In this document: piece by piece, positions 1 through 64,000 of the stretch | Layout of the letters: the number at the start of each line of letters is the position of its first letter | Position numbering within the stretch: position 1 is the first letter of the stretch | IMG/VR virus record: IMGVR_UViG_3300005095_000008 | Span: 23,031-87,030 of that record | DNA: 64,000 bases | From: a virus | Reading direction: 5' to 3' (one strand) | Translations under genes and position numbers: made by a program | Notes under the pieces: generated by a model | Databases searched by the model: none | Told to the model about the DNA's origin: nothing | Seen by the model: the letters and a program-made list of their open reading frames with translations, nothing else

Positions 1-250
1 CATCATCAAGTACATCTTCTTTACGGTCTCTTACTTTCCAGTCAAGACCAGCATGTGTGATGTGTTTCTCAAGCGCGTCAAAATCTTTAAACCACTTTGA
101 TGCTTTTGCTGCTTCAACAATTTTCTTCGCAAGACGTTTCTCTCCGTATAGTTCCTCTGGAAACCCAATAAAGAGCTCGCCTCTAGCGTCTCTCATAAAT
201 TGAATAATTTCCATACCGCCTCTATTTTTACAAATATTTACCTTTACCAT
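1..250 (-). CDS. Hypothetical protein, runs off the left edge (possible partner of the upstream MoxR-type ATPase)
   Basis: ATG at 250 with AAAAGGAG RBS; frame MVKVNICKNRGG... stays open to position 1; directly downstream of the AAA gene. Confidence 0.6.
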   Translation of the reverse strand, partial: MVKVNICKNRGGMEIIQFMRDARGELFIGFPEELYGEKRLAKKIVEAAKASKWFKDFDALEKHITHAGLDWKVRDRKEDVLDD

Positions 251-262
251 GTTTTCTCCTTT

Positions 263-1117
263 TTATAGCAAGTTTAGTTTTTCTTCATTTGTTAGAACAT
301 CTTCTTTAAACAGTTTAAAGTTTTCTCGTCCATCTTCAGACAGCTCATCGCCAAATTCAGACCGCACAAGACGGCGTTCATAATCATCTAATAGATCAAC
401 GAAGACTTTAATCTTATCTTCGTCCTCCAAGTCAATAACGTCACCATCACCGATACGCTTCTCAAGTTGAGCAAGTTCATTAATAATTCTATTTGACATA
501 GGATACATCGTCTTGTTATTCATGTTTTCTGCATACTTCTCTAAGACTCTGTTGAGTAGTGGTGTCAACTCTACTTTAAACTCTCCATCGTCTTTAAAGC
601 TTATTGTAACAAAACGATCGACAAATGCTCTATCACCAAGGTCTGCAGAGTAATCATTGCCGATATTCATTGTCGCAATGAACGTGAGTTTGTCAGCATC
701 AATAACGATAGACTCTGTAATGGTATTACCCATGTCGTCTTTAACCGCTTTGTTTGTAGTCAACGTAAGTTTTCCTAAATTATCTGGCGTTAGTGTTGGA
801 ACCAGATAGTCCTTGAGTTCCTTTGGTACTCTACCGATTTCATCAAAAATCACACAGACGTCTTCACCTTCTCTAGCGCGAAGGAATGCTTGCGTTAATG
901 GACCTGCTGCGTATTCCATGCCACCTACTTCGTTACGTAGCCACATACCAATCGTGTATGTTTCATCGGTACTACTTGTACCGTTAATAACAAAGATATT
1001 GTTCTCTTTGTAGTTCTCTCTAGCCCATTCATATGTAGTATATGTCTTACCAATACCAGCGTCTCCAGTAATGATTACTGGTTTTAAACCTTTATATAGA
1101 TTCAACTTTTTTTTCAT
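263..1117 (-). CDS. MoxR/CbbQ/NirQ-type AAA+ ATPase
   Basis: Walker A GDAGIGKT, GPLTQA motif, Walker B VIFDEIGR, sensor IATMN, arginine finger DRAFVDRF. Confidence 0.85.
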   Translation of the reverse strand: MKKKLNLYKGLKPVIITGDAGIGKTYTTYEWARENYKENNIFVINGTSSTDETYTIGMWLRNEVGGMEYAAGPLTQAFLRAREGEDVCVIFDEIGRVPKELKDYLVPTLTPDNLGKLTLTTNKAVKDDMGNTITESIVIDADKLTFIATMNIGNDYSADLGDRAFVDRFVTISFKDDGEFKVELTPLLNRVLEKYAENMNNKTMYPMSNRIINELAQLEKRIGDGDVIDLEDEDKIKVFVDLLDDYERRLVRSEFGDELSEDGRENFKLFKEDVLTNEEKLNLL

Positions 1118-1190
1118 GCTATTTTCCTTTTTAACTTTAAACTATTTAGATACTTTGTATCACCTCATAACTATGAATATAATATGTACT
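1118..1190 (-). promoter_or_regulatory. Early-promoter-like motif plus conserved 5' leader (copy 1 of 3)
   Basis: Minus strand reads TACATATTATA...GAGGTGATACAAAGTATCTAAATAGTTT...AAAAAGGA-ATG; related copies at 8506-8580 and 42746-42820. Confidence 0.7.
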
Positions 1191-1194
1191 CATA

Positions 1195-2484
1195 TTATTT
1201 TTCAATTCTATATATGTAATTAGCAATACAATTGACTAATGAACAATATAAACCGTAAACTGCATATGTTCTAGGTATTTGCCAGTTTGTATTCGCATTC
1301 TTAATGCTGTACCTGGAATCACGTATATTCATTAGTATTGTTTTGTCATCATTACACTCCGTCATATTTACAGAATACTCTTTAAATACCTCATTCGTTT
1401 CTGGTATAAATTTGTTTAATATTTTTAACGAAGGAAATATATCATTGTCCTTTTCTTCAATCTCTAATGGACCATCAGCGATATCTGTATAAGTTAAACT
1501 ACACTGTTCTGATCTAGGATATGCATCAAAGTTAAATAAGTATTTATTAGAATCATCTTTTCGCGTTTCTAAGAATAGGAACGCTTTTGATAATTTATAA
1601 TAGATGTCTGTGTTACTTAAGTGTTCTAATGTCTTTAGGTCATTCGTATTGTGATTCTTTACAAACTCCAATAACTTTTCAGTCCTTACTGTTAAAGTAT
1701 TCAATAATTCTATAAAATAAAGCGTGTGTGTTGTTAACTTATCATTATAGATTAACGTCATAACGATTAACTCTGTATATTTATGATAAGATTTTATACC
1801 TATGTAACATTCGTTATTATTGCTACGTACCTCACTTTCTGAATCATGAAATAATACATAATTAAATATACTAAAGTTATCACTAAGTATCGTATTAATA
1901 TATGCTATAATCTCTATCTTTTCTTCTATGTTTATGATTCTATCATCATAGATTTTAAAAGAGTTCTTAAATGCAATACCTAAATACTTTCTATCTATTG
2001 GTAGTATATAGTCACCAATCACTTTCTCGCAAGTCATACCTATTATTCTGTATAATATTTTAAAATAATCTAATGCGTCACGCATACTAGAAAAATCATA
2101 TTTCTCAATATCAAAATTACTGAACGTCTTTTTATCGCCCAACATATCATAAAACACTGCCTTATTCTCTATAAAAGATCCTGATGCACCCATAGCAGCA
2201 CCGCTAATGCTTCTTGAGTATAATAAAGAATTTTTCATTGTGATTTTAAGAGATTCTAGATTTATTAAGCTTTCTTCTGTTGTTATGATAATATTATTAC
2301 CAATAAATTTATTAGATTCTAAAATATTTCGAACACGTGCGATGTGTCTCGTTATGCTACTTAAGGAACCTTCTTTTGACATTAGTATTACAATAGTCAA
2401 TTCTGCGTCTTTAAGAGTGCTTTCTACGACTGTGTTAGTAACTGTACCTCTATCCTTAACAATTACAAGATTTACCTTACCCAT
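1195..2484 (-). CDS. Hypothetical protein (429 aa)
   Basis: Long ORF with AAAAGGAG RBS and upstream ACATATTATA motif (2518-2527); no motif recognised. Confidence 0.75.
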   Translation of the reverse strand: MGKVNLVIVKDRGTVTNTVVESTLKDAELTIVILMSKEGSLSSITRHIARVRNILESNKFIGNNIIITTEESLINLESLKITMKNSLLYSRSISGAAMGASGSFIENKAVFYDMLGDKKTFSNFDIEKYDFSSMRDALDYFKILYRIIGMTCEKVIGDYILPIDRKYLGIAFKNSFKIYDDRIINIEEKIEIIAYINTILSDNFSIFNYVLFHDSESEVRSNNNECYIGIKSYHKYTELIVMTLIYNDKLTTHTLYFIELLNTLTVRTEKLLEFVKNHNTNDLKTLEHLSNTDIYYKLSKAFLFLETRKDDSNKYLFNFDAYPRSEQCSLTYTDIADGPLEIEEKDNDIFPSLKILNKFIPETNEVFKEYSVNMTECNDDKTILMNIRDSRYSIKNANTNWQIPRTYAVYGLYCSLVNCIANYIYRIEK

Positions 2485-2556
2485 TTTATCTCCTTTTAAA
2501 CTATTTTAGGCTATAAATATAATATGTCTATAAACATTATTAGAAATAAAAATAGT

Positions 2557-2584
2557 CTACAGACTAGCATATGCTAGTCTGTAG
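2557..2584 (-). terminator. Perfect 28-bp palindrome/hairpin after the capsid gene
   Basis: ctacagactagcatatgctagtctgtag, 10 nt past the capsid stop, followed on the minus strand by a T-rich run. Confidence 0.75.
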
Positions 2585-2594
2585 TTAGATCACA

Positions 2595-4706
2595 TTATAC
2601 GGTATGTACGTTTTGTGGGATTTTTTTGGTAACAGTTTCGAAACCTGTTACGTCAAATTCCGCCAAGATTGGAAGAAGGTTAACGAACTCAAACGCTGGT
2701 TGGTTATAGAGTGCGTTGATTGAAGTTCCATTAATAGAACGTTTTACTTCAACAGTTGGAGTTGGAACGAATGCTCTGAATCCAAAGTTAAGTACGTTCA
2801 ACGCTTTAGAGCCAGTAGTTGGCATTACCATGATTTTGTTAATGAATTGTTTACTACCAGTAGCAACAACTTTAACATTTACATTTCCACCAAGATCAAG
2901 TGGTTGACCATCACCAGTCAATGCTGCTTTGATTTTTCTATCAGTAGCAATGATAATGGTTGGTTTAGCACCAAGATTCATGTTGGTATTTTCGAATGCG
3001 TCAAGATATCCTGAACCGTCCATCATTTCATTTACAGTCTGTGCGATTACAGCACTAATAGCACCTTTGATGTTAGCGGTGATATCTTTAGAGTTTGTAC
3101 TGTCTACCACAGTAGCAAGATCAATCTCTTTATTTGTGTAATATGGATTAACAAGATCTTTAGCAGCACCTGCTAGTTCATTTGTTACCAATTCAATACC
3201 ATTTTCAGTAGCGTTTCTTAGGAATCCTGCATACTTAAGAAGTTTGTTAATTCCAAGAACAGTACTCATTGCTCTCGCTTGGTTTCCGAAAGACTTGATT
3301 TTGTTTGCGTCATTATCAACATCTGCAGTATGGATTTGTGGCTTCAATACAGAGATTGGAGTTCTATATCCAACAGAGTAGATAGTGTTTACAGTTTCAG
3401 CAGAGAGGATATATCCAGTCTGTCTAAGGTTACTATTTGTTGCATATGCATCGACTTCATATCCGATGAATTCCATTGCATCGATAATACCTTTAACAGT
3501 AGTGAACTTAGCATCAGTTTGTGGCACTACATTTCCAGCAGCATCACGAAGTTCTAGCAACTCGAATTTACCTTTAGAAACAGATAGGTCTCCGATTTCT
3601 GTATTTCCAGAACCATAGAGTACACCACGTACTACGATGGTATGACCAGGCATATTAAGGTTATCAAGTACTGCTGATGCAGAACCATCAACTTGTTTAG
3701 TGTTATCAACAGAGATAACGAGACTGTCAGATACAAAGTTAAGAGCAATGTCTTTGCTGTGTCCAGATGCAGTTGGTACCCATCTAGCAGATGTATAACC
3801 AGATACGTTGATAACGTGAGTAGAAGTATCAGTACCATCAGTGAGTGTATAGTATACATTCTCAAGGATTACTGTGTCATCCATTGCGTCAGTGTTATCT
3901 CTAACACCTTGGCTAAGTTGCGCAGCTGTTTGAGAAATTCCCATAAGTGGTGCATCAACATCAGGTTTAATTGGTGCAGTTCTAATAGTTTCGCCTGTAA
4001 CTGTAGTATCATATGCAAGAGTATCTACGAGTACTTCTGCGTTAGTAGCGTTTAGTACAGGAACAAGTCTTGTTTTCTCACCAGCAAGAATTGAATCAGC
4101 ATCAATAAGTGCTTTAACAAGTGATACAGAGTTTCTCTTAAGTCTATCTGCAGAAGCATTACTTCTAAGGTATTGACCTTCAATTTTCTCTACAGTTGCC
4201 GCAACAGCACATCCAGACACACCTGGCTTAAGTACTACAGTTGGATAGATAGTTTCGGTAAATTCATCTTGTCTTGCCATAACCATGTTAACAGCAAAAG
4301 AGTATGGTGTGTTGCTAGATACGACTTGACCGTCGAAAGATTCCATTGCTACGAGTTGGTCGCTATAAACATCAGACTCACCAAACGCACCTGCTTGTAC
4401 TACAACTTGCTTACCAGATTCTACTGCTGGCATAACACGACGTGCTCCAATAGCAGCTGTGGTGTCTTGGTCAAGTAGTGCCCCGTATTGAGCGGCTTGG
4501 ATTTGTGCGTCTTCAAGTCCTGGTACCTCGTCTAGTGCGTCACGCACAATTTCAGATACTGTATTTGTTGCCTCTTCGACGAATGCTCCGTCTACAGAAG
4601 AGTCCTCAAGTCCTAGTGCTGCTTTTGCAACAGCTTCTGGTGCAGCAATTTCTGCAGCCTGTAGACCTTTTTTAACTTCGCCTACGATTTGTCCTAGTGA
4701 TTTCAT
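2595..4706 (-). CDS. Major capsid protein, phiKZ gp120-like
   Basis: 703 aa; acidic Ala-rich N-terminal propeptide with GLE/GLE/AME protease sites; ARQDEFTETIYPTVV and NSNLRQTG motifs of the phiKZ-type capsid family; lies two genes from a divergent DnaB as in phiKZ gp118-120. Confidence 0.88.
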   Translation of the reverse strand: MKSLGQIVGEVKKGLQAAEIAAPEAVAKAALGLEDSSVDGAFVEEATNTVSEIVRDALDEVPGLEDAQIQAAQYGALLDQDTTAAIGARRVMPAVESGKQVVVQAGAFGESDVYSDQLVAMESFDGQVVSSNTPYSFAVNMVMARQDEFTETIYPTVVLKPGVSGCAVAATVEKIEGQYLRSNASADRLKRNSVSLVKALIDADSILAGEKTRLVPVLNATNAEVLVDTLAYDTTVTGETIRTAPIKPDVDAPLMGISQTAAQLSQGVRDNTDAMDDTVILENVYYTLTDGTDTSTHVINVSGYTSARWVPTASGHSKDIALNFVSDSLVISVDNTKQVDGSASAVLDNLNMPGHTIVVRGVLYGSGNTEIGDLSVSKGKFELLELRDAAGNVVPQTDAKFTTVKGIIDAMEFIGYEVDAYATNSNLRQTGYILSAETVNTIYSVGYRTPISVLKPQIHTADVDNDANKIKSFGNQARAMSTVLGINKLLKYAGFLRNATENGIELVTNELAGAAKDLVNPYYTNKEIDLATVVDSTNSKDITANIKGAISAVIAQTVNEMMDGSGYLDAFENTNMNLGAKPTIIIATDRKIKAALTGDGQPLDLGGNVNVKVVATGSKQFINKIMVMPTTGSKALNVLNFGFRAFVPTPTVEVKRSINGTSINALYNQPAFEFVNLLPILAEFDVTGFETVTKKIPQNVHTV

Positions 4707-4756
4707 TGTTGTCCTTTTAAAGTATGTTTTTATAAAAACAAACTAACTGATTTGAA

Positions 4757-5332
4757 TCAGAGAGTAAGTGGTAAAATTTGAATAAAATCGGAAATGAATT
4801 GTGAATACTTGTTAAAGTCAGCACCATACACTTCGCTTTCTAAATTGATAAAATTTGCGAGTAGTACTCTTCTAAAGTGTTTCGGTCTAAGAACAAGTAG
4901 TTGCTCCCCTAGTTCAGTAAGTGATACTACAATGGTACCATCTGTAATGACTAGATAGAAAAGTGGCGTCTTTTTATGTAACGCGTCAACATCTTCGCAA
5001 CTTAGTAGTTCTTGACGAATATCTTTAGGAATAAAAATACTATTCATATAAATAGCAGAAGAACCAGAAACAATAGAACCAATTGCATCTATAGCTGTGA
5101 AAAGCGTGCCAATATTTTCTAGTTTATTCTCTAGTGAAAATTCTCTAAGAATAAGTGAAGTAGCATCTAACATATCAGCAATGTCTCTATGTGATACTTT
5201 ATCAGCGATTGTTTTAATAGATTCTAAATCTTTTTTCTCTAAAGAAGCCAATAGCTCAGACATTTCAATGTTTTGCGACTTGAAAGCTCTCTTAACGTGC
5301 GGAGGAACGACCATTAAATTGTATGGTTTCAT
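4757..5332 (-). CDS. Hypothetical core protein (positional equivalent of phiKZ gp119)
   Basis: Between capsid and helicase genes; AAAAGGATAC RBS. Confidence 0.6.
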   Translation of the reverse strand: MKPYNLMVVPPHVKRAFKSQNIEMSELLASLEKKDLESIKTIADKVSHRDIADMLDATSLILREFSLENKLENIGTLFTAIDAIGSIVSGSSAIYMNSIFIPKDIRQELLSCEDVDALHKKTPLFYLVITDGTIVVSLTELGEQLLVLRPKHFRRVLLANFINLESEVYGADFNKYSQFISDFIQILPLTL

Positions 5333-5441
5333 ATGTATCCTTTAATATATAGTTGTTTCAGTTAAAATGTGAGTTAAATTTATTTCTAAATATAACTTTG
5401 TATGACACCGAGATAATTGATGTATTTATAAAAGGATAAAA

Positions 5442-6947
5442 ATGAAATCATTAGACGCACTATTAATAGCAATTCGACTACTATATCTAGAAAAGACAAT
5501 CGAAAAAGAGAATGGGTCTAATAGTAAAGAGTTGGTACAAAATATACTAGACTTACTCGATAATGAAAAGAGAGCGCTCAATGGTTCTAATAAAGAGATG
5601 ATACAGAACCTTAAAGAGTATGTGCGTACATTCGTAGATATGTTTGACAAAACAGAATATGAACCAAATCTTATTAAACAGAGTCTACTACTAATTCTAG
5701 AAAACAAAGACTTAATAGAAGAACTCATTGCAGATATTACTAGAGAGTCTACCTTAGAAGAGAAACAACAAAGAATACTTCGATTAAGAAGTCTACTCTC
5801 TAGTTACTATGGTGAAGATAAACTTAAGAAGTTATTGAATAAACTCACACATGACATTAACAATAAAAGAAACAAGATTACTGATATTGAGAAGTTTAGA
5901 TTAGAAGCACTCTCGATGTTAGAAACGATTAAGTTGGGTAATGTAGAGAAAGACCCTAACATTGTAACAGAGATTGACTTGAGTGATGTAGAATCTAGTT
6001 CACAAATCATTCATGAGTTACAAGATGAAGCGAGTAGTGGTTTACTATTGAAAACTGGATTCCAAGCAATGAACAGAGTCTTAGATGGCGGTATCCGTAG
6101 AGGAGAGTTAATTACGATTACATCTCAACAGCATAAGTATAAATCTGGATTGGCTAGAAGTCTATTCATGCAGACAATGATTCATAACGTACCGAAACTG
6201 AAAGATGAAAATAAGAAACCATTAATGATTTTCATTAGTTTTGAAGATAACGCTAGATTGGTATTGAAGTTTATGTTTGAATACTTGATGAGTTCAGAAG
6301 GTAAAACAACGAAAATTATGGACGTGAGTTCTGATGATGCAGCAGCTTATATTAAAGGCGCATTAGAAGCCAATGGTTGGAATGTAAAGTTATTAGTTGT
6401 GAATCCATCTGGTTGGGGATACAAGGATATCTTTAATACTGTAGAGAAATACGAGTCTAAAGGATTTGAAGTCTTTGGATTATGTTTGGATTACTTATCA
6501 TTAGTACCTAAGATTGGCTGTATCAATAATGGTGCGACTGGTAGTGATACGAGAGACTTGTTTAGACGCGTAGGAAACTATGGTAGAGCAAGAGATATGT
6601 ATGTTATCACACCACATCAGAGTAGTAGCGGTGTGAAACTATTATTAAGAAATGGTGTAACAGATGAGGACTTAGTCAAAGAGATTTATGGTAAAGGATA
6701 CTTTGCAGATAGTAGTCAACTAGACCAAGAACATGATGTGGGTATTTTAGGACACATTGCAAAAATAGATGGAGAGTCATATCTCACATTAGCAGTAGAC
6801 AAACATAGAGGGTTTGTTATTAATCAAGAGTACGCATTCTTTAGTTATAAGTTTCCAAAGAATGAGATGCCCATTCCTCCAGATATTAATGGGAAGGATA
6901 TGAGTATTAAAGACTTAAGTGTTAGTGGAGACGATGATTTATTTTAA
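5442..6947 (+). CDS. DnaB-like replicative helicase (phiKZ gp118-like)
   Basis: KTGFQAMNRVLDGGIRRGE, phiKZ-type degenerate Walker A SQQHKYKSG, ISFED, LDYL, ITPHQ, DKHRG. Confidence 0.88.
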   Translation: MKSLDALLIAIRLLYLEKTIEKENGSNSKELVQNILDLLDNEKRALNGSNKEMIQNLKEYVRTFVDMFDKTEYEPNLIKQSLLLILENKDLIEELIADITRESTLEEKQQRILRLRSLLSSYYGEDKLKKLLNKLTHDINNKRNKITDIEKFRLEALSMLETIKLGNVEKDPNIVTEIDLSDVESSSQIIHELQDEASSGLLLKTGFQAMNRVLDGGIRRGELITITSQQHKYKSGLARSLFMQTMIHNVPKLKDENKKPLMIFISFEDNARLVLKFMFEYLMSSEGKTTKIMDVSSDDAAAYIKGALEANGWNVKLLVVNPSGWGYKDIFNTVEKYESKGFEVFGLCLDYLSLVPKIGCINNGATGSDTRDLFRRVGNYGRARDMYVITPHQSSSGVKLLLRNGVTDEDLVKEIYGKGYFADSSQLDQEHDVGILGHIAKIDGESYLTLAVDKHRGFVINQEYAFFSYKFPKNEMPIPPDINGKDMSIKDLSVSGDDDLF

Positions 6948-6965
6948 ATAAAAATAAAATAGACT

Positions 6966-6991
6966 ATGAGTAGACCATATGGTCTACTCAT
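6966..6991. terminator. Perfect 26-bp palindrome between convergent genes
   Basis: atgagtagaccatatggtctactcat between helicase (+) and the 6988-7188 ORF (-). Confidence 0.75.
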
Positions 6992-7188
6992 GTGTTTAAG
7001 TATTTCTTATACTCTTTTATCTCTTTATGGTTTATAGAACCATCCTTATTCAGAAGTCTAGAATGATACTTGAGTCTGTCGTAGAAATCTTGTTGTTTCT
7101 GAACATTTAACTCAATACATTTATAAGAGAGTTGTGTCGTGTTAAGAAGTGATGTCTCTTCTTCTAGTAAACACATTTTAGCTTTCAT
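6988..7188 (-). CDS. Small hypothetical protein
   Basis: 66 aa, GAGGAG RBS, start overlaps the upstream stop. Confidence 0.65.
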   Translation of the reverse strand: MKAKMCLLEEETSLLNTTQLSYKCIELNVQKQQDFYDRLKYHSRLLNKDGSINHKEIKEYKKYLNT

Positions 7189-7568
7189 AACAACTCCTCT
7201 TGTAAACTCTTATGCCTGCTATACAGTTCTTGCAACATTATCTTTATATTTTTTATAGCATTCGCTTTTTCTATCTCTGTATAAGTATCGTCTGTAACGA
7301 TATGTTCTATTCGTTTATTTAGTTTATCAATATCTTGACATACGCTGTTTATTTGTTCTCTAATAGAGTCTTGTTCTATCTTCATTTGCATGGCTTTGCT
7401 AATAAAGATTATTGCGGTTACAATTGTGTTTACGATTGGAACGAATACAAATAAAACATAAGTAACCTTTTCTGGTATTGATAATCCTACTTTAACCTCG
7501 TTTCTAAACGCATAGGCATTAACACCAATGCTCAAGATGTATATTAACATTAATAGACTAGTTACCAT
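7185..7568 (-). CDS. Membrane protein with two N-terminal TM helices and a coiled-coil tail
   Basis: Hydrophobic LLMLIYILSIGVNAYAF and VTYVLFVFVPIVNTIVTAIIFI; GGAGG RBS. Confidence 0.7.
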   Translation of the reverse strand: MVTSLLMLIYILSIGVNAYAFRNEVKVGLSIPEKVTYVLFVFVPIVNTIVTAIIFISKAMQMKIEQDSIREQINSVCQDIDKLNKRIEHIVTDDTYTEIEKANAIKNIKIMLQELYSRHKSLQEELL

Positions 7569-8505
7569 TACTTACCTCCTCTGGTGAAGGAATTATACAG
7601 TCTAAAACAAGACGCTCTAGATTTCCTTTAACAGGAATAGAGAATCCTGCAGCAAGTTTATGACCACCGCCTTTATAGACTTTAGCAATATCACTCACGT
7701 CAACATCTCCGACACCTCTTAAAGAGATTACGATGAATGGTTCACCATTCTCATCTTCAGAGATAAACCACTGGCCGCTTATACCAGACGGGTGTTCTCT
7801 AGCAATCTTATTACCAACCTCACTGATAAACTCATGATTGTTAATCATGCCAATAACAGTACCGTTAACATTAACATCTTTGACTTTATCAATATTCCCA
7901 ATCTTATCGACTAGCTCTTCTTTATACTCCACACGAACGGTAGTAACGTCATTGATGAATTGTTTGACGTCATGAATATCAAATTCATCTAGGTCGAATA
8001 GGTTATTTGGTCTAACAAGTTTTTTAAAGCCTTCTGTAAAAGCATGCGTATCTTGTAAGTCATGTAACCACAAGTCTCTATCCTTAATGTATGTAAGACA
8101 CGCAGGAACGTTTTTGTCGCCACTCAAGACTTTATATGTTAACGTAGCTCCAGATTCATTCACATCGAACCACACATTGTCAAGTCCATTAAGTTCTTTT
8201 TGTGCAGTAATGTGGTGGTCAATAACGACTACTTTTTTAGCTACTTTATAAATAGCTTCCATTTCGTCTCGTTTAAGAGAGAAATCTGTAAACAGTACAT
8301 ACTTATCTCTAAACGCATCTACAGTTAATTCAAACGCACCATACTGCGCAAAGTAAACAGAATCATCTAACATACCAGGACTAAGGCCTATTACCTCTGC
8401 CAATGCCCAGACAGATCCCATTCCGTCTGAACAATTCTTATGCGTGACAATAATCAAATTATCACTCATCAATGCTGTTTTAATTTCTCTAGCTAAATTT
8501 GTCAT
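7558..8505 (-). CDS. DHH/DHHA1 family phosphoesterase
   Basis: HKNCSDG, TDFS, IDHH, DRDLW and C-terminal GGGHKLAAGF motifs. Confidence 0.9.
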   Translation of the reverse strand: MTNLAREIKTALMSDNLIIVTHKNCSDGMGSVWALAEVIGLSPGMLDDSVYFAQYGAFELTVDAFRDKYVLFTDFSLKRDEMEAIYKVAKKVVVIDHHITAQKELNGLDNVWFDVNESGATLTYKVLSGDKNVPACLTYIKDRDLWLHDLQDTHAFTEGFKKLVRPNNLFDLDEFDIHDVKQFINDVTTVRVEYKEELVDKIGNIDKVKDVNVNGTVIGMINNHEFISEVGNKIAREHPSGISGQWFISEDENGEPFIVISLRGVGDVDVSDIAKVYKGGGHKLAAGFSIPVKGNLERLVLDCIIPSPEEVSNGN

Positions 8506-8580
8506 GTGTTCTCCTTTATTTTAGAACTATTTTAAATTAATACATTGTTGTATCACCTCTAGACTAAATATATAATATAT
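8506..8580 (-). promoter_or_regulatory. Early-promoter-like motif plus conserved 5' leader (copy 2)
   Basis: Minus strand ATATATTATA...TAGTCTAGAGGTGATACAACAATGTATT...AAATAGTT...AAAGGAG-ATG. Confidence 0.65.
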
Positions 8581-8605
8581 AAATAAAAAAAGTTTTATTA
8601 TACAA

Positions 8606-8627
8606 GCATGAGTCGTACGACTCATGC
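8606..8627 (-). terminator. Perfect 22-bp palindrome
   Basis: gcatgagtcgtacgactcatgc just after the stop of 8632-8850. Confidence 0.65.
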
Positions 8628-8631
8628 CTGC

Positions 8632-8850
8632 TTATCTCATTGATAACAACCGTTCAATACTATCTTCTATTAAAACGTATAGAAGAATTAATGTAATAGC
8701 AATATTAAATGGCGGTACTAATACTGCTAATATAACAAGATAATATTCATTCTTAGGAATATAACAACCGCCTCTGCATGTAAAATACCAATATAACATG
8801 TTAAACATAGCAGACACTACCAACAAAACTACTATAGTATTTATTTCCAT
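8632..8850 (-). CDS. Small two-TM membrane protein
   Basis: 72 aa, two hydrophobic stretches, AAAAGGAT RBS. Confidence 0.65.
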   Translation of the reverse strand: MEINTIVVLLVVSAMFNMLYWYFTCRGGCYIPKNEYYLVILAVLVPPFNIAITLILLYVLIEDSIERLLSMR

Positions 8851-8934
8851 TTTCGATCCTTTTTTAGTATTACATTTAAAAGTATGTATGTTATTTTTTA
8901 TTAAGTTTTATTGAAATCACAATGAAGGTATAAA

Positions 8935-9423
8935 ATGAAAAAAGAAACAATTAAATTAGCGTTTTATAAAAATTATAAACGGGATATATTAGATTATTCT
9001 ATAGCAGTATTTCAATTTCTATTTCTTGCTGGAAAACACTCAAAGTATACACATACAGAAATTAATATCAGAGGATTGAGTTATACTAGTTCATATGTCG
9101 ACGGGGGTGTACGAAAAAAGAAGATCAACTATTCTGAAGAAAATTGGGAAGTATTAGAGTTTGAAGTTTCTGCAGAATCTGTAGATAAAATGTTGTCATT
9201 CTTTGAAAATGAGGAAGGCAAGAAATACGATTTATTAAACATTTTCTTTGCGCAATTTTTGCATATACCTATTGAAAGAAAAGATAGATGGATCTGTAGT
9301 GAAATATGTGCAAAAATGCTAGATCTGACTGACGAATTTAAGATGAAACATAGACCAGTTTACTATAGTCCAGCAAAACTACACAAAGAAATAATGAAAA
9401 AAAAAATAAACTATTACATCTAG
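8935..9423 (+). CDS. Permuted papain-like (NlpC/P60-related) thiol hydrolase
   Basis: His-before-Cys order: KYTHTE ... GKKYD ... RWICSE. Confidence 0.7.
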   Translation: MKKETIKLAFYKNYKRDILDYSIAVFQFLFLAGKHSKYTHTEINIRGLSYTSSYVDGGVRKKKINYSEENWEVLEFEVSAESVDKMLSFFENEEGKKYDLLNIFFAQFLHIPIERKDRWICSEICAKMLDLTDEFKMKHRPVYYSPAKLHKEIMKKKINYYI

Positions 9424-9444
9424 CTTAATTAAGCTAGATGTAAT
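9413..9444. terminator. Perfect 32-bp palindrome spanning two convergent stop codons
   Basis: attacatctagcttaattaagctagatgtaat overlaps the ends of 8935-9423(+) and 9429-9779(-). Confidence 0.75.
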
Positions 9445-9779
9445 TCTGCTGTGTCGTCCATATGAATAACGTCATTATAGATAATGTCGCTATCCATCGT
9501 GTGTTTACGCAACTTTTCTAAAGCGCGATCGAATAGTTGCTTCGCTCGCTGTTTGGAGACATTTAATCTCTTACCAATTTCCTCAAAAGAGTATTCATGC
9601 GCATTTACTCTTGTACGCGCATTTACAAGCTCTAAATCGGCTTTTGTGCGCAAGAGCATCTCGGTAAGATCGTTGCGTTGCGCAACAAGTATATCCTCCT
9701 TACTTAATAACACCTCTATTTCATTTATAGTTGCTATTAATTTTTGACGATAGTCACTTAGCTTCATTCCTTTTTTCAT
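9429..9779 (-). CDS. Stand-alone sigma-70 region-4 HTH protein, paralogue 3
   Basis: YSFEEIGKRLNVSKQRAKQLFDRALEKLRK matches sigma region 4.2; N-terminal helical hairpin; no region 2. Confidence 0.8.
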   Translation of the reverse strand: MKKGMKLSDYRQKLIATINEIEVLLSKEDILVAQRNDLTEMLLRTKADLELVNARTRVNAHEYSFEEIGKRLNVSKQRAKQLFDRALEKLRKHTMDSDIIYNDVIHMDDTAELHLA

Positions 9780-9844
9780 TCGTTTACTCCTATTACATAC
9801 ATACAGTTTATAAAGTCATTTAAAACATATCAACTTGACGTTTT

Positions 9845-10153
9845 CTATTTTTTAATATACTCACGCAACGGCCTGTTAATGGCTGGGTGTTTTATTTTTT
9901 TAAGTGCAGCCGTTAGTATCTGTCTTAATCTCTGTGGTGTTATTTGTAGTTTTCGTGCCAAGTATTGATCCTCTGTTAGCGAACTATGTAGCTCTTTAAC
10001 ATGGTTTAAATCTCTGTATAGCTTTTGACGTAAACTCATTAACTCATCCCTAGTGTTATTAGTAAGGCCATATTGATTTAATAGCGTGTTGATGTGGTTG
10101 ATCTCTTGTTGAATATCATTTTGTATTTCAACAATGTTTCGTTTATTACGCAT
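9845..10153 (-). CDS. Stand-alone sigma-70 region-4 HTH protein, paralogue 2
   Basis: LARKLQITPQRLRQILTAALKKIKHPAINRPLREYI resembles the RpoD C-terminus. Confidence 0.8.
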   Translation of the reverse strand: MRNKRNIVEIQNDIQQEINHINTLLNQYGLTNNTRDELMSLRQKLYRDLNHVKELHSSLTEDQYLARKLQITPQRLRQILTAALKKIKHPAINRPLREYIKK

Positions 10154-10499
10154 GAGACTCTCCTGTATTTAGATCTTTACTATCATAAAGATCTAAATAT
10201 TCTCGTAGTTTTCTTGCTACGTTAGGTGTAGAGAGTTTCCTTAAGGCTTGATTTTGTATTTGCCTAATTCTCTCTTTTGTTAAACCTAACGTCTTACCAA
10301 CAACATCTAGAGGTGTTTGTTGTTTTGCACTGCCTGGTAATTGCAAACGTGTTACGATTACAAGATCATCTCGCAAAGTTCTTAACCTCTTATTGAGCTC
10401 TTCTCTATCTGTGGGAGATAGCTCGTATTCAGAAAGAACACGTTTAATCTCTTTGATATTGAACTCAATGTCTTTTTGTAGTGATTTTAATGTCATCAC
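10146..10499 (-). CDS. Stand-alone sigma-70 region-4 HTH protein, paralogue 1
   Basis: PLDVVGKTLGLTKERIRQIQNQALRKLSTPNVARKLREYLD closely follows RpoD 4.2 (TLEEVG..F.VTRERIRQIE.KALRKLRHP). Confidence 0.88.
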   Translation of the reverse strand: MMTLKSLQKDIEFNIKEIKRVLSEYELSPTDREELNKRLRTLRDDLVIVTRLQLPGSAKQQTPLDVVGKTLGLTKERIRQIQNQALRKLSTPNVARKLREYLDLYDSKDLNTGESHA

Positions 10500-11002
10500 T
10501 TCTCCTTTTCAACAATAGACTCCTCTTTATAGAATTCCTCTCTAAATGCTTTTGATTTAAAGAGTTCTTCTATATCATCTTTAGAGTACATACACTCTCT
10601 GTCTCCTACCATATCGAGAAAGTGTAGTTCAGCAGCGATTGCTTCTCTTTCCAAATGGTTATCCTCTACCAACACATAGAGGTCCTCTGTGTCATTATAG
10701 AGGTCTTCATATCGACCTTCATTAATTTGGTCGATGTGCACCAACTCATGTACGAGAAATGCCTGCATGATGTTTGTCTCTGCAAGTTCTCGTACTTTTC
10801 TGTAGTCAATGATTCCGATATTAAGACGCTTTCTAGCAGCGTCGACACTGAAGTCGTCATCATTGTTTAGCACTACTTGAAAACCATTTACGAATACTTC
10901 CGTGCCGTATTCCGCTAACGTTATTCCAAGTTGTTCTGTTTTAGGCGCTTTTAAGTTTTTCAGCGCATCTACCAATTCCATTACATTATTAACCATTACC
11001 AT
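10496..11002 (-). CDS. Putative zincin metallopeptidase (HExxH)
   Basis: AFLVHELVHIDQ with downstream LEREA third ligand; acidic; first gene after the promoter motif at 11038-11048. Confidence 0.7.
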   Translation of the reverse strand: MVMVNNVMELVDALKNLKAPKTEQLGITLAEYGTEVFVNGFQVVLNNDDDFSVDAARKRLNIGIIDYRKVRELAETNIMQAFLVHELVHIDQINEGRYEDLYNDTEDLYVLVEDNHLEREAIAAELHFLDMVGDRECMYSKDDIEELFKSKAFREEFYKEESIVEKEK

Positions 11003-11054
11003 TGTTACTCCTTTTTATTTAACTATGTAACTAATGATATAATATGTAAATAAA

Positions 11055-11462
11055 CTATTTTCTATTCTTTAAATATGGTTTATAATATTCAGAAGCATAT
11101 TTATATATCTCGGCGTATGTATACTTTAAATTGTAGTTACTACTTAATCTATTAGTAATGTTCTTAATGCCATAAATATTTGGGTTGCGTTTAATATACG
11201 TAGCGTACGCTTCTAGTTCGTAATAGAGTTTCTTCTTATCTGATATTTTATATAACAATGCTTGTAAACCAAACGTTCTAAAGAACTGTTTTGAGTGCAC
11301 TAGTTCATGTTCCAACACAATCTCGTTATTTCTCATCTCTGGCCTAATAAAAATAATAGGACCCCATGAAACACCGACGAACGGTTCTTTAAGAAATTTA
11401 TTTGTATAAACTACCAACACAGGAAAAATCTTGTAAATTGTTTTAATTTTGAAATTCATCAT
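11055..11462 (-). CDS. Small HExxH metallopeptidase-like protein
   Basis: GPIIFIR...VLEHELVHSKQ...YELEAY; start moved to the ATG at 11462 (AAAAGG RBS). Confidence 0.7.
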   Translation of the reverse strand: MMNFKIKTIYKIFPVLVVYTNKFLKEPFVGVSWGPIIFIRPEMRNNEIVLEHELVHSKQFFRTFGLQALLYKISDKKKLYYELEAYATYIKRNPNIYGIKNITNRLSSNYNLKYTYAEIYKYASEYYKPYLKNRK

Positions 11463-11508
11463 ACTTAACCTTTTTTTTATTTTTAATTCATTTAAGATAA
11501 AAAAGTAG

Positions 11509-11536
11509 ATACAGTAGACCAAATGGTCTACTGTAT
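11509..11536 (-). terminator. Hairpin, 12-bp arms with AAAT loop
   Basis: atacagtagacc-aaat-ggtctactgtat after the stop of 11542-12150. Confidence 0.7.
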
Positions 11537-11541
11537 TAAGA

Positions 11542-12150
11542 CTACTCGTCTCCAGGTGCGTTATCTGCTTCTTCTTGTTCTTTTTTAGCTTTTTCTTGTT
11601 CTTCAATATACGCTAAAAACTTCTCTTTGTGCTTTGGATATGAGTCTCTGTAGAATACTGTAATAACATCAAGCTTCTCTTTAGGAATCTCAAGATCATT
11701 TTTAACCCATACGTCACTAGCGATATTTAGAATTGTCACAGGTGTTTCGTCTGTCACTTCTTTAGACGCATCTTCCATGATGAAAAGCAGATCTTTATTA
11801 AAGTCAATCTTTGCTTGTTTTCCTGTCTGCATAGAGACTACTTTAATAAGCGGGTGTTGTTCAGGATATCTAGCACCAACAATTTGAGCAACGGTATTTA
11901 GAAGTTTAATCTTTTCAATATTAACCGCTTCACCAACAACAGAAGTTACTTGAGCAATTACTTCTAAGACAACTTCAAGCGGTTGTTCTTTTAGTGTTTC
12001 TAAAACAGCTTCTGTTTTTTCGTCTACAAGCTTAAAGAACTTCTCTTCTTGCTCTTTTCTCTCTTCTTCAGTTAGCTCTTTTCTCTCGCTAACAGCTTCT
12101 TCTGAATTTGCTTGCGCCTCTACAACTTCTGCATCTAATGTTTTTGACAT
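11542..12150 (-). CDS. Acidic hypothetical protein
   Basis: 202 aa, Glu/Lys-rich helical termini, AAAGGA RBS. Confidence 0.75.
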   Translation of the reverse strand: MSKTLDAEVVEAQANSEEAVSERKELTEEERKEQEEKFFKLVDEKTEAVLETLKEQPLEVVLEVIAQVTSVVGEAVNIEKIKLLNTVAQIVGARYPEQHPLIKVVSMQTGKQAKIDFNKDLLFIMEDASKEVTDETPVTILNIASDVWVKNDLEIPKEKLDVITVFYRDSYPKHKEKFLAYIEEQEKAKKEQEEADNAPGDE

Positions 12151-12224
12151 TTCATTAATCCTTTATATGTGATTTATATGTTCTTTAATAGAACTCAATA
12201 TAATACTATTGTGAGTATTATTTT

Positions 12225-13190
12225 TTATTTGTTAATTTCAGCAACTGTATCGATCGCATTTAACTCGTCGATTGATGAAGCTGATTTTGCTCGTAATTTT
12301 AAATCGTTCGCGATAGTGAGAAGATGCAACTTTACGGCAGCACCATCGTTGATAACAACTTTTAACTCGTCATTCGTGTGTAGTTTAAATTCCCAATTCT
12401 GGTTATCTGGACTACACTTAAAATATTGATCGACACCTGTAGCAATTGCACCAATGAGATTCAGTTGGTCTTCTTTATCGGATTGATAATAATGTGTATC
12501 GCCTAACGCACTAGACGCGAAACCTCCGATTATTTTATTAGCCACAATAGCATTTATCTCATTGACTTTTAGAGCAATTGCGTCTTCTAAAGGTAACTGA
12601 TCTTTAATATAAATTGTATTTGTTTGTCGTTTTTCTAGTTTACCGTCTTTATAAATATATTGTGTATACTCTTTGCTAAAATTCTCTGGAACATCTTCAT
12701 CTCTAATAAATTTAATGGTGTCTGTTTCTTCAATCGGGACATCAATAATTTCAGTCTTTTTTATTTTTGGTCGGGGTACAGATGTGTCATATCTAATTTT
12801 ATCCATAGACGCTGGTACACGAATCATTGGTGGTTCAGCATCCATATCTAAGATAGGTTCTTTACCAATTACTTTCTTAACGACTGTAGGTTTTGTTGTA
12901 GTCATTACACCATTTTCATCTACAATGGTCTTTACTGTAGAATAATCTAATGTGTCTATCACAATATCTCTATATAGAATTTCACCATTTTCATCTTTTT
13001 TATATGGTCGCACCCAATGTGGGTCTGGTTTTTCAATATATTCTGTGTCATATATAATGTTTCCATCTTCATCCGTTAATGGCGGTGGCGACCAAGCTGG
13101 ATCATCAATTTCTTGCGTAACCTCTTTTTTATAAAATTTATTTCTAATAATAGATGTCACCGTGCCATCATTCGCTATTTCTACAAACAT
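12225..13190 (-). CDS. Tail-fibre assembly-like protein with C-terminal DUF4376-like domain
   Basis: C-terminal GGFASSALGDTHYYQSDKEDQLNLIG...HTNDELKVV...DELNAI; N-terminal DEDGNI/DENGEI/DENGV repeats. Confidence 0.7.
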   Translation of the reverse strand: MFVEIANDGTVTSIIRNKFYKKEVTQEIDDPAWSPPPLTDEDGNIIYDTEYIEKPDPHWVRPYKKDENGEILYRDIVIDTLDYSTVKTIVDENGVMTTTKPTVVKKVIGKEPILDMDAEPPMIRVPASMDKIRYDTSVPRPKIKKTEIIDVPIEETDTIKFIRDEDVPENFSKEYTQYIYKDGKLEKRQTNTIYIKDQLPLEDAIALKVNEINAIVANKIIGGFASSALGDTHYYQSDKEDQLNLIGAIATGVDQYFKCSPDNQNWEFKLHTNDELKVVINDGAAVKLHLLTIANDLKLRAKSASSIDELNAIDTVAEINK

Positions 13191-13224
13191 ATGTATCCTT
13201 TTATGTGGTTTTCATTAAAACCAA

Positions 13225-14061
13225 CTATTTAATAAACGATTTAATCGTTTTTGCTAGCAATCTAAATTCATATTGCGTGTGTGAATCAGTTCGTAAGTTT
13301 AAATAATTTGTTAATTGACTCTTTCTGAAGCCAGACCAGATATCAGTCAACATCGCTTGTGGTATAATACGCCGTGCGTCTTCTGGTTTAACACCGTCTT
13401 TAATCGCTGCGTTATAGTGTTCTACACAGATGTCATAAATGTCTTGTGTCGTTCTTCCATTAGATACTACATTTTTCATTTTTTCAGAGGTATAAAACGC
13501 AAATGGAACACGTTTACCAGACACGTAACGTCTCGACAATTCTTGCCAGTTCACTCTGTGTCTTATATTTTGAGAACGTGTTGGTAAATCTAATGTTTGT
13601 AAGAACACAAAGAAATTATCATAAATTATTGCTCTCTCTTCTTCTGTATTATTAAATATCATTTCAGGATCGCACGAATAGGCTTTCTCACCAAATTTTG
13701 CTTTATCTGTCACAATAGCTCTATAGTTTGTAAGATAGTAATGCACAGCAACTACTTCTCCAAACTTACATACATTATTCTCTTTATCATTTTTATAAAC
13801 AATCTCTCTATGTAGAGGGTTATCTAAATTCAATAACACAGGAATAAACTCAAATGATGAAGACGGTAAACCAATAGACTCTCTCTTTAGTCTATTGTAC
13901 AATATTTCACTATCAAGTGCTGTTGGTGACTGATAGCAAATTGATGCTACTTTTGTAATTGCGTGTATTCTACTTTTTTCATCTTTATTCGCTGTTGAGA
14001 AATCCCATCTAGATACAGACATACCATCTAAAAACATTTTACTGTCTAATTCTTTTATCAT
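13225..14061 (-). CDS. thyX: FAD-dependent thymidylate synthase
   Basis: RHRVNWQELSRRY (RHRx7S signature), EDARRIIPQ, LNLRTDSHTQYE; start placed at MIKELD with AAAAGG RBS. Confidence 0.92.
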   Translation of the reverse strand: MIKELDSKMFLDGMSVSRWDFSTANKDEKSRIHAITKVASICYQSPTALDSEILYNRLKRESIGLPSSSFEFIPVLLNLDNPLHREIVYKNDKENNVCKFGEVVAVHYYLTNYRAIVTDKAKFGEKAYSCDPEMIFNNTEEERAIIYDNFFVFLQTLDLPTRSQNIRHRVNWQELSRRYVSGKRVPFAFYTSEKMKNVVSNGRTTQDIYDICVEHYNAAIKDGVKPEDARRIIPQAMLTDIWSGFRKSQLTNYLNLRTDSHTQYEFRLLAKTIKSFIK

Positions 14062-14170
14062 TTTTAAACCTTTTATATATGTTAATGTCACTATATAGCA
14101 GACATAGAAACTTTTTAATGAGAGATTGTATTAACTTTATAATCATTTCCAATATCTATAAAGGGTTAAC

Positions 14171-14377
14171 ATGCAGGATCATGTATCAATGCTTAAAAAT
14201 ATTGTCCCGAATGTCATTGTAATCTTCACAACGTTATACGTAGCGAGTAAAGATTCACCATTGGCATTCTTCACAGGTGTAGCGATTACGTTACTAACAG
14301 CCGCAATCATATTGTTTATTAGCGGAGTAAGGAAGAGAAATGGAGAGAAAAACATCAACACAAGTGAGTCGCACTAA
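14171..14377 (+). CDS. Small two-TM membrane protein
   Basis: Two hydrophobic helices and a basic C-terminus; AAAGGG RBS. Confidence 0.6.
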   Translation: MQDHVSMLKNIVPNVIVIFTTLYVASKDSPLAFFTGVAITLLTAAIILFISGVRKRNGEKNINTSESH

Positions 14378-14681
14378 TACGACCACAAACACTGATGTTG
14401 AAACTGGAGAGATTACAACTTCTGAAAAGATAGAAGATGTTAAGAAAACAGATGAAGACGTGTTAAAACAAAAGCCCGATTCTGATAGATTCTACCGTTG
14501 GACATCTTTTCTATTTATTGTTGGTATTGTAGTAGCTGATTATATGGGTTTCACATCCCAATACTCTACTGTAATACTGGGAGCTTCAGCCAGCATGTAT
14601 GTATTTGGTCGTAAAGGATTAGAAGCATTTACGAGCGCCTGGTTAAAAGGCATTGCGAATGCGATTGCGTCTAAAAAATAA
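14340..14681 (+). CDS. Membrane protein, possibly holin-like
   Basis: Polar N-terminal half then two TM helices ending YVFGRKGLE. Confidence 0.55.
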   Translation: MERKTSTQVSRTNTTTNTDVETGEITTSEKIEDVKKTDEDVLKQKPDSDRFYRWTSFLFIVGIVVADYMGFTSQYSTVILGASASMYVFGRKGLEAFTSAWLKGIANAIASKK

Positions 14682-14682
14682 C

Positions 14683-14714
14683 TATCTCAGTGTAGCATAT
14701 GCTACACTGAGATA
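14683..14714. terminator. Perfect 32-bp palindrome between convergent genes
   Basis: tatctcagtgtagcatatgctacactgagata followed by cttttt. Confidence 0.78.
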
Positions 14715-14718
14715 CTTT

Positions 14719-15093
14719 TTAATCGAAAATAATTTTTTGTGTGAATGCGTTACACATATCTACAACATGTTGAATATACCAGATATACGTAGTAAATAGA
14801 ATATATGTGGTTAACATCACAAGCGCTTTTCCATCGTCATCTAACACACCGTACCTGTAAAAACACCCTAAAGTAATGATACTCATTACAGTAACGAAAA
14901 TGTTGACATATGTTTTCTTATTTTGTAGATCTATTTTAAAGCGAGAATTAAAGAATTCAATATCATAAAGAAGTATTGCTGTAGTACTCGCAATAAATGG
15001 AACGATGTATGAAATCTGTATCGCAGTTATCATAGTCATCGGTATAGCAGACACAATCGCTAAGAATAGCGATATGTTAATCTTTTGTTTCAT
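14719..15093 (-). CDS. Four-TM membrane protein
   Basis: Start re-called at MKQKINIS (15093, TAGGAAG upstream); four hydrophobic segments. Confidence 0.65.
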   Translation of the reverse strand: MKQKINISLFLAIVSAIPMTMITAIQISYIVPFIASTTAILLYDIEFFNSRFKIDLQNKKTYVNIFVTVMSIITLGCFYRYGVLDDDGKALVMLTTYILFTTYIWYIQHVVDMCNAFTQKIIFD

Positions 15094-15097
15094 CTTC

Positions 15098-15385
15098 CTA
15101 ACCTTTAATATTATCATATAATTTATGGAACCTATCGTAATCAGACTCTGTTGTTTTCTTACGTGTAGATCCCATGAATAAACCATGAAAATTTGTGAGA
15201 TGACAATGTCTACAAAGACAAATACCATTCTCTTCATCAAACCGTTTATCTGGAAAATATGAACCAGAGTTTAAATGGTGTGCGTGTCTATTTTGACGTG
15301 AACCACAAAGTTGACAAACTTTATCTCGTCGTATAACTGTCGCTCTCCATATTCTGTAGTTCCTTGTCTGTCTCCAATTAGACAT
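15098..15385 (-). CDS. Small HNH endonuclease
   Basis: RDKVCQLCG...HAHH...NGICLCRHCH...FH. Confidence 0.88.
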   Translation of the reverse strand: MSNWRQTRNYRIWRATVIRRDKVCQLCGSRQNRHAHHLNSGSYFPDKRFDEENGICLCRHCHLTNFHGLFMGSTRKKTTESDYDRFHKLYDNIKG

Positions 15386-15448
15386 GCTAATCCTTTTTTA
15401 TAAAGTTTATCATCTTCATAGAAAATAAAAAAAGTAATTTGCAGAGGA

Positions 15449-16219
15449 CTATGCGTCCTCTGTTTTTTCTGTCTCGATAAATGGAAACACAGCTTCGTTA
15501 CCATCGATGTAAAATATAGAAGAGTTATCTATGTTTACAGCCATAGTCTCCTTAATGTGTAATACACCGTCTATATTAATAGGTTTCTCTATTACGCCTT
15601 CTGTTAATTGTTCAGATATGATTTCACCAGAAGTCAAGTCTAGTGTTAATACATGATTCGTTCTGTGTGTTGTTTTAATTGTTTGCGGTGGTTGACTGGC
15701 GATTACCATAGAGACTGTATTTGGACGTATTGTAAATACTTGTCCAACTAACAGATATTTCTGCGACATTACATAATCTACAGCGAGCAAGTATTTATCT
15801 TTCTCGATTGTATTATATCCTCTCTCTTTAAAATACCCATCTACCATGAGATGTATCGGTATGTGTAACGTCTTAAACAAATGTTTCTTTTTATCATCCT
15901 GCTTATACTGTTTCTTAATAAATTCATATTTTGGCTTAATATCTTTTGTCGTAATATCATATCTCATAATATATACAACAGCATCAAAACCTAAAGTGAT
16001 TTCAAACAATGTATCCCTGATGCGTTCTATAAACGCAAAATGGAACTTATTGTCTATTTTGTTTGTATAGATAGTGTTTGTTTCTACTTTAAAGTTGTTT
16101 GTGACAGAATAAAACTCTATATGAAATATGTTATTTATAAAACGCTTTCTTATAAATGTAAACAGCATCTTTGTTGTAAATGGATTATGTATATATAATT
16201 CATAATTAAATAGTTTCAT
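15449..16219 (-). CDS. Hypothetical protein
   Basis: Start re-called at MKLFNYE (16219, AAGG RBS); overlaps the upstream gene end. Confidence 0.65.
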   Translation of the reverse strand: MKLFNYELYIHNPFTTKMLFTFIRKRFINNIFHIEFYSVTNNFKVETNTIYTNKIDNKFHFAFIERIRDTLFEITLGFDAVVYIMRYDITTKDIKPKYEFIKKQYKQDDKKKHLFKTLHIPIHLMVDGYFKERGYNTIEKDKYLLAVDYVMSQKYLLVGQVFTIRPNTVSMVIASQPPQTIKTTHRTNHVLTLDLTSGEIISEQLTEGVIEKPINIDGVLHIKETMAVNIDNSSIFYIDGNEAVFPFIETEKTEDA

Positions 16220-16934
16220 TTTTAACCTTATGCACAAAACGTTCAGCATCGTTAAACGCTAACTCTGTATCAATATTTAATAATGGTATGAGTAGTGTAA
16301 TCTTACCATTTACTGTTTCGATATAACACTCATCATATTTAGTCCGTGTAAACTCTTTGACTGTCATATCTTTATAAACAATCTTAGAAAGGTTTCCAAT
16401 CTCATCATAGGTATAAACCATATCATCATTTGAGATATAAATATCTTGATTACCAGAGACCATATGCTTACATTTACATCTATCATAGTGTTGTGTATAG
16501 TGAATATATGTAGGTGTATCTTTCTCTGTTACTTCAATCGTATAAAGTTTATCATCTCTATAAGTATAAAAACGCTCCAATCTGCGTTCTCCAATAGTAA
16601 CGATCTCCCTAGATAGTTTCCCATCAATATATTCGAACTCTATCTTCTTAGAACGACTCTCTCGTGTAATAGGATATAGAGATTTATTTAACAGTATTGT
16701 CACACACTCTTTGCCATCAAAATACTCTATCATGCTCTTATCGTCAGATATATATGCATTCTTAAATTTCGTCTGTAAACGTTTTACATAAACATCATTA
16801 TCAGACACAACCAGTGTATTAAGAATATTACTCACCTTACACTGTTTGATGTTACGAAGAAACCATTCTTGTACATCCATTCTAATCGCCATCGCTCTTA
16901 ACGTTGTTTCATTAATTACGTTAATCTTTTTCAT
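16206..16934 (-). CDS. Hypothetical protein with YD/RHS-like beta repeats
   Basis: FEYIDGKL, YTYRDDKL, YTYDEIGNLSKIVY; AAAAGGAG RBS; promoter-like motif at 16961-16970. Confidence 0.65.
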   Translation of the reverse strand: MKKINVINETTLRAMAIRMDVQEWFLRNIKQCKVSNILNTLVVSDNDVYVKRLQTKFKNAYISDDKSMIEYFDGKECVTILLNKSLYPITRESRSKKIEFEYIDGKLSREIVTIGERRLERFYTYRDDKLYTIEVTEKDTPTYIHYTQHYDRCKCKHMVSGNQDIYISNDDMVYTYDEIGNLSKIVYKDMTVKEFTRTKYDECYIETVNGKITLLIPLLNIDTELAFNDAERFVHKVKNETI

Positions 16935-16986
16935 TGTCACTCCTTTTAAGTTAGTATTACTATAATATACAAATATAAAACTTTAC

Positions 16987-17012
16987 ATAGATAGACCATA
17001 TGGTCTATCTAT
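16987..17012 (-). terminator. Perfect 26-bp palindrome overlapping the nrdB stop
   Basis: atagatagaccatatggtctatctat. Confidence 0.75.
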
Positions 17013-18090
17013 AATATATTTCTTTTAGTTCTGAAAGTCGCGACCTTAGATCATTCTTAAGTACACCCTTATTGTATGCAGTATTAGATTTCTCTTGCAT
17101 CGCCGTATTTTGTTTTTTAATATCGCGATAGTCATTGAACCATGTGATAACATCATTCTTTTCTCTCTTATAAATTGGTTCTAAACCGATGTCTTTGAGA
17201 CACTTGTCTGCAAAGTATTCGATTATATATTCGTTAATATCGTGTGTGAAACCTGGAATTGGTCCGTATTTAAGTAAGTAGTCAGACCACTCTTTCTCTT
17301 TTGCTACAACTTCTTTTACGTATTCATAAATGAAGTGTTCGTCATATACATCTTGAAATCCTTGCGAAGGGTCTTTACGAATGATTCTAAGGACATTCTT
17401 ATTAAGAGGTACGTGAAAGTCTAATTCATCTTGTGCAATGAGTCTAAGAAGCGCAGAAAATCCTTGTACACCGCCCTCAAAGTTTCTATTAATGTTCCAC
17501 GTCGTATAGAAACTAAACGGAAACTTAATAGATTCTAATACATAAGTAGCTACAATTGCCTTAAAAAGAATTTCATAGTTCTCTTCGCCATTCTTGATAA
17601 CAGATTCAAAAAGTTCGTCTGCAAAGTCTTTTTCGTTATCAATTCTACTACGAATGAATGGGTCTGTGAGTGCTAAATTAATTTTATCTTCTGCTTCACT
17701 ACCAAACATTTGACTCAAACCATAACTATAACTAGTAGCATGTACAGATTCGTTCTGCGCTACATATTGATATGCTAATCGCATCTCTGTATTGGTAGCA
17801 GCGAGTGCTAAGTAGTTATAGATACCTACAACACCAGAATCCATAATGGTCTGGTATCCATTTGTCTTCAGAAAGATATCTTGTGCTCTCTCTGAAAGTT
17901 TATCCCATCCTGTAATATCAGAAGAGAAGTCTACTGCTGTCCATGCCCATACGTCAGAGAACCCTTTCTTAAATGTATTCATAATACTGTTATGGGAAAT
18001 TTTATCTATTCTAAAGATACCTGTCTGTCCAAAGAATAGTTTACTATTATCTGTATCGATCTTCAAATCGAGTATTGTTCTGTTTTCCAT
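17005..18090 (-). CDS. nrdB: Ribonucleotide reductase class Ia beta subunit
   Basis: Di-iron ligands MDS, NESVHATSY (radical Tyr), LESIKF, QDELDFH; C-terminal MQEKSNTAY. Confidence 0.93.
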   Translation of the reverse strand: MENRTILDLKIDTDNSKLFFGQTGIFRIDKISHNSIMNTFKKGFSDVWAWTAVDFSSDITGWDKLSERAQDIFLKTNGYQTIMDSGVVGIYNYLALAATNTEMRLAYQYVAQNESVHATSYSYGLSQMFGSEAEDKINLALTDPFIRSRIDNEKDFADELFESVIKNGEENYEILFKAIVATYVLESIKFPFSFYTTWNINRNFEGGVQGFSALLRLIAQDELDFHVPLNKNVLRIIRKDPSQGFQDVYDEHFIYEYVKEVVAKEKEWSDYLLKYGPIPGFTHDINEYIIEYFADKCLKDIGLEPIYKREKNDVITWFNDYRDIKKQNTAMQEKSNTAYNKGVLKNDLRSRLSELKEIYYR

Positions 18091-18098
18091 TATATCTC

Positions 18099-20360
18099 CT
18101 AAACCTTACAACTTTCACATTCTACTTCATCGTTCTTTGTAGATTTTGCATAGTAGAGTCCTTTCATACCAAGTCTATCTGCTGTGAGAATATCTCTCAA
18201 TAGATCAAATGCGGTTGTCTTCTCTGGTATATAATAAAGTGTTACACTCTGTCCTTGGTCTAACCAACGTTGTCTTACAGCTGCATTAGTTAAAATATCA
18301 TTAGAATCGATATCAAATGCAAGTTCATACTTGTGTCCTAGTGTCGCTACATTTGGCGCTAACTGTGGACAAGTATATGTGCCATCTTTCATAGCTGATA
18401 ACGCATGTAGTGGTTCTGTACCTTCTGTAGAGTTCATAATGAGTGAACTCGTAGCAGTAGGCGCAATCGCCATCACTGTTGAGAATCTAGCGCCACATGC
18501 CAATAGATCTTGACGTAGTGTTTCCCAATCATAATTGAGTGGATATTCAACATCTCCTGCAAATAATTCAAATGTGAACTTTCCATCTTTATATTTTGTT
18601 TCGTTAAACTTCTTAAACCTGCCTCTCTCTTTAGCGAGTCTAATTGATGCTTTCATTAGATGGTAATAGACTGATTCCATTACATCATTCACAAACTGTA
18701 ATGTATCTTCACCACCCCATTTTAAAGTGTTTTTAGCAAGTAATTGCGCGAGGTTTGTTACACCTACACCAATCGCTCTAAACTCTTTGTTAAATCGTTC
18801 CCCTTCTTTCGTAGGATAAAACGCATAGTCAATGAGATTATCAGATGCTCTTAGTAGATTATACGCAATACGTTCTCTCTTTTCGTCATCATGGTAAAAC
18901 CAACGCATAAGGTTAATAGAACTAAGATTACAGAGTGCGATATAACCAGGTTCATACTCTTCTGTAAGCGTAACTTCATCGGTAGACATATTTTCAGAAA
19001 GTTCGAAGTCTTTGAATTCTACAGCTTTTGTAGGAAGATAGATTTCATTACAGAGATTAGAGCTGTAGATCTTATGATTAAAGTTATTTTGCTTCTCTAC
19101 ATTCTCTTCTAAGAAGATATAGATATTACCTGTTTCGAATCTTTGTTTTACGAGTTCGAATAGATAGTCAAGTGCATTGACTGTTTTCTTCATAATGCCT
19201 TGTTTCTTCTCGTACTCTTCATAGAGCGTATTGAATGCTTCGCCAGTAGTCTCTTCTAATAGAGGTACTTCTTTAGGATCAAAGAGTGTCATCTCTTGAT
19301 CGTTGAGTGCTCTCTCTAAAAAGAGTTTATTAATCTTGACACCATACATAAGTCCTCTAGCACGTCTATCTTCTGTACCACCCTCTTCTTTAAGCTCAAG
19401 CATATCAGGAGCATCATAGTGCCATAGAGAGAAGTAGACTGCACACGCACCGGGTCTGGTTCCATCTTGGTTATAGGCTTTTACGCCTGCTTCTGTAAGC
19501 TTAATGAATGGAATTGGTCCAGAAGAAGTTCCTGTTGTTCCAATAAGAGAATTTGACGCTCTTACAGAAGTAATATCTGTAGCGAGTCCACCAGAGTGTT
19601 TTGAATACAAGAACAAGTTAGAGTTAGTCTTATTGATTCCTCTAGAGTTATCTGGCATCTTAGAGACGACACAGGATGACATCTGTGGATTGTACGAGAG
19701 TGAGTTTTTAAACTTTGGTGTGGCTTCAGAGAACTCATGTTGAGATACATCATCATAACGTTCTTTAATTAGAGCCATTCTGACGTCTTTTGGTTCTTTC
19801 CAGAAGGCGAACATAGCCAAACGCATGAAACCGTGTTGAGGTAGCTCTAGGATACGTTTACGAGTATATCTTTTCGCTTGCTTGTCGAAGAATACCCTAA
19901 GACCAAGATAATTAATATCGAAATCTCTCTCTTGTACGATATAAGAGTTTAATTCGATGATTTCTTGTTCTGAAAACGAGTTTACTACTTCTTTATCATA
20001 GACTTTATATTTCACACCTTTTTTAAGGACATCTCCATAGAATGGATATTTATCTCTTTTCATTCCCCATAGTTCTTTATACTGTTTTAGAATTAGTAGG
20101 TTTCGAGCAACGGTATCTGCTAAAGGAAACTCTTTAGAAATCATATTCTCTACAGTGTTTAGTACTTCATTATAGAGTTTTGTGATTTGGATCTTATCAT
20201 AGATTTTGAGTTTGACACTTTTGAGTATCTCTTCTACCATGATTTCATTATTTTCAGCCGCCCACATCAATACTTTATGCAACTTCTCTTCGCTAAATGG
20301 TTCTGTTCTTCCGTCACGTTTAATAACTGTGTGACTTTTGCCATCCATAAGTGTTATCAT
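18099..20360 (-). CDS. nrdA: Ribonucleotide reductase class Ia alpha subunit
   Basis: ATP cone VIKRDGRTEPF, SSCVV, SNLCNEI, LCNLSS, APTATSS, GLYY, C-terminal CESC; start at MITLMD (AAAGGAA RBS). Confidence 0.95.
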   Translation of the reverse strand: MITLMDGKSHTVIKRDGRTEPFSEEKLHKVLMWAAENNEIMVEEILKSVKLKIYDKIQITKLYNEVLNTVENMISKEFPLADTVARNLLILKQYKELWGMKRDKYPFYGDVLKKGVKYKVYDKEVVNSFSEQEIIELNSYIVQERDFDINYLGLRVFFDKQAKRYTRKRILELPQHGFMRLAMFAFWKEPKDVRMALIKERYDDVSQHEFSEATPKFKNSLSYNPQMSSCVVSKMPDNSRGINKTNSNLFLYSKHSGGLATDITSVRASNSLIGTTGTSSGPIPFIKLTEAGVKAYNQDGTRPGACAVYFSLWHYDAPDMLELKEEGGTEDRRARGLMYGVKINKLFLERALNDQEMTLFDPKEVPLLEETTGEAFNTLYEEYEKKQGIMKKTVNALDYLFELVKQRFETGNIYIFLEENVEKQNNFNHKIYSSNLCNEIYLPTKAVEFKDFELSENMSTDEVTLTEEYEPGYIALCNLSSINLMRWFYHDDEKRERIAYNLLRASDNLIDYAFYPTKEGERFNKEFRAIGVGVTNLAQLLAKNTLKWGGEDTLQFVNDVMESVYYHLMKASIRLAKERGRFKKFNETKYKDGKFTFELFAGDVEYPLNYDWETLRQDLLACGARFSTVMAIAPTATSSLIMNSTEGTEPLHALSAMKDGTYTCPQLAPNVATLGHKYELAFDIDSNDILTNAAVRQRWLDQGQSVTLYYIPEKTTAFDLLRDILTADRLGMKGLYYAKSTKNDEVECESCKV

Positions 20361-20443
20361 CTCTATTCCTTTAAAATTATCAAAAAATAATAGTAATTTT
20401 TTATGCATTAAAATATGATGTATCGGAATAAAAATAAAAAAGC

Positions 20444-20470
20444 CTCTACAGACCATATTGGTCTGTAGAG
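20444..20470 (-). terminator. Hairpin with T-tract
   Basis: ctctacagacca-tat-tggtctgtagag, followed on the minus strand by GCTTTTTTATTTTT. Confidence 0.8.
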
Positions 20471-20483
20471 TTTATGTTATTTA

Positions 20484-21716
20484 TTACGCTTCTTTAAGAT
20501 TTTGAAGGTATACTTTGCCTAATCCATCTACTGCAGTTGGAATGTTCCAATATGTTTTTGTAAGAACGAGTAATGTAAACGGAAGATATGGATAAATGCC
20601 TACAGTCTCCCATTTAGCAGCTTCATCGATTTTATCAATCTCTTTTGAGCCTTTTTTAAGAATATTAAAAACAGATTCCTTAACTTTCTTACGATTTTGA
20701 ACAATTTTTAGAGCTTCATCACATAATTTAATAAGTTCTTTCAGATCTGGTGTCGTGAAAGTTGGTGTGATTCCAAAACCATCTACCATGCTAAAAGGAA
20801 TGCTGCGCGTTGTATAATGATACGGCATCATATCACTTGTAATATGCAAAGGTTTACATCTATTCAAAAACCAGGCTTGATTATTTGTGGCGCCAACAAG
20901 CAAGTAATCCCTATCTCCGCTTTTACAAAAGAATTTAAATACTTTCTCAATCCATGAACGTTGTACTTGTTTAAGTGCTGATGTGTTATCGAAAATCTGT
21001 TCGACATCACCATCTTTTGTCATCATAGATATGATTGCGTTTGTTGTTTTATCAATAAAGTCTGCAGAACCATATTTCTTAATAATACCATTCATTGCTT
21101 TAATTGGATCTTTTGTTCCACCGAATCCCATGATACCGATAAATTTACCTGTTTGCCAGCCAATCACATTTGTATCAGATATTTCACTAAGAGTCAGTTT
21201 CTTACCTGATTTCTCATATTCTTCAAGTTTAGATTTTGTATCTTCAAGGTCTGTAAATAACTTATCTATAACAATGTTTAATTTATCCATAAATTTTAAA
21301 AGACTAGCTTCTAATCTAGCAAATGTTTTGTTAATTGCGATAATTATTTTCGTAATTGCTGATTTTGATTCTTCTACGGCAGAAATAAGACTAGATGTTG
21401 GGTCTGTAATTTCTTCAAGTCCAATTTCAGAGAAGTCTAAACCTTCAAAACCTAATACATCGAATGATTTTTGTACGCTTGTCAAATATTGTGCAACAAA
21501 TAATTTATCTACTGTTCCGTTTTCTAAAGCTACTTCTGCTGTTTTAATATCTTTCTCAAGCATAGCTACTTGTTGCTTACCATCTTCAATAGCAGCATAA
21601 ATTTTTAGAATTTCTGCTTCAGCCATTGATTGTTCTTCCATTGCTAAAACTGTGCTCTCAAACGTAGAAACTTTTTCAAATGTTTCTTCCATTGCAATTT
21701 CGTCAAATAATTTCAT
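20484..21716 (-). CDS. Putative internal head (inner-body/ejection) protein with cleavable propeptide
   Basis: Acidic N-terminal ~115 aa with repeated AME/AME/ALE/GLE/AVE sites matching the S/A/G-x-E specificity of phiKZ-type prohead proteases. Confidence 0.7.
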   Translation of the reverse strand: MKLFDEIAMEETFEKVSTFESTVLAMEEQSMAEAEILKIYAAIEDGKQQVAMLEKDIKTAEVALENGTVDKLFVAQYLTSVQKSFDVLGFEGLDFSEIGLEEITDPTSSLISAVEESKSAITKIIIAINKTFARLEASLLKFMDKLNIVIDKLFTDLEDTKSKLEEYEKSGKKLTLSEISDTNVIGWQTGKFIGIMGFGGTKDPIKAMNGIIKKYGSADFIDKTTNAIISMMTKDGDVEQIFDNTSALKQVQRSWIEKVFKFFCKSGDRDYLLVGATNNQAWFLNRCKPLHITSDMMPYHYTTRSIPFSMVDGFGITPTFTTPDLKELIKLCDEALKIVQNRKKVKESVFNILKKGSKEIDKIDEAAKWETVGIYPYLPFTLLVLTKTYWNIPTAVDGLGKVYLQNLKEA

Positions 21717-21743
21717 TTTTTAAACCTTTAGTATTTATTTCAT

Positions 21744-22583
21744 TTAAACGTATCTAAACCCTAGATTTTTCAATCTATTATACCACCCTCTCTTAAAGCG
21801 AGCGTATCTCTTTGGATTGTTCTTTATTAATCTATTGTAAAAGTGATACATTTCAGCCAACATCAATTGGTTCAAAATTTCATCAGAACCTTTAAACGTC
21901 CTCACAGCTGTTCTTGTTTTTTTACCAAGAATACCATCTGCTTTCAACTTCAATGCTTTCTGTAATACTTTTACACCTCTTGCCTTTCCACCATTTACAG
22001 AATTAGAAAAGAAAGTCAGCGCGCTATTGTAAAATTTCATCTCTTCAAAGATAGCATTCAACTTCTTATCTAAGAAATGTTTTACATAAAATGCATAGGC
22101 TAAAATTCTAATCTGTTCTTTCTCATCATTACTCAATAAGTAATTCAATTTAATAGCATTTCCTGGCGTTTCTCTTAACGCATATTTCTTAAAGAGTGAG
22201 TCAATATACTTAATAATTTTACTATTTGGAAATGATTTCTTATAAACACCATACGGTGATGTATAAGCAGACTCTCTTCTATTCCAGTGTATCACTGTGC
22301 CTTCAGCTCTTCCAAGGTACTCTAGTATCCTATCTTCTAATCGAATGTGTTTTTCTTTTTCTATCAATAACTTTGCAATGTTATCGAAAAATACATACTT
22401 GTCTATTTTTAGTAATGCGTCTAATGTTCTGTATCCAACGATACCATCTTCTACGACATTACCGTTAGATAGATTAATCGCTTTTTGTAATAGTAAATCT
22501 AATTTTTGTTCTAACAAAAACTCTACTGTTAAAAATAAATCAGTATCAGCATGCTTCTTAAAAAGTGCTAACGAGCTCTTCAT
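21744..22583 (-). CDS. Putative endolysin, GH108-like with peptidoglycan-binding motifs
   Basis: EDGIVGYRT and ADGILGKKT motifs, AEG...TSPYGV candidate catalytic region, NGG..RGVKVLQKAL, C-terminal RFKRGWYNRL. Confidence 0.75.
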   Translation of the reverse strand: MKSSLALFKKHADTDLFLTVEFLLEQKLDLLLQKAINLSNGNVVEDGIVGYRTLDALLKIDKYVFFDNIAKLLIEKEKHIRLEDRILEYLGRAEGTVIHWNRRESAYTSPYGVYKKSFPNSKIIKYIDSLFKKYALRETPGNAIKLNYLLSNDEKEQIRILAYAFYVKHFLDKKLNAIFEEMKFYNSALTFFSNSVNGGKARGVKVLQKALKLKADGILGKKTRTAVRTFKGSDEILNQLMLAEMYHFYNRLIKNNPKRYARFKRGWYNRLKNLGFRYV

Positions 22584-22584
22584 A

Positions 22585-22833
22585 TCAATCTCCTGTTGTC
22601 TCTAATACATACGGTATATCAATTGTTTTATATTCATCTTGCATAAAATAAAATGGTTGTGTTATTGTTACTCTCTCTCCATGCTTTGCTTCAAACCAAG
22701 GTTCTTCTAACACACCGTCTGTAGAGACATAGAGAAGTGCGTGTTTTGCCTTCATAATATTTTGTATAATAATAGTACCATCACCAGGATCTAGCAATAC
22801 AGGTACTTCTCTCTCTAATGTTACAAAATCCAT
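22585..22833 (-). CDS. Hypothetical protein
   Basis: 82 aa, GAGGAG RBS, directly upstream of the endolysin. Confidence 0.65.
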   Translation of the reverse strand: MDFVTLEREVPVLLDPGDGTIIIQNIMKAKHALLYVSTDGVLEEPWFEAKHGERVTITQPFYFMQDEYKTIDIPYVLETTGD

Positions 22834-22858
22834 AGGTTCTCCTCTGTTCTAAATATAG

Positions 22859-22890
22859 ACATGAGACTGTCAATTTAGACAGTCTCATGT
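22859..22890 (-). terminator. Hairpin with 13-bp arms
   Basis: acatgagactgtc-aattta-gacagtctcatgt at the stop of 22890-23342. Confidence 0.7.
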
Positions 22891-23342
22891 TAGTTAATCG
22901 TAATTGGAGGTTGTTTAATCTCAAAATCTACACCAGAGAAATCAAGACTATCTAACTTCTCTTTAATAGACATAAGTTCGTCATGCTCTTCTTTACTCAA
23001 ACCACTTCCAACAGCTACAGTTGGAACTGTTGATGTTTGATTCAACACGGTAGCACCATTTATCTTTACAAATGGGCTTTCATAATCATCAGAGAACAAG
23101 TTAAACTTTACATCTAGATCGCAACCATCTGCAACAACAACCCACCCATTCGTCATAAAGTAGAAAGCTGGTGCGGATGCATTATTACCTAGATCATCTC
23201 CACCAACAACGCGCATCGCTCTTAAATAATTAGGATGATCTACCGCCCAACGTTTCCACGCAGAGTATAGATCTACACGTACATCAATGGACGTCTCATC
23301 TGTTATGGTTATCTGTTTAGTCGTACCATTGAATGTTATCAT
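22890..23342 (-). CDS. Putative virion accessory protein
   Basis: DLYSAWKRW...TNGW motifs shared with the N-terminus of 23352-24695. Confidence 0.6.
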   Translation of the reverse strand: MITFNGTTKQITITDETSIDVRVDLYSAWKRWAVDHPNYLRAMRVVGGDDLGNNASAPAFYFMTNGWVVVADGCDLDVKFNLFSDDYESPFVKINGATVLNQTSTVPTVAVGSGLSKEEHDELMSIKEKLDSLDFSGVDFEIKQPPITIN

Positions 23343-23351
23343 GTTCTATCC

Positions 23352-24695
23352 TTAATTATTTACATATGTCATTTCTGTGTTCGCTACGAGAGATAGTTTA
23401 ATAGTTTTAGAACGTGTGATTGTACCTGTGGCTACGACATATTGCGCAGAATCTAGACCAATACCTACGAGTGTAACAGGAGCGTCTGTTCCTTCTGTTC
23501 CAGCTCCACGCTGATCGTTACTGTCAAAGTCATAATCAAATGGAATACTTGCATTACCATCAATCGTTCCAGCAATTGGAATACCACTAGCATCTTCAAC
23601 AGTGATAGCATTATCAGTACCAAAATCATTACCATTGCCGTCTGTCGTAAAGAATAAATGATAGATCGCTTCTGGGTCTGCTTGTAATGGTGCGTTAAAC
23701 TCAAGAATACCAGCAGATGTAAATGGATTTACTCTTTCACTTCCGCTATCATCAATAAAGACAACTCTGTTTGAATCTTCTTGACGTACATTGTCGATAT
23801 AACCATTGACGTAGAGTGTGTCACCAATAAAATACATAAGTGTATCGGCAGTGTCACCACGAACATCACCTTCGCCATTATCGATATCTGACTCTTGTCG
23901 CATAAGATATTGGTGTTTCTCATAAATTTGCTCTAGTGTCTTGTTATCACCTTCTACAATAACAGAGAAGTCATAGTTAGTACCACCAACATCTCTCTGT
24001 TGTGCGTCATCATAGTATGTAATCGTGATATTATCATACGGCGCTTGTGCGATTTCAGCATCGCTATGTGTAACTTTTGTATCTAGCTTATCTGATAGCG
24101 GTAGTGCGTATTTCTTATAAGTAAGCGCTGAAATATTCTGACCTACAATAAGATCATATTGATCGTATGTCTTTTGTTCTTCACGTAGGAAGATTGTAAA
24201 TGCATTTCTTTTATCAAAATCGCCATTATCAGCGTCTCCATAAATTTTAATACATTGATTTACTTCACCTGGTAGAATCGTATCTACTGGAGAGTTTGGG
24301 TCTCCTTGAATATAATATGCTTGGTCAACAGTAGGATCATAGAACGCACCAAGTGATGTAATATTCATCCACTCTTCTGCAGTCGTACCATCATCTTTCT
24401 TAACAGCAAATCCACCATCTCTAATAAGATTGATAGTATCAACATCTTTCCATTTCCAACCATTTACGAGGTCGAACTGTGTCCCTGATGGACCATCAAT
24501 TGGTGTGAATGGGAATGGATGTCTAATCAATGTATCATCACTTTTCCATTCTTCTTTTGTAAATGAATAGACAGCTTGCAACGCGACGCCATCATCCGAT
24601 AGGTTGCCTGCTTTAATCAATTCGATTGTTCTATTTGCTGTATCAAAATTAAGCTCTGTTCCTTGATTCAAATCATCTGGATCTATAATCTTCAT
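23352..24695 (-). CDS. Putative virion structural protein (acidic, beta-rich)
   Basis: 447 aa, D/T/G-rich; AVYSFTKEEW...VNGW; co-oriented in a structural cluster. Confidence 0.6.
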   Translation of the reverse strand: MKIIDPDDLNQGTELNFDTANRTIELIKAGNLSDDGVALQAVYSFTKEEWKSDDTLIRHPFPFTPIDGPSGTQFDLVNGWKWKDVDTINLIRDGGFAVKKDDGTTAEEWMNITSLGAFYDPTVDQAYYIQGDPNSPVDTILPGEVNQCIKIYGDADNGDFDKRNAFTIFLREEQKTYDQYDLIVGQNISALTYKKYALPLSDKLDTKVTHSDAEIAQAPYDNITITYYDDAQQRDVGGTNYDFSVIVEGDNKTLEQIYEKHQYLMRQESDIDNGEGDVRGDTADTLMYFIGDTLYVNGYIDNVRQEDSNRVVFIDDSGSERVNPFTSAGILEFNAPLQADPEAIYHLFFTTDGNGNDFGTDNAITVEDASGIPIAGTIDGNASIPFDYDFDSNDQRGAGTEGTDAPVTLVGIGLDSAQYVVATGTITRSKTIKLSLVANTEMTYVNN

Positions 24696-24698
24696 TAC

Positions 24699-24887
24699 TT
24701 ACCTTTCTTTTAATTTCTTTAATTTTATTGTAAAATTGCTATTAATAATTAAAAAATAATTATCTATTTCTAAAATTTTATCAGCTTCGATTCCGTATAA
24801 TAGTGCGACTTCTTTACTTACTTCAGGAACATCGAATGTCATTCCTAAATATTTGCCATCAGTTGTTTCTACAACTTTGACTCTCAT
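24699..24887 (-). CDS. Small hypothetical protein
   Basis: 62 aa, AAAAGGAT RBS, fills the gap in the operon. Confidence 0.6.
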   Translation of the reverse strand: MRVKVVETTDGKYLGMTFDVPEVSKEVALLYGIEADKILEIDNYFLIINSNFTIKLKKLKER

Positions 24888-24898
24888 AATTTATCCTT

Positions 24899-26452
24899 TT
24901 ATGGGTTTATATAGGCACTATCTGGAATTTGCTTTATTGGAAGAGTTGCGTTTGTTCCATCGAGCTGTACTGTTAACCTAATAGGCGCATAATCTTTATT
25001 ATAAATAATAAGGACTGCATTATCGTAATTACCTTGGTAATCAATAACAACATCTCCAGAACTTGATTCTATTGCATAAATCTCCTCATTTAAATCTTCT
25101 GTATATAACCGCACCTCTGTGTTGTCAACCAAACCAGTTATTGTTAGTGTTCCAGCAGCCTGTATGTCAACTTGTCCATTATCTGTTCCTGGATCATTTG
25201 CGTCTAATTGACATGAAGTAGCGATAATTGTGACTTTTGTATTTGGATTATAATTATAGACTTTTCCATAACACCGAACGTCAGACATTTTTATAACAAC
25301 ATCTTCATCGCAATCTATCCATATATTACCATCGACAATATGGTTAATGTAATCTGTATCGTCCTTAAGTCTAATAGAATTATCAGTTTTGGTAATAGAA
25401 CCACCGCCTTGTAGTGTGTCATTAACACGTTCTACTTCTGCTGGTACAGAAAGCTCATAAGCATTAGAACCGTTACAATTTTCAATATGTAGCTCACCTG
25501 TACCAACAAACTGAATGTGGATGTCACGTAGCTCATCTACGCGTTTAAACTTTATATTATCCAATAATAAAGTATAATCAGTGGCATCAGTCGCTTGCAC
25601 TATCCTGATAGCACAATTCTTATCTTCATATACCGTACCAATTAAGTTATCTAAAGCGATTTGTTGATTTTCAACTGTGTCTGCTTCTAGTGTAACTTCG
25701 GCTAAGGTAGTTCGTTCAAAAATATCGCGTAGAATATCTTCACCCCATATCTCATGGTTTTTTATAAACCATAAATTCGCCCATGTTTCACGAATAGCTG
25801 ATTTGATTGTTCCTTCGTTATATGACTTCAAATCATCATCGGTATTACCTATAACAATATCTCCAGAGTGATTTGGGAACACATCAGTTCCGTTTAACTG
25901 TACTGTCTCTTGTAAGACACCATTAATATAAAAATCAACAGCGTTATAGCCATTTCTTTGGTATTCCCATGTACCTGTTAAGAAATAGTTTCTGTTTACT
26001 TGTGCTTGTAAATTAGACTGTGCGATTAGAAACGGTTGTCCGTCATCAGCTGCTTGCCAGGTAATCGCTTTACCGATTCCTACAAAAAAAGCAAAGTTAT
26101 TGACGTACGCGCCTTCTTCAAAAATACAACTAGGCGTAATATTCTGGCTAAATCGACACCATATCCCAAGTGTCTTTCCAGTAGCGCCATATGTGTTAGG
26201 TACGTCAGTATTGATGTCTGCAGCATTATCAAATGACGCACCATTCTCACGGTCTTCATATGACGTTGAATCATTTGATTTTAAAGCGTATGTAAAACCT
26301 TCACAACAGGGTTCTTCTACCCATGTATAGTTTCCACCATTAACTTTGGTTGGTGTCTCTGTTGTAACACCATCTTCTTCCGCACCTTTATAATCGAGCG
26401 TAATCAAATGTGTCATGCCTAGGTCGCCTATTAACAAATCGTTAAGCGCCAT
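24899..26452 (-). CDS. LamG/concanavalin-like lectin-domain structural protein
   Basis: TLGIWCR...YFLTGTW...DFYINGVLQ...DIVIGN pattern of LamG; C-terminal LTITGLVDNTEVRLY domain. Confidence 0.7.
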   Translation of the reverse strand: MALNDLLIGDLGMTHLITLDYKGAEEDGVTTETPTKVNGGNYTWVEEPCCEGFTYALKSNDSTSYEDRENGASFDNAADINTDVPNTYGATGKTLGIWCRFSQNITPSCIFEEGAYVNNFAFFVGIGKAITWQAADDGQPFLIAQSNLQAQVNRNYFLTGTWEYQRNGYNAVDFYINGVLQETVQLNGTDVFPNHSGDIVIGNTDDDLKSYNEGTIKSAIRETWANLWFIKNHEIWGEDILRDIFERTTLAEVTLEADTVENQQIALDNLIGTVYEDKNCAIRIVQATDATDYTLLLDNIKFKRVDELRDIHIQFVGTGELHIENCNGSNAYELSVPAEVERVNDTLQGGGSITKTDNSIRLKDDTDYINHIVDGNIWIDCDEDVVIKMSDVRCYGKVYNYNPNTKVTIIATSCQLDANDPGTDNGQVDIQAAGTLTITGLVDNTEVRLYTEDLNEEIYAIESSSGDVVIDYQGNYDNAVLIIYNKDYAPIRLTVQLDGTNATLPIKQIPDSAYINP

Positions 26453-26466
26453 CTTTTATCCTTTTT

Positions 26467-27003
26467 TTATTTATTTTTTAACAGTTTAGACATCTGATCT
26501 GTTTTATTTTTACTACCTACTGATGAACCGACCCAAAATGATACAACCATAATAATTACTGTTTTTATAAACTCTATCGTGTTCTGAACAATAGGCCTAT
26601 TTACATCTAATAGATCTGTAAATGATGCTAAGAACAAGTAACCAAATCCAATAAACAAGATTACTAAACTTAAAATAGGAACGAATCGTGTAAGAAATTT
26701 ATCATCACTCGTGGCTAAAAATTCTGTTAGTTCTCTAGCATCTTCAAAATCATCAGTCTCGATAATGTCATAGTCTTTAAATGTTAAATCTAATTCTTTT
26801 AACGTGTCTGAATCAATACTCTTTAAAAACTGCACGTCATCTTCTGTTAATTTATATTCTTCATCAGTGATGTCAATTTTATACTTAGAAGATACATATG
26901 TTAAAAAATCTTTCTCTTCTAACTCTTCCATTTTTTCATAAATATCATGCAGTACGTAATAGAGTTCATTATCGCGCAGCTGCTTCATTATATTCTTATA
27001 CAT
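26467..27003 (-). CDS. Holin-like membrane protein
   Basis: Soluble acidic N-terminus, two TM helices, ending VVSFWVGSSVGSKNK as in 3TM/GTA-type holins. Confidence 0.55.
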   Translation of the reverse strand: MYKNIMKQLRDNELYYVLHDIYEKMEELEEKDFLTYVSSKYKIDITDEEYKLTEDDVQFLKSIDSDTLKELDLTFKDYDIIETDDFEDARELTEFLATSDDKFLTRFVPILSLVILFIGFGYLFLASFTDLLDVNRPIVQNTIEFIKTVIIMVVSFWVGSSVGSKNKTDQMSKLLKNK

Positions 27004-27039
27004 AAATATCCTTTTTTAATGTATTTCAACTAAACATTA

Positions 27040-27069
27040 CTATAGAGTACCATATGGTACTCTATAGGT
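27040..27069. repeat. Palindromic terminator; identical 30-bp direct repeat with 32556-32585
   Basis: ctatagagtaccatatggtactctataggt at both positions. Confidence 0.85.
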
Positions 27070-30000
27070 CATGAATTGTTTTCTAATTCATTTAAACGTT
27101 TTTCCAAAGCGTCTATTAAGTTTTGTTGTTTTTCTGCTGTTTCGATTAAAACGTCAATTCGCTTATCTTGTTCATTAATGTGCGAATCTAATTCTTGGAT
27201 CGCTTTGGTAACAATTGGCATAAGCTCTGCGTATGCAATTGTATATTTTTCTGGATTTATATCGTCAAATAAGCTTGTGTCTTTAAGTACTGGAAATTTC
27301 TCAATAAGCTCTTTGAAATCTTGCGCGATAAAACCAATTTGTGTTCCTTTTCGACCAGGTGAACCATCACGTCTGTTCCATTCAAATGTTGAAGGCTTTA
27401 AGAACCTAATCGCGTCTAACCCAACAGGAATCTCTTGAATGTTTTTCTTATCACGTTTATCAGAGAGAGATGATATTGATGAAACGTTACATCGTAAGGT
27501 TTCAATAGTTGAATCTCCTAAAACAACGACATTGCTTTCGCTCGCGCTGTTTGGTTCTGCGTTATAACCTAGTAATGTAACATAACTTCCAGTAAGGCCA
27601 GTGTTACCAGAATAAGCGCCTACAACAGTACATTTTTCTCCGCCTTTCCAGCTTCCTCCTGCGTCGTAACCAATAAGCGTATTATAATTACCGATATCAT
27701 CACTATCTGGAATACCGGCAAACGCGCCTATTGCTGTGTTTGCGACACTATCTTCAATTAGACTTACTGAACCTCCTAATGCTTTTCTACCGTATGTTGT
27801 TGTATTTTCTACCATACTAATATATTTAACTGTCGATAGGCTTCCGTTAGCTTCTGTTGCGTTAACCAAAACTCTAGAATTTCGATGTGTAAATGAACTA
27901 ATAGCAGAACCATATTCTACTGTACTAGTTGTAACCATAAGAGATGAAGACGGGATTGTATTATTTTGCATATTTGCTGTTAATAACACATAACTATCGG
28001 CCGATACGATGTTCCATTCTGTGTTCATGCTGGCTACGCTATCATAACCATTCCTATCACGCAGCCATTCCCATAGATAATCAGCTCTATCTGGTTCTCC
28101 AGCATGTGTTTGCACACAAGAGTCAGAAACAAGCTGTAAACCTGCTTGATTTGTCTTTCGTCTTAAGCGGAATCCTGGACCATAAATAACATCTTGCTCT
28201 AACCCAACACCAGACTCAATAGATCCTGCAAAGTAGTTAGGAACATCACTATGGATATAAACGCCATATGTCGAACCGCTAAGTTCGTCGTCGTAAGACC
28301 CGTAAAATAAATATGATTTTTCACATTGATCTGCATAAGAAAAATCTATACGACTTTTAACTCCGTATGCGGTATTTAAAGTAGCAGCGTGACTGTCTAT
28401 ATGAACAAAACCATATAAACCTGTTGCTATATATGTACCATTATCATTATCAACATCAATATCGTCAGTAACCCAATATTCAAAATGTCCAGCAGTTGCT
28501 TCTCCTGAACGTCCTGCTGTAGGACTTTTTGTAATATATGTTTTTACTCCAATCTCTTTGCTAAATGCATTTACGCTATCGATAGTATTTGTATTCTTTA
28601 CACTAAGACGATTTATCGTTCCATATACTTCATATGGCTCACTTGTTTCTTGCGTAATTAAATAGTTATACAAACCTGTGATACTATCAGGAGCTCCTGT
28701 GTTGTGATATGCGATATTATATAAACCTTTACCATGTGTAAAATCATCACCAAATTCACTATAGTTAACAAATGATTCAAATATTAAGTCGTTGTCATTT
28801 CTTTCTGTATTTCCTGCAAAACGTGTATCGAAGTATAGATGTCTATACGTGCGAGTATCTGTAAGCGACGCAGCATTATCTAATCTGAATGTCTTACGAT
28901 TAAAGATTATTGAATCGTCTATCCCATCATTAGTAATATCATAATAACGTGTATCGATAGGATTGCCATTAATAGCCCAATAATCTTTACCATCGTTATA
29001 GACCCATTCAATATACGACATAAGTGTATCGTTAACATGCGGTTGAATTGTAAATTTTTCACCTGTGTCGTATAAATTTAAAATAACGTCTGTATTGTTA
29101 CCATTTAATGTGTATAGTCCCAATTCATTATGTTTTAATATACTAAACTTGTCGTCTCTATCGCCAATGTATAATTGACCTTTAAGATAACTTTCAACGT
29201 CACTATCGATGTATATGCCATACACATTTTCATTAACAGTGCTATTGTATTTACCATAGAATAAATACGACGCGTCTACATTATCAACGTTATTAAAGTT
29301 TAATTCTGCATTATACCCATATACGCTATTAAAAGTTGCAGTGGTACTTTGTACGTCAATTATTGATCTAACACCATATGCATTTGTAGCACCATTATCC
29401 ACGTCCGTATCACTGTTATAATACGTTAATGCATTATAGGAACCAATCATTTCATATGTTGAATCTGACGTTGGAGATTTCTTAATCCTAACAGACGATC
29501 CGATTTCAGAACTCACGCCATCGATATGTGTTGCATCTAAATTAATATCAATATCAATACCTAACAGTTTATCGATAACTGTTCCTGGATATGATTGCAT
29601 AAAGTTATTTATACCAACGGCGTTCGTCAAGTTTTGTGTGCCAAGTATAAATTTATTATTAATACCAATAGCTGCTGTAGCGTCTGTACCTACTGCCGTA
29701 GTGTTAGAAAAACCAGATACGATATAGGTTTTATCATTAAGATCTGTGTTGTTTATAAATACACTACTTAAACCAAAATGAGCAGTATCTACATCGCCAC
29801 CTAAAGTTTGATCTCCGCTTAATGTTAGTGATTTAATGTTAAAACCACGTAACGTCAATGGTGTTGTTAACTGTACATCATATGTAATTGTGTCAATCTC
29901 ATGACCATTATATTTCCATATGTCAGCACCTCTTGTATAATCATTTTTATACCACTCAATAGTCTTACCGTTAGTAGGTGTAATAGTAAATTTACTATTA

Positions 30001-32486
30001 TCATCTGTCATATCCATTTTAACAGATGTATCTGACGACATAAACTCTAATTCGTTACTATATAGCCTTAAATAATTTTGTGTGGCTAAATCACCTATCT
30101 TCCATTCTTTACTCGTAGGCGTTTCAATTATATCGCTTGCTTTTAATACTATATTGCCGTTTTGGAATAACTCTAATACGCCATCTCCATTTTGTCGGAT
30201 ACCAGTGCCTGCATCGCCTAGAATGATAGCTTTATCATTATTTAAACTAGAGCCATAACCTGCAGTTCCTATTCCGATTAATAAAGAGCCACCAAGGTAA
30301 TTGTTGATTACAGATTCAATATATATACCCCAGGAGTAGTCGGCTAATTTGCCAGTTACTGCTCCATAATATAAAATTGAATTCGACATTACACTATCTG
30401 CTGTATTATATACATTAGCTTCATTTACAACAACAGTTCGTTGGTTAGAGTTACTATTATTCGATATGAAACGACTACTAGAAACAACCGCATACTCTAT
30501 GCCATTATCATTACCAGAATCACTAGCCTCAATTTCAATTATATTTTCATTTCCATATGCAAAAGTTAAATTAGACGATACTGCTTTACTAACGATTCTA
30601 TTTCTATTTCCTACCAATACTGTTTCTGATGTTGCATGTGTAGCATAATCAAATATCTCACTCAATGTGTTATAAAACTTTCCTACAACATCGCCATTAC
30701 TAAGAATATTAGTCTTCGTATAGCTATTTTCAACATTCTTCACAGTATTATTAATTTGTGTTGTTGAAAGTTTATGACGCAATACACCATCGACTGGTTC
30801 ATTTACAAATAGCTCGCTGCTATCTTTAGTTAAGTCAAATGTATAAGTTGTTGTATCTAAAACAATATTATCTGTTAGTGCTGAATAATTACCTATATAG
30901 CTATGATTATCTGTTAAAGTAACATCATCAGCAGTTAACACTAATGATTTATTATATAAGATACTGTCACTATCGTTAACATTAAATGTATTTATATAGC
31001 TGTATGTTTCTATTGGATTATCGTCAATTAACCAAGCGCTTCTTTGAAGTACGCTGTCATAATGAACATATTCTAATATCGACCCTGTTATATCGTTTAA
31101 AAGTGGTCTAAATTGGAAACCTGCGCTCGTTGATTTTTGTTCGATATGTAACCATTGCACAGTATCGGTTAAACTTACTGCAGAATCACTTACTCTAACT
31201 TCATTATTCGTATTTAGATTTTGTATAATTAATGTTTGATCTGGAATAAATACATAATCTGTTGTATAAGAGATAACTTTCGCATCATTAACATATAAAC
31301 GCATACTGGTTGAGTCTGTTGCAATACCAGTCGTTCCTGTCTGGAATGCTAAAGAATTTTCGACAAGGTTGCCTCTTGCTATAGCGTCCCTACCAATCGT
31401 AACATTTGTTTTTGTCCAAATCGTATCTCCGATACCGACCGATGGAACACCATAAGTGCACCAAAGTAATTGGTGTCCTTTAGCATACAACTTATTGTCG
31501 ACGTCATCGTTATATTTATACAGAAGACCATAAAAGTTATTATAGTCAGTACCGTCATCATTTAACGCGTTATATCGCGATACACCCCATACATTTGTTA
31601 ACTTATCAGAATTAAAGCCAGGTCCGTACAAACCAGAATTAGAAATAGAACTATTTTGAAAAATCTTTCCTGATAATCTCGTATCGATATCGCTACGAAG
31701 TAATTGATACGCATGAACACCATCTACCTTATCGGCATCCAAACCACTACCAGACCCATCTCCACTACTCAACGCGCTAAGTAAACTCTCTGCTGGCAAA
31801 CTCTCTGCTAATTGAGCAGGTGTACTCATTCTTACATAGTTATCTGTGCTATTATCGCCTTGCTCTACCTGTGTTAAAATATAACCAATATTATCATTTG
31901 TTTCAGTATTCGTTAGTCTTACTGTATTAACTGTAATGTCAGCATTAGAATCTCTAACAGCAATCGTGTTTGGAACGCTATAGGTATTGATAGACGCACC
32001 TGTCATATTTAATGCTGTATCAGCCATGATGTTTAAAATATTAAAACAATCATTTTCTAAATCATGTTCAATGTGATATACAAAACCTGGCTTTAAAAAC
32101 CCATTCTCAAGTTCTGCACCATTTCGTTTTAATGGTTTCTTATTAGAACTTCCTAATATTTGTATTGTTACAGCACTAGTGTTTGTTTGTTCTACTTGGA
32201 ACTTAAATGAACAATTCGTTGTTTCTATATAGCTTGCATTTGTTTTTCCATATTTATTTTCTAATATCAAATCATTGTCGCCCGTTGCTTTAAATACGTT
32301 TTGCAGACGTAATTCATTTATAGCATAAACGAGCTCTTTAGATCCAAATGCAGCATAATCATTAGTTGCTTCGTTTAGTATTTCTTTTAAATTATCTACA
32401 ACTGTATTAATTTCTGTTGAATATATCTGTCCTTGATGCGACGCATCATAGTCTTGTTTACGTTCGATATTTCTAATGCTAGCCAT
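27069..32486 (-). CDS. Long tail fibre/spike protein 1 with C-terminal S74 intramolecular chaperone
   Basis: 1805 aa; GSGLDADKVDG, LGDAGTGIRQNGDGVL, repeated YGIYIDS..NY; C-terminal SDKRDKKNI...GFIAQ plus coiled coil. Confidence 0.88.
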   Translation of the reverse strand: MASIRNIERKQDYDASHQGQIYSTEINTVVDNLKEILNEATNDYAAFGSKELVYAINELRLQNVFKATGDNDLILENKYGKTNASYIETTNCSFKFQVEQTNTSAVTIQILGSSNKKPLKRNGAELENGFLKPGFVYHIEHDLENDCFNILNIMADTALNMTGASINTYSVPNTIAVRDSNADITVNTVRLTNTETNDNIGYILTQVEQGDNSTDNYVRMSTPAQLAESLPAESLLSALSSGDGSGSGLDADKVDGVHAYQLLRSDIDTRLSGKIFQNSSISNSGLYGPGFNSDKLTNVWGVSRYNALNDDGTDYNNFYGLLYKYNDDVDNKLYAKGHQLLWCTYGVPSVGIGDTIWTKTNVTIGRDAIARGNLVENSLAFQTGTTGIATDSTSMRLYVNDAKVISYTTDYVFIPDQTLIIQNLNTNNEVRVSDSAVSLTDTVQWLHIEQKSTSAGFQFRPLLNDITGSILEYVHYDSVLQRSAWLIDDNPIETYSYINTFNVNDSDSILYNKSLVLTADDVTLTDNHSYIGNYSALTDNIVLDTTTYTFDLTKDSSELFVNEPVDGVLRHKLSTTQINNTVKNVENSYTKTNILSNGDVVGKFYNTLSEIFDYATHATSETVLVGNRNRIVSKAVSSNLTFAYGNENIIEIEASDSGNDNGIEYAVVSSSRFISNNSNSNQRTVVVNEANVYNTADSVMSNSILYYGAVTGKLADYSWGIYIESVINNYLGGSLLIGIGTAGYGSSLNNDKAIILGDAGTGIRQNGDGVLELFQNGNIVLKASDIIETPTSKEWKIGDLATQNYLRLYSNELEFMSSDTSVKMDMTDDNSKFTITPTNGKTIEWYKNDYTRGADIWKYNGHEIDTITYDVQLTTPLTLRGFNIKSLTLSGDQTLGGDVDTAHFGLSSVFINNTDLNDKTYIVSGFSNTTAVGTDATAAIGINNKFILGTQNLTNAVGINNFMQSYPGTVIDKLLGIDIDINLDATHIDGVSSEIGSSVRIKKSPTSDSTYEMIGSYNALTYYNSDTDVDNGATNAYGVRSIIDVQSTTATFNSVYGYNAELNFNNVDNVDASYLFYGKYNSTVNENVYGIYIDSDVESYLKGQLYIGDRDDKFSILKHNELGLYTLNGNNTDVILNLYDTGEKFTIQPHVNDTLMSYIEWVYNDGKDYWAINGNPIDTRYYDITNDGIDDSIIFNRKTFRLDNAASLTDTRTYRHLYFDTRFAGNTERNDNDLIFESFVNYSEFGDDFTHGKGLYNIAYHNTGAPDSITGLYNYLITQETSEPYEVYGTINRLSVKNTNTIDSVNAFSKEIGVKTYITKSPTAGRSGEATAGHFEYWVTDDIDVDNDNGTYIATGLYGFVHIDSHAATLNTAYGVKSRIDFSYADQCEKSYLFYGSYDDELSGSTYGVYIHSDVPNYFAGSIESGVGLEQDVIYGPGFRLRRKTNQAGLQLVSDSCVQTHAGEPDRADYLWEWLRDRNGYDSVASMNTEWNIVSADSYVLLTANMQNNTIPSSSLMVTTSTVEYGSAISSFTHRNSRVLVNATEANGSLSTVKYISMVENTTTYGRKALGGSVSLIEDSVANTAIGAFAGIPDSDDIGNYNTLIGYDAGGSWKGGEKCTVVGAYSGNTGLTGSYVTLLGYNAEPNSASESNVVVLGDSTIETLRCNVSSISSLSDKRDKKNIQEIPVGLDAIRFLKPSTFEWNRRDGSPGRKGTQIGFIAQDFKELIEKFPVLKDTSLFDDINPEKYTIAYAELMPIVTKAIQELDSHINEQDKRIDVLIETAEKQQNLIDALEKRLNELENNS

Positions 32487-32555
32487 TATTGTATCCTTTT
32501 TTATATTTATAGTGGTTAAACTAATTCAATAAAATGGTCTATGAACCAAAATACG

Positions 32556-32585
32556 CTATAGAGTACCATATGGTACTCTATAGGT
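32556..32585. repeat. Palindromic terminator; identical 30-bp direct repeat with 27040-27069
   Basis: Same sequence directly after the stop of fibre 2. Confidence 0.85.
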
Positions 32586-35500
32586 TAATTGTTTTCTAGT
32601 TCTTCGATTCTAGATGTAAGGTCATTGATGACTGATAGCAGTTCTGAAATTGTTTTTTGTTGTTGTTCTACTTTTTCATCTAGCTCTTGAAGTGCTTTTG
32701 TAAGAACTGGAATCATGGCTGTTTCAGTAATGATAAGTCTTTCTTTATTCTTATCTTTTACTATTACATTTTCACCAAAGTATTCTAATTCTTTCTCAAG
32801 CACTTCTTGTGCACCAAACCCATAATGCTTTATAGTATCTTTTTTGGTACCATCAGGTTTTCTATCTTCGTATCTAAATCTATCATCATAGACATACGAT
32901 ATTGGTCTAAGTTCTTTTACAAATTCCAATGATGATGGTAATGTTTCTATATCTGTTTTATCTCGTAAGTCAGATGGTGTATCCCATTGAACTTTACACA
33001 GAGCAGATGTGATGTTAGCATTACCCATAATGATTTGGTTATCATCTAAGATATCAAAATCACCTTGACCATCACCTGCTTGATAACCGATCGCAATAGA
33101 GTTTGTAACTGTTACTTCTTCTTCTGGACCAACATCATTACCAATAAACACACATTCAACAAGATCAAGACATGTATTCGCAGACCAATGTCCTATTACA
33201 ACGCTATCTTTATAATAAGAGTTTTTAGACATAGTGTTAGTACCTATCGCAATATTGTGCTGCGAGAAGTATGGTGTTTTTAAAGCGTTAGATCCGATTG
33301 CGATATTATTATAGTGCGCGTCTACATATCTGTTATTATCAGAGTCAGTCGGTTCTGGTGTTGGACTATAAAATGCATAATCGCCAATGGCGATATTCTT
33401 AGAGCTATCATTACCATCAACTCCTGGAGCCATCATACCCATTGCGTATGCGCCAACAGCCGTATTAAACTGTTGTATAGCGTCAGATGTGCCTGTGTAT
33501 GATAATGCATGATAGCCAATAGCAATTGCATAGCTTAGTATATTTGCATTTAATCCTGCGTTAAGACCAATAAAAGAGTCATAATAACTTACGTCAATGA
33601 TTGGTTCGATAGATCCTGCCATGTATTTTAAACGCCGACTTGATAATATAAGCTCACTATCGTAGGAATCATTTAACGTTATAGAAAACGTACTTGTGTC
33701 TGTACCGATGCCATTATTCGCAATAATCTCTCCACCAAAATACGATGGAAAATTACCATCGATATATATACCGTATATCTTGCTTGTATTAGAGCTATAT
33801 GTAGAATTACCATAAAACATAGCTGCTGTTCCAAAATCTCCAGAATCAGAATCAATGTTTATAGTCGACATATAACCAGCTAATATATCGCTTGTAGCGT
33901 ATTCTGAATCTATTTGAATTTTAGATCTAAACCCGCTTATGGTGTCAGCGCCATTATCATATGCATTATCATCATCATCTGATTTAGAGAAATAGTCAAT
34001 ATCAATAAGAACATCATTTCCTATAAGAACACCAGAGTGTTTACTTCTAGGGTCTTTATTTAACGATACCTTAGACCCATAGAAATTTGTTATTTCGTTA
34101 AAGTCTAAACATGTTGTCGTAAATTGTGTTCCTATCAAACTTGTTATGACCGATGCGTTAGATGATGCTGACAAACTTAACATTGTTTCATAAGAATTTT
34201 CTTTTCTAGCGTCATAAGATATTGTTAAAGGACCTCCTAAATATGAAAATGCTGTTGACGGTAAATATAAGTTATATGCTATCGATGGTGTGTTCGTCTC
34301 ATATCTACCTTCATATAAGGCGTAAATGTTATTAGCGTCATCGTATGTGATATTAATACGAGAAGAATGTCCATACGCTTCTGTATAGATATTTTCTGGG
34401 TTCTGTACATCTAAACTTGAGACTGTTCCTACTATACTTTCAGCATCATTTCTGCCAGTATCAGCAATATCCTGAACTCTTACCACATTATATGCGCCCC
34501 ATAATTTACCACTAAGAGACGGATTTACTGATTTTATTACTTCTGATTTGCTTCCAATAAAAACACCGTCATCATAACTACTTGTTAATAGATCAATTTT
34601 AGAATATGTTGCGACCGTCTCAGTGTACACTTGAGCATCTGACTCGATAGTAAGTTTGTTATTAATCCCAAAAACATTTTCACACGACATTGCTTCTAAT
34701 ACAGTTTCATTTAGTATCGTATTTGCCGCAGTCAAATCCGTAGCGAATTTAGTATATTTCTTATATGCGTTAACAGTTAGTGTGTTACTGTTTAATGTTG
34801 TATCAGGAGAGTATGAATTAAAATTATAGGTAATGTTATGTATTGTATCTTCACTAATATCTACTGTACCATTATCACAATTAAAAATGATAGATTGTGC
34901 CGTGCTCGAGTCCGATGCAAACTCGTAATCAAGCGTTCCGCTATCAGTAACAGAACTATCTGAACCAACAACATCGCCTTCTAAAAGAATGCGTTTATCG
35001 TTAATTGTCCAGTAATCTCCATTATCACCATCATTCCTCCATTTTAACGAACTAAATGACGTACTGTTATCTTTAGGTGTTATTTCAAAAATTGGGTCAA
35101 CGTCATATAAGTTAAGATATATACGCAAATCATTATTTGACGCGCCCTTCAATGTTATTTCGTTACGACGAATTGTAGTGCGTTTATCGTCTTCCATACC
35201 TATCGTTAAAGTAGTATCGTTATACATATAGACATTATTTGTACTATCAAATATTAATCTATCAATTCCATTATTCGCCATTGCAAAGAAACCAGTCGTG
35301 TTAATTCTTGAAGACGTGTTTCTAAAATCAATATCCTTTGGAATAGACATGGTATCTGTAGTAAACTCATATCTATACGCTATAGCGCCATCTGCTTGCA
35401 GACCTGGGTTAATAACTATATTACCATCAGCTGTAACTAAATTGTACTCTGACGTAATCTCTTCTACCGTATCAAAGCCTAAATCTGTCGCTAAATCTAG

Positions 35501-38500
35501 CAAATACACATTGGTGCGAATACGTTCTCCAGCATGTGTCATAAATATAGAGTCTGACGCGTATACGAGACCACCTTGGTTCGTTACACGTCTTATTGAG
35601 AATGAATTATCACTCCCATTATAACGCATAATATATTCACCTACTTCTGCACCACTATAGATAGACCCTCTAAGGTAGTTTGGTACATTAGAGTCAATAT
35701 AGACACCATAGCTGTTAGGTAGTATTGGACCATCATATATTCCGTAATAGAGTGCGTTTCTATTACTGCCTACGCCATCTTGTGAAGTTATTTTAGCATA
35801 ATTAGCATATAAAGTATTAAATGTATTTTCACTACTACCTGTGCGTATATTAGAATATGTTCCAGCAACATCGACTGCGCCATTATCATGGTCTGAATCT
35901 ACGATATAAACTTCATTATATGCCGCCCTAATATAGCCAGAATCCTTTACAGATGCGTCGCTCTTAAGAACTCTATTATATACTCCAATAGTGTTATTTT
36001 GTGGTGATGTAGAGTATAAATACACGTTATTGCGAGTTCCATAAATTGCTCCAGTAACTTTAGCATCGTTTTTAATATATAAAACACTTCTTACTGATGT
36101 AGCATACACATACTCACCAGAATTAAGTTTTGGATAAATCATATAATTTGTTACATCATAACAGCTAGTATTATAATATGCGTTATCGTACATATTGTAA
36201 GCATAAAGTTTTTTATCGTTTAAATCTACAATTGGTTCATAATTTAAAAAACGATATGTGACTTTATGTTCTCTATCGTCTGTTAATGTAAAATCACCAG
36301 TAATCGTTACTGCTTTATTTTCAAATGTTCTGTATTCGTCACTAAACCCTATTGCTGTATCCCGTCGAATTGTATCAATTTCGTTATCGTTATAGATCCA
36401 AATATCAGTTTTTCGTAGAGAATCATCTCTAACCCATTCTAATGTTTTTTTGTAACTATCATTTACAGACGGACGCATAATAAATCCACTACAGTTATCT
36501 CTGTTGTTAAGTTCCATTTCAACGACATCGATACCGTCATTTGTTCCGAGATAAATATTATTGCTGTTGGAAATAATTGTGTATAGACTACCATCATTTT
36601 GTCCGAATTTCCACATATGACCTTTAGCGTTTACATTGCTACCTGTAGCTTGTAGAAATATATTACTATCGTGGAATAACTCTAATACACCATCTCCATT
36701 TTGTCTAATGCCTGTACCAGAGTCTCCTAAGATCAATGCTTTACTATTATCCATACTAGAAATACTAGATGTTCCAATTTGTACAGAGCCTGCAAAGTAG
36801 TTAGGTGTATCTGAATCGATATAAATACCCCATGCATTCTGTAAAATAGTATTTTCCATATATGAACCATAAAACAACGCATTAAAATTAGAAGTTACTT
36901 CCCCATTCGTTTCGATACGCGATGATGTCCCAATAATCGAATCAAATGTATTGTTGTTGTTACCAGCATAAATTTTAGAATACGTAGCAACAATATCGGC
37001 AGCGCCATTATCATGGTCAGCTTCTGTGATGTATATTTCATTATGCGTTGCTCTAATATATCCAGAATCCTTTACAGATGTGTCGCTCTTAAGAACTCTA
37101 TTATAAGAACAGACAGTATGGTTTTGTTGCTCGCTAGAAAAACTATATACGTCATTACGCATACAATATATCACATCACTTACTTTTGAATCATTTTTTA
37201 AATGTGTAATATTCATACTGCCATATATATAATTATAATTTCCTTCTTCTAAAACTGGATAATTATAAACATTTGTTACACTATATGCGTCATTATGGTA
37301 ATGTGCTTCGTTATAAATATTTTCTATAAAAAAGTTATAACCATTTGTATCTACATTTGCTTCATAATCGAACAACAAATATTGATTTCTATGTAACGCA
37401 TCGTTAGTGAGTGTTACGTCACCTATTGCTGTTGTGAATTGACTTTTCAACGAAATCGTAGCGTCATAAACAGTAAATGTTAAATTAGCGTCAATTGTAG
37501 CAATTTCATTACCATTATATGTCCAAATATCTGTTCCTCTGGTGCTATCGAATTTAACCCACGAAAGTCTTTTATAGTCCGTACCACTTTCATCACTTTG
37601 CGAAATGTTAAACGCACTACCATCGTCAAGAAGATTCATACGTATAGTTGTGTCTGGAGAAATAAAATTAATTTCGTTTTTATATAAATTTAAATAAAGT
37701 TTATTATAAATATCACCAATGCGCCAAGTTCTCGGTGTAGGTGTTTCTATTGCATTAGAGTTAGCTTGTAAAAATATATTTTCATCTTGAAAGAACTCTA
37801 ATACGCCTGTGCCATTTTGTCTAATGCCTGTACCAGAGTCTCCTAAGATCAATGCTTTACTATTATCTAAAGCACCAAATAAATTACACGTGCCAATACC
37901 TAACGAATTTGCGGTCCAAATACTATCTCCTATAGAAACCGTAGGCGTTCCGTTATTAGCCCATACAAATTGATGTCCACCAGCCATTTCACCATATGTG
38001 CCATTATTAGAATGGTAATATGCTGCACCATATAAATTTCCAAAGTCACTGCCGTTAGCGTTTAGATAATACGCTTCTCCAATTGACCAAATATGACTCA
38101 CTTTTGTAGAATCATATACGCCATATAAACCAGCTGTTCTATTGTCCGTGTCGCCTTGTGTTATTTTACCATAAATTTTATCATCAATATCACTTCGTAG
38201 GTATTGATCTGCTGTTACACCACCTAATGTATCGATACCATCTACATATGTGCTAATAATATTATAACAATTATTATCTTTATCGTGCTCTATCTCGTAG
38301 ACCATGCCAGCTTTAATGTCACCAGCTTCTAATGAGTTCCCATTTTTATATAGTGGTTTTGATAGTGCGCTACCAGTGATTTTAATTTCTACTTCGCCAG
38401 TATTGTCTTCTTCAGCTTGAAACTTAAAAATACAACTAGAATTTAAAATATAACTCGCATTTGTTTTACCATATTTATTCTCTAGTGTTAGTTCATTTGT

Positions 38501-38707
38501 ACCAGTTGCTTTAAATACTGACTTTAACCTCAATTCATTTAATGCATAGACCAACTCTTTCTCACCAAAGGCGGTGTAATCTCCACCTGCTTCGTCAATT
38601 ATCTGTTTTAAATTACCAACAACAATATTTACCTCATCGGCATATAGTTGTCCTTGATGAGAATCGTCATAATTATACTTCTCTTCAATGTCTTTTATAC
38701 TGGCCAT
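32585..38707 (-). CDS. Long tail fibre/spike protein 2 with C-terminal S74 chaperone
   Basis: 2040 aa; N-terminal ~150 aa paralogous to fibre 1 (MASI..IE.K..YD.SHQGQ.Y); internal ~372-aa duplication; NIAIG repeats; SDLRDKTDI...YGFGAQE. Confidence 0.88.
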   Translation of the reverse strand: MASIKDIEEKYNYDDSHQGQLYADEVNIVVGNLKQIIDEAGGDYTAFGEKELVYALNELRLKSVFKATGTNELTLENKYGKTNASYILNSSCIFKFQAEEDNTGEVEIKITGSALSKPLYKNGNSLEAGDIKAGMVYEIEHDKDNNCYNIISTYVDGIDTLGGVTADQYLRSDIDDKIYGKITQGDTDNRTAGLYGVYDSTKVSHIWSIGEAYYLNANGSDFGNLYGAAYYHSNNGTYGEMAGGHQFVWANNGTPTVSIGDSIWTANSLGIGTCNLFGALDNSKALILGDSGTGIRQNGTGVLEFFQDENIFLQANSNAIETPTPRTWRIGDIYNKLYLNLYKNEINFISPDTTIRMNLLDDGSAFNISQSDESGTDYKRLSWVKFDSTRGTDIWTYNGNEIATIDANLTFTVYDATISLKSQFTTAIGDVTLTNDALHRNQYLLFDYEANVDTNGYNFFIENIYNEAHYHNDAYSVTNVYNYPVLEEGNYNYIYGSMNITHLKNDSKVSDVIYCMRNDVYSFSSEQQNHTVCSYNRVLKSDTSVKDSGYIRATHNEIYITEADHDNGAADIVATYSKIYAGNNNNTFDSIIGTSSRIETNGEVTSNFNALFYGSYMENTILQNAWGIYIDSDTPNYFAGSVQIGTSSISSMDNSKALILGDSGTGIRQNGDGVLELFHDSNIFLQATGSNVNAKGHMWKFGQNDGSLYTIISNSNNIYLGTNDGIDVVEMELNNRDNCSGFIMRPSVNDSYKKTLEWVRDDSLRKTDIWIYNDNEIDTIRRDTAIGFSDEYRTFENKAVTITGDFTLTDDREHKVTYRFLNYEPIVDLNDKKLYAYNMYDNAYYNTSCYDVTNYMIYPKLNSGEYVYATSVRSVLYIKNDAKVTGAIYGTRNNVYLYSTSPQNNTIGVYNRVLKSDASVKDSGYIRAAYNEVYIVDSDHDNGAVDVAGTYSNIRTGSSENTFNTLYANYAKITSQDGVGSNRNALYYGIYDGPILPNSYGVYIDSNVPNYLRGSIYSGAEVGEYIMRYNGSDNSFSIRRVTNQGGLVYASDSIFMTHAGERIRTNVYLLDLATDLGFDTVEEITSEYNLVTADGNIVINPGLQADGAIAYRYEFTTDTMSIPKDIDFRNTSSRINTTGFFAMANNGIDRLIFDSTNNVYMYNDTTLTIGMEDDKRTTIRRNEITLKGASNNDLRIYLNLYDVDPIFEITPKDNSTSFSSLKWRNDGDNGDYWTINDKRILLEGDVVGSDSSVTDSGTLDYEFASDSSTAQSIIFNCDNGTVDISEDTIHNITYNFNSYSPDTTLNSNTLTVNAYKKYTKFATDLTAANTILNETVLEAMSCENVFGINNKLTIESDAQVYTETVATYSKIDLLTSSYDDGVFIGSKSEVIKSVNPSLSGKLWGAYNVVRVQDIADTGRNDAESIVGTVSSLDVQNPENIYTEAYGHSSRINITYDDANNIYALYEGRYETNTPSIAYNLYLPSTAFSYLGGPLTISYDARKENSYETMLSLSASSNASVITSLIGTQFTTTCLDFNEITNFYGSKVSLNKDPRSKHSGVLIGNDVLIDIDYFSKSDDDDNAYDNGADTISGFRSKIQIDSEYATSDILAGYMSTINIDSDSGDFGTAAMFYGNSTYSSNTSKIYGIYIDGNFPSYFGGEIIANNGIGTDTSTFSITLNDSYDSELILSSRRLKYMAGSIEPIIDVSYYDSFIGLNAGLNANILSYAIAIGYHALSYTGTSDAIQQFNTAVGAYAMGMMAPGVDGNDSSKNIAIGDYAFYSPTPEPTDSDNNRYVDAHYNNIAIGSNALKTPYFSQHNIAIGTNTMSKNSYYKDSVVIGHWSANTCLDLVECVFIGNDVGPEEEVTVTNSIAIGYQAGDGQGDFDILDDNQIIMGNANITSALCKVQWDTPSDLRDKTDIETLPSSLEFVKELRPISYVYDDRFRYEDRKPDGTKKDTIKHYGFGAQEVLEKELEYFGENVIVKDKNKERLIITETAMIPVLTKALQELDEKVEQQQKTISELLSVINDLTSRIEELENN
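36696..37867. repeat. Exact 56-bp direct repeat (36696-36751 and 37812-37867) inside fibre 2
   Basis: ccattttgtctaatgcctgtaccagagtctcctaagatcaatgctttactattatc twice, 1116 bp apart. Confidence 0.9.
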
Positions 38708-38761
38708 GACCGTATCCTTTTTACTGTAAGTTATAGTCTATAGACTAATTCAATAAAACAA

Positions 38762-38794
38762 CTCACTACCAATCCAAAACGGATTGGTAGTGAG
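38762..38794 (-). terminator. Hairpin with 14-bp arms
   Basis: ctcactaccaatcc-aaaac-ggattggtagtgag, then TTGTTTT on the minus strand. Confidence 0.75.
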
Positions 38795-38805
38795 GACATT
38801 TTGTC

Positions 38806-39759
38806 TTAATTTAATTCTGTAGGCAACGTTACTGGTAGTTCCGAACCACCATCTTTTTGTTTTATAAATAACCAATATATCCATTCTTCATTATTGGTTG
38901 CTAATTTTGATTTTGCGCGTACTGTAACAAATCCACGTGCATCATACTCTGGATTTGTTATTTCGTATACATCACTATCTTCAATCGTTTCTACAACGAC
39001 ATCGTCTCGAATAATTTCAATAATAGAACCTGTGGCGTTACTAGCCTTCTCTATCTCAATTCGTATCTTATCTTCTGTGTTATACGTTCCATTTGCAGTA
39101 CTTGTATCTGTACTATCTGGATAATATTTTGGCACGTATTTTGTAAGTTTAGAACGTGGAGTGTAAATAAATGCGCTAGACGCAACACTAGCATCGCCAT
39201 TCCACATATGATATTGTGCTGTGATTTTATAAATACTATTTTCGTCTAAAATAATATCTACATACAGGTATGATAAATTATCTTCATCGTTTGGTCTAAA
39301 TAAAACCACATTCTCATCAAGGTCTTGTATAAGCCAACTCACACTCTTTATTTTCTCTTCAGAGTTCTGGAATACTTCTTTTAGTCTCACGTAGAAGTTT
39401 GTAAATGGAACTTCGTTATTTTCGTATGGCTCATCGAAGTAAAACTGCGGTGGCATGATACGTCTAGGTTCTTTTGTATTAAACCAGTCATCGTTTGCTT
39501 CGTCTGTATGCGCGATTGGTACATTAGACCAATTGCTTAAACCAGCAATATCTGAAATCGTTCTTGCTCTAGCGATATACTCTTGCCCAAGTTCCATTTG
39601 CTTATCAACGAGTAGGATGTAGAGATGCTCTGTATCTTCTCCTGTGTCAACGAATGGGTTTTCAAAGTTTGGATCGTCTGCTGTTGTCACCTGCCACTCT
39701 GTTGAGAGGTGTGTGTCATCAGGACTCAATTCAAACGGATTGAGTTTTAGAATTATCAT
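38806..39759 (-). CDS. Putative virion protein with Ig/Fn3-like beta domains
   Basis: HLSTEWQV...YIARAR...LSNWS pattern typical of phage Fn3-like domains; start at MIILKL (GGAG RBS). Confidence 0.6.
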   Translation of the reverse strand: MIILKLNPFELSPDDTHLSTEWQVTTADDPNFENPFVDTGEDTEHLYILLVDKQMELGQEYIARARTISDIAGLSNWSNVPIAHTDEANDDWFNTKEPRRIMPPQFYFDEPYENNEVPFTNFYVRLKEVFQNSEEKIKSVSWLIQDLDENVVLFRPNDEDNLSYLYVDIILDENSIYKITAQYHMWNGDASVASSAFIYTPRSKLTKYVPKYYPDSTDTSTANGTYNTEDKIRIEIEKASNATGSIIEIIRDDVVVETIEDSDVYEITNPEYDARGFVTVRAKSKLATNNEEWIYWLFIKQKDGGSELPVTLPTELN

Positions 39760-39777
39760 AGCGTCTCCGATCTTCAA

Positions 39778-40649
39778 GTTTGATTTTGACTAAGTTATCA
39801 AACAAAGGAATTTTTGAAGAATTTTATTTCTCACACAAAAGAACTCTTGGCAAATTTATTCTCTAGGTCATCAGACCATCCTCATCAAACAATTTTCAAA
39901 ATTCTCTTACTATAAATCGCGCGGTCACGCGTGTGCGTGTGCGCGGTTCAAAGATAATATTTAATAATAAATTATTAAATATATTATATAAATATATCAA
40001 AGATATTAATTATCTAAATTAATAAATTAATTTATCTAATTAAATAACAACTAAAGAATAATATATATACTTAAAGAAAAAGAAAAAGACTCTATGTATA
40101 TATATATTAACGTAGTTAATATATATATACATAGAGTCCAAAAGAAAAAGAATTTTTTTAGAAAAAAAAATTCTAAAAATCTCTATTTAGTGATGAGTCA
40201 AAAGGATTTCTGAAAGAGAAATCCGTTGAAAATTTAGAGAAAATAAAAAATCTAAAGAATGTCTATTTAGTGAATCTCTCGAATTAGAAAAGATAAAATT
40301 GAGAAATGAAATTTCGAAAGTTTAGATTTGAGAATGAGAGAACAGAAGTCAAACTGAATTTAGAGTGTCGAATCGACACTCGATGATTTTGACTCTAGAT
40401 GTGAAAATAGTATTAAAATAGTAGAATTATAAATTGAGTATATAATTTAGTATATGTTTAAATTAACAGAATGGTATCTAGAATCCATTTTCATAGGCTT
40501 ACTAATATGAAGACATAGGTGAAGTACTTAAAACGATTTAAGGGTGATTTTTAAGAGTAGTGATTTAAAGTGAAATCGTTGACAGATATTTGTTTTTATT
40601 CGTTCAAAAGTTTCTTCTTTTGAATAAAAACAAATATAAAAAACAAGAG
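39778..40649. other. Large non-coding region, candidate replication origin or other cis-acting locus
   Basis: Longest intergenic gap in the window; CG/TG alternating tract 39926-39945, 44-nt pure A/T run 39954-39997, 24-bp-arm inverted repeat 40088-40138, further hairpins. Confidence 0.55.
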
Positions 40650-40680
40650 ATAGATACAGACCAAAATGGTCTGTATCTAT
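40650..40680 (-). terminator. Hairpin with 14-bp arms
   Basis: atagatacagacca-aaa-tggtctgtatctat abutting the stop at 40681, followed by CTCTTGTTTTTT on the minus strand. Confidence 0.78.
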
Positions 40681-41118
40681 TTAAACTTTTAAGTCTAATC
40701 TGTTAACTTGTTGCATAATGATTGTTTCTGATGTTCTAAAGATATCTGCTAAAACGAGAGAATCTAGTGTTTTTCTATCATAAACGACTTCTTTTAATTT
40801 ATCTCCTGGAATGAGAATATCGAGTGCTTTTCCTTTTAATTCAGAGATTTCTGTATTAAGTACGTCAAAATCTGAAGATGTGACTGTGAGTGGTTCAAAT
40901 ATAGTTACGGTGTCATCTGGAGGAGGTATTACTGTTAAGAGATGAGCCACTACGAAGGTTTGAAGGGTTTCTTCGAGATCTTCTTTAATCTTAAGTAGAT
41001 ACCCTCCGTCAGACTCTTCGATAGTACCATAGGTATCATCAGAGAAAGTGGTATAATCAAGTGTAGCGTTGTTGTCTGTGAGTAGTGTATCAAAATCGGT
41101 ACAGAAGTTACAAGCCAT
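40681..41118 (-). CDS. ImmA/IrrE (DUF955)-like protein lacking the HExxH motif, paralogue 1
   Basis: DDTYGTI..SDGGYLLKI, QTFVVAHLL (cf. RQRFTIAHELGH), ALDILIP (cf. AAELLMP), LADIFRTSE (cf. LA.IF.VS); N-terminal CNFC. Confidence 0.7.
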   Translation of the reverse strand: MACNFCTDFDTLLTDNNATLDYTTFSDDTYGTIEESDGGYLLKIKEDLEETLQTFVVAHLLTVIPPPDDTVTIFEPLTVTSSDFDVLNTEISELKGKALDILIPGDKLKEVVYDRKTLDSLVLADIFRTSETIIMQQVNRLDLKV

Positions 41119-41184
41119 ATGTAATCCTTTAATGTGTATTCAGTAGATAGAAGAAAAAGAAAACACAGAGGGAATGTACTCCCT

Positions 41185-41616
41185 CTATGATGGTTTAATG
41201 TCTATAATATCTAGATAAAATAATACCATATTCTCAGTGACTCTGAAGAGGTCTGCTAAGATTGCAATATCTTTGACATCTTTATCAAGCATAAGATATT
41301 TGAGTTTAACATCAGGCATGAGCGTAGACGCGACTTTGAGATTGAGTTCTTCTGTTTCTTCGTTGTTTAGCTTCAGTCTGTCTGCTGTATATACAAACAT
41401 CTCTATATCAGGATTGTCTAGCATATGATATAACACATGCAAGATAATAAACTTTTGAACTTCTTCTGATTTATTGGTGTTCACATTGATGATGAGTTCA
41501 TCATTGAGTATACGGTCAGCAGTAGCAATTGCGTTATCTGGTAACTCTACATATTCTACCGTAGCATTGTGTTCTTGTAGAATAGCAGCTACATCTGTGC
41601 AAAATTTACAGCTCAT
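41185..41616 (-). CDS. ImmA/IrrE (DUF955)-like protein with catalytic Glu replaced, paralogue 2
   Basis: IINVNTNKSEEVQKFIILHVLYH, VASTLMP, LADLFRVTE; N-terminal CKFC. Confidence 0.75.
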   Translation of the reverse strand: MSCKFCTDVAAILQEHNATVEYVELPDNAIATADRILNDELIINVNTNKSEEVQKFIILHVLYHMLDNPDIEMFVYTADRLKLNNEETEELNLKVASTLMPDVKLKYLMLDKDVKDIAILADLFRVTENMVLFYLDIIDIKPS

Positions 41617-41912
41617 GAATACTCCTCTAGTGTTTGTGTTTTGTCGTCTAGTATGAATAGACGAATATTGTTTTCAGAAGCTTGTTTGATAAACCATGCA
41701 GTATGGTAATTGTTGTACACGTTTTTAGAGACAACAATTGCATCTCCAACAATTAATCTGCATCTATCTTCAAATTCTGATGAAGATAGAATATAATCTT
41801 CATGTATGCCATACTCTAGACAGGCTTCTTCGATTGCGGGTGTGTCTGTGATACACCAGAGAATAGCTGTCTCTGATGCGTTATATTCTTCACATAGTTC
41901 TTCTAACAACAT
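41613..41912 (-). CDS. Acidic hypothetical protein
   Basis: 99 aa, overlaps both neighbours in an operon. Confidence 0.6.
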   Translation of the reverse strand: MLLEELCEEYNASETAILWCITDTPAIEEACLEYGIHEDYILSSSEFEDRCRLIVGDAIVVSKNVYNNYHTAWFIKQASENNIRLFILDDKTQTLEEYS

Positions 41913-42745
41913 TGGTTGCCCTTTACGTATCTTCCAGAGATATATGGATTTTGTTGCATACTGAGATTTGCTTGGTTAATTGCATTACCATAACGTGGGT
42001 CAACAGGTGCTCCATATTGGTAGTTAAAAGGCTGGTTTACATTTTGTAAACATTGTTGATGTTGTTGTGTATAGTATGGTTCAGTACTCATTGCAGTGAT
42101 GTTATTGATCGCTTTATAAACTAGCGCGAGTCTATCTACCAACTCTTTCTTTAATTCTGGATCTAACATAACATTTTCGAATCCATTAGGATTGAATCCG
42201 TTATTAGTTAAATACATAAAGTATTTATAGTTAGATCCAGTGAGTGTGGTTGTCTTAACAATTTCAGTACCGCCTTTTGTTTCGAATTCAACTACATTAT
42301 TCGACATGATACGGAATTCACTGGTTTCATTTCTTTTGCCAGAAATCTCTAGTATGAGTGAAGATACTGCTATGATATCCCCACAACCCATATTAGATGT
42401 ATATGAACCACTCTTAACATTGATGTTAAGATTCTTATTGTCAGTACAAGAGATAACATATGGAGCATATATATTATCCATTACCTCTTTAGCTGTTTCA
42501 GAGAATGGTTCGATTTTAACATTCTTAAATACTTTGTTTACTTCGTCATAATCAAAGTACTCTTGTGGGTTTGGCAATAAGATAGTATTTGATTTGTATG
42601 CATATACATCATCTTTTATAATTAAACTATGTGTTGATAGAAAATTATCTGGTAACTCAACGTACTTCTTATTTACATCAGTTTCATTATCTATACCGCA
42701 CTCTGCTACTAAACCTTTATTCTTTACGAAAAAGTATTTTTTCAT
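41903..42745 (-). CDS. Hypothetical protein with Q/N/Y-rich C-terminal tail
   Basis: 280 aa; first gene behind leader copy 3. Confidence 0.75.
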   Translation of the reverse strand: MKKYFFVKNKGLVAECGIDNETDVNKKYVELPDNFLSTHSLIIKDDVYAYKSNTILLPNPQEYFDYDEVNKVFKNVKIEPFSETAKEVMDNIYAPYVISCTDNKNLNINVKSGSYTSNMGCGDIIAVSSLILEISGKRNETSEFRIMSNNVVEFETKGGTEIVKTTTLTGSNYKYFMYLTNNGFNPNGFENVMLDPELKKELVDRLALVYKAINNITAMSTEPYYTQQHQQCLQNVNQPFNYQYGAPVDPRYGNAINQANLSMQQNPYISGRYVKGNQCC

Positions 42746-42820
42746 TGTTTGTCCTTTTTTCTTTTAAACTATTTAGATACATTTCTGTATCACCTCTAGA
42801 CTAGTAATATAATATGTATA
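42746..42820 (-). promoter_or_regulatory. Early-promoter-like motif plus conserved 5' leader (copy 3)
   Basis: Minus strand TACATATTATATTACTAGTCTAGAGGTGATACAGAAATGTATCTAAATAGTTT...AAAGGAC-ATG. Confidence 0.7.
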
Positions 42821-42862
42821 TAAAAATAAAACGATTTAGTGAAACTATATTAAAGGACGCCT

Positions 42863-43351
42863 ATGGACGAACTATTTGACTTTAAAGAAGATAGACAACC
42901 ACTCTCATTGTTTATCGACCAACATGTAAAGTATGGATACAATCTAACATCATTGACTGAAGAGGTATTGACAGAATGGAAAACGAATCTATTAAATGGC
43001 GCAGCATTACTCATTGGACAATTGGTATTCCTCAAGAGTACTGATGCAACGAATGTATTGGGAACAGTACCTGCATTGGTAACAGATGTAAGGCGATTTA
43101 ATACAACGAGTCTAGAGTATACGTTTACATTGTTGTTAGGAGACTTGAACGGTGAATTGGTAGCTGTAAAACTAACGAATGACCAATTGGTAGATACAGT
43201 AGATGTAGATAGTGATTTGGTAGCTGTGAAAGATGCGGTGATTAACACGAAGTTAGGTCAAGAGAATGATATTAGTCTAAAGAGTGTTTATGGCATTGAC
43301 CATATTCTAATTCTAGATAAACAAAATGAAATATTTAATTCACACAGATAG
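42863..43351 (+). CDS. Hypothetical protein
   Basis: 162 aa, AAAGGAC RBS, ends in the 43344-43369 palindrome. Confidence 0.7.
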   Translation: MDELFDFKEDRQPLSLFIDQHVKYGYNLTSLTEEVLTEWKTNLLNGAALLIGQLVFLKSTDATNVLGTVPALVTDVRRFNTTSLEYTFTLLLGDLNGELVAVKLTNDQLVDTVDVDSDLVAVKDAVINTKLGQENDISLKSVYGIDHILILDKQNEIFNSHR

Positions 43352-43369
43352 ACCATATGGTCTATCTGT
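43344..43369. terminator. Perfect 26-bp palindrome between convergent genes
   Basis: acagatagaccatatggtctatctgt. Confidence 0.75.
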
Positions 43370-43370
43370 A

Positions 43371-44669
43371 CTATTTGTTTATGATTACTTTATATTCTTT
43401 GTTTTCGATTACATGCTTGAGGTTTTCAAAGTATGCGACAACATCTTCATATCTACCATAATGTAGAATCTCTACTTCATAGTATCTACTAATATCAGTT
43501 TTGAAGACATCTTCTACGATTTTAAAATCGTCTGGATAGTACATCCCAACAGCATATATGTTTTCATATAGTCCTAAGTTCATATGCGCTATTTTATCTT
43601 TTAGCGTAATAGTATCTACTAGTTCTTGATAATCATCTCTAGTAAATGTATTGATAGCGTTCAGAATTGTTTCGTGTGCTAATGTCAATACCTTACCTCT
43701 AGTTTCTGGTCTACAGTTTACATAGAGTTCTGTATAGTCTTTCTGTTTTAATCTTGATTTACTAAGACTAACGCCATAACTATAACCATTCTCTTCACGA
43801 ATAGTATGGAAGAGTGATTTATCATGTGCTAACTTTTCTAAGTATTGATTTCCTATAAACCGCGCAGTGAAGCCTGAGTCTGTTGGGTAGAGTACCGACA
43901 ATAGTTCTTGGTCGATATCTACAGGAATTTCAATATCGTTAGATGTAAGTGTTGGTTCTAGTGGTGGTAGTATTCTATTATCTACATCAAACTTATTCGC
44001 ATAGTCTAATGCATCGATAGCGCTCTTTACTTTAGAGACCAAGAAGTCTGGTTTATTTACTTCAGGATCATATACGATAGCCACTGCACGTTTAGAGGTA
44101 TCGGCACACATTAATTTCTTAATTGCACGTACATCGTTTAACGTAATCTCTTTCAGTGTTTCAGGTGTGCCGATAATATTATCATCCATATCACTACACA
44201 TAAACTGTCCTCTATGCGTGAGTTTAAACCATAGTTCTTTATTGTCGATGTATTGTTGTACTTCAGAGATAACCGTTTTCTTTTCGTTCTCAAACTCTTC
44301 TTCAGTCACAAGTGATAAGTCATTGAGTGCAATATCAATTACAATATCAATCGCTTTATCGGTATGTTCACTCGTAGTCTTATACCAATAGTTTATGTAA
44401 TCATAATACGTACCTGCATTATGTTGGCCATATTTACGTAACATCTTCTGTAGTTCATCTGTATCGAACTGCGCAGTACTCTTAAAACTCATATGTTCAA
44501 TAAGGTGTGAAATACCAAACAACTTCTTGCCAATGAGGTTACTGTAGTATTTCTCATAATCAGAACCTGCTCTATTGTAGAACGTTAGTTTAAAGATATC
44601 TGTACCTGGCAATGCAATCATATGGTACTTAATACCGCCTACCTCTTTTACTTCATATGTCTTATTCAA
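43371..44669 (-). CDS. M16 (insulinase/pitrilysin) family zinc peptidase
   Basis: GISHLIEHMSFK (HxxEH), NAGT, EKKTVISE, IIGTPETL, LFHTIREENGYSYGV; TTG start with AAAGGAG. Confidence 0.9.
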   Translation of the reverse strand: MNKTYEVKEVGGIKYHMIALPGTDIFKLTFYNRAGSDYEKYYSNLIGKKLFGISHLIEHMSFKSTAQFDTDELQKMLRKYGQHNAGTYYDYINYWYKTTSEHTDKAIDIVIDIALNDLSLVTEEEFENEKKTVISEVQQYIDNKELWFKLTHRGQFMCSDMDDNIIGTPETLKEITLNDVRAIKKLMCADTSKRAVAIVYDPEVNKPDFLVSKVKSAIDALDYANKFDVDNRILPPLEPTLTSNDIEIPVDIDQELLSVLYPTDSGFTARFIGNQYLEKLAHDKSLFHTIREENGYSYGVSLSKSRLKQKDYTELYVNCRPETRGKVLTLAHETILNAINTFTRDDYQELVDTITLKDKIAHMNLGLYENIYAVGMYYPDDFKIVEDVFKTDISRYYEVEILHYGRYEDVVAYFENLKHVIENKEYKVIINK

Positions 44670-44711
44670 TTTATCTCCTTTAAAAATAAATGTATCCTAG
44701 ATAGACAGAAT

Positions 44712-46223
44712 CTATCTAGGCATATACATCTCTTGATGTAACTTCTCTACTCTGTCGCTGAATAATTGTACTCTATCTCTATGGTACCGTACGTGTTGAT
44801 CTATTTGTGCACAGTAGAAATACACAAATCTTACTTCTCTATTCTCTAGCTTTCTAAGTCTGCCTAACATCTGTAGATTCAGTTGTGTAGAGTTAGTAGC
44901 AATACCGCTCAAGACAGTAATCAATCCTGGAATGTCTAGTGCAGTACCAGATGAACCAGGTGTGCTCACAATGATATCACCCTTCATCATCTGGTCATAA
45001 CTATCTCCAGTAACATACCGTCTAATCTTTAACTTCTTATACTGATGATTCAATACATTCACCATCATATTACACATATCAATAGACCCAAAGAACAGTA
45101 TACATTTATCACCCTTCTGTCTACGTTTTACATAGTGTTCTTCTACATACTGTAAAAACATCTTCTTAAAGAGTTTCTTAATGTGTTTCTGTTTTAGGAT
45201 AGATTGTTCGAATCTCGTCTGTGAGTATCCATATCCACCTTGCATATATTTGAATTGTCTATTCAATGGTAAGTTATATCTAACAGCATATACGTGTTGG
45301 TACTTATCTAATGCAAGGAAAGAGAGTCTCGTCTCTTTAGGATAGAGTAACTCATAGAGTCTATTGATTTTCTTATCTTTGTGTTGTAGCGTAGCACTCA
45401 AACCTATCAATAGTGTAGGGTCTAGTGCAATGGTAGTCTTATACCCAGAATGGAACTCTTGGTGTGCTTCATCGATGACTAGAATAGAGACATTCAAATG
45501 GTCTAACAAATCATTCGGCATTACAGGAAACTTAAAGTGTTCCTTAAATTGTAACGTCTCATACTCTTTGATATAGAAGTACATCGTCCTGTTACTAAAG
45601 ATAATGAATTTCGGTAATTCATCTTGACTCATATTCATGAGTTCCATTAATGTATCACCACCTCTTACAATAAAGATATCACTCTTTTTCAGTTTGAAAT
45701 AAGCGTGTAACTCTTTCGTCCACTTCTCAATGTATTTCGGTAGAATTAAGAAAGCAGTCCTGTATCCAATGTCTGCAATAGTCTTGCACGCAATGACACC
45801 TTTCCCTTTACCAGTCTGTAAGTCTACTAGAAAGGTATGGTTCTTTTTAAGGGAAGCAGTCATCGTACGCACATACTTCTTTTGGTAGTCTCTCAAGTCA
45901 TACTTAAATATGAACTCAAAATCAACCCTAAATCGTTTTGGTTTATCTTTGTAAATCGTGTTCACATCTGAAGAGTTGAAACCGTGTTGCCGCAACTCTA
46001 TTGCAAAGTTTCTCAATGCAGTGATGGGGTAGTAATACTCTTTGAAAATCTCATTCGTCACTAAGTATATCTTGTCTTTTACGACGACTACTCTGTTTCT
46101 AATAAAGTCTTTTCTATATGTTTGGTATTGTTTATTAAACGATTCGATTACAGGTAATAGTTTTTGAGTTAATAGTGTAATCTTAAACGAGTGCCTACCT
46201 ATTTCTATTTCTAAATGTTTCAT
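44712..46223 (-). CDS. SF2 (UvsW/Rad25-like) helicase, phiKZ gp75-like
   Basis: LRDYQ, LQTGKGKG, IDEAH, GLSAT, GTALDIP, QMLGRLR; start at MKHLEI. Confidence 0.9.
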   Translation of the reverse strand: MKHLEIEIGRHSFKITLLTQKLLPVIESFNKQYQTYRKDFIRNRVVVVKDKIYLVTNEIFKEYYYPITALRNFAIELRQHGFNSSDVNTIYKDKPKRFRVDFEFIFKYDLRDYQKKYVRTMTASLKKNHTFLVDLQTGKGKGVIACKTIADIGYRTAFLILPKYIEKWTKELHAYFKLKKSDIFIVRGGDTLMELMNMSQDELPKFIIFSNRTMYFYIKEYETLQFKEHFKFPVMPNDLLDHLNVSILVIDEAHQEFHSGYKTTIALDPTLLIGLSATLQHKDKKINRLYELLYPKETRLSFLALDKYQHVYAVRYNLPLNRQFKYMQGGYGYSQTRFEQSILKQKHIKKLFKKMFLQYVEEHYVKRRQKGDKCILFFGSIDMCNMMVNVLNHQYKKLKIRRYVTGDSYDQMMKGDIIVSTPGSSGTALDIPGLITVLSGIATNSTQLNLQMLGRLRKLENREVRFVYFYCAQIDQHVRYHRDRVQLFSDRVEKLHQEMYMPR

Positions 46224-46335
46224 AGATAGTCCTTTTAATGTCAAATTCAATTAAGATATACACGTAGCATTTATATACACTTATAGGTACATATATCTAC
46301 TATATAATATACTATTTTTTTATAATATTTATCTA

Positions 46336-46734
46336 TTATTTTGTTAAACCAAGTTCGGATACATAAGACACATATACTTCTTGTGCTGTGATATCGATAC
46401 CCATCTCTTTTAAAGATTTGTCACATGTTAGCATGCTATCATAACTAAGACGTTCATATGATGATGTAGACCACACAAGTTCTTGTGTATTCAAAAGTAC
46501 AAATGTGCTATTTTGCAAAATATGTCTAATCATAAAATGTTTATCCATTTTCATTAACTGTTGTCCAGGTTTATTAAGAGAACTAGATGGTCTGTAATAG
46601 TTATACTCTGCGAGTATCTCTATCAGACTTTGTAACGTATAATCGTCTTTAAACTCAAATACCACATCAAATTCAATTACTTCGTCGATAGTTGGTAATT
46701 CTACATTGTTTGTTAACGCGTATTCTAAAGTCAT
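46336..46734 (-). CDS. Hypothetical protein
   Basis: AAAGGAG RBS before MTLEYA. Confidence 0.65.
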   Translation of the reverse strand: MTLEYALTNNVELPTIDEVIEFDVVFEFKDDYTLQSLIEILAEYNYYRPSSSLNKPGQQLMKMDKHFMIRHILQNSTFVLLNTQELVWSTSSYERLSYDSMLTCDKSLKEMGIDITAQEVYVSYVSELGLTK

Positions 46735-46773
46735 TGCTTCTCCTTTCAAAAAGAAATATCGATATGAGAGCGT

Positions 46774-48780
46774 CTATACGCTCTCATACTTTTTCTTATA
46801 TTCTTCGATTGATTCCTGTTTGTAATACAGCGCATCTAATGGGTGAGATGGCTTATTACTCGTCTGGAACATATATGGTTTAAAGAGTTTCTTTGTAACA
46901 GCGTTATAACCCATTGCAGCACTCGCACTCCGTCTATCAATAGCATTTGCTAATGAAATCAATTGAGGGTCTTCACTTCCTCGTCCTAAGTCAAAGTTAT
47001 TCTTCTCTAACTCTTTAGCCATAAAGGTATAAATCATACCACTGATATTCGCAATGTTGATACTCAACTTCTTGTTAATCAGCATGAACAATGAACTCAA
47101 CAACTCTTCAGGTGTTTCACTACTCTTACCACCTTTCAGAATGTTTCTGTTTTTCACCATTGAACGTATCTCATTCACTAATGTGTAGAAGTCATACTCT
47201 TTATCTTGTAACTTGATAATAGGAGCAGAACTCCTAAACTTTGTTACGTCTAATAATACATTGTCATTATCGTCTGCTTTAATACCCGCATTAACGACAT
47301 GCACTAAGAATTTCTTTGTAAAGCTTCCGAATCTATTCCCTTGCACAATCGTACACGGATAAACCTCTTCACCTTTATCTGTCTCTATTACTACTGTCAT
47401 TTCACTAATATTGCTCAATTTCTCATAATTGATTCTGTTTAACGTAGCGATATTCTTTACTTCTAACAAACCATTACACTGTTGTCTATCGATAACAAAT
47501 GTAATCTTATTTGCTCTTTTAAAGATGTCTTTCTTTAAGGCAAATCCAGATGGTCTTGTCTCGAATATCTGTGCTGTAATGTCGTCAATACTAATATTAC
47601 CAGACTCTGCAGAACCCATGTGGTGTTTTGTAGACAATAGCGCTTGTGACGCTGCTTGTGTCACATTCGTAGTCGTAATGTGACCAACATTTGCTTTAAC
47701 TGGTATATTAAATGCCAATCCACCAAAGCAAGTAGCGCATACGCCATGTTTATCAGGATGTTTACACTTCAACACATTTCTAAGTAAAATTGTCTTACCG
47801 ACAATATCAGTAGACTTAGACGTGATGCGTTTCAGTTCATCATCAGGATTAATTTTGTAATACGCACCTATCAGATTCACTAAGTCACCTTTATAATCGG
47901 CACTCTTAGGCGTGACATAGAATGATACATATTCCTCTGTACCACAATCACCAGGATAGATATGTTCTAAATACATTGCTCCTAATTGTAACTCTCTAGA
48001 GAGATACTCTGATTGTTTAATACTGCTCGTACTACTCATCAATGCGAATGCTGCAGATCTGGATTCTACAGCCATCTCATAGATATTTCTTAATCCTTTT
48101 GTAAAACTACTTAGTATTGGTCTCTTAAAGATAGTAGAATCTATCTCTATAATAAAACCTCTAATGCCGAGTAACTGCTTCACTTGTCCTTTATTAACGA
48201 CACCTGCCCTATACATTTTAGCGATAGGGTTTCTTTCATATTTTGAATCGTTCATAAGAATGTCGTCCAATACATCATGTACGTATTGTATTGCTTTACC
48301 TGTCTGTTCTTTTTCAGCTTTCGCAATTGCTGCTTTCAGTTTAGGGTGTGTCGTAATTGCAATCAAGTCTTCAATGTTTACAGATGTGATGCCTGTACTC
48401 ATATCGTCATTCGTTTCGTTAAAGATGAAATTCGTGATATCATACATGATACCATAGAGTCGCAATGCCTCTTTTTGTAAGTCAGCATGATGAATTGTGA
48501 TAATGTCAATCAGATCTTTCATGATTGTTTCTAATGCGCTGCTCAACGTTCCACCAGAGAAGAAGCCATTTTCATAATATGAGCGTGTGCTATAGGTATG
48601 TTTAATAGGAAGTTTATAGCCACTCTCTTTGATTAGGCTAAACACTACTCTATCCATCATGAGCACACCAGGTGTAACTTTTGCGGTAACACCATCATCA
48701 TATACCACCTCAACAACCTCATTGATCGTTTTATAGAAGCTATATGGTTTATCACATATTTCACTCGCTTTTATTTTCAT
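46774..48780 (-). CDS. Non-virion RNA polymerase beta-prime C-terminal subunit (phiKZ gp74-like)
   Basis: QVKQLLGIRG, SSFTKGL, bridge helix SEYLSRELQL, GDCG, Zn site CKHPDKHGVCATCFG, trigger loop SQALLSTKH. Confidence 0.9.
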   Translation of the reverse strand: MKIKASEICDKPYSFYKTINEVVEVVYDDGVTAKVTPGVLMMDRVVFSLIKESGYKLPIKHTYSTRSYYENGFFSGGTLSSALETIMKDLIDIITIHHADLQKEALRLYGIMYDITNFIFNETNDDMSTGITSVNIEDLIAITTHPKLKAAIAKAEKEQTGKAIQYVHDVLDDILMNDSKYERNPIAKMYRAGVVNKGQVKQLLGIRGFIIEIDSTIFKRPILSSFTKGLRNIYEMAVESRSAAFALMSSTSSIKQSEYLSRELQLGAMYLEHIYPGDCGTEEYVSFYVTPKSADYKGDLVNLIGAYYKINPDDELKRITSKSTDIVGKTILLRNVLKCKHPDKHGVCATCFGGLAFNIPVKANVGHITTTNVTQAASQALLSTKHHMGSAESGNISIDDITAQIFETRPSGFALKKDIFKRANKITFVIDRQQCNGLLEVKNIATLNRINYEKLSNISEMTVVIETDKGEEVYPCTIVQGNRFGSFTKKFLVHVVNAGIKADDNDNVLLDVTKFRSSAPIIKLQDKEYDFYTLVNEIRSMVKNRNILKGGKSSETPEELLSSLFMLINKKLSINIANISGMIYTFMAKELEKNNFDLGRGSEDPQLISLANAIDRRSASAAMGYNAVTKKLFKPYMFQTSNKPSHPLDALYYKQESIEEYKKKYESV

Positions 48781-48961
48781 CAGAACGCTCCATACTAACA
48801 ATTTTAAAATAGTTATTTCCTACATCATATGCTTTTACAGCACAGTGTGCATTTTTTATAACCCACATACGTTCTTCGTTTAAACTGGTAAGGTAATCAT
48901 AGCGTAGATGAGCTAAATTATATTCGTTACCAACGATAAGTTCACATAATTCTATATTCAT
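48761..48961 (-). CDS. Small hypothetical protein between the nvRNAP genes
   Basis: 66 aa, overlaps both flanking genes. Confidence 0.5.
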   Translation of the reverse strand: MNIELCELIVGNEYNLAHLRYDYLTSLNEERMWVIKNAHCAVKAYDVGNNYFKIVSMERSDENKSE

Positions 48962-51385
48962 TCTTCATTCTCCTCGACATAAATTGTTTCCACGCCTCCA
49001 ACATTAAGAATGGCCTCTAAGAGATTCACAGGTTTGTCTCCATTCCAACCACAACTACTTCTATCAACTACTTTAGAAATAGCAGTTGGTTTGTCTGCTC
49101 TAAGGATATTGCCATAGATATGTTTATGTGTCTCTACAGACGCAGATCGGTCTCTTAGTTCAGCAAGCGCTTCTCGACCAGCATACGATGCATACAATCT
49201 TGTCTCTGTCTCTCCTGTTTTCACAGGATTAGGATTCCAAGGCTGTCGTTTCTTATTCGCTTTACTCGTAGAGATTGGTACACCAAAGTGATTGATTTTA
49301 GCAGTAGACGCTGCAAGGCCAGTATCAGCAATCTTAGACAATACTAACATGTAAACCGTTTCAATCGCAATTGGATCTTCAGAGCTATATGTAATACCAT
49401 CTAGTGTGAACGTAATTGGTGTTTTCTTAACATGATATGGTGTATTGATGAGATCAGCTACAATATCATGTGGTGTCTTTTTATTATCGATAGGGAACAT
49501 AACATAGAACTCATGCTCCACAATTTCAGTAATGACTTCTAGAATTTTCTGTGTATTTGTACACTTGCTATAGACTTCATACTGCTGTACTTCTAGTATT
49601 TTTAGATAGTCTAGAATGTACTTCCACAATGGTTCTATAGTATTCTTAAAGAATGTTTTGTTTGTGTTTGGTAGATTTAGTTTCTTCTTACCGTTTGTCT
49701 CTGTGATAAACTCTTTTAGTTGTTCTTCTACATAACGTTTTACTTTACGTGCTGTAGAGGTGATGTATCCATCATAGAGTTTACCAGAGTTCATACGAGA
49801 CGCTACAGATTTTTGGTCCATAATAGCATCTGCTCTTATGCCATTAGCATCTACTGGCATTTCCTCTTTTGGAACAATTTTACAGACGACTCCTTTCGCT
49901 TGCATTCAATATGGTTCGTTAGACCATACCCGCAGCATTACCTGCAGCTGCATGTCTCCATGCAGGCTAGACTATATCTTCACCATACAGCTATGCTGGT
50001 TAGGTGTCTCCCATTTCGAGTTCACTTGAACCCTACGTCTTACGACTAGTCGTTGAACGTTCTCCTATACGGAGCTTCGCTGCTGATTGTCTCTATTCAC
50101 ATTTTATCAAACATTCATAGACTATTTCTAATCTATTGTAGTAATGTGACGTCACGAGAGTTCCCAGCAATTAGAGAGAATTCACATTAGATATTTCTAC
50201 CTAAGTGGACTATTATTAATCACCATAGAGTCCGCTCATTTTTGTTCCAATGTTTAATTTATGACTATATTCTACCACTACTTCTACAAAATATAAATCT
50301 AATGGAGATTGATTCAGTACGTTTGTTAGTCGTGGGTCGCGTATACTATAGAGATCCACCATCATCTTATGTAACTTATCACCAATGACTATTTCATTGT
50401 TATACTTTGCCTGTATCTCTTCTATTGTACGTATGAATGTATTGATAAAATCATTCATGCTGTTTACATACTTTTCCATCTGCTGGTCTATTTGAGTGTA
50501 TGTATATAGTTTCTTCTGTTTTGGAGATTTAATGACTTTTATGTCAATAACTTTACCACCAGCCTTACTGGTAAATTGACACTTGTCAAACAATGGTCTT
50601 GGGCATCTCAAGTGTCTATTGCTCATCAATGCTGGGTAAAGACTCTCGTCGCCATTTTCATTACTGTTTCTAGTAGCAAACAAAATACCATCATCATTGA
50701 CATATTCTCCAATATCAGGCATGATTTTGTAATACTCATCATCACCATAGAGGTTCAATGGTACATCTTGATATCCAAACTCTAACCTAAATGTTTCATA
50801 TGTCTTGAAACTTCCTCTTTCTGCTAATTCATCAGAGATAACAATTGGGTCTTCTCCTACGTCTTTGAATGATGCCAGACAGATATTTACATTTAACCCT
50901 ATCGTCAATTCTCCTCTCTCATTTTCAGAATTTGTTCTTGATAATTTTGTACCTGCTGGTAACTCATCACCATACTCGATATCGTCTAACGCATTCGTTT
51001 CACGATGTGTAAAACCAAACTTAGGGTTAAACTTCTCATGGTTTGGTATGTTGATATAATTCAATTCATCTTTCACTAAGTCGTGATAGATAACAAACCT
51101 CTCTACAGTCGTATCGATTCTATCCGCTGTTCTTCCATCGTACCTATCAATGATTGCTAGTACTTTACTGTCGTTCTCTACCTTACGACTAAAGAGTGTT
51201 TTGATAAACTCTTCTTCCGTGCCAGACAATACGATCTTAGGTTCGCCATTGTCTAATGGAATGTACTGTCCTAGAAAGTTAGAGAACATAACGAATCTTG
51301 AACTACTACACGCCATACCAAAGTTACTAAGACTTGCGAACCCTAATAGCCTTCTATCTATTCCCAATAATGTGCTATCATCCAT
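48958..51385 (-). CDS. Non-virion RNA polymerase beta C-terminal subunit (phiKZ gp71/73-like), two exons: 51385-50219 and 49896-48958
   Basis: Exon 1 SSSRFVMF, VGEDPIVIS, ends GTKMSGLYGD; exon 2 starts KGVVCKIVPKEEMPVD...ADAIMD...SRMN...GETETR; the join rebuilds the beta motif G.K.SG.(H/Y)G.KGV; 701 aa spliced. Confidence 0.9.
49897..50218 (-). ncRNA. Group I intron (subgroup IA, IA2-like), 322 nt, no ORF
   Basis: Minus strand P AAUUGCUGGGAA, Q AAUCAGCAG, R GUUCAACGACUA, S AAGAUAUAGUC; P3 UCUCUC/GGGAGA; P7.1/P7.2 hairpins; P9 CUGCAUG-GAGA-CAUGCAG; exon-terminal U and terminal omega-G. Confidence 0.93.
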
Positions 51386-51450
51386 TCTATCTCCTTTATT
51401 TTGTGTACAACTAAAAAATCCATAGAGATTTTTTAATTGAATGACATTTA

Positions 51451-51461
51451 AATAATATGTA
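51451..51461 (-). promoter_or_regulatory. Early-promoter-like motif upstream of nvRNAP beta
   Basis: TACATATTATT on the minus strand ~65 nt before the ATG; same motif recurs before many minus-strand genes. Confidence 0.55.
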
Positions 51462-51500
51462 TCTAAATTTTTTTAGAGTATATACCACGAAAGGACATGC

Positions 51501-51845
51501 ATGGCGCTATATGAACTCTGTACCTTTGCTGAAAATAGATTCAGTAATTCTGCTGAAGAGATGCTAAACGATAATGCGCTTAGTATCTTTAAGGCGCAAA
51601 ACGAACATTCTGTTGAAATGCAAATAGAACAAGAATTAGCAAATCGATATGTAGGAGACTTTTATGGTCTATTACAAGAACTAGGCAGAAAGGTAAATAC
51701 ATTCTATATAGAAACCGTCCTTAATGGTTTTAACTCAAGTGTTGACTACGATGGACGTACTACTATAAAACTACTAGAAAACGATTTTAGTAAACGGATA
51801 CTAAAACTGAAACCTATAGAGAGTAGCATTCCAAAAATAAAATAG
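51501..51845 (+). CDS. Hypothetical protein
   Basis: 114 aa, GAAAGGAC RBS, ends at hairpin 51847-51874. Confidence 0.7.
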   Translation: MALYELCTFAENRFSNSAEEMLNDNALSIFKAQNEHSVEMQIEQELANRYVGDFYGLLQELGRKVNTFYIETVLNGFNSSVDYDGRTTIKLLENDFSKRILKLKPIESSIPKIK

Positions 51846-51846
51846 C

Positions 51847-51874
51847 ACATAGAGTACCAAACGGTACTCTATGT
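51847..51874. terminator. Hairpin between convergent genes
   Basis: acatagagtacc-aaac-ggtactctatgt. Confidence 0.75.
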
Positions 51875-51880
51875 ATGCTT

Positions 51881-53266
51881 TTATCTGTATTGAGGCATGG
51901 ACGCGTACGGTCCATTGAAGGGTACACCAGGTGCAGCACTATTCATATATTGCTGTTGACCATAGGCTGGTTGGCCGTATTGTTGTTGCATCGGCATTCC
52001 TGTAGGTTGAGGAGTGATGCCTTGGTTCATAGACCGCATCGGTTGTCCATACATTTGCTGTTGAGGCGGACAATACGCTTGTTGCATTGGAACACCAGTA
52101 GGTTGTGGAATAATAGGTTGGTTCTGCGGAACCATTGGTTGCTGGTACTGTTGGTTACGAGACGGGCCTCCACCATACAGCAATTGCTTAACCTCTTCTT
52201 CGCTCATTACATCACTGTTTGATTGCGGTGTAGTTTGATGTACTTGTTGTTGTGTTGGTTGCATTGTCTGTGTTTGTTGTGGCGTATCATCTACCATAGC
52301 TTGTTGCAATGCTGCCTGATATGGATCAAATTGCTCTACATTATTGCTACGGTTATTCAGATCAGTCGTCATTACGTTTGCACCATTTTCAGTTACTTCT
52401 GGTAACATAGCGATTTCTGTTGCGTATTTCTCAAAATGTAGCTTATCCATATCGTAATGGATTGGCACAATTGTTTTATTCACAATTTCTTTGTCGATGA
52501 ATTCTAACGACTTTAATAGATCATTGATTCTATTCGTAAACATCATATAGCCTTTTGCTAATGCAGTGAACGACGGACTATAGTCGTTATTACTATATGA
52601 TAGAATGAAGTTTTCATTCTCTGTTCCCTTCTTAAGCAGGAAGTTTACAAGAATCTTATAGACACGCTTCTCTTTGCCTCTAAGGTTAGACTCTTCTACC
52701 ACATCCAAAATCGGAGAGTCTAACACAATACCTCTGTAAAACTTTTCACCTTGTACCTCAATGTTTTTCTTCAAATAGTACTTAGCGATTCTGTGCTTAT
52801 TAGACGTCACAGATTCACTTACCAATTTCGTCCAATGGTCCATTACACCATCGTCTATCAGTTCCTTAATGTTTTTAGAACGTGCTTGTTCTAGTAGAAT
52901 TAAGAACTGATTTAAAGAGATAGGTAAATCTTTTACATTGTCTAGTCTACCTAATTGCAATAACAGGCGAGATGCTGCCGCTAACTGCACATTCGCAGTG
53001 ATTTCTGCAATCTTCATGAGTTTCTTGACAATAGGCGACTCGCCTTTCACAAGGTTCTCTTTGAGTGGGTTAAACAGGTATTTAACAGGTTTGAATTCTC
53101 CTGTTTCTGTCGCAGCAGTTAATGTTTCGATATGTTCTTTTGTAGGTAGTACAACAGGCAAACCGTCGATCGTTAAGTTCTTATTGTTGTATTTAATAAA
53201 ACCATCTGACGTTACGTCTAGTTGAAATGACTTGATAATATCTTTATATGCTTCTAATAATCCCAT
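51881..53266 (-). CDS. Conserved core protein (phiKZ gp70-like) with Q/P/M-rich disordered tail
   Basis: VVLPTKEHI, FNPLKENLVKGESP motifs; position between gp69-like and nvRNAP beta genes. Confidence 0.7.
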   Translation of the reverse strand: MGLLEAYKDIIKSFQLDVTSDGFIKYNNKNLTIDGLPVVLPTKEHIETLTAATETGEFKPVKYLFNPLKENLVKGESPIVKKLMKIAEITANVQLAAASRLLLQLGRLDNVKDLPISLNQFLILLEQARSKNIKELIDDGVMDHWTKLVSESVTSNKHRIAKYYLKKNIEVQGEKFYRGIVLDSPILDVVEESNLRGKEKRVYKILVNFLLKKGTENENFILSYSNNDYSPSFTALAKGYMMFTNRINDLLKSLEFIDKEIVNKTIVPIHYDMDKLHFEKYATEIAMLPEVTENGANVMTTDLNNRSNNVEQFDPYQAALQQAMVDDTPQQTQTMQPTQQQVHQTTPQSNSDVMSEEEVKQLLYGGGPSRNQQYQQPMVPQNQPIIPQPTGVPMQQAYCPPQQQMYGQPMRSMNQGITPQPTGMPMQQQYGQPAYGQQQYMNSAAPGVPFNGPYASMPQYR

Positions 53267-53276
53267 GTTTTTCCTT

Positions 53277-54725
53277 TTAATTTTCTACTATTAATGACAA
53301 TAGTCCTTGATAGTCTTTGAGACTACTTTGTAGTTTCTCTTCCGTCGTGATAACTGGGTCAAATAATGAGTTACTATATGTAGGAATAGCAAACACTATT
53401 GGTGGCTGACCATTAACAGATACAGATATTCTGCTCTCATTGATAAGATCAATGTTTACAAGAATATCGATCGCAAACGTATTGTTTAATGTTAATTGCG
53501 GTAGAATAAGTGTCATGAATTGATGTTCAAACTCAATAACAGATTGTTCTACATTTAATACAGGAATTTCCGTATTATAATTCAGTGGTGTAAACACTGG
53601 CACACCGCCTAACACACCTGTTTGAACTGTAAACATAATTGATGTCAACATTAGTTTACTTGCTAGCGCTGATGCAGACTCTGAAATCGTAGATGCAATT
53701 CTCGCCTCTTGACTAGTGACTGCTAATGTTTCTGGATCGTTTGTTAGTAGAATGTTTTGTTCATGATGTTGAAACGCACCTGTGTCAATTGGTACTTGGT
53801 CTGCAATGGTCCATCTGATGGAAGTTTTATTTTGAACGCCTGGATCTACAGCGACAATATCGTTATATGTAAACTCACCAGTATTCATTCCTTTCATTGT
53901 AGAAATTTCTCTCATGAAAGGCGTGTCTACGACAGATGGTTCTGCAAGCGTGCCAGCACCGCCCATGTAGATATCAGATGGATCATTTGTCACACTAGCA
54001 ATAGATGCAGATGCAGCTGTTGCATTGATAATATCAGTGACTTGATTTGCACCAATTCTATTGTTTGCTTTGCTTGTATCTACAACACCAGAAACTTTCG
54101 ATATTACATTGGTAACTGGAATGTAATCGCCATATCTATGTGTTGTATGTAGTTCAATCAACGTATCAATTGGTCTCAATAGTCTAAATTTACTATTGTC
54201 ATATTCTAGATTGTGCATGTTGGTTGTTCTGTCATAGACCAATGTAAATGCTGAGTGCGGCATGTGCTTAATCGTATTTGTTCCAGGTATGACGGTCTCT
54301 ATTACGTTTACGATACTGTTTACATAGAATATCATATTTGGATCTATTTGACCTGTTGCTTTATTTGCACCAAGATAATTGGTATACCCTTGAATATATG
54401 ATGCAAAGACAGAACCATCACTTCTTTGTGTTTTTGTTTTCATAATGAATATAAAACGTTCTGTCTGCCAACCATTATCAATACCTACCTTTAGGTCTGG
54501 TGCCATACCCATTGACAACAGTTCAGGTGTTTTGGTAGCAATCGCTTCTGCTGATACTTTACCAAATCGATTGATGTCCTCCTCAATCAGTCGATAGTCT
54601 CTGTTTGTTAGCTTGAGATGATACCCCCTTTGTACCATATCATTCTTTTGCTTTGTATTAATCAGTATTAAATCTGTTACGTGCGTCTGTGGTTGAATGT
54701 GTTGTTCTTGTCCGAATGCATCCAT
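53277..54725 (-). CDS. phiKZ gp69-like protein (Imp1/PicA phage-nucleus import factor family)
   Basis: IDNGWQTERFIF, YIQGYTNYLG, IDPNMIFYVNSI motifs as recalled for the family; 482 aa; directly downstream of the gp68-like gene. Confidence 0.65.
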   Translation of the reverse strand: MDAFGQEQHIQPQTHVTDLILINTKQKNDMVQRGYHLKLTNRDYRLIEEDINRFGKVSAEAIATKTPELLSMGMAPDLKVGIDNGWQTERFIFIMKTKTQRSDGSVFASYIQGYTNYLGANKATGQIDPNMIFYVNSIVNVIETVIPGTNTIKHMPHSAFTLVYDRTTNMHNLEYDNSKFRLLRPIDTLIELHTTHRYGDYIPVTNVISKVSGVVDTSKANNRIGANQVTDIINATAASASIASVTNDPSDIYMGGAGTLAEPSVVDTPFMREISTMKGMNTGEFTYNDIVAVDPGVQNKTSIRWTIADQVPIDTGAFQHHEQNILLTNDPETLAVTSQEARIASTISESASALASKLMLTSIMFTVQTGVLGGVPVFTPLNYNTEIPVLNVEQSVIEFEHQFMTLILPQLTLNNTFAIDILVNIDLINESRISVSVNGQPPIVFAIPTYSNSLFDPVITTEEKLQSSLKDYQGLLSLIVEN

Positions 54726-54727
54726 TA

Positions 54728-56272
54728 TTATTCTCCTTTATGTAGTGCTATTAATAACTTGGCAATTTGCTCTCTCAAATCTTCAGGAATGGAGACTGCT
54801 CTACTCTTTCCTTTTAGATATTTTGGCGTTGCTAGATACCTATAGCTACTATTGTATAACATTACGACTAAATCATTAATTGCTTTCGCGATCAAATCTT
54901 GTGTTTGTAACGGTTTGTTTTTTATCTCTAGTTCTTTGTCTACAGAATAGTATTGCTTAAGCTCCTTTAACGTATCTTTACCAATATGCTCTTTCCCAAG
55001 TGTAGATTGAATTGGTACATCTTCATCTGTTCTTAACGCACTAAGCAGTAATGCAATTTCTGGGAAACCTCTATACCATGCAATTGTAAATCCTAATGCC
55101 ATCACATTGACAAGGTGCTCGATATCAAGATAGAAGATTGCTTCAGGATCAATAATGCCTACCTCTCGTTTACCATTATCTGGTGTAATAGAGATAATCC
55201 ATATCATTAACTTTACGATGTTTGGATCGATATCATTACTCTTTGTCATAGGTCGTAGGAACTGTAAGACATCATTCATTACACCGTCTGTATCTGTAAT
55301 GTTGTAGAAGCGCAACAATTTATGTGGATCATCCGTAAAGAACTTAAACTCTTCTGGAATACCAACCATTACATCTGTTGCCATTCTATAGATTTCTAAC
55401 GAAGACTCTGTCTCTTCACCATCAGATTTTGCAGTCTTTTGACGCACATTGTTTGGTGGTTTGATAGCGTCTTTAATAGAGCTATAGATGAATGTGATAA
55501 GGTTTGTGGTAATCTTATCATTACGCGGTATATTGACAGGCATGATTTTAAAGAGTGTCAAACCTAACAGATAATATTTAATATCATCTGTAGAAATCAT
55601 CTTTTGTAAGAGTACTGTCTTGTTTGCGGTACCACTCATATTGGTACTGATGAATCTATCAAAGCTACCAAGCAGTTTCTGTACTGGTTTACTATTCATG
55701 ATATGGTGAGAATCCATAATCATTTGCACAAGAGAAAGTTCTTTCGTTTGCATAATGATTGCTGATGGATTGCTATATGTAAACTCACCAAATGGCCCTA
55801 CAATTGCTTTACTTACTACAGATAGTGCTACCAGATCAATGTACTCATCTTTGGTGTAGGTTTGTACTCTTGTACCTAATCCATCTTTAACAATAGATTC
55901 GTCAAAGTTCTCTTTCAAATTCGATGGTGCTCTGATGTAATCAAGCGTCTGAATAAACGCTTTGATTTCTTCAATATCTAGCATGTCTAGAATGCTGGTG
56001 ATTACTCTACCGAAACTCTCTACAGGACTATCGAGAATATCTGAAGATGCTTCGAATGCTTTAATACATAGGTCAAAGTATCTATCTTGAAACTCTTCGC
56101 CTTTGAAGTCCATGTATTGTTCGAGTAATTCGAACTGGTGTGGACTATCTAGTTTATGCTTCTTGGTCTTGTCGAAGAGTGATTTGACGACAAAGACAAC
56201 TTCGTCCTCCCCGTGTCGTACGGAGAGAGACAGTTTTGCTGTGTTGTTGACATTTACATAACGGAATTCCAT
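54728..56272 (-). CDS. nvRNAP fifth (promoter-specificity) subunit, phiKZ gp68-like
   Basis: 514 aa; PSNLKENF...QTYTKDEYIDLVALSVVSKAIVGPFGEF; synteny with gp69/70/71-like genes; promoter motif at 56331-56340. Confidence 0.7.
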   Translation of the reverse strand: MEFRYVNVNNTAKLSLSVRHGEDEVVFVVKSLFDKTKKHKLDSPHQFELLEQYMDFKGEEFQDRYFDLCIKAFEASSDILDSPVESFGRVITSILDMLDIEEIKAFIQTLDYIRAPSNLKENFDESIVKDGLGTRVQTYTKDEYIDLVALSVVSKAIVGPFGEFTYSNPSAIIMQTKELSLVQMIMDSHHIMNSKPVQKLLGSFDRFISTNMSGTANKTVLLQKMISTDDIKYYLLGLTLFKIMPVNIPRNDKITTNLITFIYSSIKDAIKPPNNVRQKTAKSDGEETESSLEIYRMATDVMVGIPEEFKFFTDDPHKLLRFYNITDTDGVMNDVLQFLRPMTKSNDIDPNIVKLMIWIISITPDNGKREVGIIDPEAIFYLDIEHLVNVMALGFTIAWYRGFPEIALLLSALRTDEDVPIQSTLGKEHIGKDTLKELKQYYSVDKELEIKNKPLQTQDLIAKAINDLVVMLYNSSYRYLATPKYLKGKSRAVSIPEDLREQIAKLLIALHKGE

Positions 56273-56405
56273 GTATGCTCCTTTTTAAAAGTGTCAATAG
56301 GTTCACGATAAAACCTAAGAGACCTACATGTATAATATGTGTACCAATTATTTTTCATTTATACAGTTAACTATTTACGAGAGAAAAAAGATTGCACTAC
56401 AGACA

Positions 56406-56534
56406 TCAGTCTGTAGTGTCGTCGTTAGTGTCTTCTTCTGAACCGTCTTCCAATACATTATACATATACTCATCTTGAGGAATTTCAATATCTAAGAATT
56501 GCGCAATATAACTTGGTATTGTTACAGTGTCCAT
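56406..56534 (-). CDS. Unlisted 42-aa highly acidic microprotein
   Basis: AAGGAG RBS; MDTVTIPSYIAQFLDIEIPQDEYMYNVLEDGSEEDTNDDTTD; stop lies in hairpin 56395-56418. Confidence 0.65.
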   Translation of the reverse strand: MDTVTIPSYIAQFLDIEIPQDEYMYNVLEDGSEEDTNDDTTD

Positions 56535-56543
56535 AACTTCTCC

Positions 56544-56960
56544 TTAGAATCTATATTTATTACGTAAGTACCTAGAGTCCCACTTCTGAAAAAATAAAGT
56601 CATATATTTAAAGATGACAGGACTATGGAGATACATATTTGCTTCTCCAGTTCCTAGTCCTTTCTTAGGCAAGCCTATCTTTTTACCTTTCTTTAATAAC
56701 TGCTCTATCTCCATAATGGTTCTACGTACCAATAGCATTTCGTCTATCCTATCAGAGAAGAAACAGTACTTGTGTTTTGTACATGGTCTTCTCTTTGTGT
56801 AGATAGGAATCGTATTCGGTAAATCTTTTACCACCGCTGTTTCATTTCTTCCATGATTCATCATATTGGTTTCATAGATGAATATTCTATCAGGTTCTGC
56901 TTTTACAATATCTACTGTGTACTCCTTGTAAAACCTGATTTGATTCTTTTTATGTTTCAT
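56544..56960 (-). CDS. Hypothetical protein, possibly a degenerate macro-like fold
   Basis: IFIYETN...PNTIPIYTKRRP...FFSD...IGLPKKGLGTGEA resembles a widespread phage family (VFGDN...NAIGIPTK...P.DGLGTGLA). Confidence 0.5.
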   Translation of the reverse strand: MKHKKNQIRFYKEYTVDIVKAEPDRIFIYETNMMNHGRNETAVVKDLPNTIPIYTKRRPCTKHKYCFFSDRIDEMLLVRRTIMEIEQLLKKGKKIGLPKKGLGTGEANMYLHSPVIFKYMTLFFQKWDSRYLRNKYRF

Positions 56961-57606
56961 CCTCGCTCTTTTCTAAGTCATTTTGTTTATCTATCATACT
57001 AATAGACGCACGTTCCTTAGCGAGTCTGACTACTTCTTTTAACTTGAGCTTTTTCTCTTTCTTCTCTATAAACTTCTTCACGTTCTTTTTAGGTTTCTGT
57101 TTTACCACCTTTTTCTTTTTGCCACGTTTAGGTTTCTCTTTCTTTGACTTCGCTTTACGTACTTGTTCAGTTGGTAAGTCAATCCCATAGTGTTCTTTGA
57201 AATAGTCGTTAAAGAAGAAGATAATCTTTAGGAGTTCTAGTTTATCTTCTCTAGGAATATCTTTCTCTGTGAGATATGGTTTAATACCAAGATAATCCTT
57301 ATGGTCTTTTTCAGAGAACATAGAAGAGAGATATTCTAGAAATACATACAATGCATCTCCAGAGATTTTGTACTCTGTAGTTTCTTGTTGTGCTTTCCAT
57401 AACTCCATCGCTTTCTTAGTGAGTTCTGCGTCTTTAATAGGATTGATACTTTTCATTACCAATAGAGTTCTATAAACATTATTGTAGAGATTTGTTAGGT
57501 ATAATCTATCTAGTGTTCCGATAGTCGTAAATGTACCAAACATAAATCTAGCAACGATATATCCTCGTTCTACCTTTGGCGGTATTGTTTTGTATTGTTT
57601 ACTCAT
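56950..57606 (-). CDS. Hypothetical protein with Lys-rich basic C-terminus
   Basis: KAKSKKEKPKRGKKKKVVKQKPKKNVKK tail. Confidence 0.7.
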   Translation of the reverse strand: MSKQYKTIPPKVERGYIVARFMFGTFTTIGTLDRLYLTNLYNNVYRTLLVMKSINPIKDAELTKKAMELWKAQQETTEYKISGDALYVFLEYLSSMFSEKDHKDYLGIKPYLTEKDIPREDKLELLKIIFFFNDYFKEHYGIDLPTEQVRKAKSKKEKPKRGKKKKVVKQKPKKNVKKFIEKKEKKLKLKEVVRLAKERASISMIDKQNDLEKSEDET

Positions 57607-57868
57607 CTTTACCTGTATACCATTTATTTATTTTGTCGTAATTAAACATTTTGTTAAAAAGTTCTATAATAATGCCTAATAGAAACAACAAAACCATAAA
57701 CCATGAAAATAGAGCTGCAAAAGCTGCTTCATTCAATTCAAAACTTTCATGCCGTGTAAATGTTGTATAGAAACCTATTTTCGTCAATCTATTAATTATA
57801 AAACCAACTATAAGTGCTGTAACGTACCCTATCGCGTATATAATAAATGCTATAATCATATCGTTCAT
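57599..57868 (-). CDS. Two-TM membrane protein
   Basis: IIYAIGYV...ALFSWFMV; paralogous pattern to 58820-59056. Confidence 0.7.
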   Translation of the reverse strand: MNDMIIAFIIYAIGYVTALIVGFIINRLTKIGFYTTFTRHESFELNEAAFAALFSWFMVLLFLLGIIIELFNKMFNYDKINKWYTGKDE

Positions 57869-57931
57869 CTTACTTCTCCTTTATCGATAATAACATATTT
57901 GTCATAAACAATAGTGAGGTATATTTACCTA

Positions 57932-58807
57932 CTATTTATATTTTAAACCATATTGTAAGATTGCATTCAAATCATTTCTGATATCTGTATTACTCTTCAG
58001 ATTTGCAATCACCTTCTCTTCTGTTGTCAATGGCGTCCATTTGTACTTTTCAGAAATTGCAGTAATTTCACTCTTGTAATCAGACATTGGTTTAGGAAAT
58101 ATAAGATTATCTCCAATTAGTCTTAACAAGATTTCGTTAAACGGCAATCTGTCCCTACCAAGAGCAGTGCTTCTAGGATATTTAGTGTTCCACTCTTTAC
58201 GTGTTTTTACTACGCCAGTGTGTGATTCCAATAACTCTAGATTAGGTACAAATTTATAACACAACAAATCAGGACTGATGTGTGTCGTAATCAATACCTT
58301 ATCTTTTGTTTTTTCTAACTTATGCGTATCAGATAGAAAGTTTACATTCTCTTTTTCTAACAAGTCTGTAATCTTTCCAATCATATTGATAGTATTGATA
58401 TGCATCTTATCTTTCTTAGAGAGTTTCTTTAAGGCGTTCATAAATACCTTATTAGAAACTTTACTGTAATCTGGTAAAAAGTATACCAATTTACAATTTA
58501 GATTTCTAAAGAGTTGTTCTAAAATAGCTACTTCTGAAAGTACTACTTGTATCACATCTCTCTCATGACCATTTCTATCTAATAGCACATTGAGTTTTTT
58601 CGACTCTAATGCTGTATAGATATTACGTACTAATGTATAAATATTAAAATAGTAAAAAGAATAACTATTAATATCTACACGATTAAATGTACGTGTCTTG
58701 TCGTAAGAGTCTTCTTGTAAACCAAAGATAGACTCAATAGCGAGTGAAGTACCAATACTCAACCCGAACCCTCCTGTGGTTCGAGTGAGTAGAATCTGCA
58801 TAGACAT
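57932..58807 (-). CDS. Conserved phiKZ-like core protein (gp66-like position; possible 5'-nuclease-like fold)
   Basis: GLSIGTSLAIES, FNIYTLVRNI, ITTHISPDLL, LLESHTG, WNTK, LPFN. Confidence 0.65.
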   Translation of the reverse strand: MSMQILLTRTTGGFGLSIGTSLAIESIFGLQEDSYDKTRTFNRVDINSYSFYYFNIYTLVRNIYTALESKKLNVLLDRNGHERDVIQVVLSEVAILEQLFRNLNCKLVYFLPDYSKVSNKVFMNALKKLSKKDKMHINTINMIGKITDLLEKENVNFLSDTHKLEKTKDKVLITTHISPDLLCYKFVPNLELLESHTGVVKTRKEWNTKYPRSTALGRDRLPFNEILLRLIGDNLIFPKPMSDYKSEITAISEKYKWTPLTTEEKVIANLKSNTDIRNDLNAILQYGLKYK

Positions 58808-58819
58808 AGTTGAACTCCT

Positions 58820-59056
58820 TTAGTCAATGTTCTTAAACCACTTATCCATTTTTTCATAAAATTCAGTAGAGTGTAAGTCTTCCTTTACAAATACAATAAT
58901 GCCAAAAAACACCATTGTCCATGAAAATAATGACCAACCAATGCCTTCTATTAAAGAAAGTTTATTATGTTCATGCTCTTCAAAACTATTAAGCTTACGA
59001 ATTAACATAAAGCTAATAACGCATCCACTGATATACCATAATATCACATTAACCAT
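58820..59056 (-). CDS. Two-TM membrane protein
   Basis: ILWYISGCV...SLFSWTMV...DKWF; AAAAGGAG RBS; promoter motif at 59086-59096. Confidence 0.7.
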   Translation of the reverse strand: MVNVILWYISGCVISFMLIRKLNSFEEHEHNKLSLIEGIGWSLFSWTMVFFGIIVFVKEDLHSTEFYEKMDKWFKNID

Positions 59057-59107
59057 TTTAATCTCCTTTTCAGTTCATTTATTTAAATAATATGTATATG
59101 TAAACAT

Positions 59108-60217
59108 TTAGAGTATTTTCTGTAATGTATCTTCTAAAATCTTCCAGTCGCTATGGTTCAACATATCTCTACCAATCTCTTCTTTCATCAATGGTATTAA
59201 ATTATCTTTCGTAATAGAAAATGCTTCTTGTTTTTCTAAAAATAATACCTTCTGTTCTTTCTCTTCTTTTTTATCAGTGTATTCTATATCGATATGATAC
59301 TGCTTAAATGTATTTCGTAATATATCTACACTCTTCTTTAATTCACTCCCTGCTTTTACCCTAATACGTAGTCTACTCTTAGGCGGTAATTTCAAACTAC
59401 GAATATCTTTCATTAACTCTTCAATAGTGATATTCTGATAATGTAATGTCTTATATACTTTCGCTAAAGTATTCTCTAAGAACAAATACTCTCGTACTGC
59501 GCCATTAACATAAATTAACAATCCACCCTTTTTCTCTTCTTCATTATGTGTTAGTCTATCAAAACTACCAGGTGTCAATATTCTATCATACGCACTATGG
59601 TTATGAATATGTCCACACACTACATAATGTTTCGTAATACTTAAATAGTCACTCTCCCTATGTGATACTGGTGAGGTAAACATTGGTAAATGATAGTGAA
59701 ACTGTCCATGAATAATGGTAAAGTCTACTTGTGTTAATTCTAGACTATGCAGTAATGACTGTACCTCTTCCCATGTCTCCTCTGCAGTCTCATTAATTTC
59801 ATCTGGTATGTAGAGTATATGTATACCCAAGTCTTCCATATACTCGATATGTATCTTATCAAAATACTTAAAATCCACTTCTATATTCAACTTCGTTAAA
59901 ACAGTATTAAATGTTTTCAACTGTTTAAAGTCATGTGATGGTGTTCCTTCTAATATTCGTAATTTAATATTATTCGTTTTACAATACTTTGCTACATTAC
60001 TCAACCACTCTACCGCTAGCTGATACTCTTTACTATTATTCGGCAATAACCTATCGAAAATATCACCAGATATCATAAGTATATCAATGTCGTACAATAC
60101 TTTGTCATACTTCTGAAAGAACTGATACAAATGATCTACAATCTCTTCTGTCGTTGTTTTGTTATGTCCTAAATGAATATCTGATAAATCTAACATCTTT
60201 ACTTTTTGTATATTCAT
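59108..60217 (-). CDS. SbcD/Mre11-like metallophosphoesterase nuclease
   Basis: SDIHLGH, SGDIFD, EGTPSHD, IIHG, GHIH, PGSFDRL. Confidence 0.9.
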   Translation of the reverse strand: MNIQKVKMLDLSDIHLGHNKTTTEEIVDHLYQFFQKYDKVLYDIDILMISGDIFDRLLPNNSKEYQLAVEWLSNVAKYCKTNNIKLRILEGTPSHDFKQLKTFNTVLTKLNIEVDFKYFDKIHIEYMEDLGIHILYIPDEINETAEETWEEVQSLLHSLELTQVDFTIIHGQFHYHLPMFTSPVSHRESDYLSITKHYVVCGHIHNHSAYDRILTPGSFDRLTHNEEEKKGGLLIYVNGAVREYLFLENTLAKVYKTLHYQNITIEELMKDIRSLKLPPKSRLRIRVKAGSELKKSVDILRNTFKQYHIDIEYTDKKEEKEQKVLFLEKQEAFSITKDNLIPLMKEEIGRDMLNHSDWKILEDTLQKIL

Positions 60218-60288
60218 TTCTACTCCTTTATGTCATTAATAAAATACCAACATCATTTTTTATGAGTAATACACATATAGGATTCATA

Positions 60289-60699
60289 ATGAATACACAA
60301 TTACCAACACTCACAGATGATAGAATATTAGAAAACGATATGTTAAAAATAAACAAGCTATATGAGTATTTTATAGCGAGTGAACATAGTCAATCATTCT
60401 TTTATAAAAATAATGTAGAATCTTTAAAATATCTTATTTCAGAATATACGATTGAAAATGGTAACTTAGAGACAGAGATTCGTAAATCTTTAGAAAAAAT
60501 GTACAGCAGGTACTTTGATGAGGTAAGCGTTCTTTGTAGCGTAGAACCAGAAGAAGAAGATTCTAATAACTATACAATTGCAATTGATATACAAATTATA
60601 AATAATGAGGTGTCGCACACATTGATGCGATCTGTAAACGTCTCTCATAACAGAATAGACTTTATGAAGACGAATAATATATTACTATATAAAAATTAA
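60289..60699 (+). CDS. Conserved phiKZ-like core hypothetical protein
   Basis: PTL...YFIASEHSQS...SLKYLI...LEKMYSRYFD; start at MNTQLP (TAGGA RBS). Confidence 0.65.
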   Translation: MNTQLPTLTDDRILENDMLKINKLYEYFIASEHSQSFFYKNNVESLKYLISEYTIENGNLETEIRKSLEKMYSRYFDEVSVLCSVEPEEEDSNNYTIAIDIQIINNEVSHTLMRSVNVSHNRIDFMKTNNILLYKN

Positions 60700-60709
60700 G
60701 GAAGAAGAG

Positions 60710-61237
60710 ATGGCTGGAATGGAGAGCTATGTAGAAGAATTACAACAATCACAAATGAATAGATCTAATAAAGAATTAGAAGAGATTAAGAAGCATATGG
60801 AACACGGTAAGAATAAACAGATGCCAAAAGCAGTGTATGACGAAGTGTTTAAACCATACTTTACAGGACAGAAACCAGTAGATGAAAATACACCTATCAT
60901 TAGTAAATGGGTAGAGTATGCCGGTAATGTAAGAACACCGGTGGATTTAGTAGATGAGAATGGCGTCGTTGTAGAGACAGTGCCTGGCATTATTAGACCA
61001 ACGCCTGCAGACTTTGTACAAGGGTTAGGTATTGACTTTAGGAAGTTAGGTACTGAATATGAGTTGTTAAAAGATAGAAATGCATTAGAAGCAGAATTAA
61101 ACGTGAAACGTGCGATGGACAAGATAGCAAATGAGGCTATAAAGATAGAACCAGACATGAGTGCGTTTCAAGAGATTGTGGAGAGTGGTGAAGCAATTCC
61201 ACATGACGATAGCGATGAGTTTGTCATTTATGATTAA
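60710..61237 (+). CDS. Conserved phiKZ-like core hypothetical protein
   Basis: FKPYFTG...WVEYAG...VDLVDENGVVVETVPG; AAGGAAG RBS. Confidence 0.65.
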   Translation: MAGMESYVEELQQSQMNRSNKELEEIKKHMEHGKNKQMPKAVYDEVFKPYFTGQKPVDENTPIISKWVEYAGNVRTPVDLVDENGVVVETVPGIIRPTPADFVQGLGIDFRKLGTEYELLKDRNALEAELNVKRAMDKIANEAIKIEPDMSAFQEIVESGEAIPHDDSDEFVIYD

Positions 61238-61256
61238 AAAAATAAAAAGTGTTTGG

Positions 61257-61284
61257 CATGTAGAGACCGTATGGTCTCTACATG
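61257..61284. terminator. Hairpin between convergent genes
   Basis: catgtagagacc-gtat-ggtctctacatg. Confidence 0.75.
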
Positions 61285-61286
61285 TA

Positions 61287-61853
61287 TTATGCTGTTGCTT
61301 CTAGTCTTGCTTTAGCTGCAGCGAGTTCTTTCTTCGCTGCTTCTGCGAACGCGCCAGGCAGGTATTTGATACTGTGTTTTAGTTCTTCAACATACTGCTG
61401 AAGAGTGCTTTTCTCTTCGCTGTTCGCATTTTGTTTCTCTTTCCCAAACGCAGCAAGCTCTTTCTCCTTTTCTGCCAGCTTTGCTTCTAGATCTGCTATT
61501 TTCTTTTCCATTTCTTTTTTTACGATACTGTTCATGATTTCTTCCTTCTTATTATTTGTGGTTTTAGACTTTTCAGTCACCTCTTCTTTCATCTTATTAA
61601 GACGAACAATCTCGTCTTCAAGTGCTTCTTCTGCTACTTTTAGCATATAAACTTGACCGTTCTTCAAAACATAACCACAGATCTCTTCAGTAGGTACGTT
61701 TGTAGGTTTTACAACATTGAGAACGATCTTGTGTTCATTCTCATCTGCATCTGCCGTAATAACCATCTCAAATTTAGATGGTTGTTTAATAACAGATCGA
61801 TATTTAGACCGTCCCGTAGCTGCTTCAATAGCTCTTAGTAGTTCTTTACTCAT
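61287..61853 (-). CDS. Coiled-coil hypothetical protein
   Basis: E/K/A-rich heptads in the C-terminal half; GAGGAG RBS. Confidence 0.75.
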   Translation of the reverse strand: MSKELLRAIEAATGRSKYRSVIKQPSKFEMVITADADENEHKIVLNVVKPTNVPTEEICGYVLKNGQVYMLKVAEEALEDEIVRLNKMKEEVTEKSKTTNNKKEEIMNSIVKKEMEKKIADLEAKLAEKEKELAAFGKEKQNANSEEKSTLQQYVEELKHSIKYLPGAFAEAAKKELAAAKARLEATA

Positions 61854-61968
61854 TTTTATCTCCTCTCAAGTTTTTACCAAACTCATAACCTTTATCGAAA
61901 CCATTCGCATAACCTTGCTGAAAACCTCTTTTAAATCCGATAAAAAAATCTTTAATTGCTTGTAGCAT
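61846..61968 (-). CDS. Unlisted 40-aa microprotein with GxxxG ladder
   Basis: AAAAGGAG 7 nt before the ATG; MLQAIKDFFIGFKRGFQQGYANGFDKGYEFGKNLRGDKNE; stop overlaps the next start; promoter motif at 62003-62012. Confidence 0.65.
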   Translation of the reverse strand: MLQAIKDFFIGFKRGFQQGYANGFDKGYEFGKNLRGDKNE

Positions 61969-62032
61969 GTCATTACTCCTTTTAGTTTAGTTAGACTATT
62001 AGTATAATATATAAACCAAACTAAATCGGATC

Positions 62033-63394
62033 TTAAAACATAGACAACATCTTTTGTAGCGCACCACTATTCTCTGTACTATTTAATACTCTATTAGACG
62101 TCGGTTCTAATTCTACAGCAATCATCAAGACAGCGACTTCTATTTTTCTATTATTATCTGTACTAATATGAACGCCCTGTAGTGTTCCTTTATAAAATTT
62201 CACACCACCGTCTTCTTCTACAATATACGTTAATCCCATGCCAGGTGTTAAAAGTCTTGCATTACTGAAATGCCATTCTACTTGTATAAATTTACTATCA
62301 GACTTTAATACAGATGAGCGTACGTCATATCCATTTGTTTTTACTGTGTACTGTTCTTTCTTAGTGGAGCCATCTCGTAAGTTCTTGTGTATATAGGTGC
62401 GTTTTAAATTATCTTTTGCTGTTTCTATTTTATCTTCAGAAACTTTAACAGGTCTTTTCATAATTGCCTCTGCTTCTGTGTACTCCACACCTACACCTTT
62501 ATTCTTTAAATCAACAGCGCCTTTATTGCTTGTTGGTGATAGTGATGTTACAAGTATTTTTAAAACATCATCACTCATACCATATGTACAATCTACAGAA
62601 CTTATGGTTGCACTGCTTACAGCGATAATTTCTAATTTATTCTTGGTGTATTGATAGTTGTCTTTTCTATATAAAGGGTATACAAATACCGTTTCTTCAT
62701 TATCTACGACTTGTACATATGTTCCAATACCACCATTATAGACACCATAATCTCCATGTTGCAAATAAGATGGTAAATCTAATGCATGCACTGTATCTGG
62801 TATAAGTATCTGTTCATAAACTCTGTTATTGTTTGGAGGAATGATATCTATGTTCCTACTTAAATTAAAATCAAATATATCTATCTTACCCATAGCATCA
62901 TTTAGACCTAATGAAATAACATCTCCAACTGTCGCTTTCTTATAGACACCATAGACAGTCGTATCTCTAATTTGTTCGATGGTCTTACTTAAACATTGTG
63001 CAATAATATTCGTCATACCATTCTTATTCAATTCTTGAATAGTTTGGTCGCTATACGCTTTCTGTTCAATTCCTTTATCCATCTCCATAATCAATAACTT
63101 AAATCGTTGTTTCACTACTTTACCAACAGTATGATAGATGAGTTCTATCTCTAAATTATCTCTATCTGGATAGAACCCATGTACAAAGTCTCCTAATGGT
63201 AAAAGAAAAGAGATAGTCATAAAGTCTGAAATCCCAGCGTTATAATCTCTTTTAATATCGACATACTCTATAATTGGTATATAGATTTCTCTATCTTTAC
63301 TATGTAGATATCCTTCATATCTAGCTCCCATATCCTGTAGACCTGCTGCACCTGAAATAGCTAGTACTTCTGATTCTATATGATAGTCTCTCAT
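62033..63394 (-). CDS. Conserved phiKZ-like protein, probable virion component (gp59-like position)
   Basis: RDY...SD, YPDRDNLE, YLQHGDYGVYNGGIGTY, VYPLY, LLTPGM motifs. Confidence 0.6.
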   Translation of the reverse strand: MRDYHIESEVLAISGAAGLQDMGARYEGYLHSKDREIYIPIIEYVDIKRDYNAGISDFMTISFLLPLGDFVHGFYPDRDNLEIELIYHTVGKVVKQRFKLLIMEMDKGIEQKAYSDQTIQELNKNGMTNIIAQCLSKTIEQIRDTTVYGVYKKATVGDVISLGLNDAMGKIDIFDFNLSRNIDIIPPNNNRVYEQILIPDTVHALDLPSYLQHGDYGVYNGGIGTYVQVVDNEETVFVYPLYRKDNYQYTKNKLEIIAVSSATISSVDCTYGMSDDVLKILVTSLSPTSNKGAVDLKNKGVGVEYTEAEAIMKRPVKVSEDKIETAKDNLKRTYIHKNLRDGSTKKEQYTVKTNGYDVRSSVLKSDSKFIQVEWHFSNARLLTPGMGLTYIVEEDGGVKFYKGTLQGVHISTDNNRKIEVAVLMIAVELEPTSNRVLNSTENSGALQKMLSMF

Positions 63395-63443
63395 GGTTTT
63401 CCTTTACTTAAAATCATTAAAAATGAAAAGAGAATATTAATAT

Positions 63444-63471
63444 CTATCTAGAGACATATGTCTCTAGATAG
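63444..63471 (-). terminator. Perfect 28-bp palindrome
   Basis: ctatctagagacatatgtctctagatag overlapping the stop at 63464. Confidence 0.72.
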
Positions 63472-64000
63472 TTTGTTTATACAAGTTACACATTGTTTCT
63501 ACGTCGTTACACGTATCTTTAATGTGTTCTCTATGTTCTACCAATGGTGTTAAAGTTTTAAATACATTCTCTAATACTAGTGTGTGGATAATGAATACAG
63601 TATCGTTTATACTTATCTCTAGCAAGTTCAACGTCTCAAAATACTCTACAAGCATTTCTAATAGTTTTACGATTTCCATTTTCATTTCTTCTGTGAAATT
63701 AAAACCAAAGAGTTTATCAGTATATTTATTTACATCACACTCTTTATTTGCTCTAATGAATGTAGAATCGTTTTTTAACTTACCAGTATATAATTTCTCT
63801 ACTGATACCAAAACAGTATTAATAAATTCACTATCGCTATCGTTAATGAAATAGAGCGTTTTTAAATCACCATTCAACGTAGAAAGGTTTTTAAGAATGT
63901 GGAATGTGTCTTCAATAGCATTACACAAATTATCTTTAGACTCTTCTAGATGTGGTTTCAGTGTCTTCTCTACGAATTCTGATCCTTCTTTTACAACCAC
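63464..64000 (-). CDS. Hypothetical protein, 5' end beyond the window
   Basis: Frame open to the right edge. Confidence 0.65.
   Translation of the reverse strand: MVVKEGSEFVEKTLKPHLEESKDNLCNAIEDTFHILKNLSTLNGDLKTLYFINDSDSEFINTVLVSVEKLYTGKLKNDSTFIRANKECDVNKYTDKLFGFNFTEEMKMEIVKLLEMLVEYFETLNLLEISINDTVFIIHTLVLENVFKTLTPLVEHREHIKDTCNDVETMCNLYKQTI

Follow-up and report, generated by a model that had tools for sequence, protein, structure and literature searches.

The C-rich anti-SD regulatory RNAs of Bacillota (RsaE/RoxS, RNAIII hairpins) present unpaired C/U-rich loops that pair with purine-rich, Shine–Dalgarno (SD)-like mRNA sequences. The c4 antisense RNA, a structured small RNA encoded by a phage, has its target boxes in the icd-ant leader of phage mRNA and pairs there through short, separate complementary segments, one of which lies over the ribosome-binding site (RBS). 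Protective 5′ elements include the aprE/ermC-type stem-loop, a stable hairpin within a few nucleotides of the 5′ end, and the STAB-SD of cry3A, reportedly described by Agaisse and Lereclus in 1996. In a STAB-SD, an SD-like sequence near the 5′ end binds the 30S subunit and blocks RNase J1 (PMC4113751, section 3.2). The c4 RNA of phages P1 and P7 is mentioned in PMC12197685. For phage AR9, the early promoter consensus is given as AAATATATATTAT-(6N)-G+1, ending ...ATATATTAT-(6N)-G+1, in a paper that also mentions a predicted early-UTR motif in its Fig. S3 (PMC5312081). For phiKZ, a dRNA-seq study found no confirmed phage sRNA (PMC8244752).

The phage under study, G000, is an uncultured, lytic, phiKZ-like giant phage, whose 87-kb contig holds the window (the whole 64,000-nt stretch of DNA analysed here). 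It was compared with G001, a distant relative on a 165-kb IMG/VR contig. The initial annotation proposed that three genes share one leader, and such a leader is indeed present before all three on the minus strand, at the coordinates it gave, with the layout ATATTAT-N6-AGT-N3-GAGGTGATAC, hairpin, AAATAGTT, AAAGGA(G) and ATG. Its gene identities also hold, the products being an AAA_5 protein (S1), a DHH + DHHA1 protein (S2) and a protein without family (S3). The features are as follows.

1115..1187 (-): S1 unit, AAA_5 ATPase gene; promoter core ACATATTAT at 1187-1179, then N6; predicted +1, A at 1172 (AR9 consensus); ATG at 1117-1115
1157..1166 (-): S1 tag GAGGTGATAC, +7..+16, exact complement of small-RNA positions 155-164
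1149..1161 (-): S1 hairpin GATAC-AAA-GTATC, -2.8 kcal/mol
1140..1147 (-): S1 AAATAGTT box
Within the S1 leader: TCTAAATAGTTT (12 nt) and TTAAAAAGGA (10 nt, SD), complementary to small-RNA tail 205-225
8503..8580 (-): S2 unit, DHH/DHHA1 gene; promoter ATATATTAT at 8580-8572; predicted +1, A at 8565; ATG at 8505-8503
8550..8559 (-): S2 tag GAGGTGATAC
8539..8554 (-): S2 hairpin G-ATACA-ACAA-TGTAT-T, whose 3′-arm AUG opens a 2-codon mini-ORF
8525..8532 (-): S2 AAATAGTT box
42743..42817 (-): S3 unit, 280-aa gene without family; promoter ACATATTAT at 42817-42809; predicted +1, A at 42802; ATG at 42745-42743
42787..42796 (-): S3 tag GAGGTGATAC
42776..42791 (-): S3 hairpin G-ATACA-GAAA-TGTAT-C, whose 3′-arm AUG opens a 21-codon out-of-frame uORF
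42767..42774 (-): S3 AAATAGTT box, inside TCTAAATAGTTT, complementary to the small-RNA tail

The three leaders are near-identical across ~60 nt. Exact GAGGTGATAC is present three times within the window, whereas 100 dinucleotide shuffles average 0.12 and none reaches three, and the 29-nt promoter-plus-tag pattern likewise gives three matches against 0.00 expected. With at most one mismatch allowed, GAGGTGATAC has seven matches against 2.86 expected (4/100 shuffles reach seven), and the AAATAGTT box by itself is not enriched in this control (13 matches, 8.06 expected; 8/100 shuffles reach 13). A fourth copy of GAGGTGATAC, oppositely oriented, is located beyond the window, at contig position 5837 within a small-RNA gene.

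The promoter motif is a phage-specific early motif. Specifically, ACATATTAT-N6-A/G matches the AR9 virion-RNA-polymerase early type, and A[CT]ATATTAT-N6-A/G occurs at 11 intergenic minus-strand sites on the 87-kb contig in addition to the small-RNA promoter. G000 resembles the AR9/phiKZ type in the ATATTAT core with a predicted start 6 nt downstream and in encoding split multisubunit RNA polymerase genes (phrog_3015 in G000). Owing to this match, the transcription start should precede the tag by 6 nt, and tag and hairpin together, hereafter the module, would occupy about +7 to +27 of the mRNA, a placement we infer from the AR9 consensus. By this analogy the element would be part of the RNA, as the initial annotation had assumed. 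In the leader at window position -2450 and in three G001 leaders, a strong helix has the predicted +1 as its very first nucleotide, and so do the closing stems of the small RNAs of both phages. The G001 early promoter has 22 minus-strand and no plus-strand copies, versus one and one for the control.

Apart from the module, which adds 18-21 nt, the leader is of a short early type that is common in this phage. Three module-free leaders with promoters of the same sub-class open with AGYYTA/AGTTAC and run directly into box and RBS, and S1-S3 have the same arrangement plus the 18-21 nt.

2485..2527 (-): module-free short leader, same promoter class, AGCCTA-AAATAGTTTAAAAGGAG
11003..11047 (-): module-free short leader, same promoter class, AGTTAC-ATAGTTAAATAAAAAGGAG
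61983..62012 (-): module-free short leader, same promoter class, AGTCTA-ACTAAACTAAAAGGAG, the opening also found in S2 and S3

Unlike those of S1-S3, the early leaders of AR9 are short, AT-rich and without the module (8/8 in the first 50 kb), and no AR9 early promoter is followed by CCTCC within 7-37 nt.

The tag is predicted to be unpaired and is followed by the hairpin. The hairpin had been described as keeping its pairing while its loop varies. The loops do differ in sequence and length as described (G-ATAC/AAA/GTAT-C in S1, G-ATACA/ACAA/TGTAT-T in S2 and G-ATACA/GAAA/TGTAT-C in S3), with arm spacings of 3 or 6 nt and the pairing kept, but the stems are nearly identical, so that inside G000 there is conservation of pairing but no covariation. 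When the two phages are compared, the hairpin does covary: 100% of 35 cells are standard pairs versus 67.7% in shuffles, three of five pairs change on both sides, none of 500 shuffles reaches the covariation score, and slid controls are at most 59% paired. The G000 hairpins have little stability (-2.8 to about -6 kcal/mol; the S3 centroid, hairpin alone, is at -5.9 kcal/mol), and the whole-leader folds of S1-S3 are no better than those of shuffles (z = +0.63, -1.18 and -1.21).

Each phage encodes a candidate small RNA (sRNA) that carries the complement of its own tag.

Contig 6000 to 5725 (-), outside the window, 17,030-17,305 nt before its start: candidate sRNA of G000
143597-143458 in G001: candidate sRNA of G001, after an early promoter, 140 nt, z = -5.27

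The G000 sRNA is 276 nt long and folds at -85.4 kcal/mol (z = -7.56), a stability equalled by none of 200 shuffles. The promoters of this RNA and of S1 are paralogous and share GAATTGAAAAATAAT upstream, and both sRNA loci, for which expression is predicted, have an early promoter ahead and a hairpin plus U-run at the end. The apical loop UCACCUCCACUU copies the 16S-tail motif AUCACCUCC, and the loop plus four stem bases is the exact complement of GAGGUGAUAC. GUAUCACCUC at sRNA 155-164 lies in and beside a 12-nt loop, which is >0.9 unpaired; a second unpaired stretch is complementary to the AAAUAGUUU box, and the 3′ tail is complementary to the box and the true SD. Exact complementarity extends over 10 nt in all three tags, 12 nt in TCTAAATAGTTT of S1 and S3, and 10 nt in the SD region of S1. 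Complements of at least 10 nt within +1..+22 are found in 3/11 G000 leaders, which 1/3000 sRNA shuffles reaches; leaders within a genome are paralogues, so such shuffle counts mainly test one shared motif. Four of the 10 complementary nucleotides sit in stems on both partners (AUAC and GUAU), and only GAGGUG and CACCUC are predicted to be free on both. The best single-site energies including opening costs are modest (-8.6, -6.8 and -6.3 kcal/mol), and by this measure S3, S1 and S2 rank 4th, 9th and 13th of 83 upstream regions. In Rfam, only RF00028 (group I intron, window 49948-50227) reached the gathering score, and no family did so for the leaders or for the two sRNA loci. In a ~98% identical relative (contigs from runs X1 and X2), the sRNA locus has 12 substitutions and three deletions, none of which touches the anti-tag, anti-box or tail, and of the four substitutions that hit paired positions, three replace a G.U by a Watson-Crick pair; zero changes in the 44 functional nucleotides is weak evidence, as about two are expected at about 4% divergence.

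G001 is distant from G000, with 27% identity in the major capsid protein and 28% in the RNA polymerase beta-like protein. Among the 21 G001 early leaders analysed, six carry TTAGGTG plus a hairpin of varying sequence, two contain a TTAGGTG that folds back and pairs with the 5′ end, and one has a TTAGTG variant. The conserved G001 tag, (G)GCUUAGGUG, can pair with the 16S tail through AGGUG only, and matches G001's own sRNA exactly over 8-11 nt. That RNA presents UUUUCCUCCUUUUA as an anti-SD loop, and its linker, >0.9 unpaired and containing CACCUAAGCC, complements GGCTTAGGTGT exactly over 11 nt. Complements of at least 8 nt within +1..+25 occur in 9/21 G001 leaders, two of the nine being SD or AT-rich matches in short leaders, and 0/3000 shuffles reach this number. 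The G000 leader duplexes have energies of -17.3 to -17.4 kcal/mol with the segment of their own sRNA versus -7.3 kcal/mol with that of G001; the G001 leaders give -13.9 to -22.0 versus -5.2 to -16.1 kcal/mol with the G000 segment. The own-phage segment therefore forms the stronger duplex in 12/12 module leaders, which come from two lineages only. Across these two lineages, tag and sRNA differ together, and in each RNA the exact tag complement (10 nt in G000, 11 nt in G001) adjoins anti-SD stretches.

Taken together, these comparisons suggest, with a probability of about 0.5, that the module is a docking (seed) site for a phage-encoded structured sRNA. The analysis shows sequence complementarity, predicted accessibility and a difference between the two distant phages that is matched in tag and sRNA; the transcription start, sRNA expression, pairing in vivo and its effect we infer. 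Each candidate RNA has a gene to itself, with a promoter, a stable fold and a terminator, expression being predicted; at least 7 nt of complementarity joins accessible parts of the two partners (10 nt in G000, 8-11 nt in G001), and the pairing is kept through change, as far as two lineages can tell. Because the tag exactly matches an exposed loop of the phage's own small RNA, it more probably serves as that RNA's landing pad than as a mere place for ribosomes to park. The sRNA would be transcribed from a promoter of the same class as those of its target mRNAs, and its loop would contact the tag first, after which pairing would spread onto the box and RBS and control translation and/or decay in this subset of early messages. 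The effect may have either sign, repression through masking of the RBS being the simplest reading. Since sRNA and targets share the early promoter class, the timing logic is not obvious.

Some observations run against docking. A CACCUCC loop matches any SD-like sequence, an sRNA locus that is a mere inverted copy of the leader would yield the same complementarity, and the eight AR9 early leaders seen have no module. The sampling covers two lineages plus one near-identical strain.

Like c4, the G000 RNA would be a structured phage RNA that pairs with phage leaders by short, separate segments, one of them over the RBS. Unlike c4, it has its own early promoter and terminator in a lytic phiKZ-like phage, its putative targets are several unlinked genes, and a tag plus hairpin dedicated to this purpose, at the extreme 5′ end and ~35 nt before the RBS, makes up one of the target segments. 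As in RsaE/RoxS and RNAIII, unpaired C/U-rich loops face SD-like sequences in a putative pairing; distinct from these RNAs, the G000 RNA is phage-encoded, its loop literally copies the 16S-tail motif, and it putatively pairs with an extra upstream tag besides the RBSs.

The initial annotation favoured a 5′ stabiliser or ribosome-loading module. In such a STAB-SD-like arrangement, which we regard as a less likely reading, a 30S subunit parked on GAGGUGAU near the 5′ end, together with the hairpin, would block an RNase J-type exonuclease. The 8-nt complement to the 16S-tail motif that had been noted in G000 would begin at +7, 6 nt from the predicted 5′ end; it is predicted to be unpaired and lies ~35-40 nt upstream of the true RBS, which is the weaker AAAGGA(G). 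Additionally, GAGGUG is followed after 8 nt by an AUG in S2 and S3, which would allow an initiation complex to assemble there; S1 has no start codon after the tag. As a constraint, 16S pairing is weakened by G001, whose tag retains 5 nt of it (AGGUG) while the conserved flanks GGCUU match the phage sRNA. Selection for 16S pairing would also predict mixed SD variants, whereas one fixed tag per phage is seen. Of the octamer itself, the last G and the AU already belong to the hairpin. Being weak and starting at +11/+12, that is, 11-12 nt from the predicted 5′ end, the hairpins would be poor 5′-terminal blocks and do not resemble an aprE/ermC-type stem-loop, and the whole-leader folds add no stability over shuffles. 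Compared with the cry3A STAB-SD, the tag here is fused to a hairpin, has one fixed sequence in each phage where any good SD might have served, keeps 5 nt of 16S complementarity in the relative, and has its exact complement in a cognate phage RNA. The stabiliser idea is weakened, but 30S parking may still occur, because the sRNA loop itself copies the 16S-tail motif; stabilisation may coexist with sRNA binding, both competing for the tag.

An unlikely extension of this competition is that the sRNA is a 16S-tail mimic private to the phage, with a decoy SD plus hairpin in cis on some early messages. Competition for the tag between this mimic and the 30S subunit would set up a three-way switch that stores selected mRNAs, shields them (from 5′ decay or host RNA-targeting defences) or times their release, the mRNAs so handled leaving the early infection vesicle. 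If true, this would be RNA-based sorting or hand-off in a group of phages that keep transcription and translation physically apart.

It is quite improbable that the module is instead the site of a phage protein, either an RNA-binding protein on single-stranded AGGUG plus hairpin (as a translational operator or as a signal for sorting or export) or a regulator that binds DNA at four places in this genome. Protein-RNA operators typically have such a layout, with AGGTG invariant and the sequence of the hairpin behind it variable, the fourth 10-mer copy in the sRNA gene could also serve a double-stranded-DNA binder, and a 2025 review includes mRNA export from the early infection vesicle/phage nucleus in a list of open questions (PMC12908238). 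A protein operator, however, does not predict a matching complement, flanks included, in each phage's sRNA. The varying arm spacing in G000 and arm sequence in G001 argue against a palindromic DNA operator, and the inverted sites in the sRNA genes, at +155 in G000 and about +45 in G001, are not operator-like. The earlier suggestion of a binding site for a phage factor comes closer than the stabiliser, but the best candidate factor is an RNA and not a protein.

Very improbable is a duplicated promoter-leader cassette without function of its own, its copies, including the inverted one, being recombination products with an SD-like word. The near-identity of the S1-S3 leaders, the GAATTGAAAAATAAT common to the S1 and sRNA promoters, and the failure to find a close relative for a purifying-selection test on S1-S3 favour it, but the layout recurs, spelled in different letters and with compensated stems, in a phage whose core proteins are only 27-28% identical, and loop lengths differ between copies with pairing kept. 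An upstream mini-ORF (start-stop or short uORF) driven by GAGGUG and modulating the main ORF is scarcely credible: S2 reads AUG-UAU-UAA and the 21-codon uORF of S3 overlaps the main start, but S1 offers no start there, an unsystematic inspection of the G001 module leaders found a clear ATG just after the tag only in L086a (5 nt downstream), and the AUG arises incidentally from the additional A-U stem pair.

phiKZ-like phages run transcription of their own in closed compartments, and little is known of how their early mRNAs are controlled once made. If the docking reading is true, a leader tag that changes in step with a phage mimic of the 16S tail would be a compact post-transcriptional circuit for an early regulon, and would provide a search rule, namely a private tag near +7 and an early non-coding RNA that contains the complement of it. 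At about 20 nt plus 140-276 nt, the pair is small enough that it could be tested in reporters without the host.

The minus-strand leader units S1, S2 and S3 precede genes for an AAA_5 ATPase, a DHH/DHHA1 phosphoesterase and a 280-aa protein without family, respectively. As the initial annotation described, all three share one layout: ATATTAT, N6, AGT, N3, the tag GAGGTGATAC, a hairpin whose loop reads AAA, ACAA or GAAA on the minus strand, the box AAATAGTT, the ribosome-binding site (RBS) AAAGGA(G) and ATG. The exact 10-mer tag is observed three times against 0.12 expected, a count that none of 100 shuffles reaches, and the 29-nt promoter-plus-tag pattern three times against 0.00 expected. The box AAATAGTT alone is not enriched (13 copies against 8.06 expected; 8 of 100 shuffles reach 13). 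Leaders at window 2527, 11047 and 62012, which belong to the promoter sub-class of S1-S3 (ATnnnT-AG...), carry AGCCTA, AGTTAC or AGTCTA followed directly by box and RBS. The module, comprising tag and hairpin, reads as an insert, in that S1-S3 equal such a short leader plus 18-21 extra bases. In leader folding, the hairpin is the sole consistently formed element and GAGGU is left unpaired; the hairpin is weak (-2.8 kcal/mol in S1, centroid -5.9 in S3), and whole-leader z-scores for S1-S3 are +0.63, -1.18 and -1.21. The tagged DHH/DHHA1 gene (window 7558-8505, minus strand) is NrnA-like and possibly encodes an RNA-end or nanoRNA-processing enzyme.

The leaders lie on an 87,030-bp single virus contig of 34% G+C (the window being its positions 23031-87030), whose minus strand carries almost all genes and whose completeness IMG/VR estimates at 32%. 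Because it encodes a phiKZ-type major capsid protein (phrog_3231) together with a split RNAP beta-like subunit (phrog_3015), we regard the contig as part of the genome of a phiKZ-like jumbo phage that branches deeply. The capsid protein matched 199 phage records by tblastn, all below 60% identity and the best at 30%; among cultured phages, capsid protein and RNAP reach at most 30% identity. A group I intron (RF00028; window 49948-50227, minus strand; 92.5 bits, E 2.6e-22) adjoins the RNAP-like genes.

The early promoter, A[CT]ATATTAT-N6-A/G or its GTATATTAT variant, has 11 intergenic minus-strand copies on the contig and one more at the locus of a predicted small RNA (sRNA). According to excerpts of PMC5312081, the early consensus of the AR9 virion RNAP, AAATATATATTAT-(6N)-G+1, is tied to 41 mapped starts, and phiKZ and phiR1-37 starts likewise lie 6 nt past their consensus. 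By analogy with the AR9-type 6-nt spacing, we infer that transcription of S1, S2 and S3 would begin with an A, at window 1172, 8565 and 42802, respectively; the tag would then sit at +7. Several strong predicted helices have this putative +1 as their first base: GACUC-UUCG-GAGUC in the window -2450 leader, helices in leaders L084, L098 and L103 of the distant relative G001, and the closing stems of both phages' small RNAs; as modelled, they provide independent support for the start position. The window -2450 leader (contig 20580) represents another kind of early 5' UTR, with strong structure: the UUCG-tetraloop hairpin at the predicted +1 is followed by two more palindromic hairpins. A sigma-70 reading was rejected: TTGAAA stands 17 nt ahead of TTATAT in S1, and by inspection such a -35 is absent in S2 and S3. 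In AR9, the module is absent from 8 of 8 early leaders, and no early promoter is followed by CCTCC.

Other candidate regulatory signals were also seen in the window. A different motif, TTTTATTGAATTAGT(T/C)TA (window 32487-32584 and 38708-38805, minus strand), lies upstream of both giant genes, whose products of 1805 and 2040 aa have C-termini resembling tail spikes; it is a candidate late or middle promoter. ATTGAAT-like words also occur upstream of other non-early genes. An AT-rich, ORF-free gap of 903 nt (window 39778-40680) has promoter-like words on both strands. The perfect palindrome CTATAGAGTACCATATGGTACTCTATAG follows two different genes (window 26460-27068 and 32487-32584, minus strand), and CATATG-type centres recur in many more intergenic hairpins of terminator-like form.

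G001, a 164,797-bp IMG/VR contig, was reached via alignment of DHH homologues and is 49% identical to the studied phage in DHH, 27% in the major capsid protein and 28% in the RNAP beta-like subunit. Its early promoter, TATATTAT-TAnAGT, has 22 copies on one strand and none on the other, compared with 1 and 1 for the control. The G001 set comprises 21 leaders; L083, which meets the contig end with <70 nt of leader, was left out, as were L093 and L094, two AATATTAT rows resembling coding sequence. Six of the 21 carry (G)G...YTTAGGTG followed directly by the hairpin and TAA/TAT, two carry TTAGGTGT pairing back to a 5' ACAC, and one has a TTAGTG variant. The stems vary by copy (GTATC/GATAC, GTTAT/ATAAC, GTGTC/GACAT, GCT/AGC). 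In alignment A5, which joins three sequences of the studied phage with six of G001, standard pairs occupy 35 of 35 scorable stem cells (10 cells were excluded by MAFFT gap placement), compared with 67.7% in shuffles and at most 59% in slid controls; three of the five pairs change on both sides, and 0 of 500 shuffles reach the covariation score. AGGTG is the core conserved in both phages, and its last G opens the stem. G001 has the same leader design in other letters. A blastp comparison (E<1e-3) of the genes downstream of the G001 modules with the 85 ORFs called on the studied contig gave no homologue, so the module does not go with orthologous genes; behind one module leader, L095 (G001:C1 ~32975-33001 and downstream), the next gene encodes a 481-aa protein with what we take to be a chaperonin-like N-terminus.

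A covariance model, the check put forward in the initial annotation, proved too small and tight to be a useful detector: built from S1 and four G001 copies, model R1 recovered, across both phages, its training sequences and, weakly, one known copy, missed S2 and S3 at E<=10, had its other matches in the two contigs all within coding sequence, and gave 0 matches in 50 other DHH-carrying IMG/VR records. MAFFT misaligned longer stretches. Megablast of window 1-8000 against phages gave no match, IMG/VR scans using one protein at a time (DHH, AAA or the major capsid protein) gave no relatives, the RNAP alignment returned G001 itself and nothing else, and a major capsid protein scan of JGI metagenomes gave none. 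The leader pattern had two chance matches in IMG/VR, in high-GC coding DNA, and the promoter-plus-tag pattern two matches in metagenomes, both unrelated; the G001-type promoter-plus-tag matched 18 IMG/VR stretches, of which four belong to G001 and the other 14 resemble unrelated coding DNA.

Each phage encodes a predicted structured early RNA. In the studied phage its locus is:

Contig 6000-5725, minus strand, 17 kb before the window: predicted sRNA locus, non-coding

Its promoter is GCATATTAT-TATTAT-G, with an upstream GAATTGAAAAATAAT common to the S1 promoter. For the predicted sRNA, 276 nt long, the folding energy is -85.4 kcal/mol (z = -7.56), a stability that none of 200 shuffles attains, and the closing stem begins at +1. 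Within the predicted fold, one hairpin bears the loop UCUUCCUUUUG; a second bears the 12-nt loop UCACCUCCACUU, which, extended by four bases of its stem, exactly complements GAGGUGAUAC; and AAACUAUUUA is unpaired. The closing stem is followed by a free tail ACUCCUUUUUAAAACUAUUUAGAAG, a terminator hairpin and a U-run. This tail has a 12-nt complement, TCTAAATAGTTT, in S1 and S3 and a 10-nt one, TTAAAAAGGA, in S1; these cover the box and the true Shine-Dalgarno (SD) sequence. The 5' end of the sRNA, GAGGCGTCTAGAG, is similar to the S2/S3 start AGTCTAGAGG. Separately, the short leader at window 62012 opens with GTCTAACTA, whose 9 nt complement a further hairpin loop of the sRNA (positions ~65-73).

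In G001, CACCTAA, the complement of its tag, has four copies on the transcribed strand, one of which lies in a 205-nt intergenic gap directly after the early promoter TATATATTAT-TGATAT-G. The RNA predicted there (140 nt, -40.2 kcal/mol, z = -5.27) is closed by a stem that begins at +1; its further elements are a hairpin with UUUUCCUCCUUUUA in the loop, the linker AAGACACCUAAGCCAAAAUA, which stays unpaired, and a terminator. Specifically, CACCUAAGCC plus one flanking base forms an 11-nt exact complement of the leader sequence GGCTTAGGTGT, and six other G001 leaders have 8-9 nt complementary to this RNA. The complementary segments are so ordered in either phage that tag and RBS could both pair with the RNA, antiparallel, at the same time.

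In the studied phage, 3 of 11 leaders hold a complement of at least 10 nt within +1..+22, a result reached by 1 of 3000 sRNA shuffles; in G001, 9 of 21 hold at least 8 nt within +1..+25 (0 of 3000). Two of these nine are short leaders that match through SD or AT-rich sequence. The motif is common to the leaders of a genome, so each phage in effect contributes a single event to these tests. Across phages, tags match only their own phage's sRNA, while SD matches occur both ways. Duplex energies with the own sRNA segment are -17.3 to -17.4 kcal/mol in the studied phage and -13.9 to -22.0 in G001, compared with -7.3 and -5.2 to -16.1 for the other phage's segment; the own segment is the stronger in 12 of 12 module leaders, and non-module leaders reach at most -9.3 and -11.8 kcal/mol, respectively. 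Whole-sequence duplex prediction gave meaningless long duplexes and was left out. Against these results, the best single sites have only -8.6, -6.8 and -6.3 kcal/mol with opening energies included, and S3, S1 and S2 rank 4th, 9th and 13th of 83 upstream regions, which gives the predicted docking of the sRNA only moderate support. The top rank falls to the 226-aa gene at contig 18759-19439 (window -3591, outside the window), which may be another sRNA target: its RBS region AGCAAAAGGA is a 10-nt exact complement of the first sRNA loop (-16.3 kcal/mol, the best of the 83).

A near-identical strain is present in sequencing runs X1 and X2 (one study, 2025), whose contigs are ~98% identical, with 183 differences over 9,544 bases. 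At the sRNA locus there are 12 substitutions and three deletions, none in the anti-tag, anti-box or tail; seven substitutions fall at unpaired positions, three of the four at paired ones turn G.U into Watson-Crick pairs, and one breaks a weak 4-bp helix. The comparison is only mildly informative because divergence is so low. Run X3 (labelled 'epibiont metagenome', 2019) shares a small proportion of words, in mostly short contigs of 90-99% identity; its label hints at habitat and is no evidence for the host.

We propose, at a probability of about 0.5, that the tag is an RNA-RNA docking site for the phage's early sRNA. This reading is the most economical, because the tags differ and each phage's RNA shows the matching complement beside anti-SD stretches. 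The initial annotation had put forward a 5' stabiliser of STAB-SD type, a non-initiating SD site near the mRNA 5' end, which accounts for the 16S-complementary octamer in the tag of the studied phage but fails on the G001 tag, in which just AGGUG can pair with 16S rRNA and the conserved flanks are complementary to the sRNA. Moreover, a protective 5' hairpin needs a stable stem only a few nucleotides from the 5' end, which the module hairpin does not offer. We consider such a stabiliser less likely than docking as the function of tag and hairpin. Because an sRNA loop copies the 16S-tail motif, the 30S subunit and the sRNA could possibly compete for the tag. We also rate three other readings as less likely: a protein operator, a duplication without function and a mini-ORF.

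No Rfam family matches the leaders or the sRNA loci. The anti-SD sRNAs of Bacillota are among the closest known systems. The others are the c4 antisense RNA of P1/P7 (PMC12197685, in excerpt) and STAB-SD (PMC4113751, in excerpt). In phiKZ, one predicted sRNA could not be confirmed, according to excerpts of PMC8244752, and a limited literature search found no description of a jumbo phage in which an early sRNA pairs with a leader tag. Judged from sequence, what is particular here is a putative dedicated 5' tag with its hairpin, set apart from the RBS.

What the first reader, a model, noticed from the sequence alone, without database searches (positions are those of the whole stretch)
9429..11048. 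Early operon of three stand-alone RpoD region-4 mimics headed by a metallopeptidase
Seen: three tandem 102-117 aa paralogues share an N-terminal helical hairpin (pattern I..I...L.........R..L.........DL..V) fused to sigma region 4.2 plus the RpoD-like terminal helix (ALRKLSTPNVARKLREYL; ALKKIKHPAINRPLREYI). None has sigma region 2 or 3. Their recognition helices differ (TKERIRQ, TPQRLRQ, SKQRAKQ). They follow an HExxH peptidase behind the early-promoter-like motif at 11038-11048. Known: sigma-4 binds the RNAP beta flap tip and the -35 element and is the surface contacted by anti-sigmas and class II activators; phiKZ-like phages encode their own RNAPs and can do without host transcription. Inference: a sigma-4 decoy panel that occupies the host flap tip, blocks -35 sites or titrates sigma-4-binding regulators, possibly coupled to proteolysis of a host factor. 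I know of no described system of this architecture.
Basis: partly seen in the sequence, partly recalled or inferred. Interest (0 to 1): 0.85.

Follow-up and report, generated by a model that had tools for sequence, protein, structure and literature searches.

The report
Three free-standing sigma region-4 proteins
A giant phiKZ-like phage makes, from an early-type promoter, three small sister proteins that are just the promoter -35-reading, polymerase-docking end of a bacterial housekeeping sigma factor, an uncharacterised kind of transcription factor that probably re-aims an RNA polymerase.

Summary
Window 9429-11048 (minus strand) is one transcription unit. It runs from a promoter core (11038-11048) through a 168-aa HExxH protein and three paralogues of 116, 102 and 116 aa to a terminator hairpin.

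- Each paralogue is a stand-alone sigma-70 region 4. Two of the three pass Pfam's cut-off, and the best matches are the C-termini of primary sigmas. None has region 2 or 3.
- The genes are under purifying selection.
- The phage is a distant phiKZ-like jumbo phage.
- The promoter core matches the AR9-type early (virion polymerase) consensus.
- About 14 full-length relatives exist among 1.84 billion protein representatives.
- None of 5 cultured phiKZ-like phages tested has such a gene.

"Metallopeptidase" rests only on the HExxH motif. The decoy function is untested.

My reading (about 35%): these are trans-acting -35 readers that dock on a polymerase flap, with three different specificities. 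The same genome carries two kinds of -35-position box at fixed spacing upstream of its early-promoter core. A pure host-polymerase decoy is about 25%.

The scan has noted stand-alone sigma-4 proteins in other phages before.

The parts
11038..11048 (-). Promoter core TACATATTATA (9-mer core CATATTATA), box-less subclass, 36 nt upstream of the HExxH-2 start codon
   Evidence: The core ATATTAT equals the centre of the AR9 early consensus AAATATATATTAT-(6N)-G (PMC5312081, passages).
10496..11002 (-). HExxH-2: 168-aa acidic (pI 4.5) protein with HELVH at residues 85-89. Zincin-like by motif only.
   Evidence: DUF6782 E 0.047, 13.4 bits against cut-off 27; no meaningful PDB match; one 96%-identical relative.
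10146..10496 (-). sigma4-A: 116 aa (117 from the GTG at 10499), pI 9.6. Residues 32-103 align with the whole region 4 of primary sigmas. Recognition helix TKERIRQ; RpoD-like terminal helix.
   Evidence: 31 bits; E 1.8e-9 to 3n97_A, 5.9e-9 to 4g6d_A.
9845..10153 (-). sigma4-B: 102 aa, pI 10.2. Start overlaps the end of A. Recognition helix TPQRLRQ; RpoD-like terminal helix kept.
   Evidence: 14.1 bits, below cut-off; E 2e-12 to A; RpoD C-terminus E 3.9e-5.
9429..9779 (-). sigma4-C: 116 aa, pI 6.9, after a 65-nt gap. Recognition helix SKQRAKQ. The RpoD-like terminal helix is replaced by an acidic tail.
   Evidence: 36 bits; E 3e-6 to A.
9413..9444 (-). Terminator-like hairpin (14 pairs) plus T-run that ends the unit. 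The next gene (8935-9423, + strand) is convergent.
11055..11462 (-). HExxH-1: 135-aa basic (pI 9.8) protein with HELVH, upstream of the promoter and therefore outside the unit. It resembles HExxH-2 only at motif level.
   Evidence: DUF6055 E 9.6e-4; phrog_13761 E 2.7e-8; E 0.073.
11509..11536 (-). Terminator-like hairpin after the 202-aa acidic gene. It separates that gene from HExxH-1.
51472..51480 (-). Box I (TACTCTAAA), 13 nt upstream of ATATTAT, at the promoter of the non-virion RNAP beta exon 1. A second copy lies at 59107-59115 and a third outside the window. Candidate target of one paralogue (inference).
56347..56357 (-). Box II (TGAAAAATAAT; two of the three copies read TTGAAA), 8 nt upstream of ATATTAT. 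A second copy lies at 1194-1204 and a third outside the window. Candidate target (inference).

Best explanation
The three proteins are free-standing sigma region-4 domains captured from a bacterial primary sigma factor and triplicated.

Proposed mechanism: each binds one DNA box at the -35 position through its region 4.2 helix-turn-helix. Each also docks on the flap-tip helix of an RNA polymerase beta subunit, through the groove formed by the region-4.1-like helices and, in A and B, the RpoD-like terminal helix. They would therefore supply -35 recognition in trans.

Their base-contacting residues differ, so they should read different boxes.

They are made early from a box-less promoter. They would then shift transcription towards box-bearing phage promoters, two of which types exist at fixed spacing from the phage's early-promoter core. 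By occupying flap tips they would also withdraw host polymerase from ordinary sigma-70 promoters. This resembles sigma appropriation, but is done with a real sigma-4 domain.

Shown: domain identity, paralogy, operon structure, promoter type, purifying selection, rarity, and the existence of the boxes.

Inferred: DNA binding, flap docking, which polymerase is served (host core or the phage's own, about even), and the pairing of proteins with boxes. The role of the HExxH protein is unknown.
For: Domain identity:
- Pfam Sigma70_r4 is over the cut-off in 2 of 3 paralogues.
- phmmer against PDB found 69 sequences at E<=1. The 60 listed are all sigma factors or sigma-flap chimeras, and A residues 32-103 align to the full region 4 up to the sigma C-terminus.
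- hhalign of the family against 13 primary sigmas gave probability 99.2% over 50 columns.
- The best NCBIfam models are RpoD C-termini, none near its cut-off, so these are not whole sigmas.

DNA reading:
- A and B are basic (pI 9.6 and 10.2).
- R77, Q80, A85, L86 and K88 (numbering of A) are invariant in the trio, while the flanking positions vary: K-E..R, P-Q..R and K-Q..K. From recall, these correspond to the sigma-70 specificity positions 584, 585 and 588.

Selection:
- A related strain differs at 43 of 1686 bases with no indel.
- Of the 40 listed differences, 26 are synonymous, 13 non-synonymous and 1 intergenic.
- In the three sigma-4 genes the split is 13 synonymous to 8 non-synonymous.
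- All 8 changes from the recognition helix to the C-terminus are synonymous.

Flap surface:
- A, B and 11 of the 14 aligned relatives (not P0040, P0056 or P0064) keep the terminal motif R.L[RK].Y[LI] and variants of it, with its conserved Leu.
- From recall, this Leu is the position of sigma-70 L607, whose substitution weakens flap binding.

Timing:
- 16 of the 21 copies of the 9-mer core lie in the 6.9% of the sequence that is intergenic, and 15 of those are on the gene strand, mostly 20-150 nt upstream of starts (three at 280-456 nt).
- One copy lies upstream of the gene whose best phiKZ-type match is annotated as non-virion RNAP.
- The core matches AR9's mapped early consensus (PMC5312081).
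- It also fits the general rule for these phages (PMC7598289).

Targets:
- TGAAAAATAAT occurs 3 times in 87 kb, and all 3 copies lie 8 nt before ATATTAT.
- TACTCTAAA occurs 4 times, and 3 copies lie 13 nt before ATATTAT.
- The spacer sequences between box and core vary.
- The operon's own promoter has no box.
Against: - No binding of any kind is shown.
- Only 3 + 3 boxed promoters are seen, in 32% of the genome. Nothing links a given box to a given protein, and other factors could read the boxes.
- Box I contains no TTG, although B keeps R and Q at the positions that (from recall) read TTG in sigma-70.
- AR9 early transcription needs no phage-made factor (PMC5312081).
- In phiKZ the non-virion polymerase already carries a sigma-like subunit whose C-terminal domain sits where region 4 would sit (PMC7618050), so a phage polymerase may have no free flap.
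- None of 5 cultured phiKZ-like phages has a Sigma70_r4 match over the cut-off, so the mechanism is not general to the group.
- C lacks the RpoD-like terminal helix.
- Relatives elsewhere keep an RpoD-identical recognition helix, which fits host-directed action equally well.
- The equivalence of the N-terminal helices with region 4.1 rests on phmmer alignments only; hhalign aligned just region 4.2 plus the terminal helix.
Confidence: 0.35

Rival explanations
1. Pure host-directed decoys or inhibitors. The proteins occupy the host beta flap tip and/or host -35 elements, so that sigma-70 holoenzyme can no longer use -35-dependent promoters. They have no positive role at phage promoters.
For: - They are primary-sigma-like region 4 domains with the terminal helix kept in A and B.
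- The promoter is of the early type.
- phiKZ-type phages transcribe with their own enzymes and do not need the host enzyme (PMC7598289).
- Family relatives keep an RpoD-identical recognition helix and occur in a bacterial chromosome and in a second, apparently unrelated viral contig, which implies a bacterial partner.
- Known phage proteins work at this same surface: T4 gp33 and AsiA (PMC7824862 passages), and Xp10 P7 and P23-45 gp39 (abstracts in the listing).
Against: - Three paralogues that differ at base-contacting positions, with those segments conserved between strains, are not needed for flap occupancy.
- A free sigma-4 with RpoD-like specificity could complement rather than block -35 reading.
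- The affinity of an isolated monomeric sigma-4 is low (recalled).
- No toxicity or binding data exist.
Confidence: 0.25
2. Ordinary DNA-binding regulators. These would be sigma-4-derived HTH proteins, perhaps dimerising through the N-terminal amphipathic helix, that repress or time phage promoters without touching a polymerase.
For: - Most small phage HTH proteins are such regulators; jumbo phages encode a median of 2 and up to 15 transcription factors (PMC7824862).
- A and B are basic.
- There is an extra N-terminal helix with heptad-like hydrophobic spacing.
- About 29 of 80 viral loci fetched with the family profile carry short sigma-4-only ORFs.
- The ESM Atlas holds clusters of 69-122-aa Sigma70_r4-only proteins (a lead only).
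Against: - The RpoD-specific terminal helix, which (from recall) has no DNA-binding role in sigma, is conserved across relatives that share only 23-37% identity.
- The candidate boxes are asymmetric and sit at a single fixed spacing from the core. That suits an oriented monomer inside an initiation complex better than a dimeric repressor.
Confidence: 0.2
3. Half of a two-piece sigma. A region-2-only partner encoded in the unsampled 68% of the genome would combine with A, B or C on host core polymerase, as T4 gp55 does with gp33 (recalled in part; gp33 from PMC7824862) or B. subtilis SigO with RsoA (recalled).
For: - Only 32% of the genome is in hand.
- The three interchangeable region-4 modules would give three promoter classes with one -10 reader, which matches a constant core with variable boxes.
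- Earlier scan notes propose two-piece sigmas in other jumbo phages (unchecked).
Against: - No Sigma70_r2 match was found in six frames of the 87 kb.
- A survey of 224 jumbo phages reports no sigma factor in any phiKZ-like (group 1) phage (PMC7824862).
Confidence: 0.08
4. Decoys for proteins that bind sigma region 4. Targets could be host activators or anti-sigma-like regulators, sigma-containing defence systems, or takeover proteins of competing phages. The proteins would titrate these away from the real sigma.
For: - The sigma-4 surface features are retained.
- An NCBIfam model of a defence-associated sigma (MzaA) matches A at E 4e-10, though only as a generic sigma C-terminus.
- The family also occurs in a bacterial genome, where an anti-takeover role is conceivable.
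Against: - There is no candidate partner.
- The diverged recognition helices of B and C, and the lost terminal helix of C, make them poorer mimics of the host domain.
Confidence: 0.07

Closest known systems
Region 4 (sigma-4 domain) of bacterial primary sigma factors (RpoD/SigA), Pfam PF04545
   Same: Homologous by sequence. A residues 32-103 align with the whole domain to the sigma C-terminus. The HTH, the recognition-helix core and the terminal helix are conserved.
   Different: No regions 1-3, so these are not sigma factors. They carry about 25-30 extra or rearranged N-terminal residues and have altered base-contacting residues. There are three copies, in a phage that encodes its own polymerases.
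T4 gp33 late co-activator (with gp55 and the gp45 clamp)
   Same: A small (about 110-aa) helical phage protein that takes the place of sigma region 4 on the beta flap (PMC7824862 passages; the Twist et al. 2011 title was seen in its reference list).
   Different: No sequence relation was found: no gp33 family appeared among the Pfam or PHROG hits. gp33 does not read DNA (recalled). It belongs to T4-like phages that lack their own polymerase.
T4 AsiA/MotA sigma appropriation
   Same: In the proposed mechanism, -35 recognition by host sigma region 4 is replaced by recognition of a phage-specific box near -30 (PMC6755090 abstract; PMC5312081 introduction).
   Different: AsiA and MotA remodel the host's own region 4 and add an unrelated DNA-binding protein. 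Here a genuine sigma-4 domain would do both jobs. No homology.
'Sigma factor-like helix-turn-helix DNA-binding protein' (NCBI name for orphan Sigma70_r4 proteins) and the 'minimal sigma' of group 2 jumbo phages
   Same: Same stand-alone architecture. P0151 from Sulfurospirillum carries this name and is a full-length relative. Minimal single-HTH sigmas are reported for T4-like jumbo phages (PMC7824862).
   Different: No function has been described; only 2 papers hold any of the four phrases searched, and neither is functional work. The window's case is a triplicated early operon in a phiKZ-like phage, a group reported to have no sigma factor.
phiKZ gp68 / AR9 gp226 promoter-specificity subunits
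   Same: A sigma-like factor of phage multisubunit polymerases, whose C-terminal domain occupies the place of region 4 (PMC7618050).
   Different: gp68 is about 520 aa, a fixed subunit, without detectable sequence similarity to sigma. The window's proteins are small and clearly RpoD-derived.

Membership tests
Sigma-70 family sigma factor | Region 2 (core binding, -10 recognition), Pfam PF04542 | tested here: not met
   No region 2 hit in any of the three proteins. No PF04542 match in six frames of the 87-kb contig, while 11 of 14 control genomes matched.
Sigma-70 family sigma factor | Region 4 (HTH that reads -35), Pfam PF04545 | tested here: met
   C 36.0 bits and A 31.0 bits against the cut-off of 24.1. 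B scores 14.1 bits but is a paralogue of A at E 2e-12.
Sigma-70 family sigma factor | Whole-protein score over an NCBIfam sigma model cut-off | tested here: not met
   Best is RpoD NF004208 at 45.4 bits against a cut-off of 555. All matches cover only the model's C-terminal 60-80 positions.
T4 gp33-like flap-binding co-activator | Sequence membership in the gp33 family | tested here: not met
   No gp33 family among the Pfam or PHROG hits at E<=1 and E<=0.01.
T4 gp33-like flap-binding co-activator | Binding to the beta flap tip | not testable with these tools
   Needs a pull-down, two-hybrid assay or structure.
Two-piece sigma (gp55+gp33, SigO+RsoA type) | A region-2-only partner gene in the same genome | tested here: inconclusive
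   None in the 87 kb, but CheckV completeness is 32%.
Zincin metallopeptidase | HExxH motif plus a family-level match or a third zinc ligand in a known fold | tested here: inconclusive
   HELVH is present in both ORFs. Pfam DUF6782 E 0.047 and 0.15 and DUF6055 E 9.6e-4 are all below their cut-offs. No NCBIfam hit. No meaningful PDB match: one hit, E 0.6, to an unrelated designed protein. The ESM Atlas gave no named family above chance.
ImmA/IrrE protease with partner HTH regulator | Peptidase_M78 (PF06114) domain next to an Xre-type HTH | tested here: not met
   No PF06114 hit at E<=1 for either HExxH protein. The HTH proteins are of sigma-4 type, not Xre type.
phiKZ-like (Chimalliviridae-type) jumbo phage | phiKZ-type major head protein and split multisubunit RNAP beta genes | tested here: met
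   phrog_3231 E 2e-103. phrog_3015 and phrog_3295 RNAP beta. The head protein is 25-30% identical to those of 154 phage records, including PhiPA3, 201phi2-1 and Goslar. The beta exon matches a KTN4 gene annotated as non-virion RNAP.
Early (virion-RNAP) promoter of RNAP-encoding jumbo phages | A conserved AT-rich motif of about 10 nt upstream of early operons, including the non-virion RNAP genes | tested here: met
   16 of 21 core copies are intergenic. One precedes the nvRNAP beta exon. The core equals the centre of the AR9 early consensus. Transcription start sites and timing are not testable here.

The most novel reading that the evidence does not exclude
A phage-encoded multisubunit RNA polymerase (or an appropriated host core) would use interchangeable, free-standing sigma-4 modules. 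One constant -10-like core is read by the enzyme, and three diffusible -35 readers of different specificity plug into the flap. They would sort the early regulon into sub-classes: box-less immediate-early genes, then box I and box II delayed-early genes such as the non-virion polymerase. That would be a modular sigma whose region 4 is exchanged in trans, in a phage group thought to have no sigma factor at all.
Probability: 0.2. Interest if true: 0.85.

Novelty: new variant of a known kind. Interest (0 to 1): 0.6.

Why it matters
Region 4 of sigma is the best-studied contact point for promoter -35 recognition, activators and phage takeover proteins. Even so, orphan region-4 proteins are only auto-annotated and have no described function.

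Here three of them sit in one early operon of a phiKZ-like phage. A survey of 224 jumbo phages reported no sigma factor in that group, and how promoter classes are told apart in it is still open: for phiKZ, no factor for middle promoters is known.

If they read the two -35-position boxes found in this genome, they would show a new way to build promoter specificity, with sigma-4 supplied in trans. If they are decoys, they would be a new class of host-polymerase inhibitor built from the host's own part.

Either way the prediction is cheap to test with three small proteins and short DNA fragments.

Tried and rejected
Structure and complex prediction:
- Structure prediction was not possible (switched off), so there is no fold search and no test of whether the N-terminal helix fills the flap groove or forms a dimer.
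- Complex prediction of sigma4-A (alignment A2) with E. coli RpoB 831-1057 as a stand-in flap gave no verdict (score 0.00, partner poorly folded). It counts neither for nor against binding.

Genomic context of relatives:
- Scans with single proteins found no close kin of the DHH gene, HExxH-2 or the head protein in viral contigs.
- Scans with P0151 found only sigma-like partial matches in genome contigs and metagenome contigs, and nothing in viral contigs.
- Only P0007 gave a true context, locus L101.
- The word-indexed protein search found only the query itself for sigma4-A.

Searches of named collections:
- tblastn of A and P0004 against 50,697 phage records gave 24 and 27 records. None covered 80% or more of the query. 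The annotated ones (7 and 9) are sigma-factor genes; the rest carry no annotation.
- P0151 against plasmids gave 72 records. The 3 that cover 80% or more are rpoD genes.
- megablast of the region against phages gave no match.

Homology of the HExxH proteins:
- HExxH-1 against HExxH-2: E 0.073.
- HExxH-2 against the L101 HExxH protein: pairwise E 0.009, not recovered by phmmer or jackhmmer among 10,638 ORFs, and hhalign probability 21.9%. I leave this as a lead, not a finding.

Other checks:
- Goslar gp116-118 gave weak Sigma70_r4 hits (14-17 bits). Their HTH is N-terminal and they do not match the family profile. Rejected as relatives.
- Five large viral contigs with sigma-4-like ORFs are not phiKZ-like by head protein (0 of 5; positive control on the own genome).
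- The host could not be settled.
- No RNA holder is listed among the sequencing runs, so nothing can be said on expression.
- I rejected the idea that the trio is a broken or split full sigma gene. Each ORF has its own RBS and start, and there are no indels between strains.

Rows dropped: P0036 and P0095 (short proteins with a canonical region 4.1) were fetched but left out of alignment A2. Of the 150 listed hits, I fetched 21.

Supplementary files of papers were not opened.
Full report
WHAT IS THERE. The window is bases 23031-87030 of an 87,030-bp IMG/VR viral contig that CheckV rates 32% complete. It is therefore a fragment of a jumbo phage of roughly 270 kb.

The contig carries:
- a phiKZ-type major head protein (phrog_3231, E 2e-103), 25-30% identical to those of 154 phage records including PhiPA3, 201phi2-1, Goslar and RAY;
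- split multisubunit RNA polymerase beta genes. One of them best matches a gene of the phiKZ-type phage KTN4 that is annotated as a non-virion polymerase subunit.

THE LOCUS. Everything is on the minus strand. Reading downstream:
- a 202-aa acidic gene (12150-11542);
- a terminator-like hairpin (11536-11509);
- a 135-aa basic HExxH ORF (11462-11055);
- the promoter core TACATATTATA (11048-11038);
- a 168-aa acidic HExxH ORF (11002-10496);
- sigma4-A (10496-10146), whose start overlaps the preceding stop;
- sigma4-B (10153-9845), overlapping the end of A;
- a 65-nt gap;
- sigma4-C (9779-9429);
- a 14-pair hairpin with a T-run (9444-9413), facing a convergent gene.

Each ORF has an AGGAG-type ribosome-binding site 7-8 nt before its start. 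The transcription unit is thus promoter, HExxH-2, A, B, C, terminator. The first HExxH ORF lies outside it.

THE THREE PROTEINS ARE SIGMA REGION 4.
- Pfam Sigma70_r4 scores 36.0 bits (C), 31.0 bits (A) and 14.1 bits (B) against a cut-off of 24.1. B is tied to A by BLASTP at E 2e-12, and C to A at 3e-6. B and C are not linked directly.
- A six-frame scan of the whole contig finds exactly these three places for region 4 and none for region 2.
- Against all PDB sequences, A matches 69 distinct chains at E<=1. The 60 shown are all sigma factors or sigma/flap-tip chimeras. Residues 32-103 align end to end with isolated region-4 constructs (3n97_A at E 1.8e-9, 4g6d_A at 5.9e-9) and with the last 72 residues of SigA or RpoD.
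- NCBIfam gives RpoD C-termini as the best models for A and B, at 45 and 23 bits where the whole-protein cut-offs exceed 350.
- Profile-profile comparison of the family with 13 primary sigmas gives 99.2% probability over region 4.2 plus the terminal helix.

Its second helix aligns with region 4.1 in the phmmer alignments, but hhalign does not extend that far. I therefore read the proteins as a complete but rearranged sigma-4 domain with about 25-30 extra N-terminal residues. The register is unresolved.

C has lost the RpoD-like terminal helix and ends in an acidic tail. A and B are basic (pI 9.6 and 10.2) and C is neutral.

THE GENES ARE REAL AND CONSTRAINED. Four DNA runs from two studies hold a related strain. 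One 5,297-bp contig covers 9415-11100 with 43 differences and no indel.

Of the 40 differences listed, 26 are synonymous, 13 non-synonymous and 1 intergenic. In the three sigma-4 genes the split is 13 synonymous to 8 non-synonymous over about 213 synonymous and 789 non-synonymous sites, a ratio near 0.17.

All eight changes from the recognition helix to the C-terminus are synonymous (A codon 76; B codons 74, 77, 91, 93, 94; C codons 80, 82). The non-synonymous changes sit in the N-terminal helices and loops and at the N-terminal edge of C's Pfam Sigma70_r4 match (H61Y).

WHAT VARIES BETWEEN THE PARALOGUES. In the trio, R77, Q80, A85, L86 and K88 (numbering of A) are invariant. The neighbouring positions read K-E..R in A, P-Q..R in B and K-Q..K in C.

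From recall of the sigma-70 literature, not from a call, these are the equivalents of R584, E585 and R588, the classical -35 specificity positions. The invariant R and Q correspond to R586 and Q589.

Variation concentrated at base-contacting positions, in segments otherwise frozen between strains, looks like diversified DNA specificity rather than decay.

THE PROMOTER IS OF THE EARLY TYPE. The 9-mer [CT]ATATTAT[AT] occurs 21 times in 87 kb. Sixteen copies lie in the 6.9% of the sequence that is intergenic, and 15 of those are on the gene strand, mostly 20-150 nt upstream of start codons (three at 280-456 nt).

A review states that each polymerase-encoding jumbo phage has a conserved AT-rich motif of about 10 nt, centred near -10, upstream of early operons. 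It also states that non-virion polymerase genes are early (PMC7598289, passages).

The mapped AR9 early consensus is AAATATATATTAT-(6N)-G (PMC5312081, passages). Its centre, ATATTAT, is the core seen here, and one copy here precedes the non-virion beta exon. 'Early' is thus well supported by analogy, but no transcript data exist.

TWO KINDS OF -35-POSITION BOX. Aligning the 15 intergenic promoters on the core shows three sub-classes.
- Three promoters carry TACTCTAAA 13 nt before ATATTAT. These are 3 of the 4 copies in the genome; the fourth is inside HExxH-2.
- Three carry TGAAAAATAAT 8 nt before ATATTAT. These are 3 of 3 copies, and two of them read TTGAAA.
- In both groups the spacer sequences vary.
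- The rest, including the operon's own promoter, have no common box, but they have a T-rich run upstream and a TAG about 6 nt downstream.

If the core is centred near -10, both boxes fall at about -35 to -22, where region 4 sits in a bacterial initiation complex. Nothing yet connects a protein to a box. The numbers are small, and only a third of the genome is seen.

RELATIVES AND RARITY. A profile of the trio, scored against 1.84 billion representative proteins, found 5,343 hits at E<=0.001, mostly sigma C-termini. Among the best 150 were 16 short proteins (101-131 aa) matched over nearly the whole length.

I aligned 14 of them with the trio, leaving out P0036 and P0095, which have a canonical region 4.1. 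They share 23-37% identity with A. They keep the N-terminal helix and an RpoD-identical recognition helix (T/S-R-E-R-V-R-Q-I-E), and 11 of the 14 also keep the terminal helix.

Most come from single metagenome contigs. One cluster (46 members, 81 contigs) includes a Sulfurospirillum chromosome, where NCBI names the protein 'sigma factor-like helix-turn-helix DNA-binding protein'.

No cultured phage or plasmid record holds a full-length relative. None of 5 cultured phiKZ-like phages (FLC9, PhiPA3, Goslar, RAY, RP12) has a Sigma70_r4 match over the cut-off.

[quoted passage not shown] It describes 'minimal' single-HTH sigmas and gp33 only in T4-like jumbo phages (PMC7824862, passages).

Short sigma-4-only ORFs as such are not rare in viral contigs: about 29 of the 80 loci fetched, by my crude ORF calls. 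The ESM Atlas holds clusters of such proteins (a lead only). Earlier notes of this scan report stand-alone sigma-4 proteins in four other phages (unchecked).

THE HExxH PROTEINS. Both have HELVH. Otherwise they resemble each other only at motif level (E 0.073) and match putative-peptidase Pfam families below threshold. There is no NCBIfam hit and no meaningful PDB match. 'Metallopeptidase' is therefore a motif-level guess.

The one relative whose context I could read is L101, a 42.5-kb viral contig that is 36% complete and shows no phiKZ head gene in the fragment. It has a single family member followed two genes later by a 213-aa HExxH protein. Its counterpart, 71% identical, is on record from a contig of 95,326 bp, the same length as the longest contig recorded for P0007, so probably the same contig.

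The two HExxH proteins align over 48 residues (pairwise E 0.009). Database-style searches and hhalign do not confirm this. The adjacency is a lead worth following, nothing more.

HOW IT MOST LIKELY WORKS. The family keeps the DNA-reading helix. It also keeps a terminal helix that, from recall, is part of the flap-binding side of sigma-70 region 4; its conserved Leu corresponds to L607. That argues for proteins that both read DNA and dock on a polymerase.

The trio's diverged base contacts, the early box-less promoter and the two -35-position boxes fit trans-acting -35 readers that sort promoters. Competition with the host sigma's own region 4 would be a side effect or a second purpose. I put this at about 35%. 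Which polymerase is served remains open, because the phiKZ non-virion enzyme already has a sigma-like subunit at that site (PMC7618050) and AR9 early transcription needs no new protein.

The other readings are:
- pure host decoy, about 25%;
- ordinary repressors or regulators, about 20%;
- half of a two-piece sigma, about 8%;
- decoy for region-4-binding proteins, about 7%.

COMPARISON WITH WHAT IS KNOWN. The proteins are members of the Sigma70_r4 domain family but not sigma factors. They work most like T4 gp33 (flap occupancy) or like AsiA/MotA sigma appropriation (replacing -35 reading), without homology to either.

My four literature searches found no functional description of an orphan region-4 protein, and none in a phiKZ-like phage. 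Subscription journals and supplements were not searched.

VERDICT. This is a new variant of a known kind, of solid interest, with cheap decisive experiments.

Noticed in passing
window 51472-51480, 59107-59115 (box I); 1194-1204, 56347-56357 (box II); further copies outside the window in the same contig: The phage's early-type promoters fall into sub-classes. Two different upstream boxes (TACTCTAAA and TGAAAAATAAT) sit at single fixed spacings from the conserved core, with variable spacer sequence. A third class has no box but a conserved TAG about 6 nt downstream.
   Followed up: partly
window 11055-11462 (-): A second small HExxH protein (135 aa, basic, hydrophobic N-terminus; phrog_13761 E 2.7e-8) lies between a terminator and the operon's promoter. 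No promoter motif of its own was seen.
   Followed up: partly
L101:10001-11357 (IMG/VR contig of 42,483 bp): In a second viral contig, apparently of a different phage, a single-copy member of the same sigma-4 family is followed two genes later by a 213-aa HExxH protein. A 71%-identical copy of that HExxH protein is on record from a contig of 95,326 bp, the same length as the longest contig recorded for relative P0007, so probably the same contig.
   Followed up: partly
L100:2095-4392 (Escherichia phage Goslar, record 119094-121391): Goslar gp115-gp119 form a tandem array of small proteins with weak N-terminal HTH matches, and gp119 is annotated SANT/Myb. They are not relatives of the sigma-4 family, but they are another tandem set of small DNA-binding proteins in a nucleus-forming phage.
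   Followed up: partly
protein P0005 (836 aa, metagenomic): This protein gave 11 separate matches to the sigma-4 profile. It is built of about a dozen tandem HTH repeats of roughly 60-70 residues.
   Followed up: no
window 1157-1166, 8550-8559, 42787-42796 (-): The 10-mer GAGGTGATAC recurs three times just downstream of box-less promoters, in the leaders of unrelated genes.
   Followed up: no
window 9400-11100: A strain about 2.5% divergent, without indels, is present in DNA runs of two studies. One small-share holder is labelled 'epibiont metagenome'. A 96%-identical HExxH-2 sits on a 1.2-kb ENA contig.
   Followed up: partly
window 8935-9423 (+): The convergent 162-aa gene matches phrog_1128 (E 2.6e-29), labelled enoyl-CoA hydratase/carnitine racemase-like. 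That is an odd label for a protein of this size.
   Followed up: no
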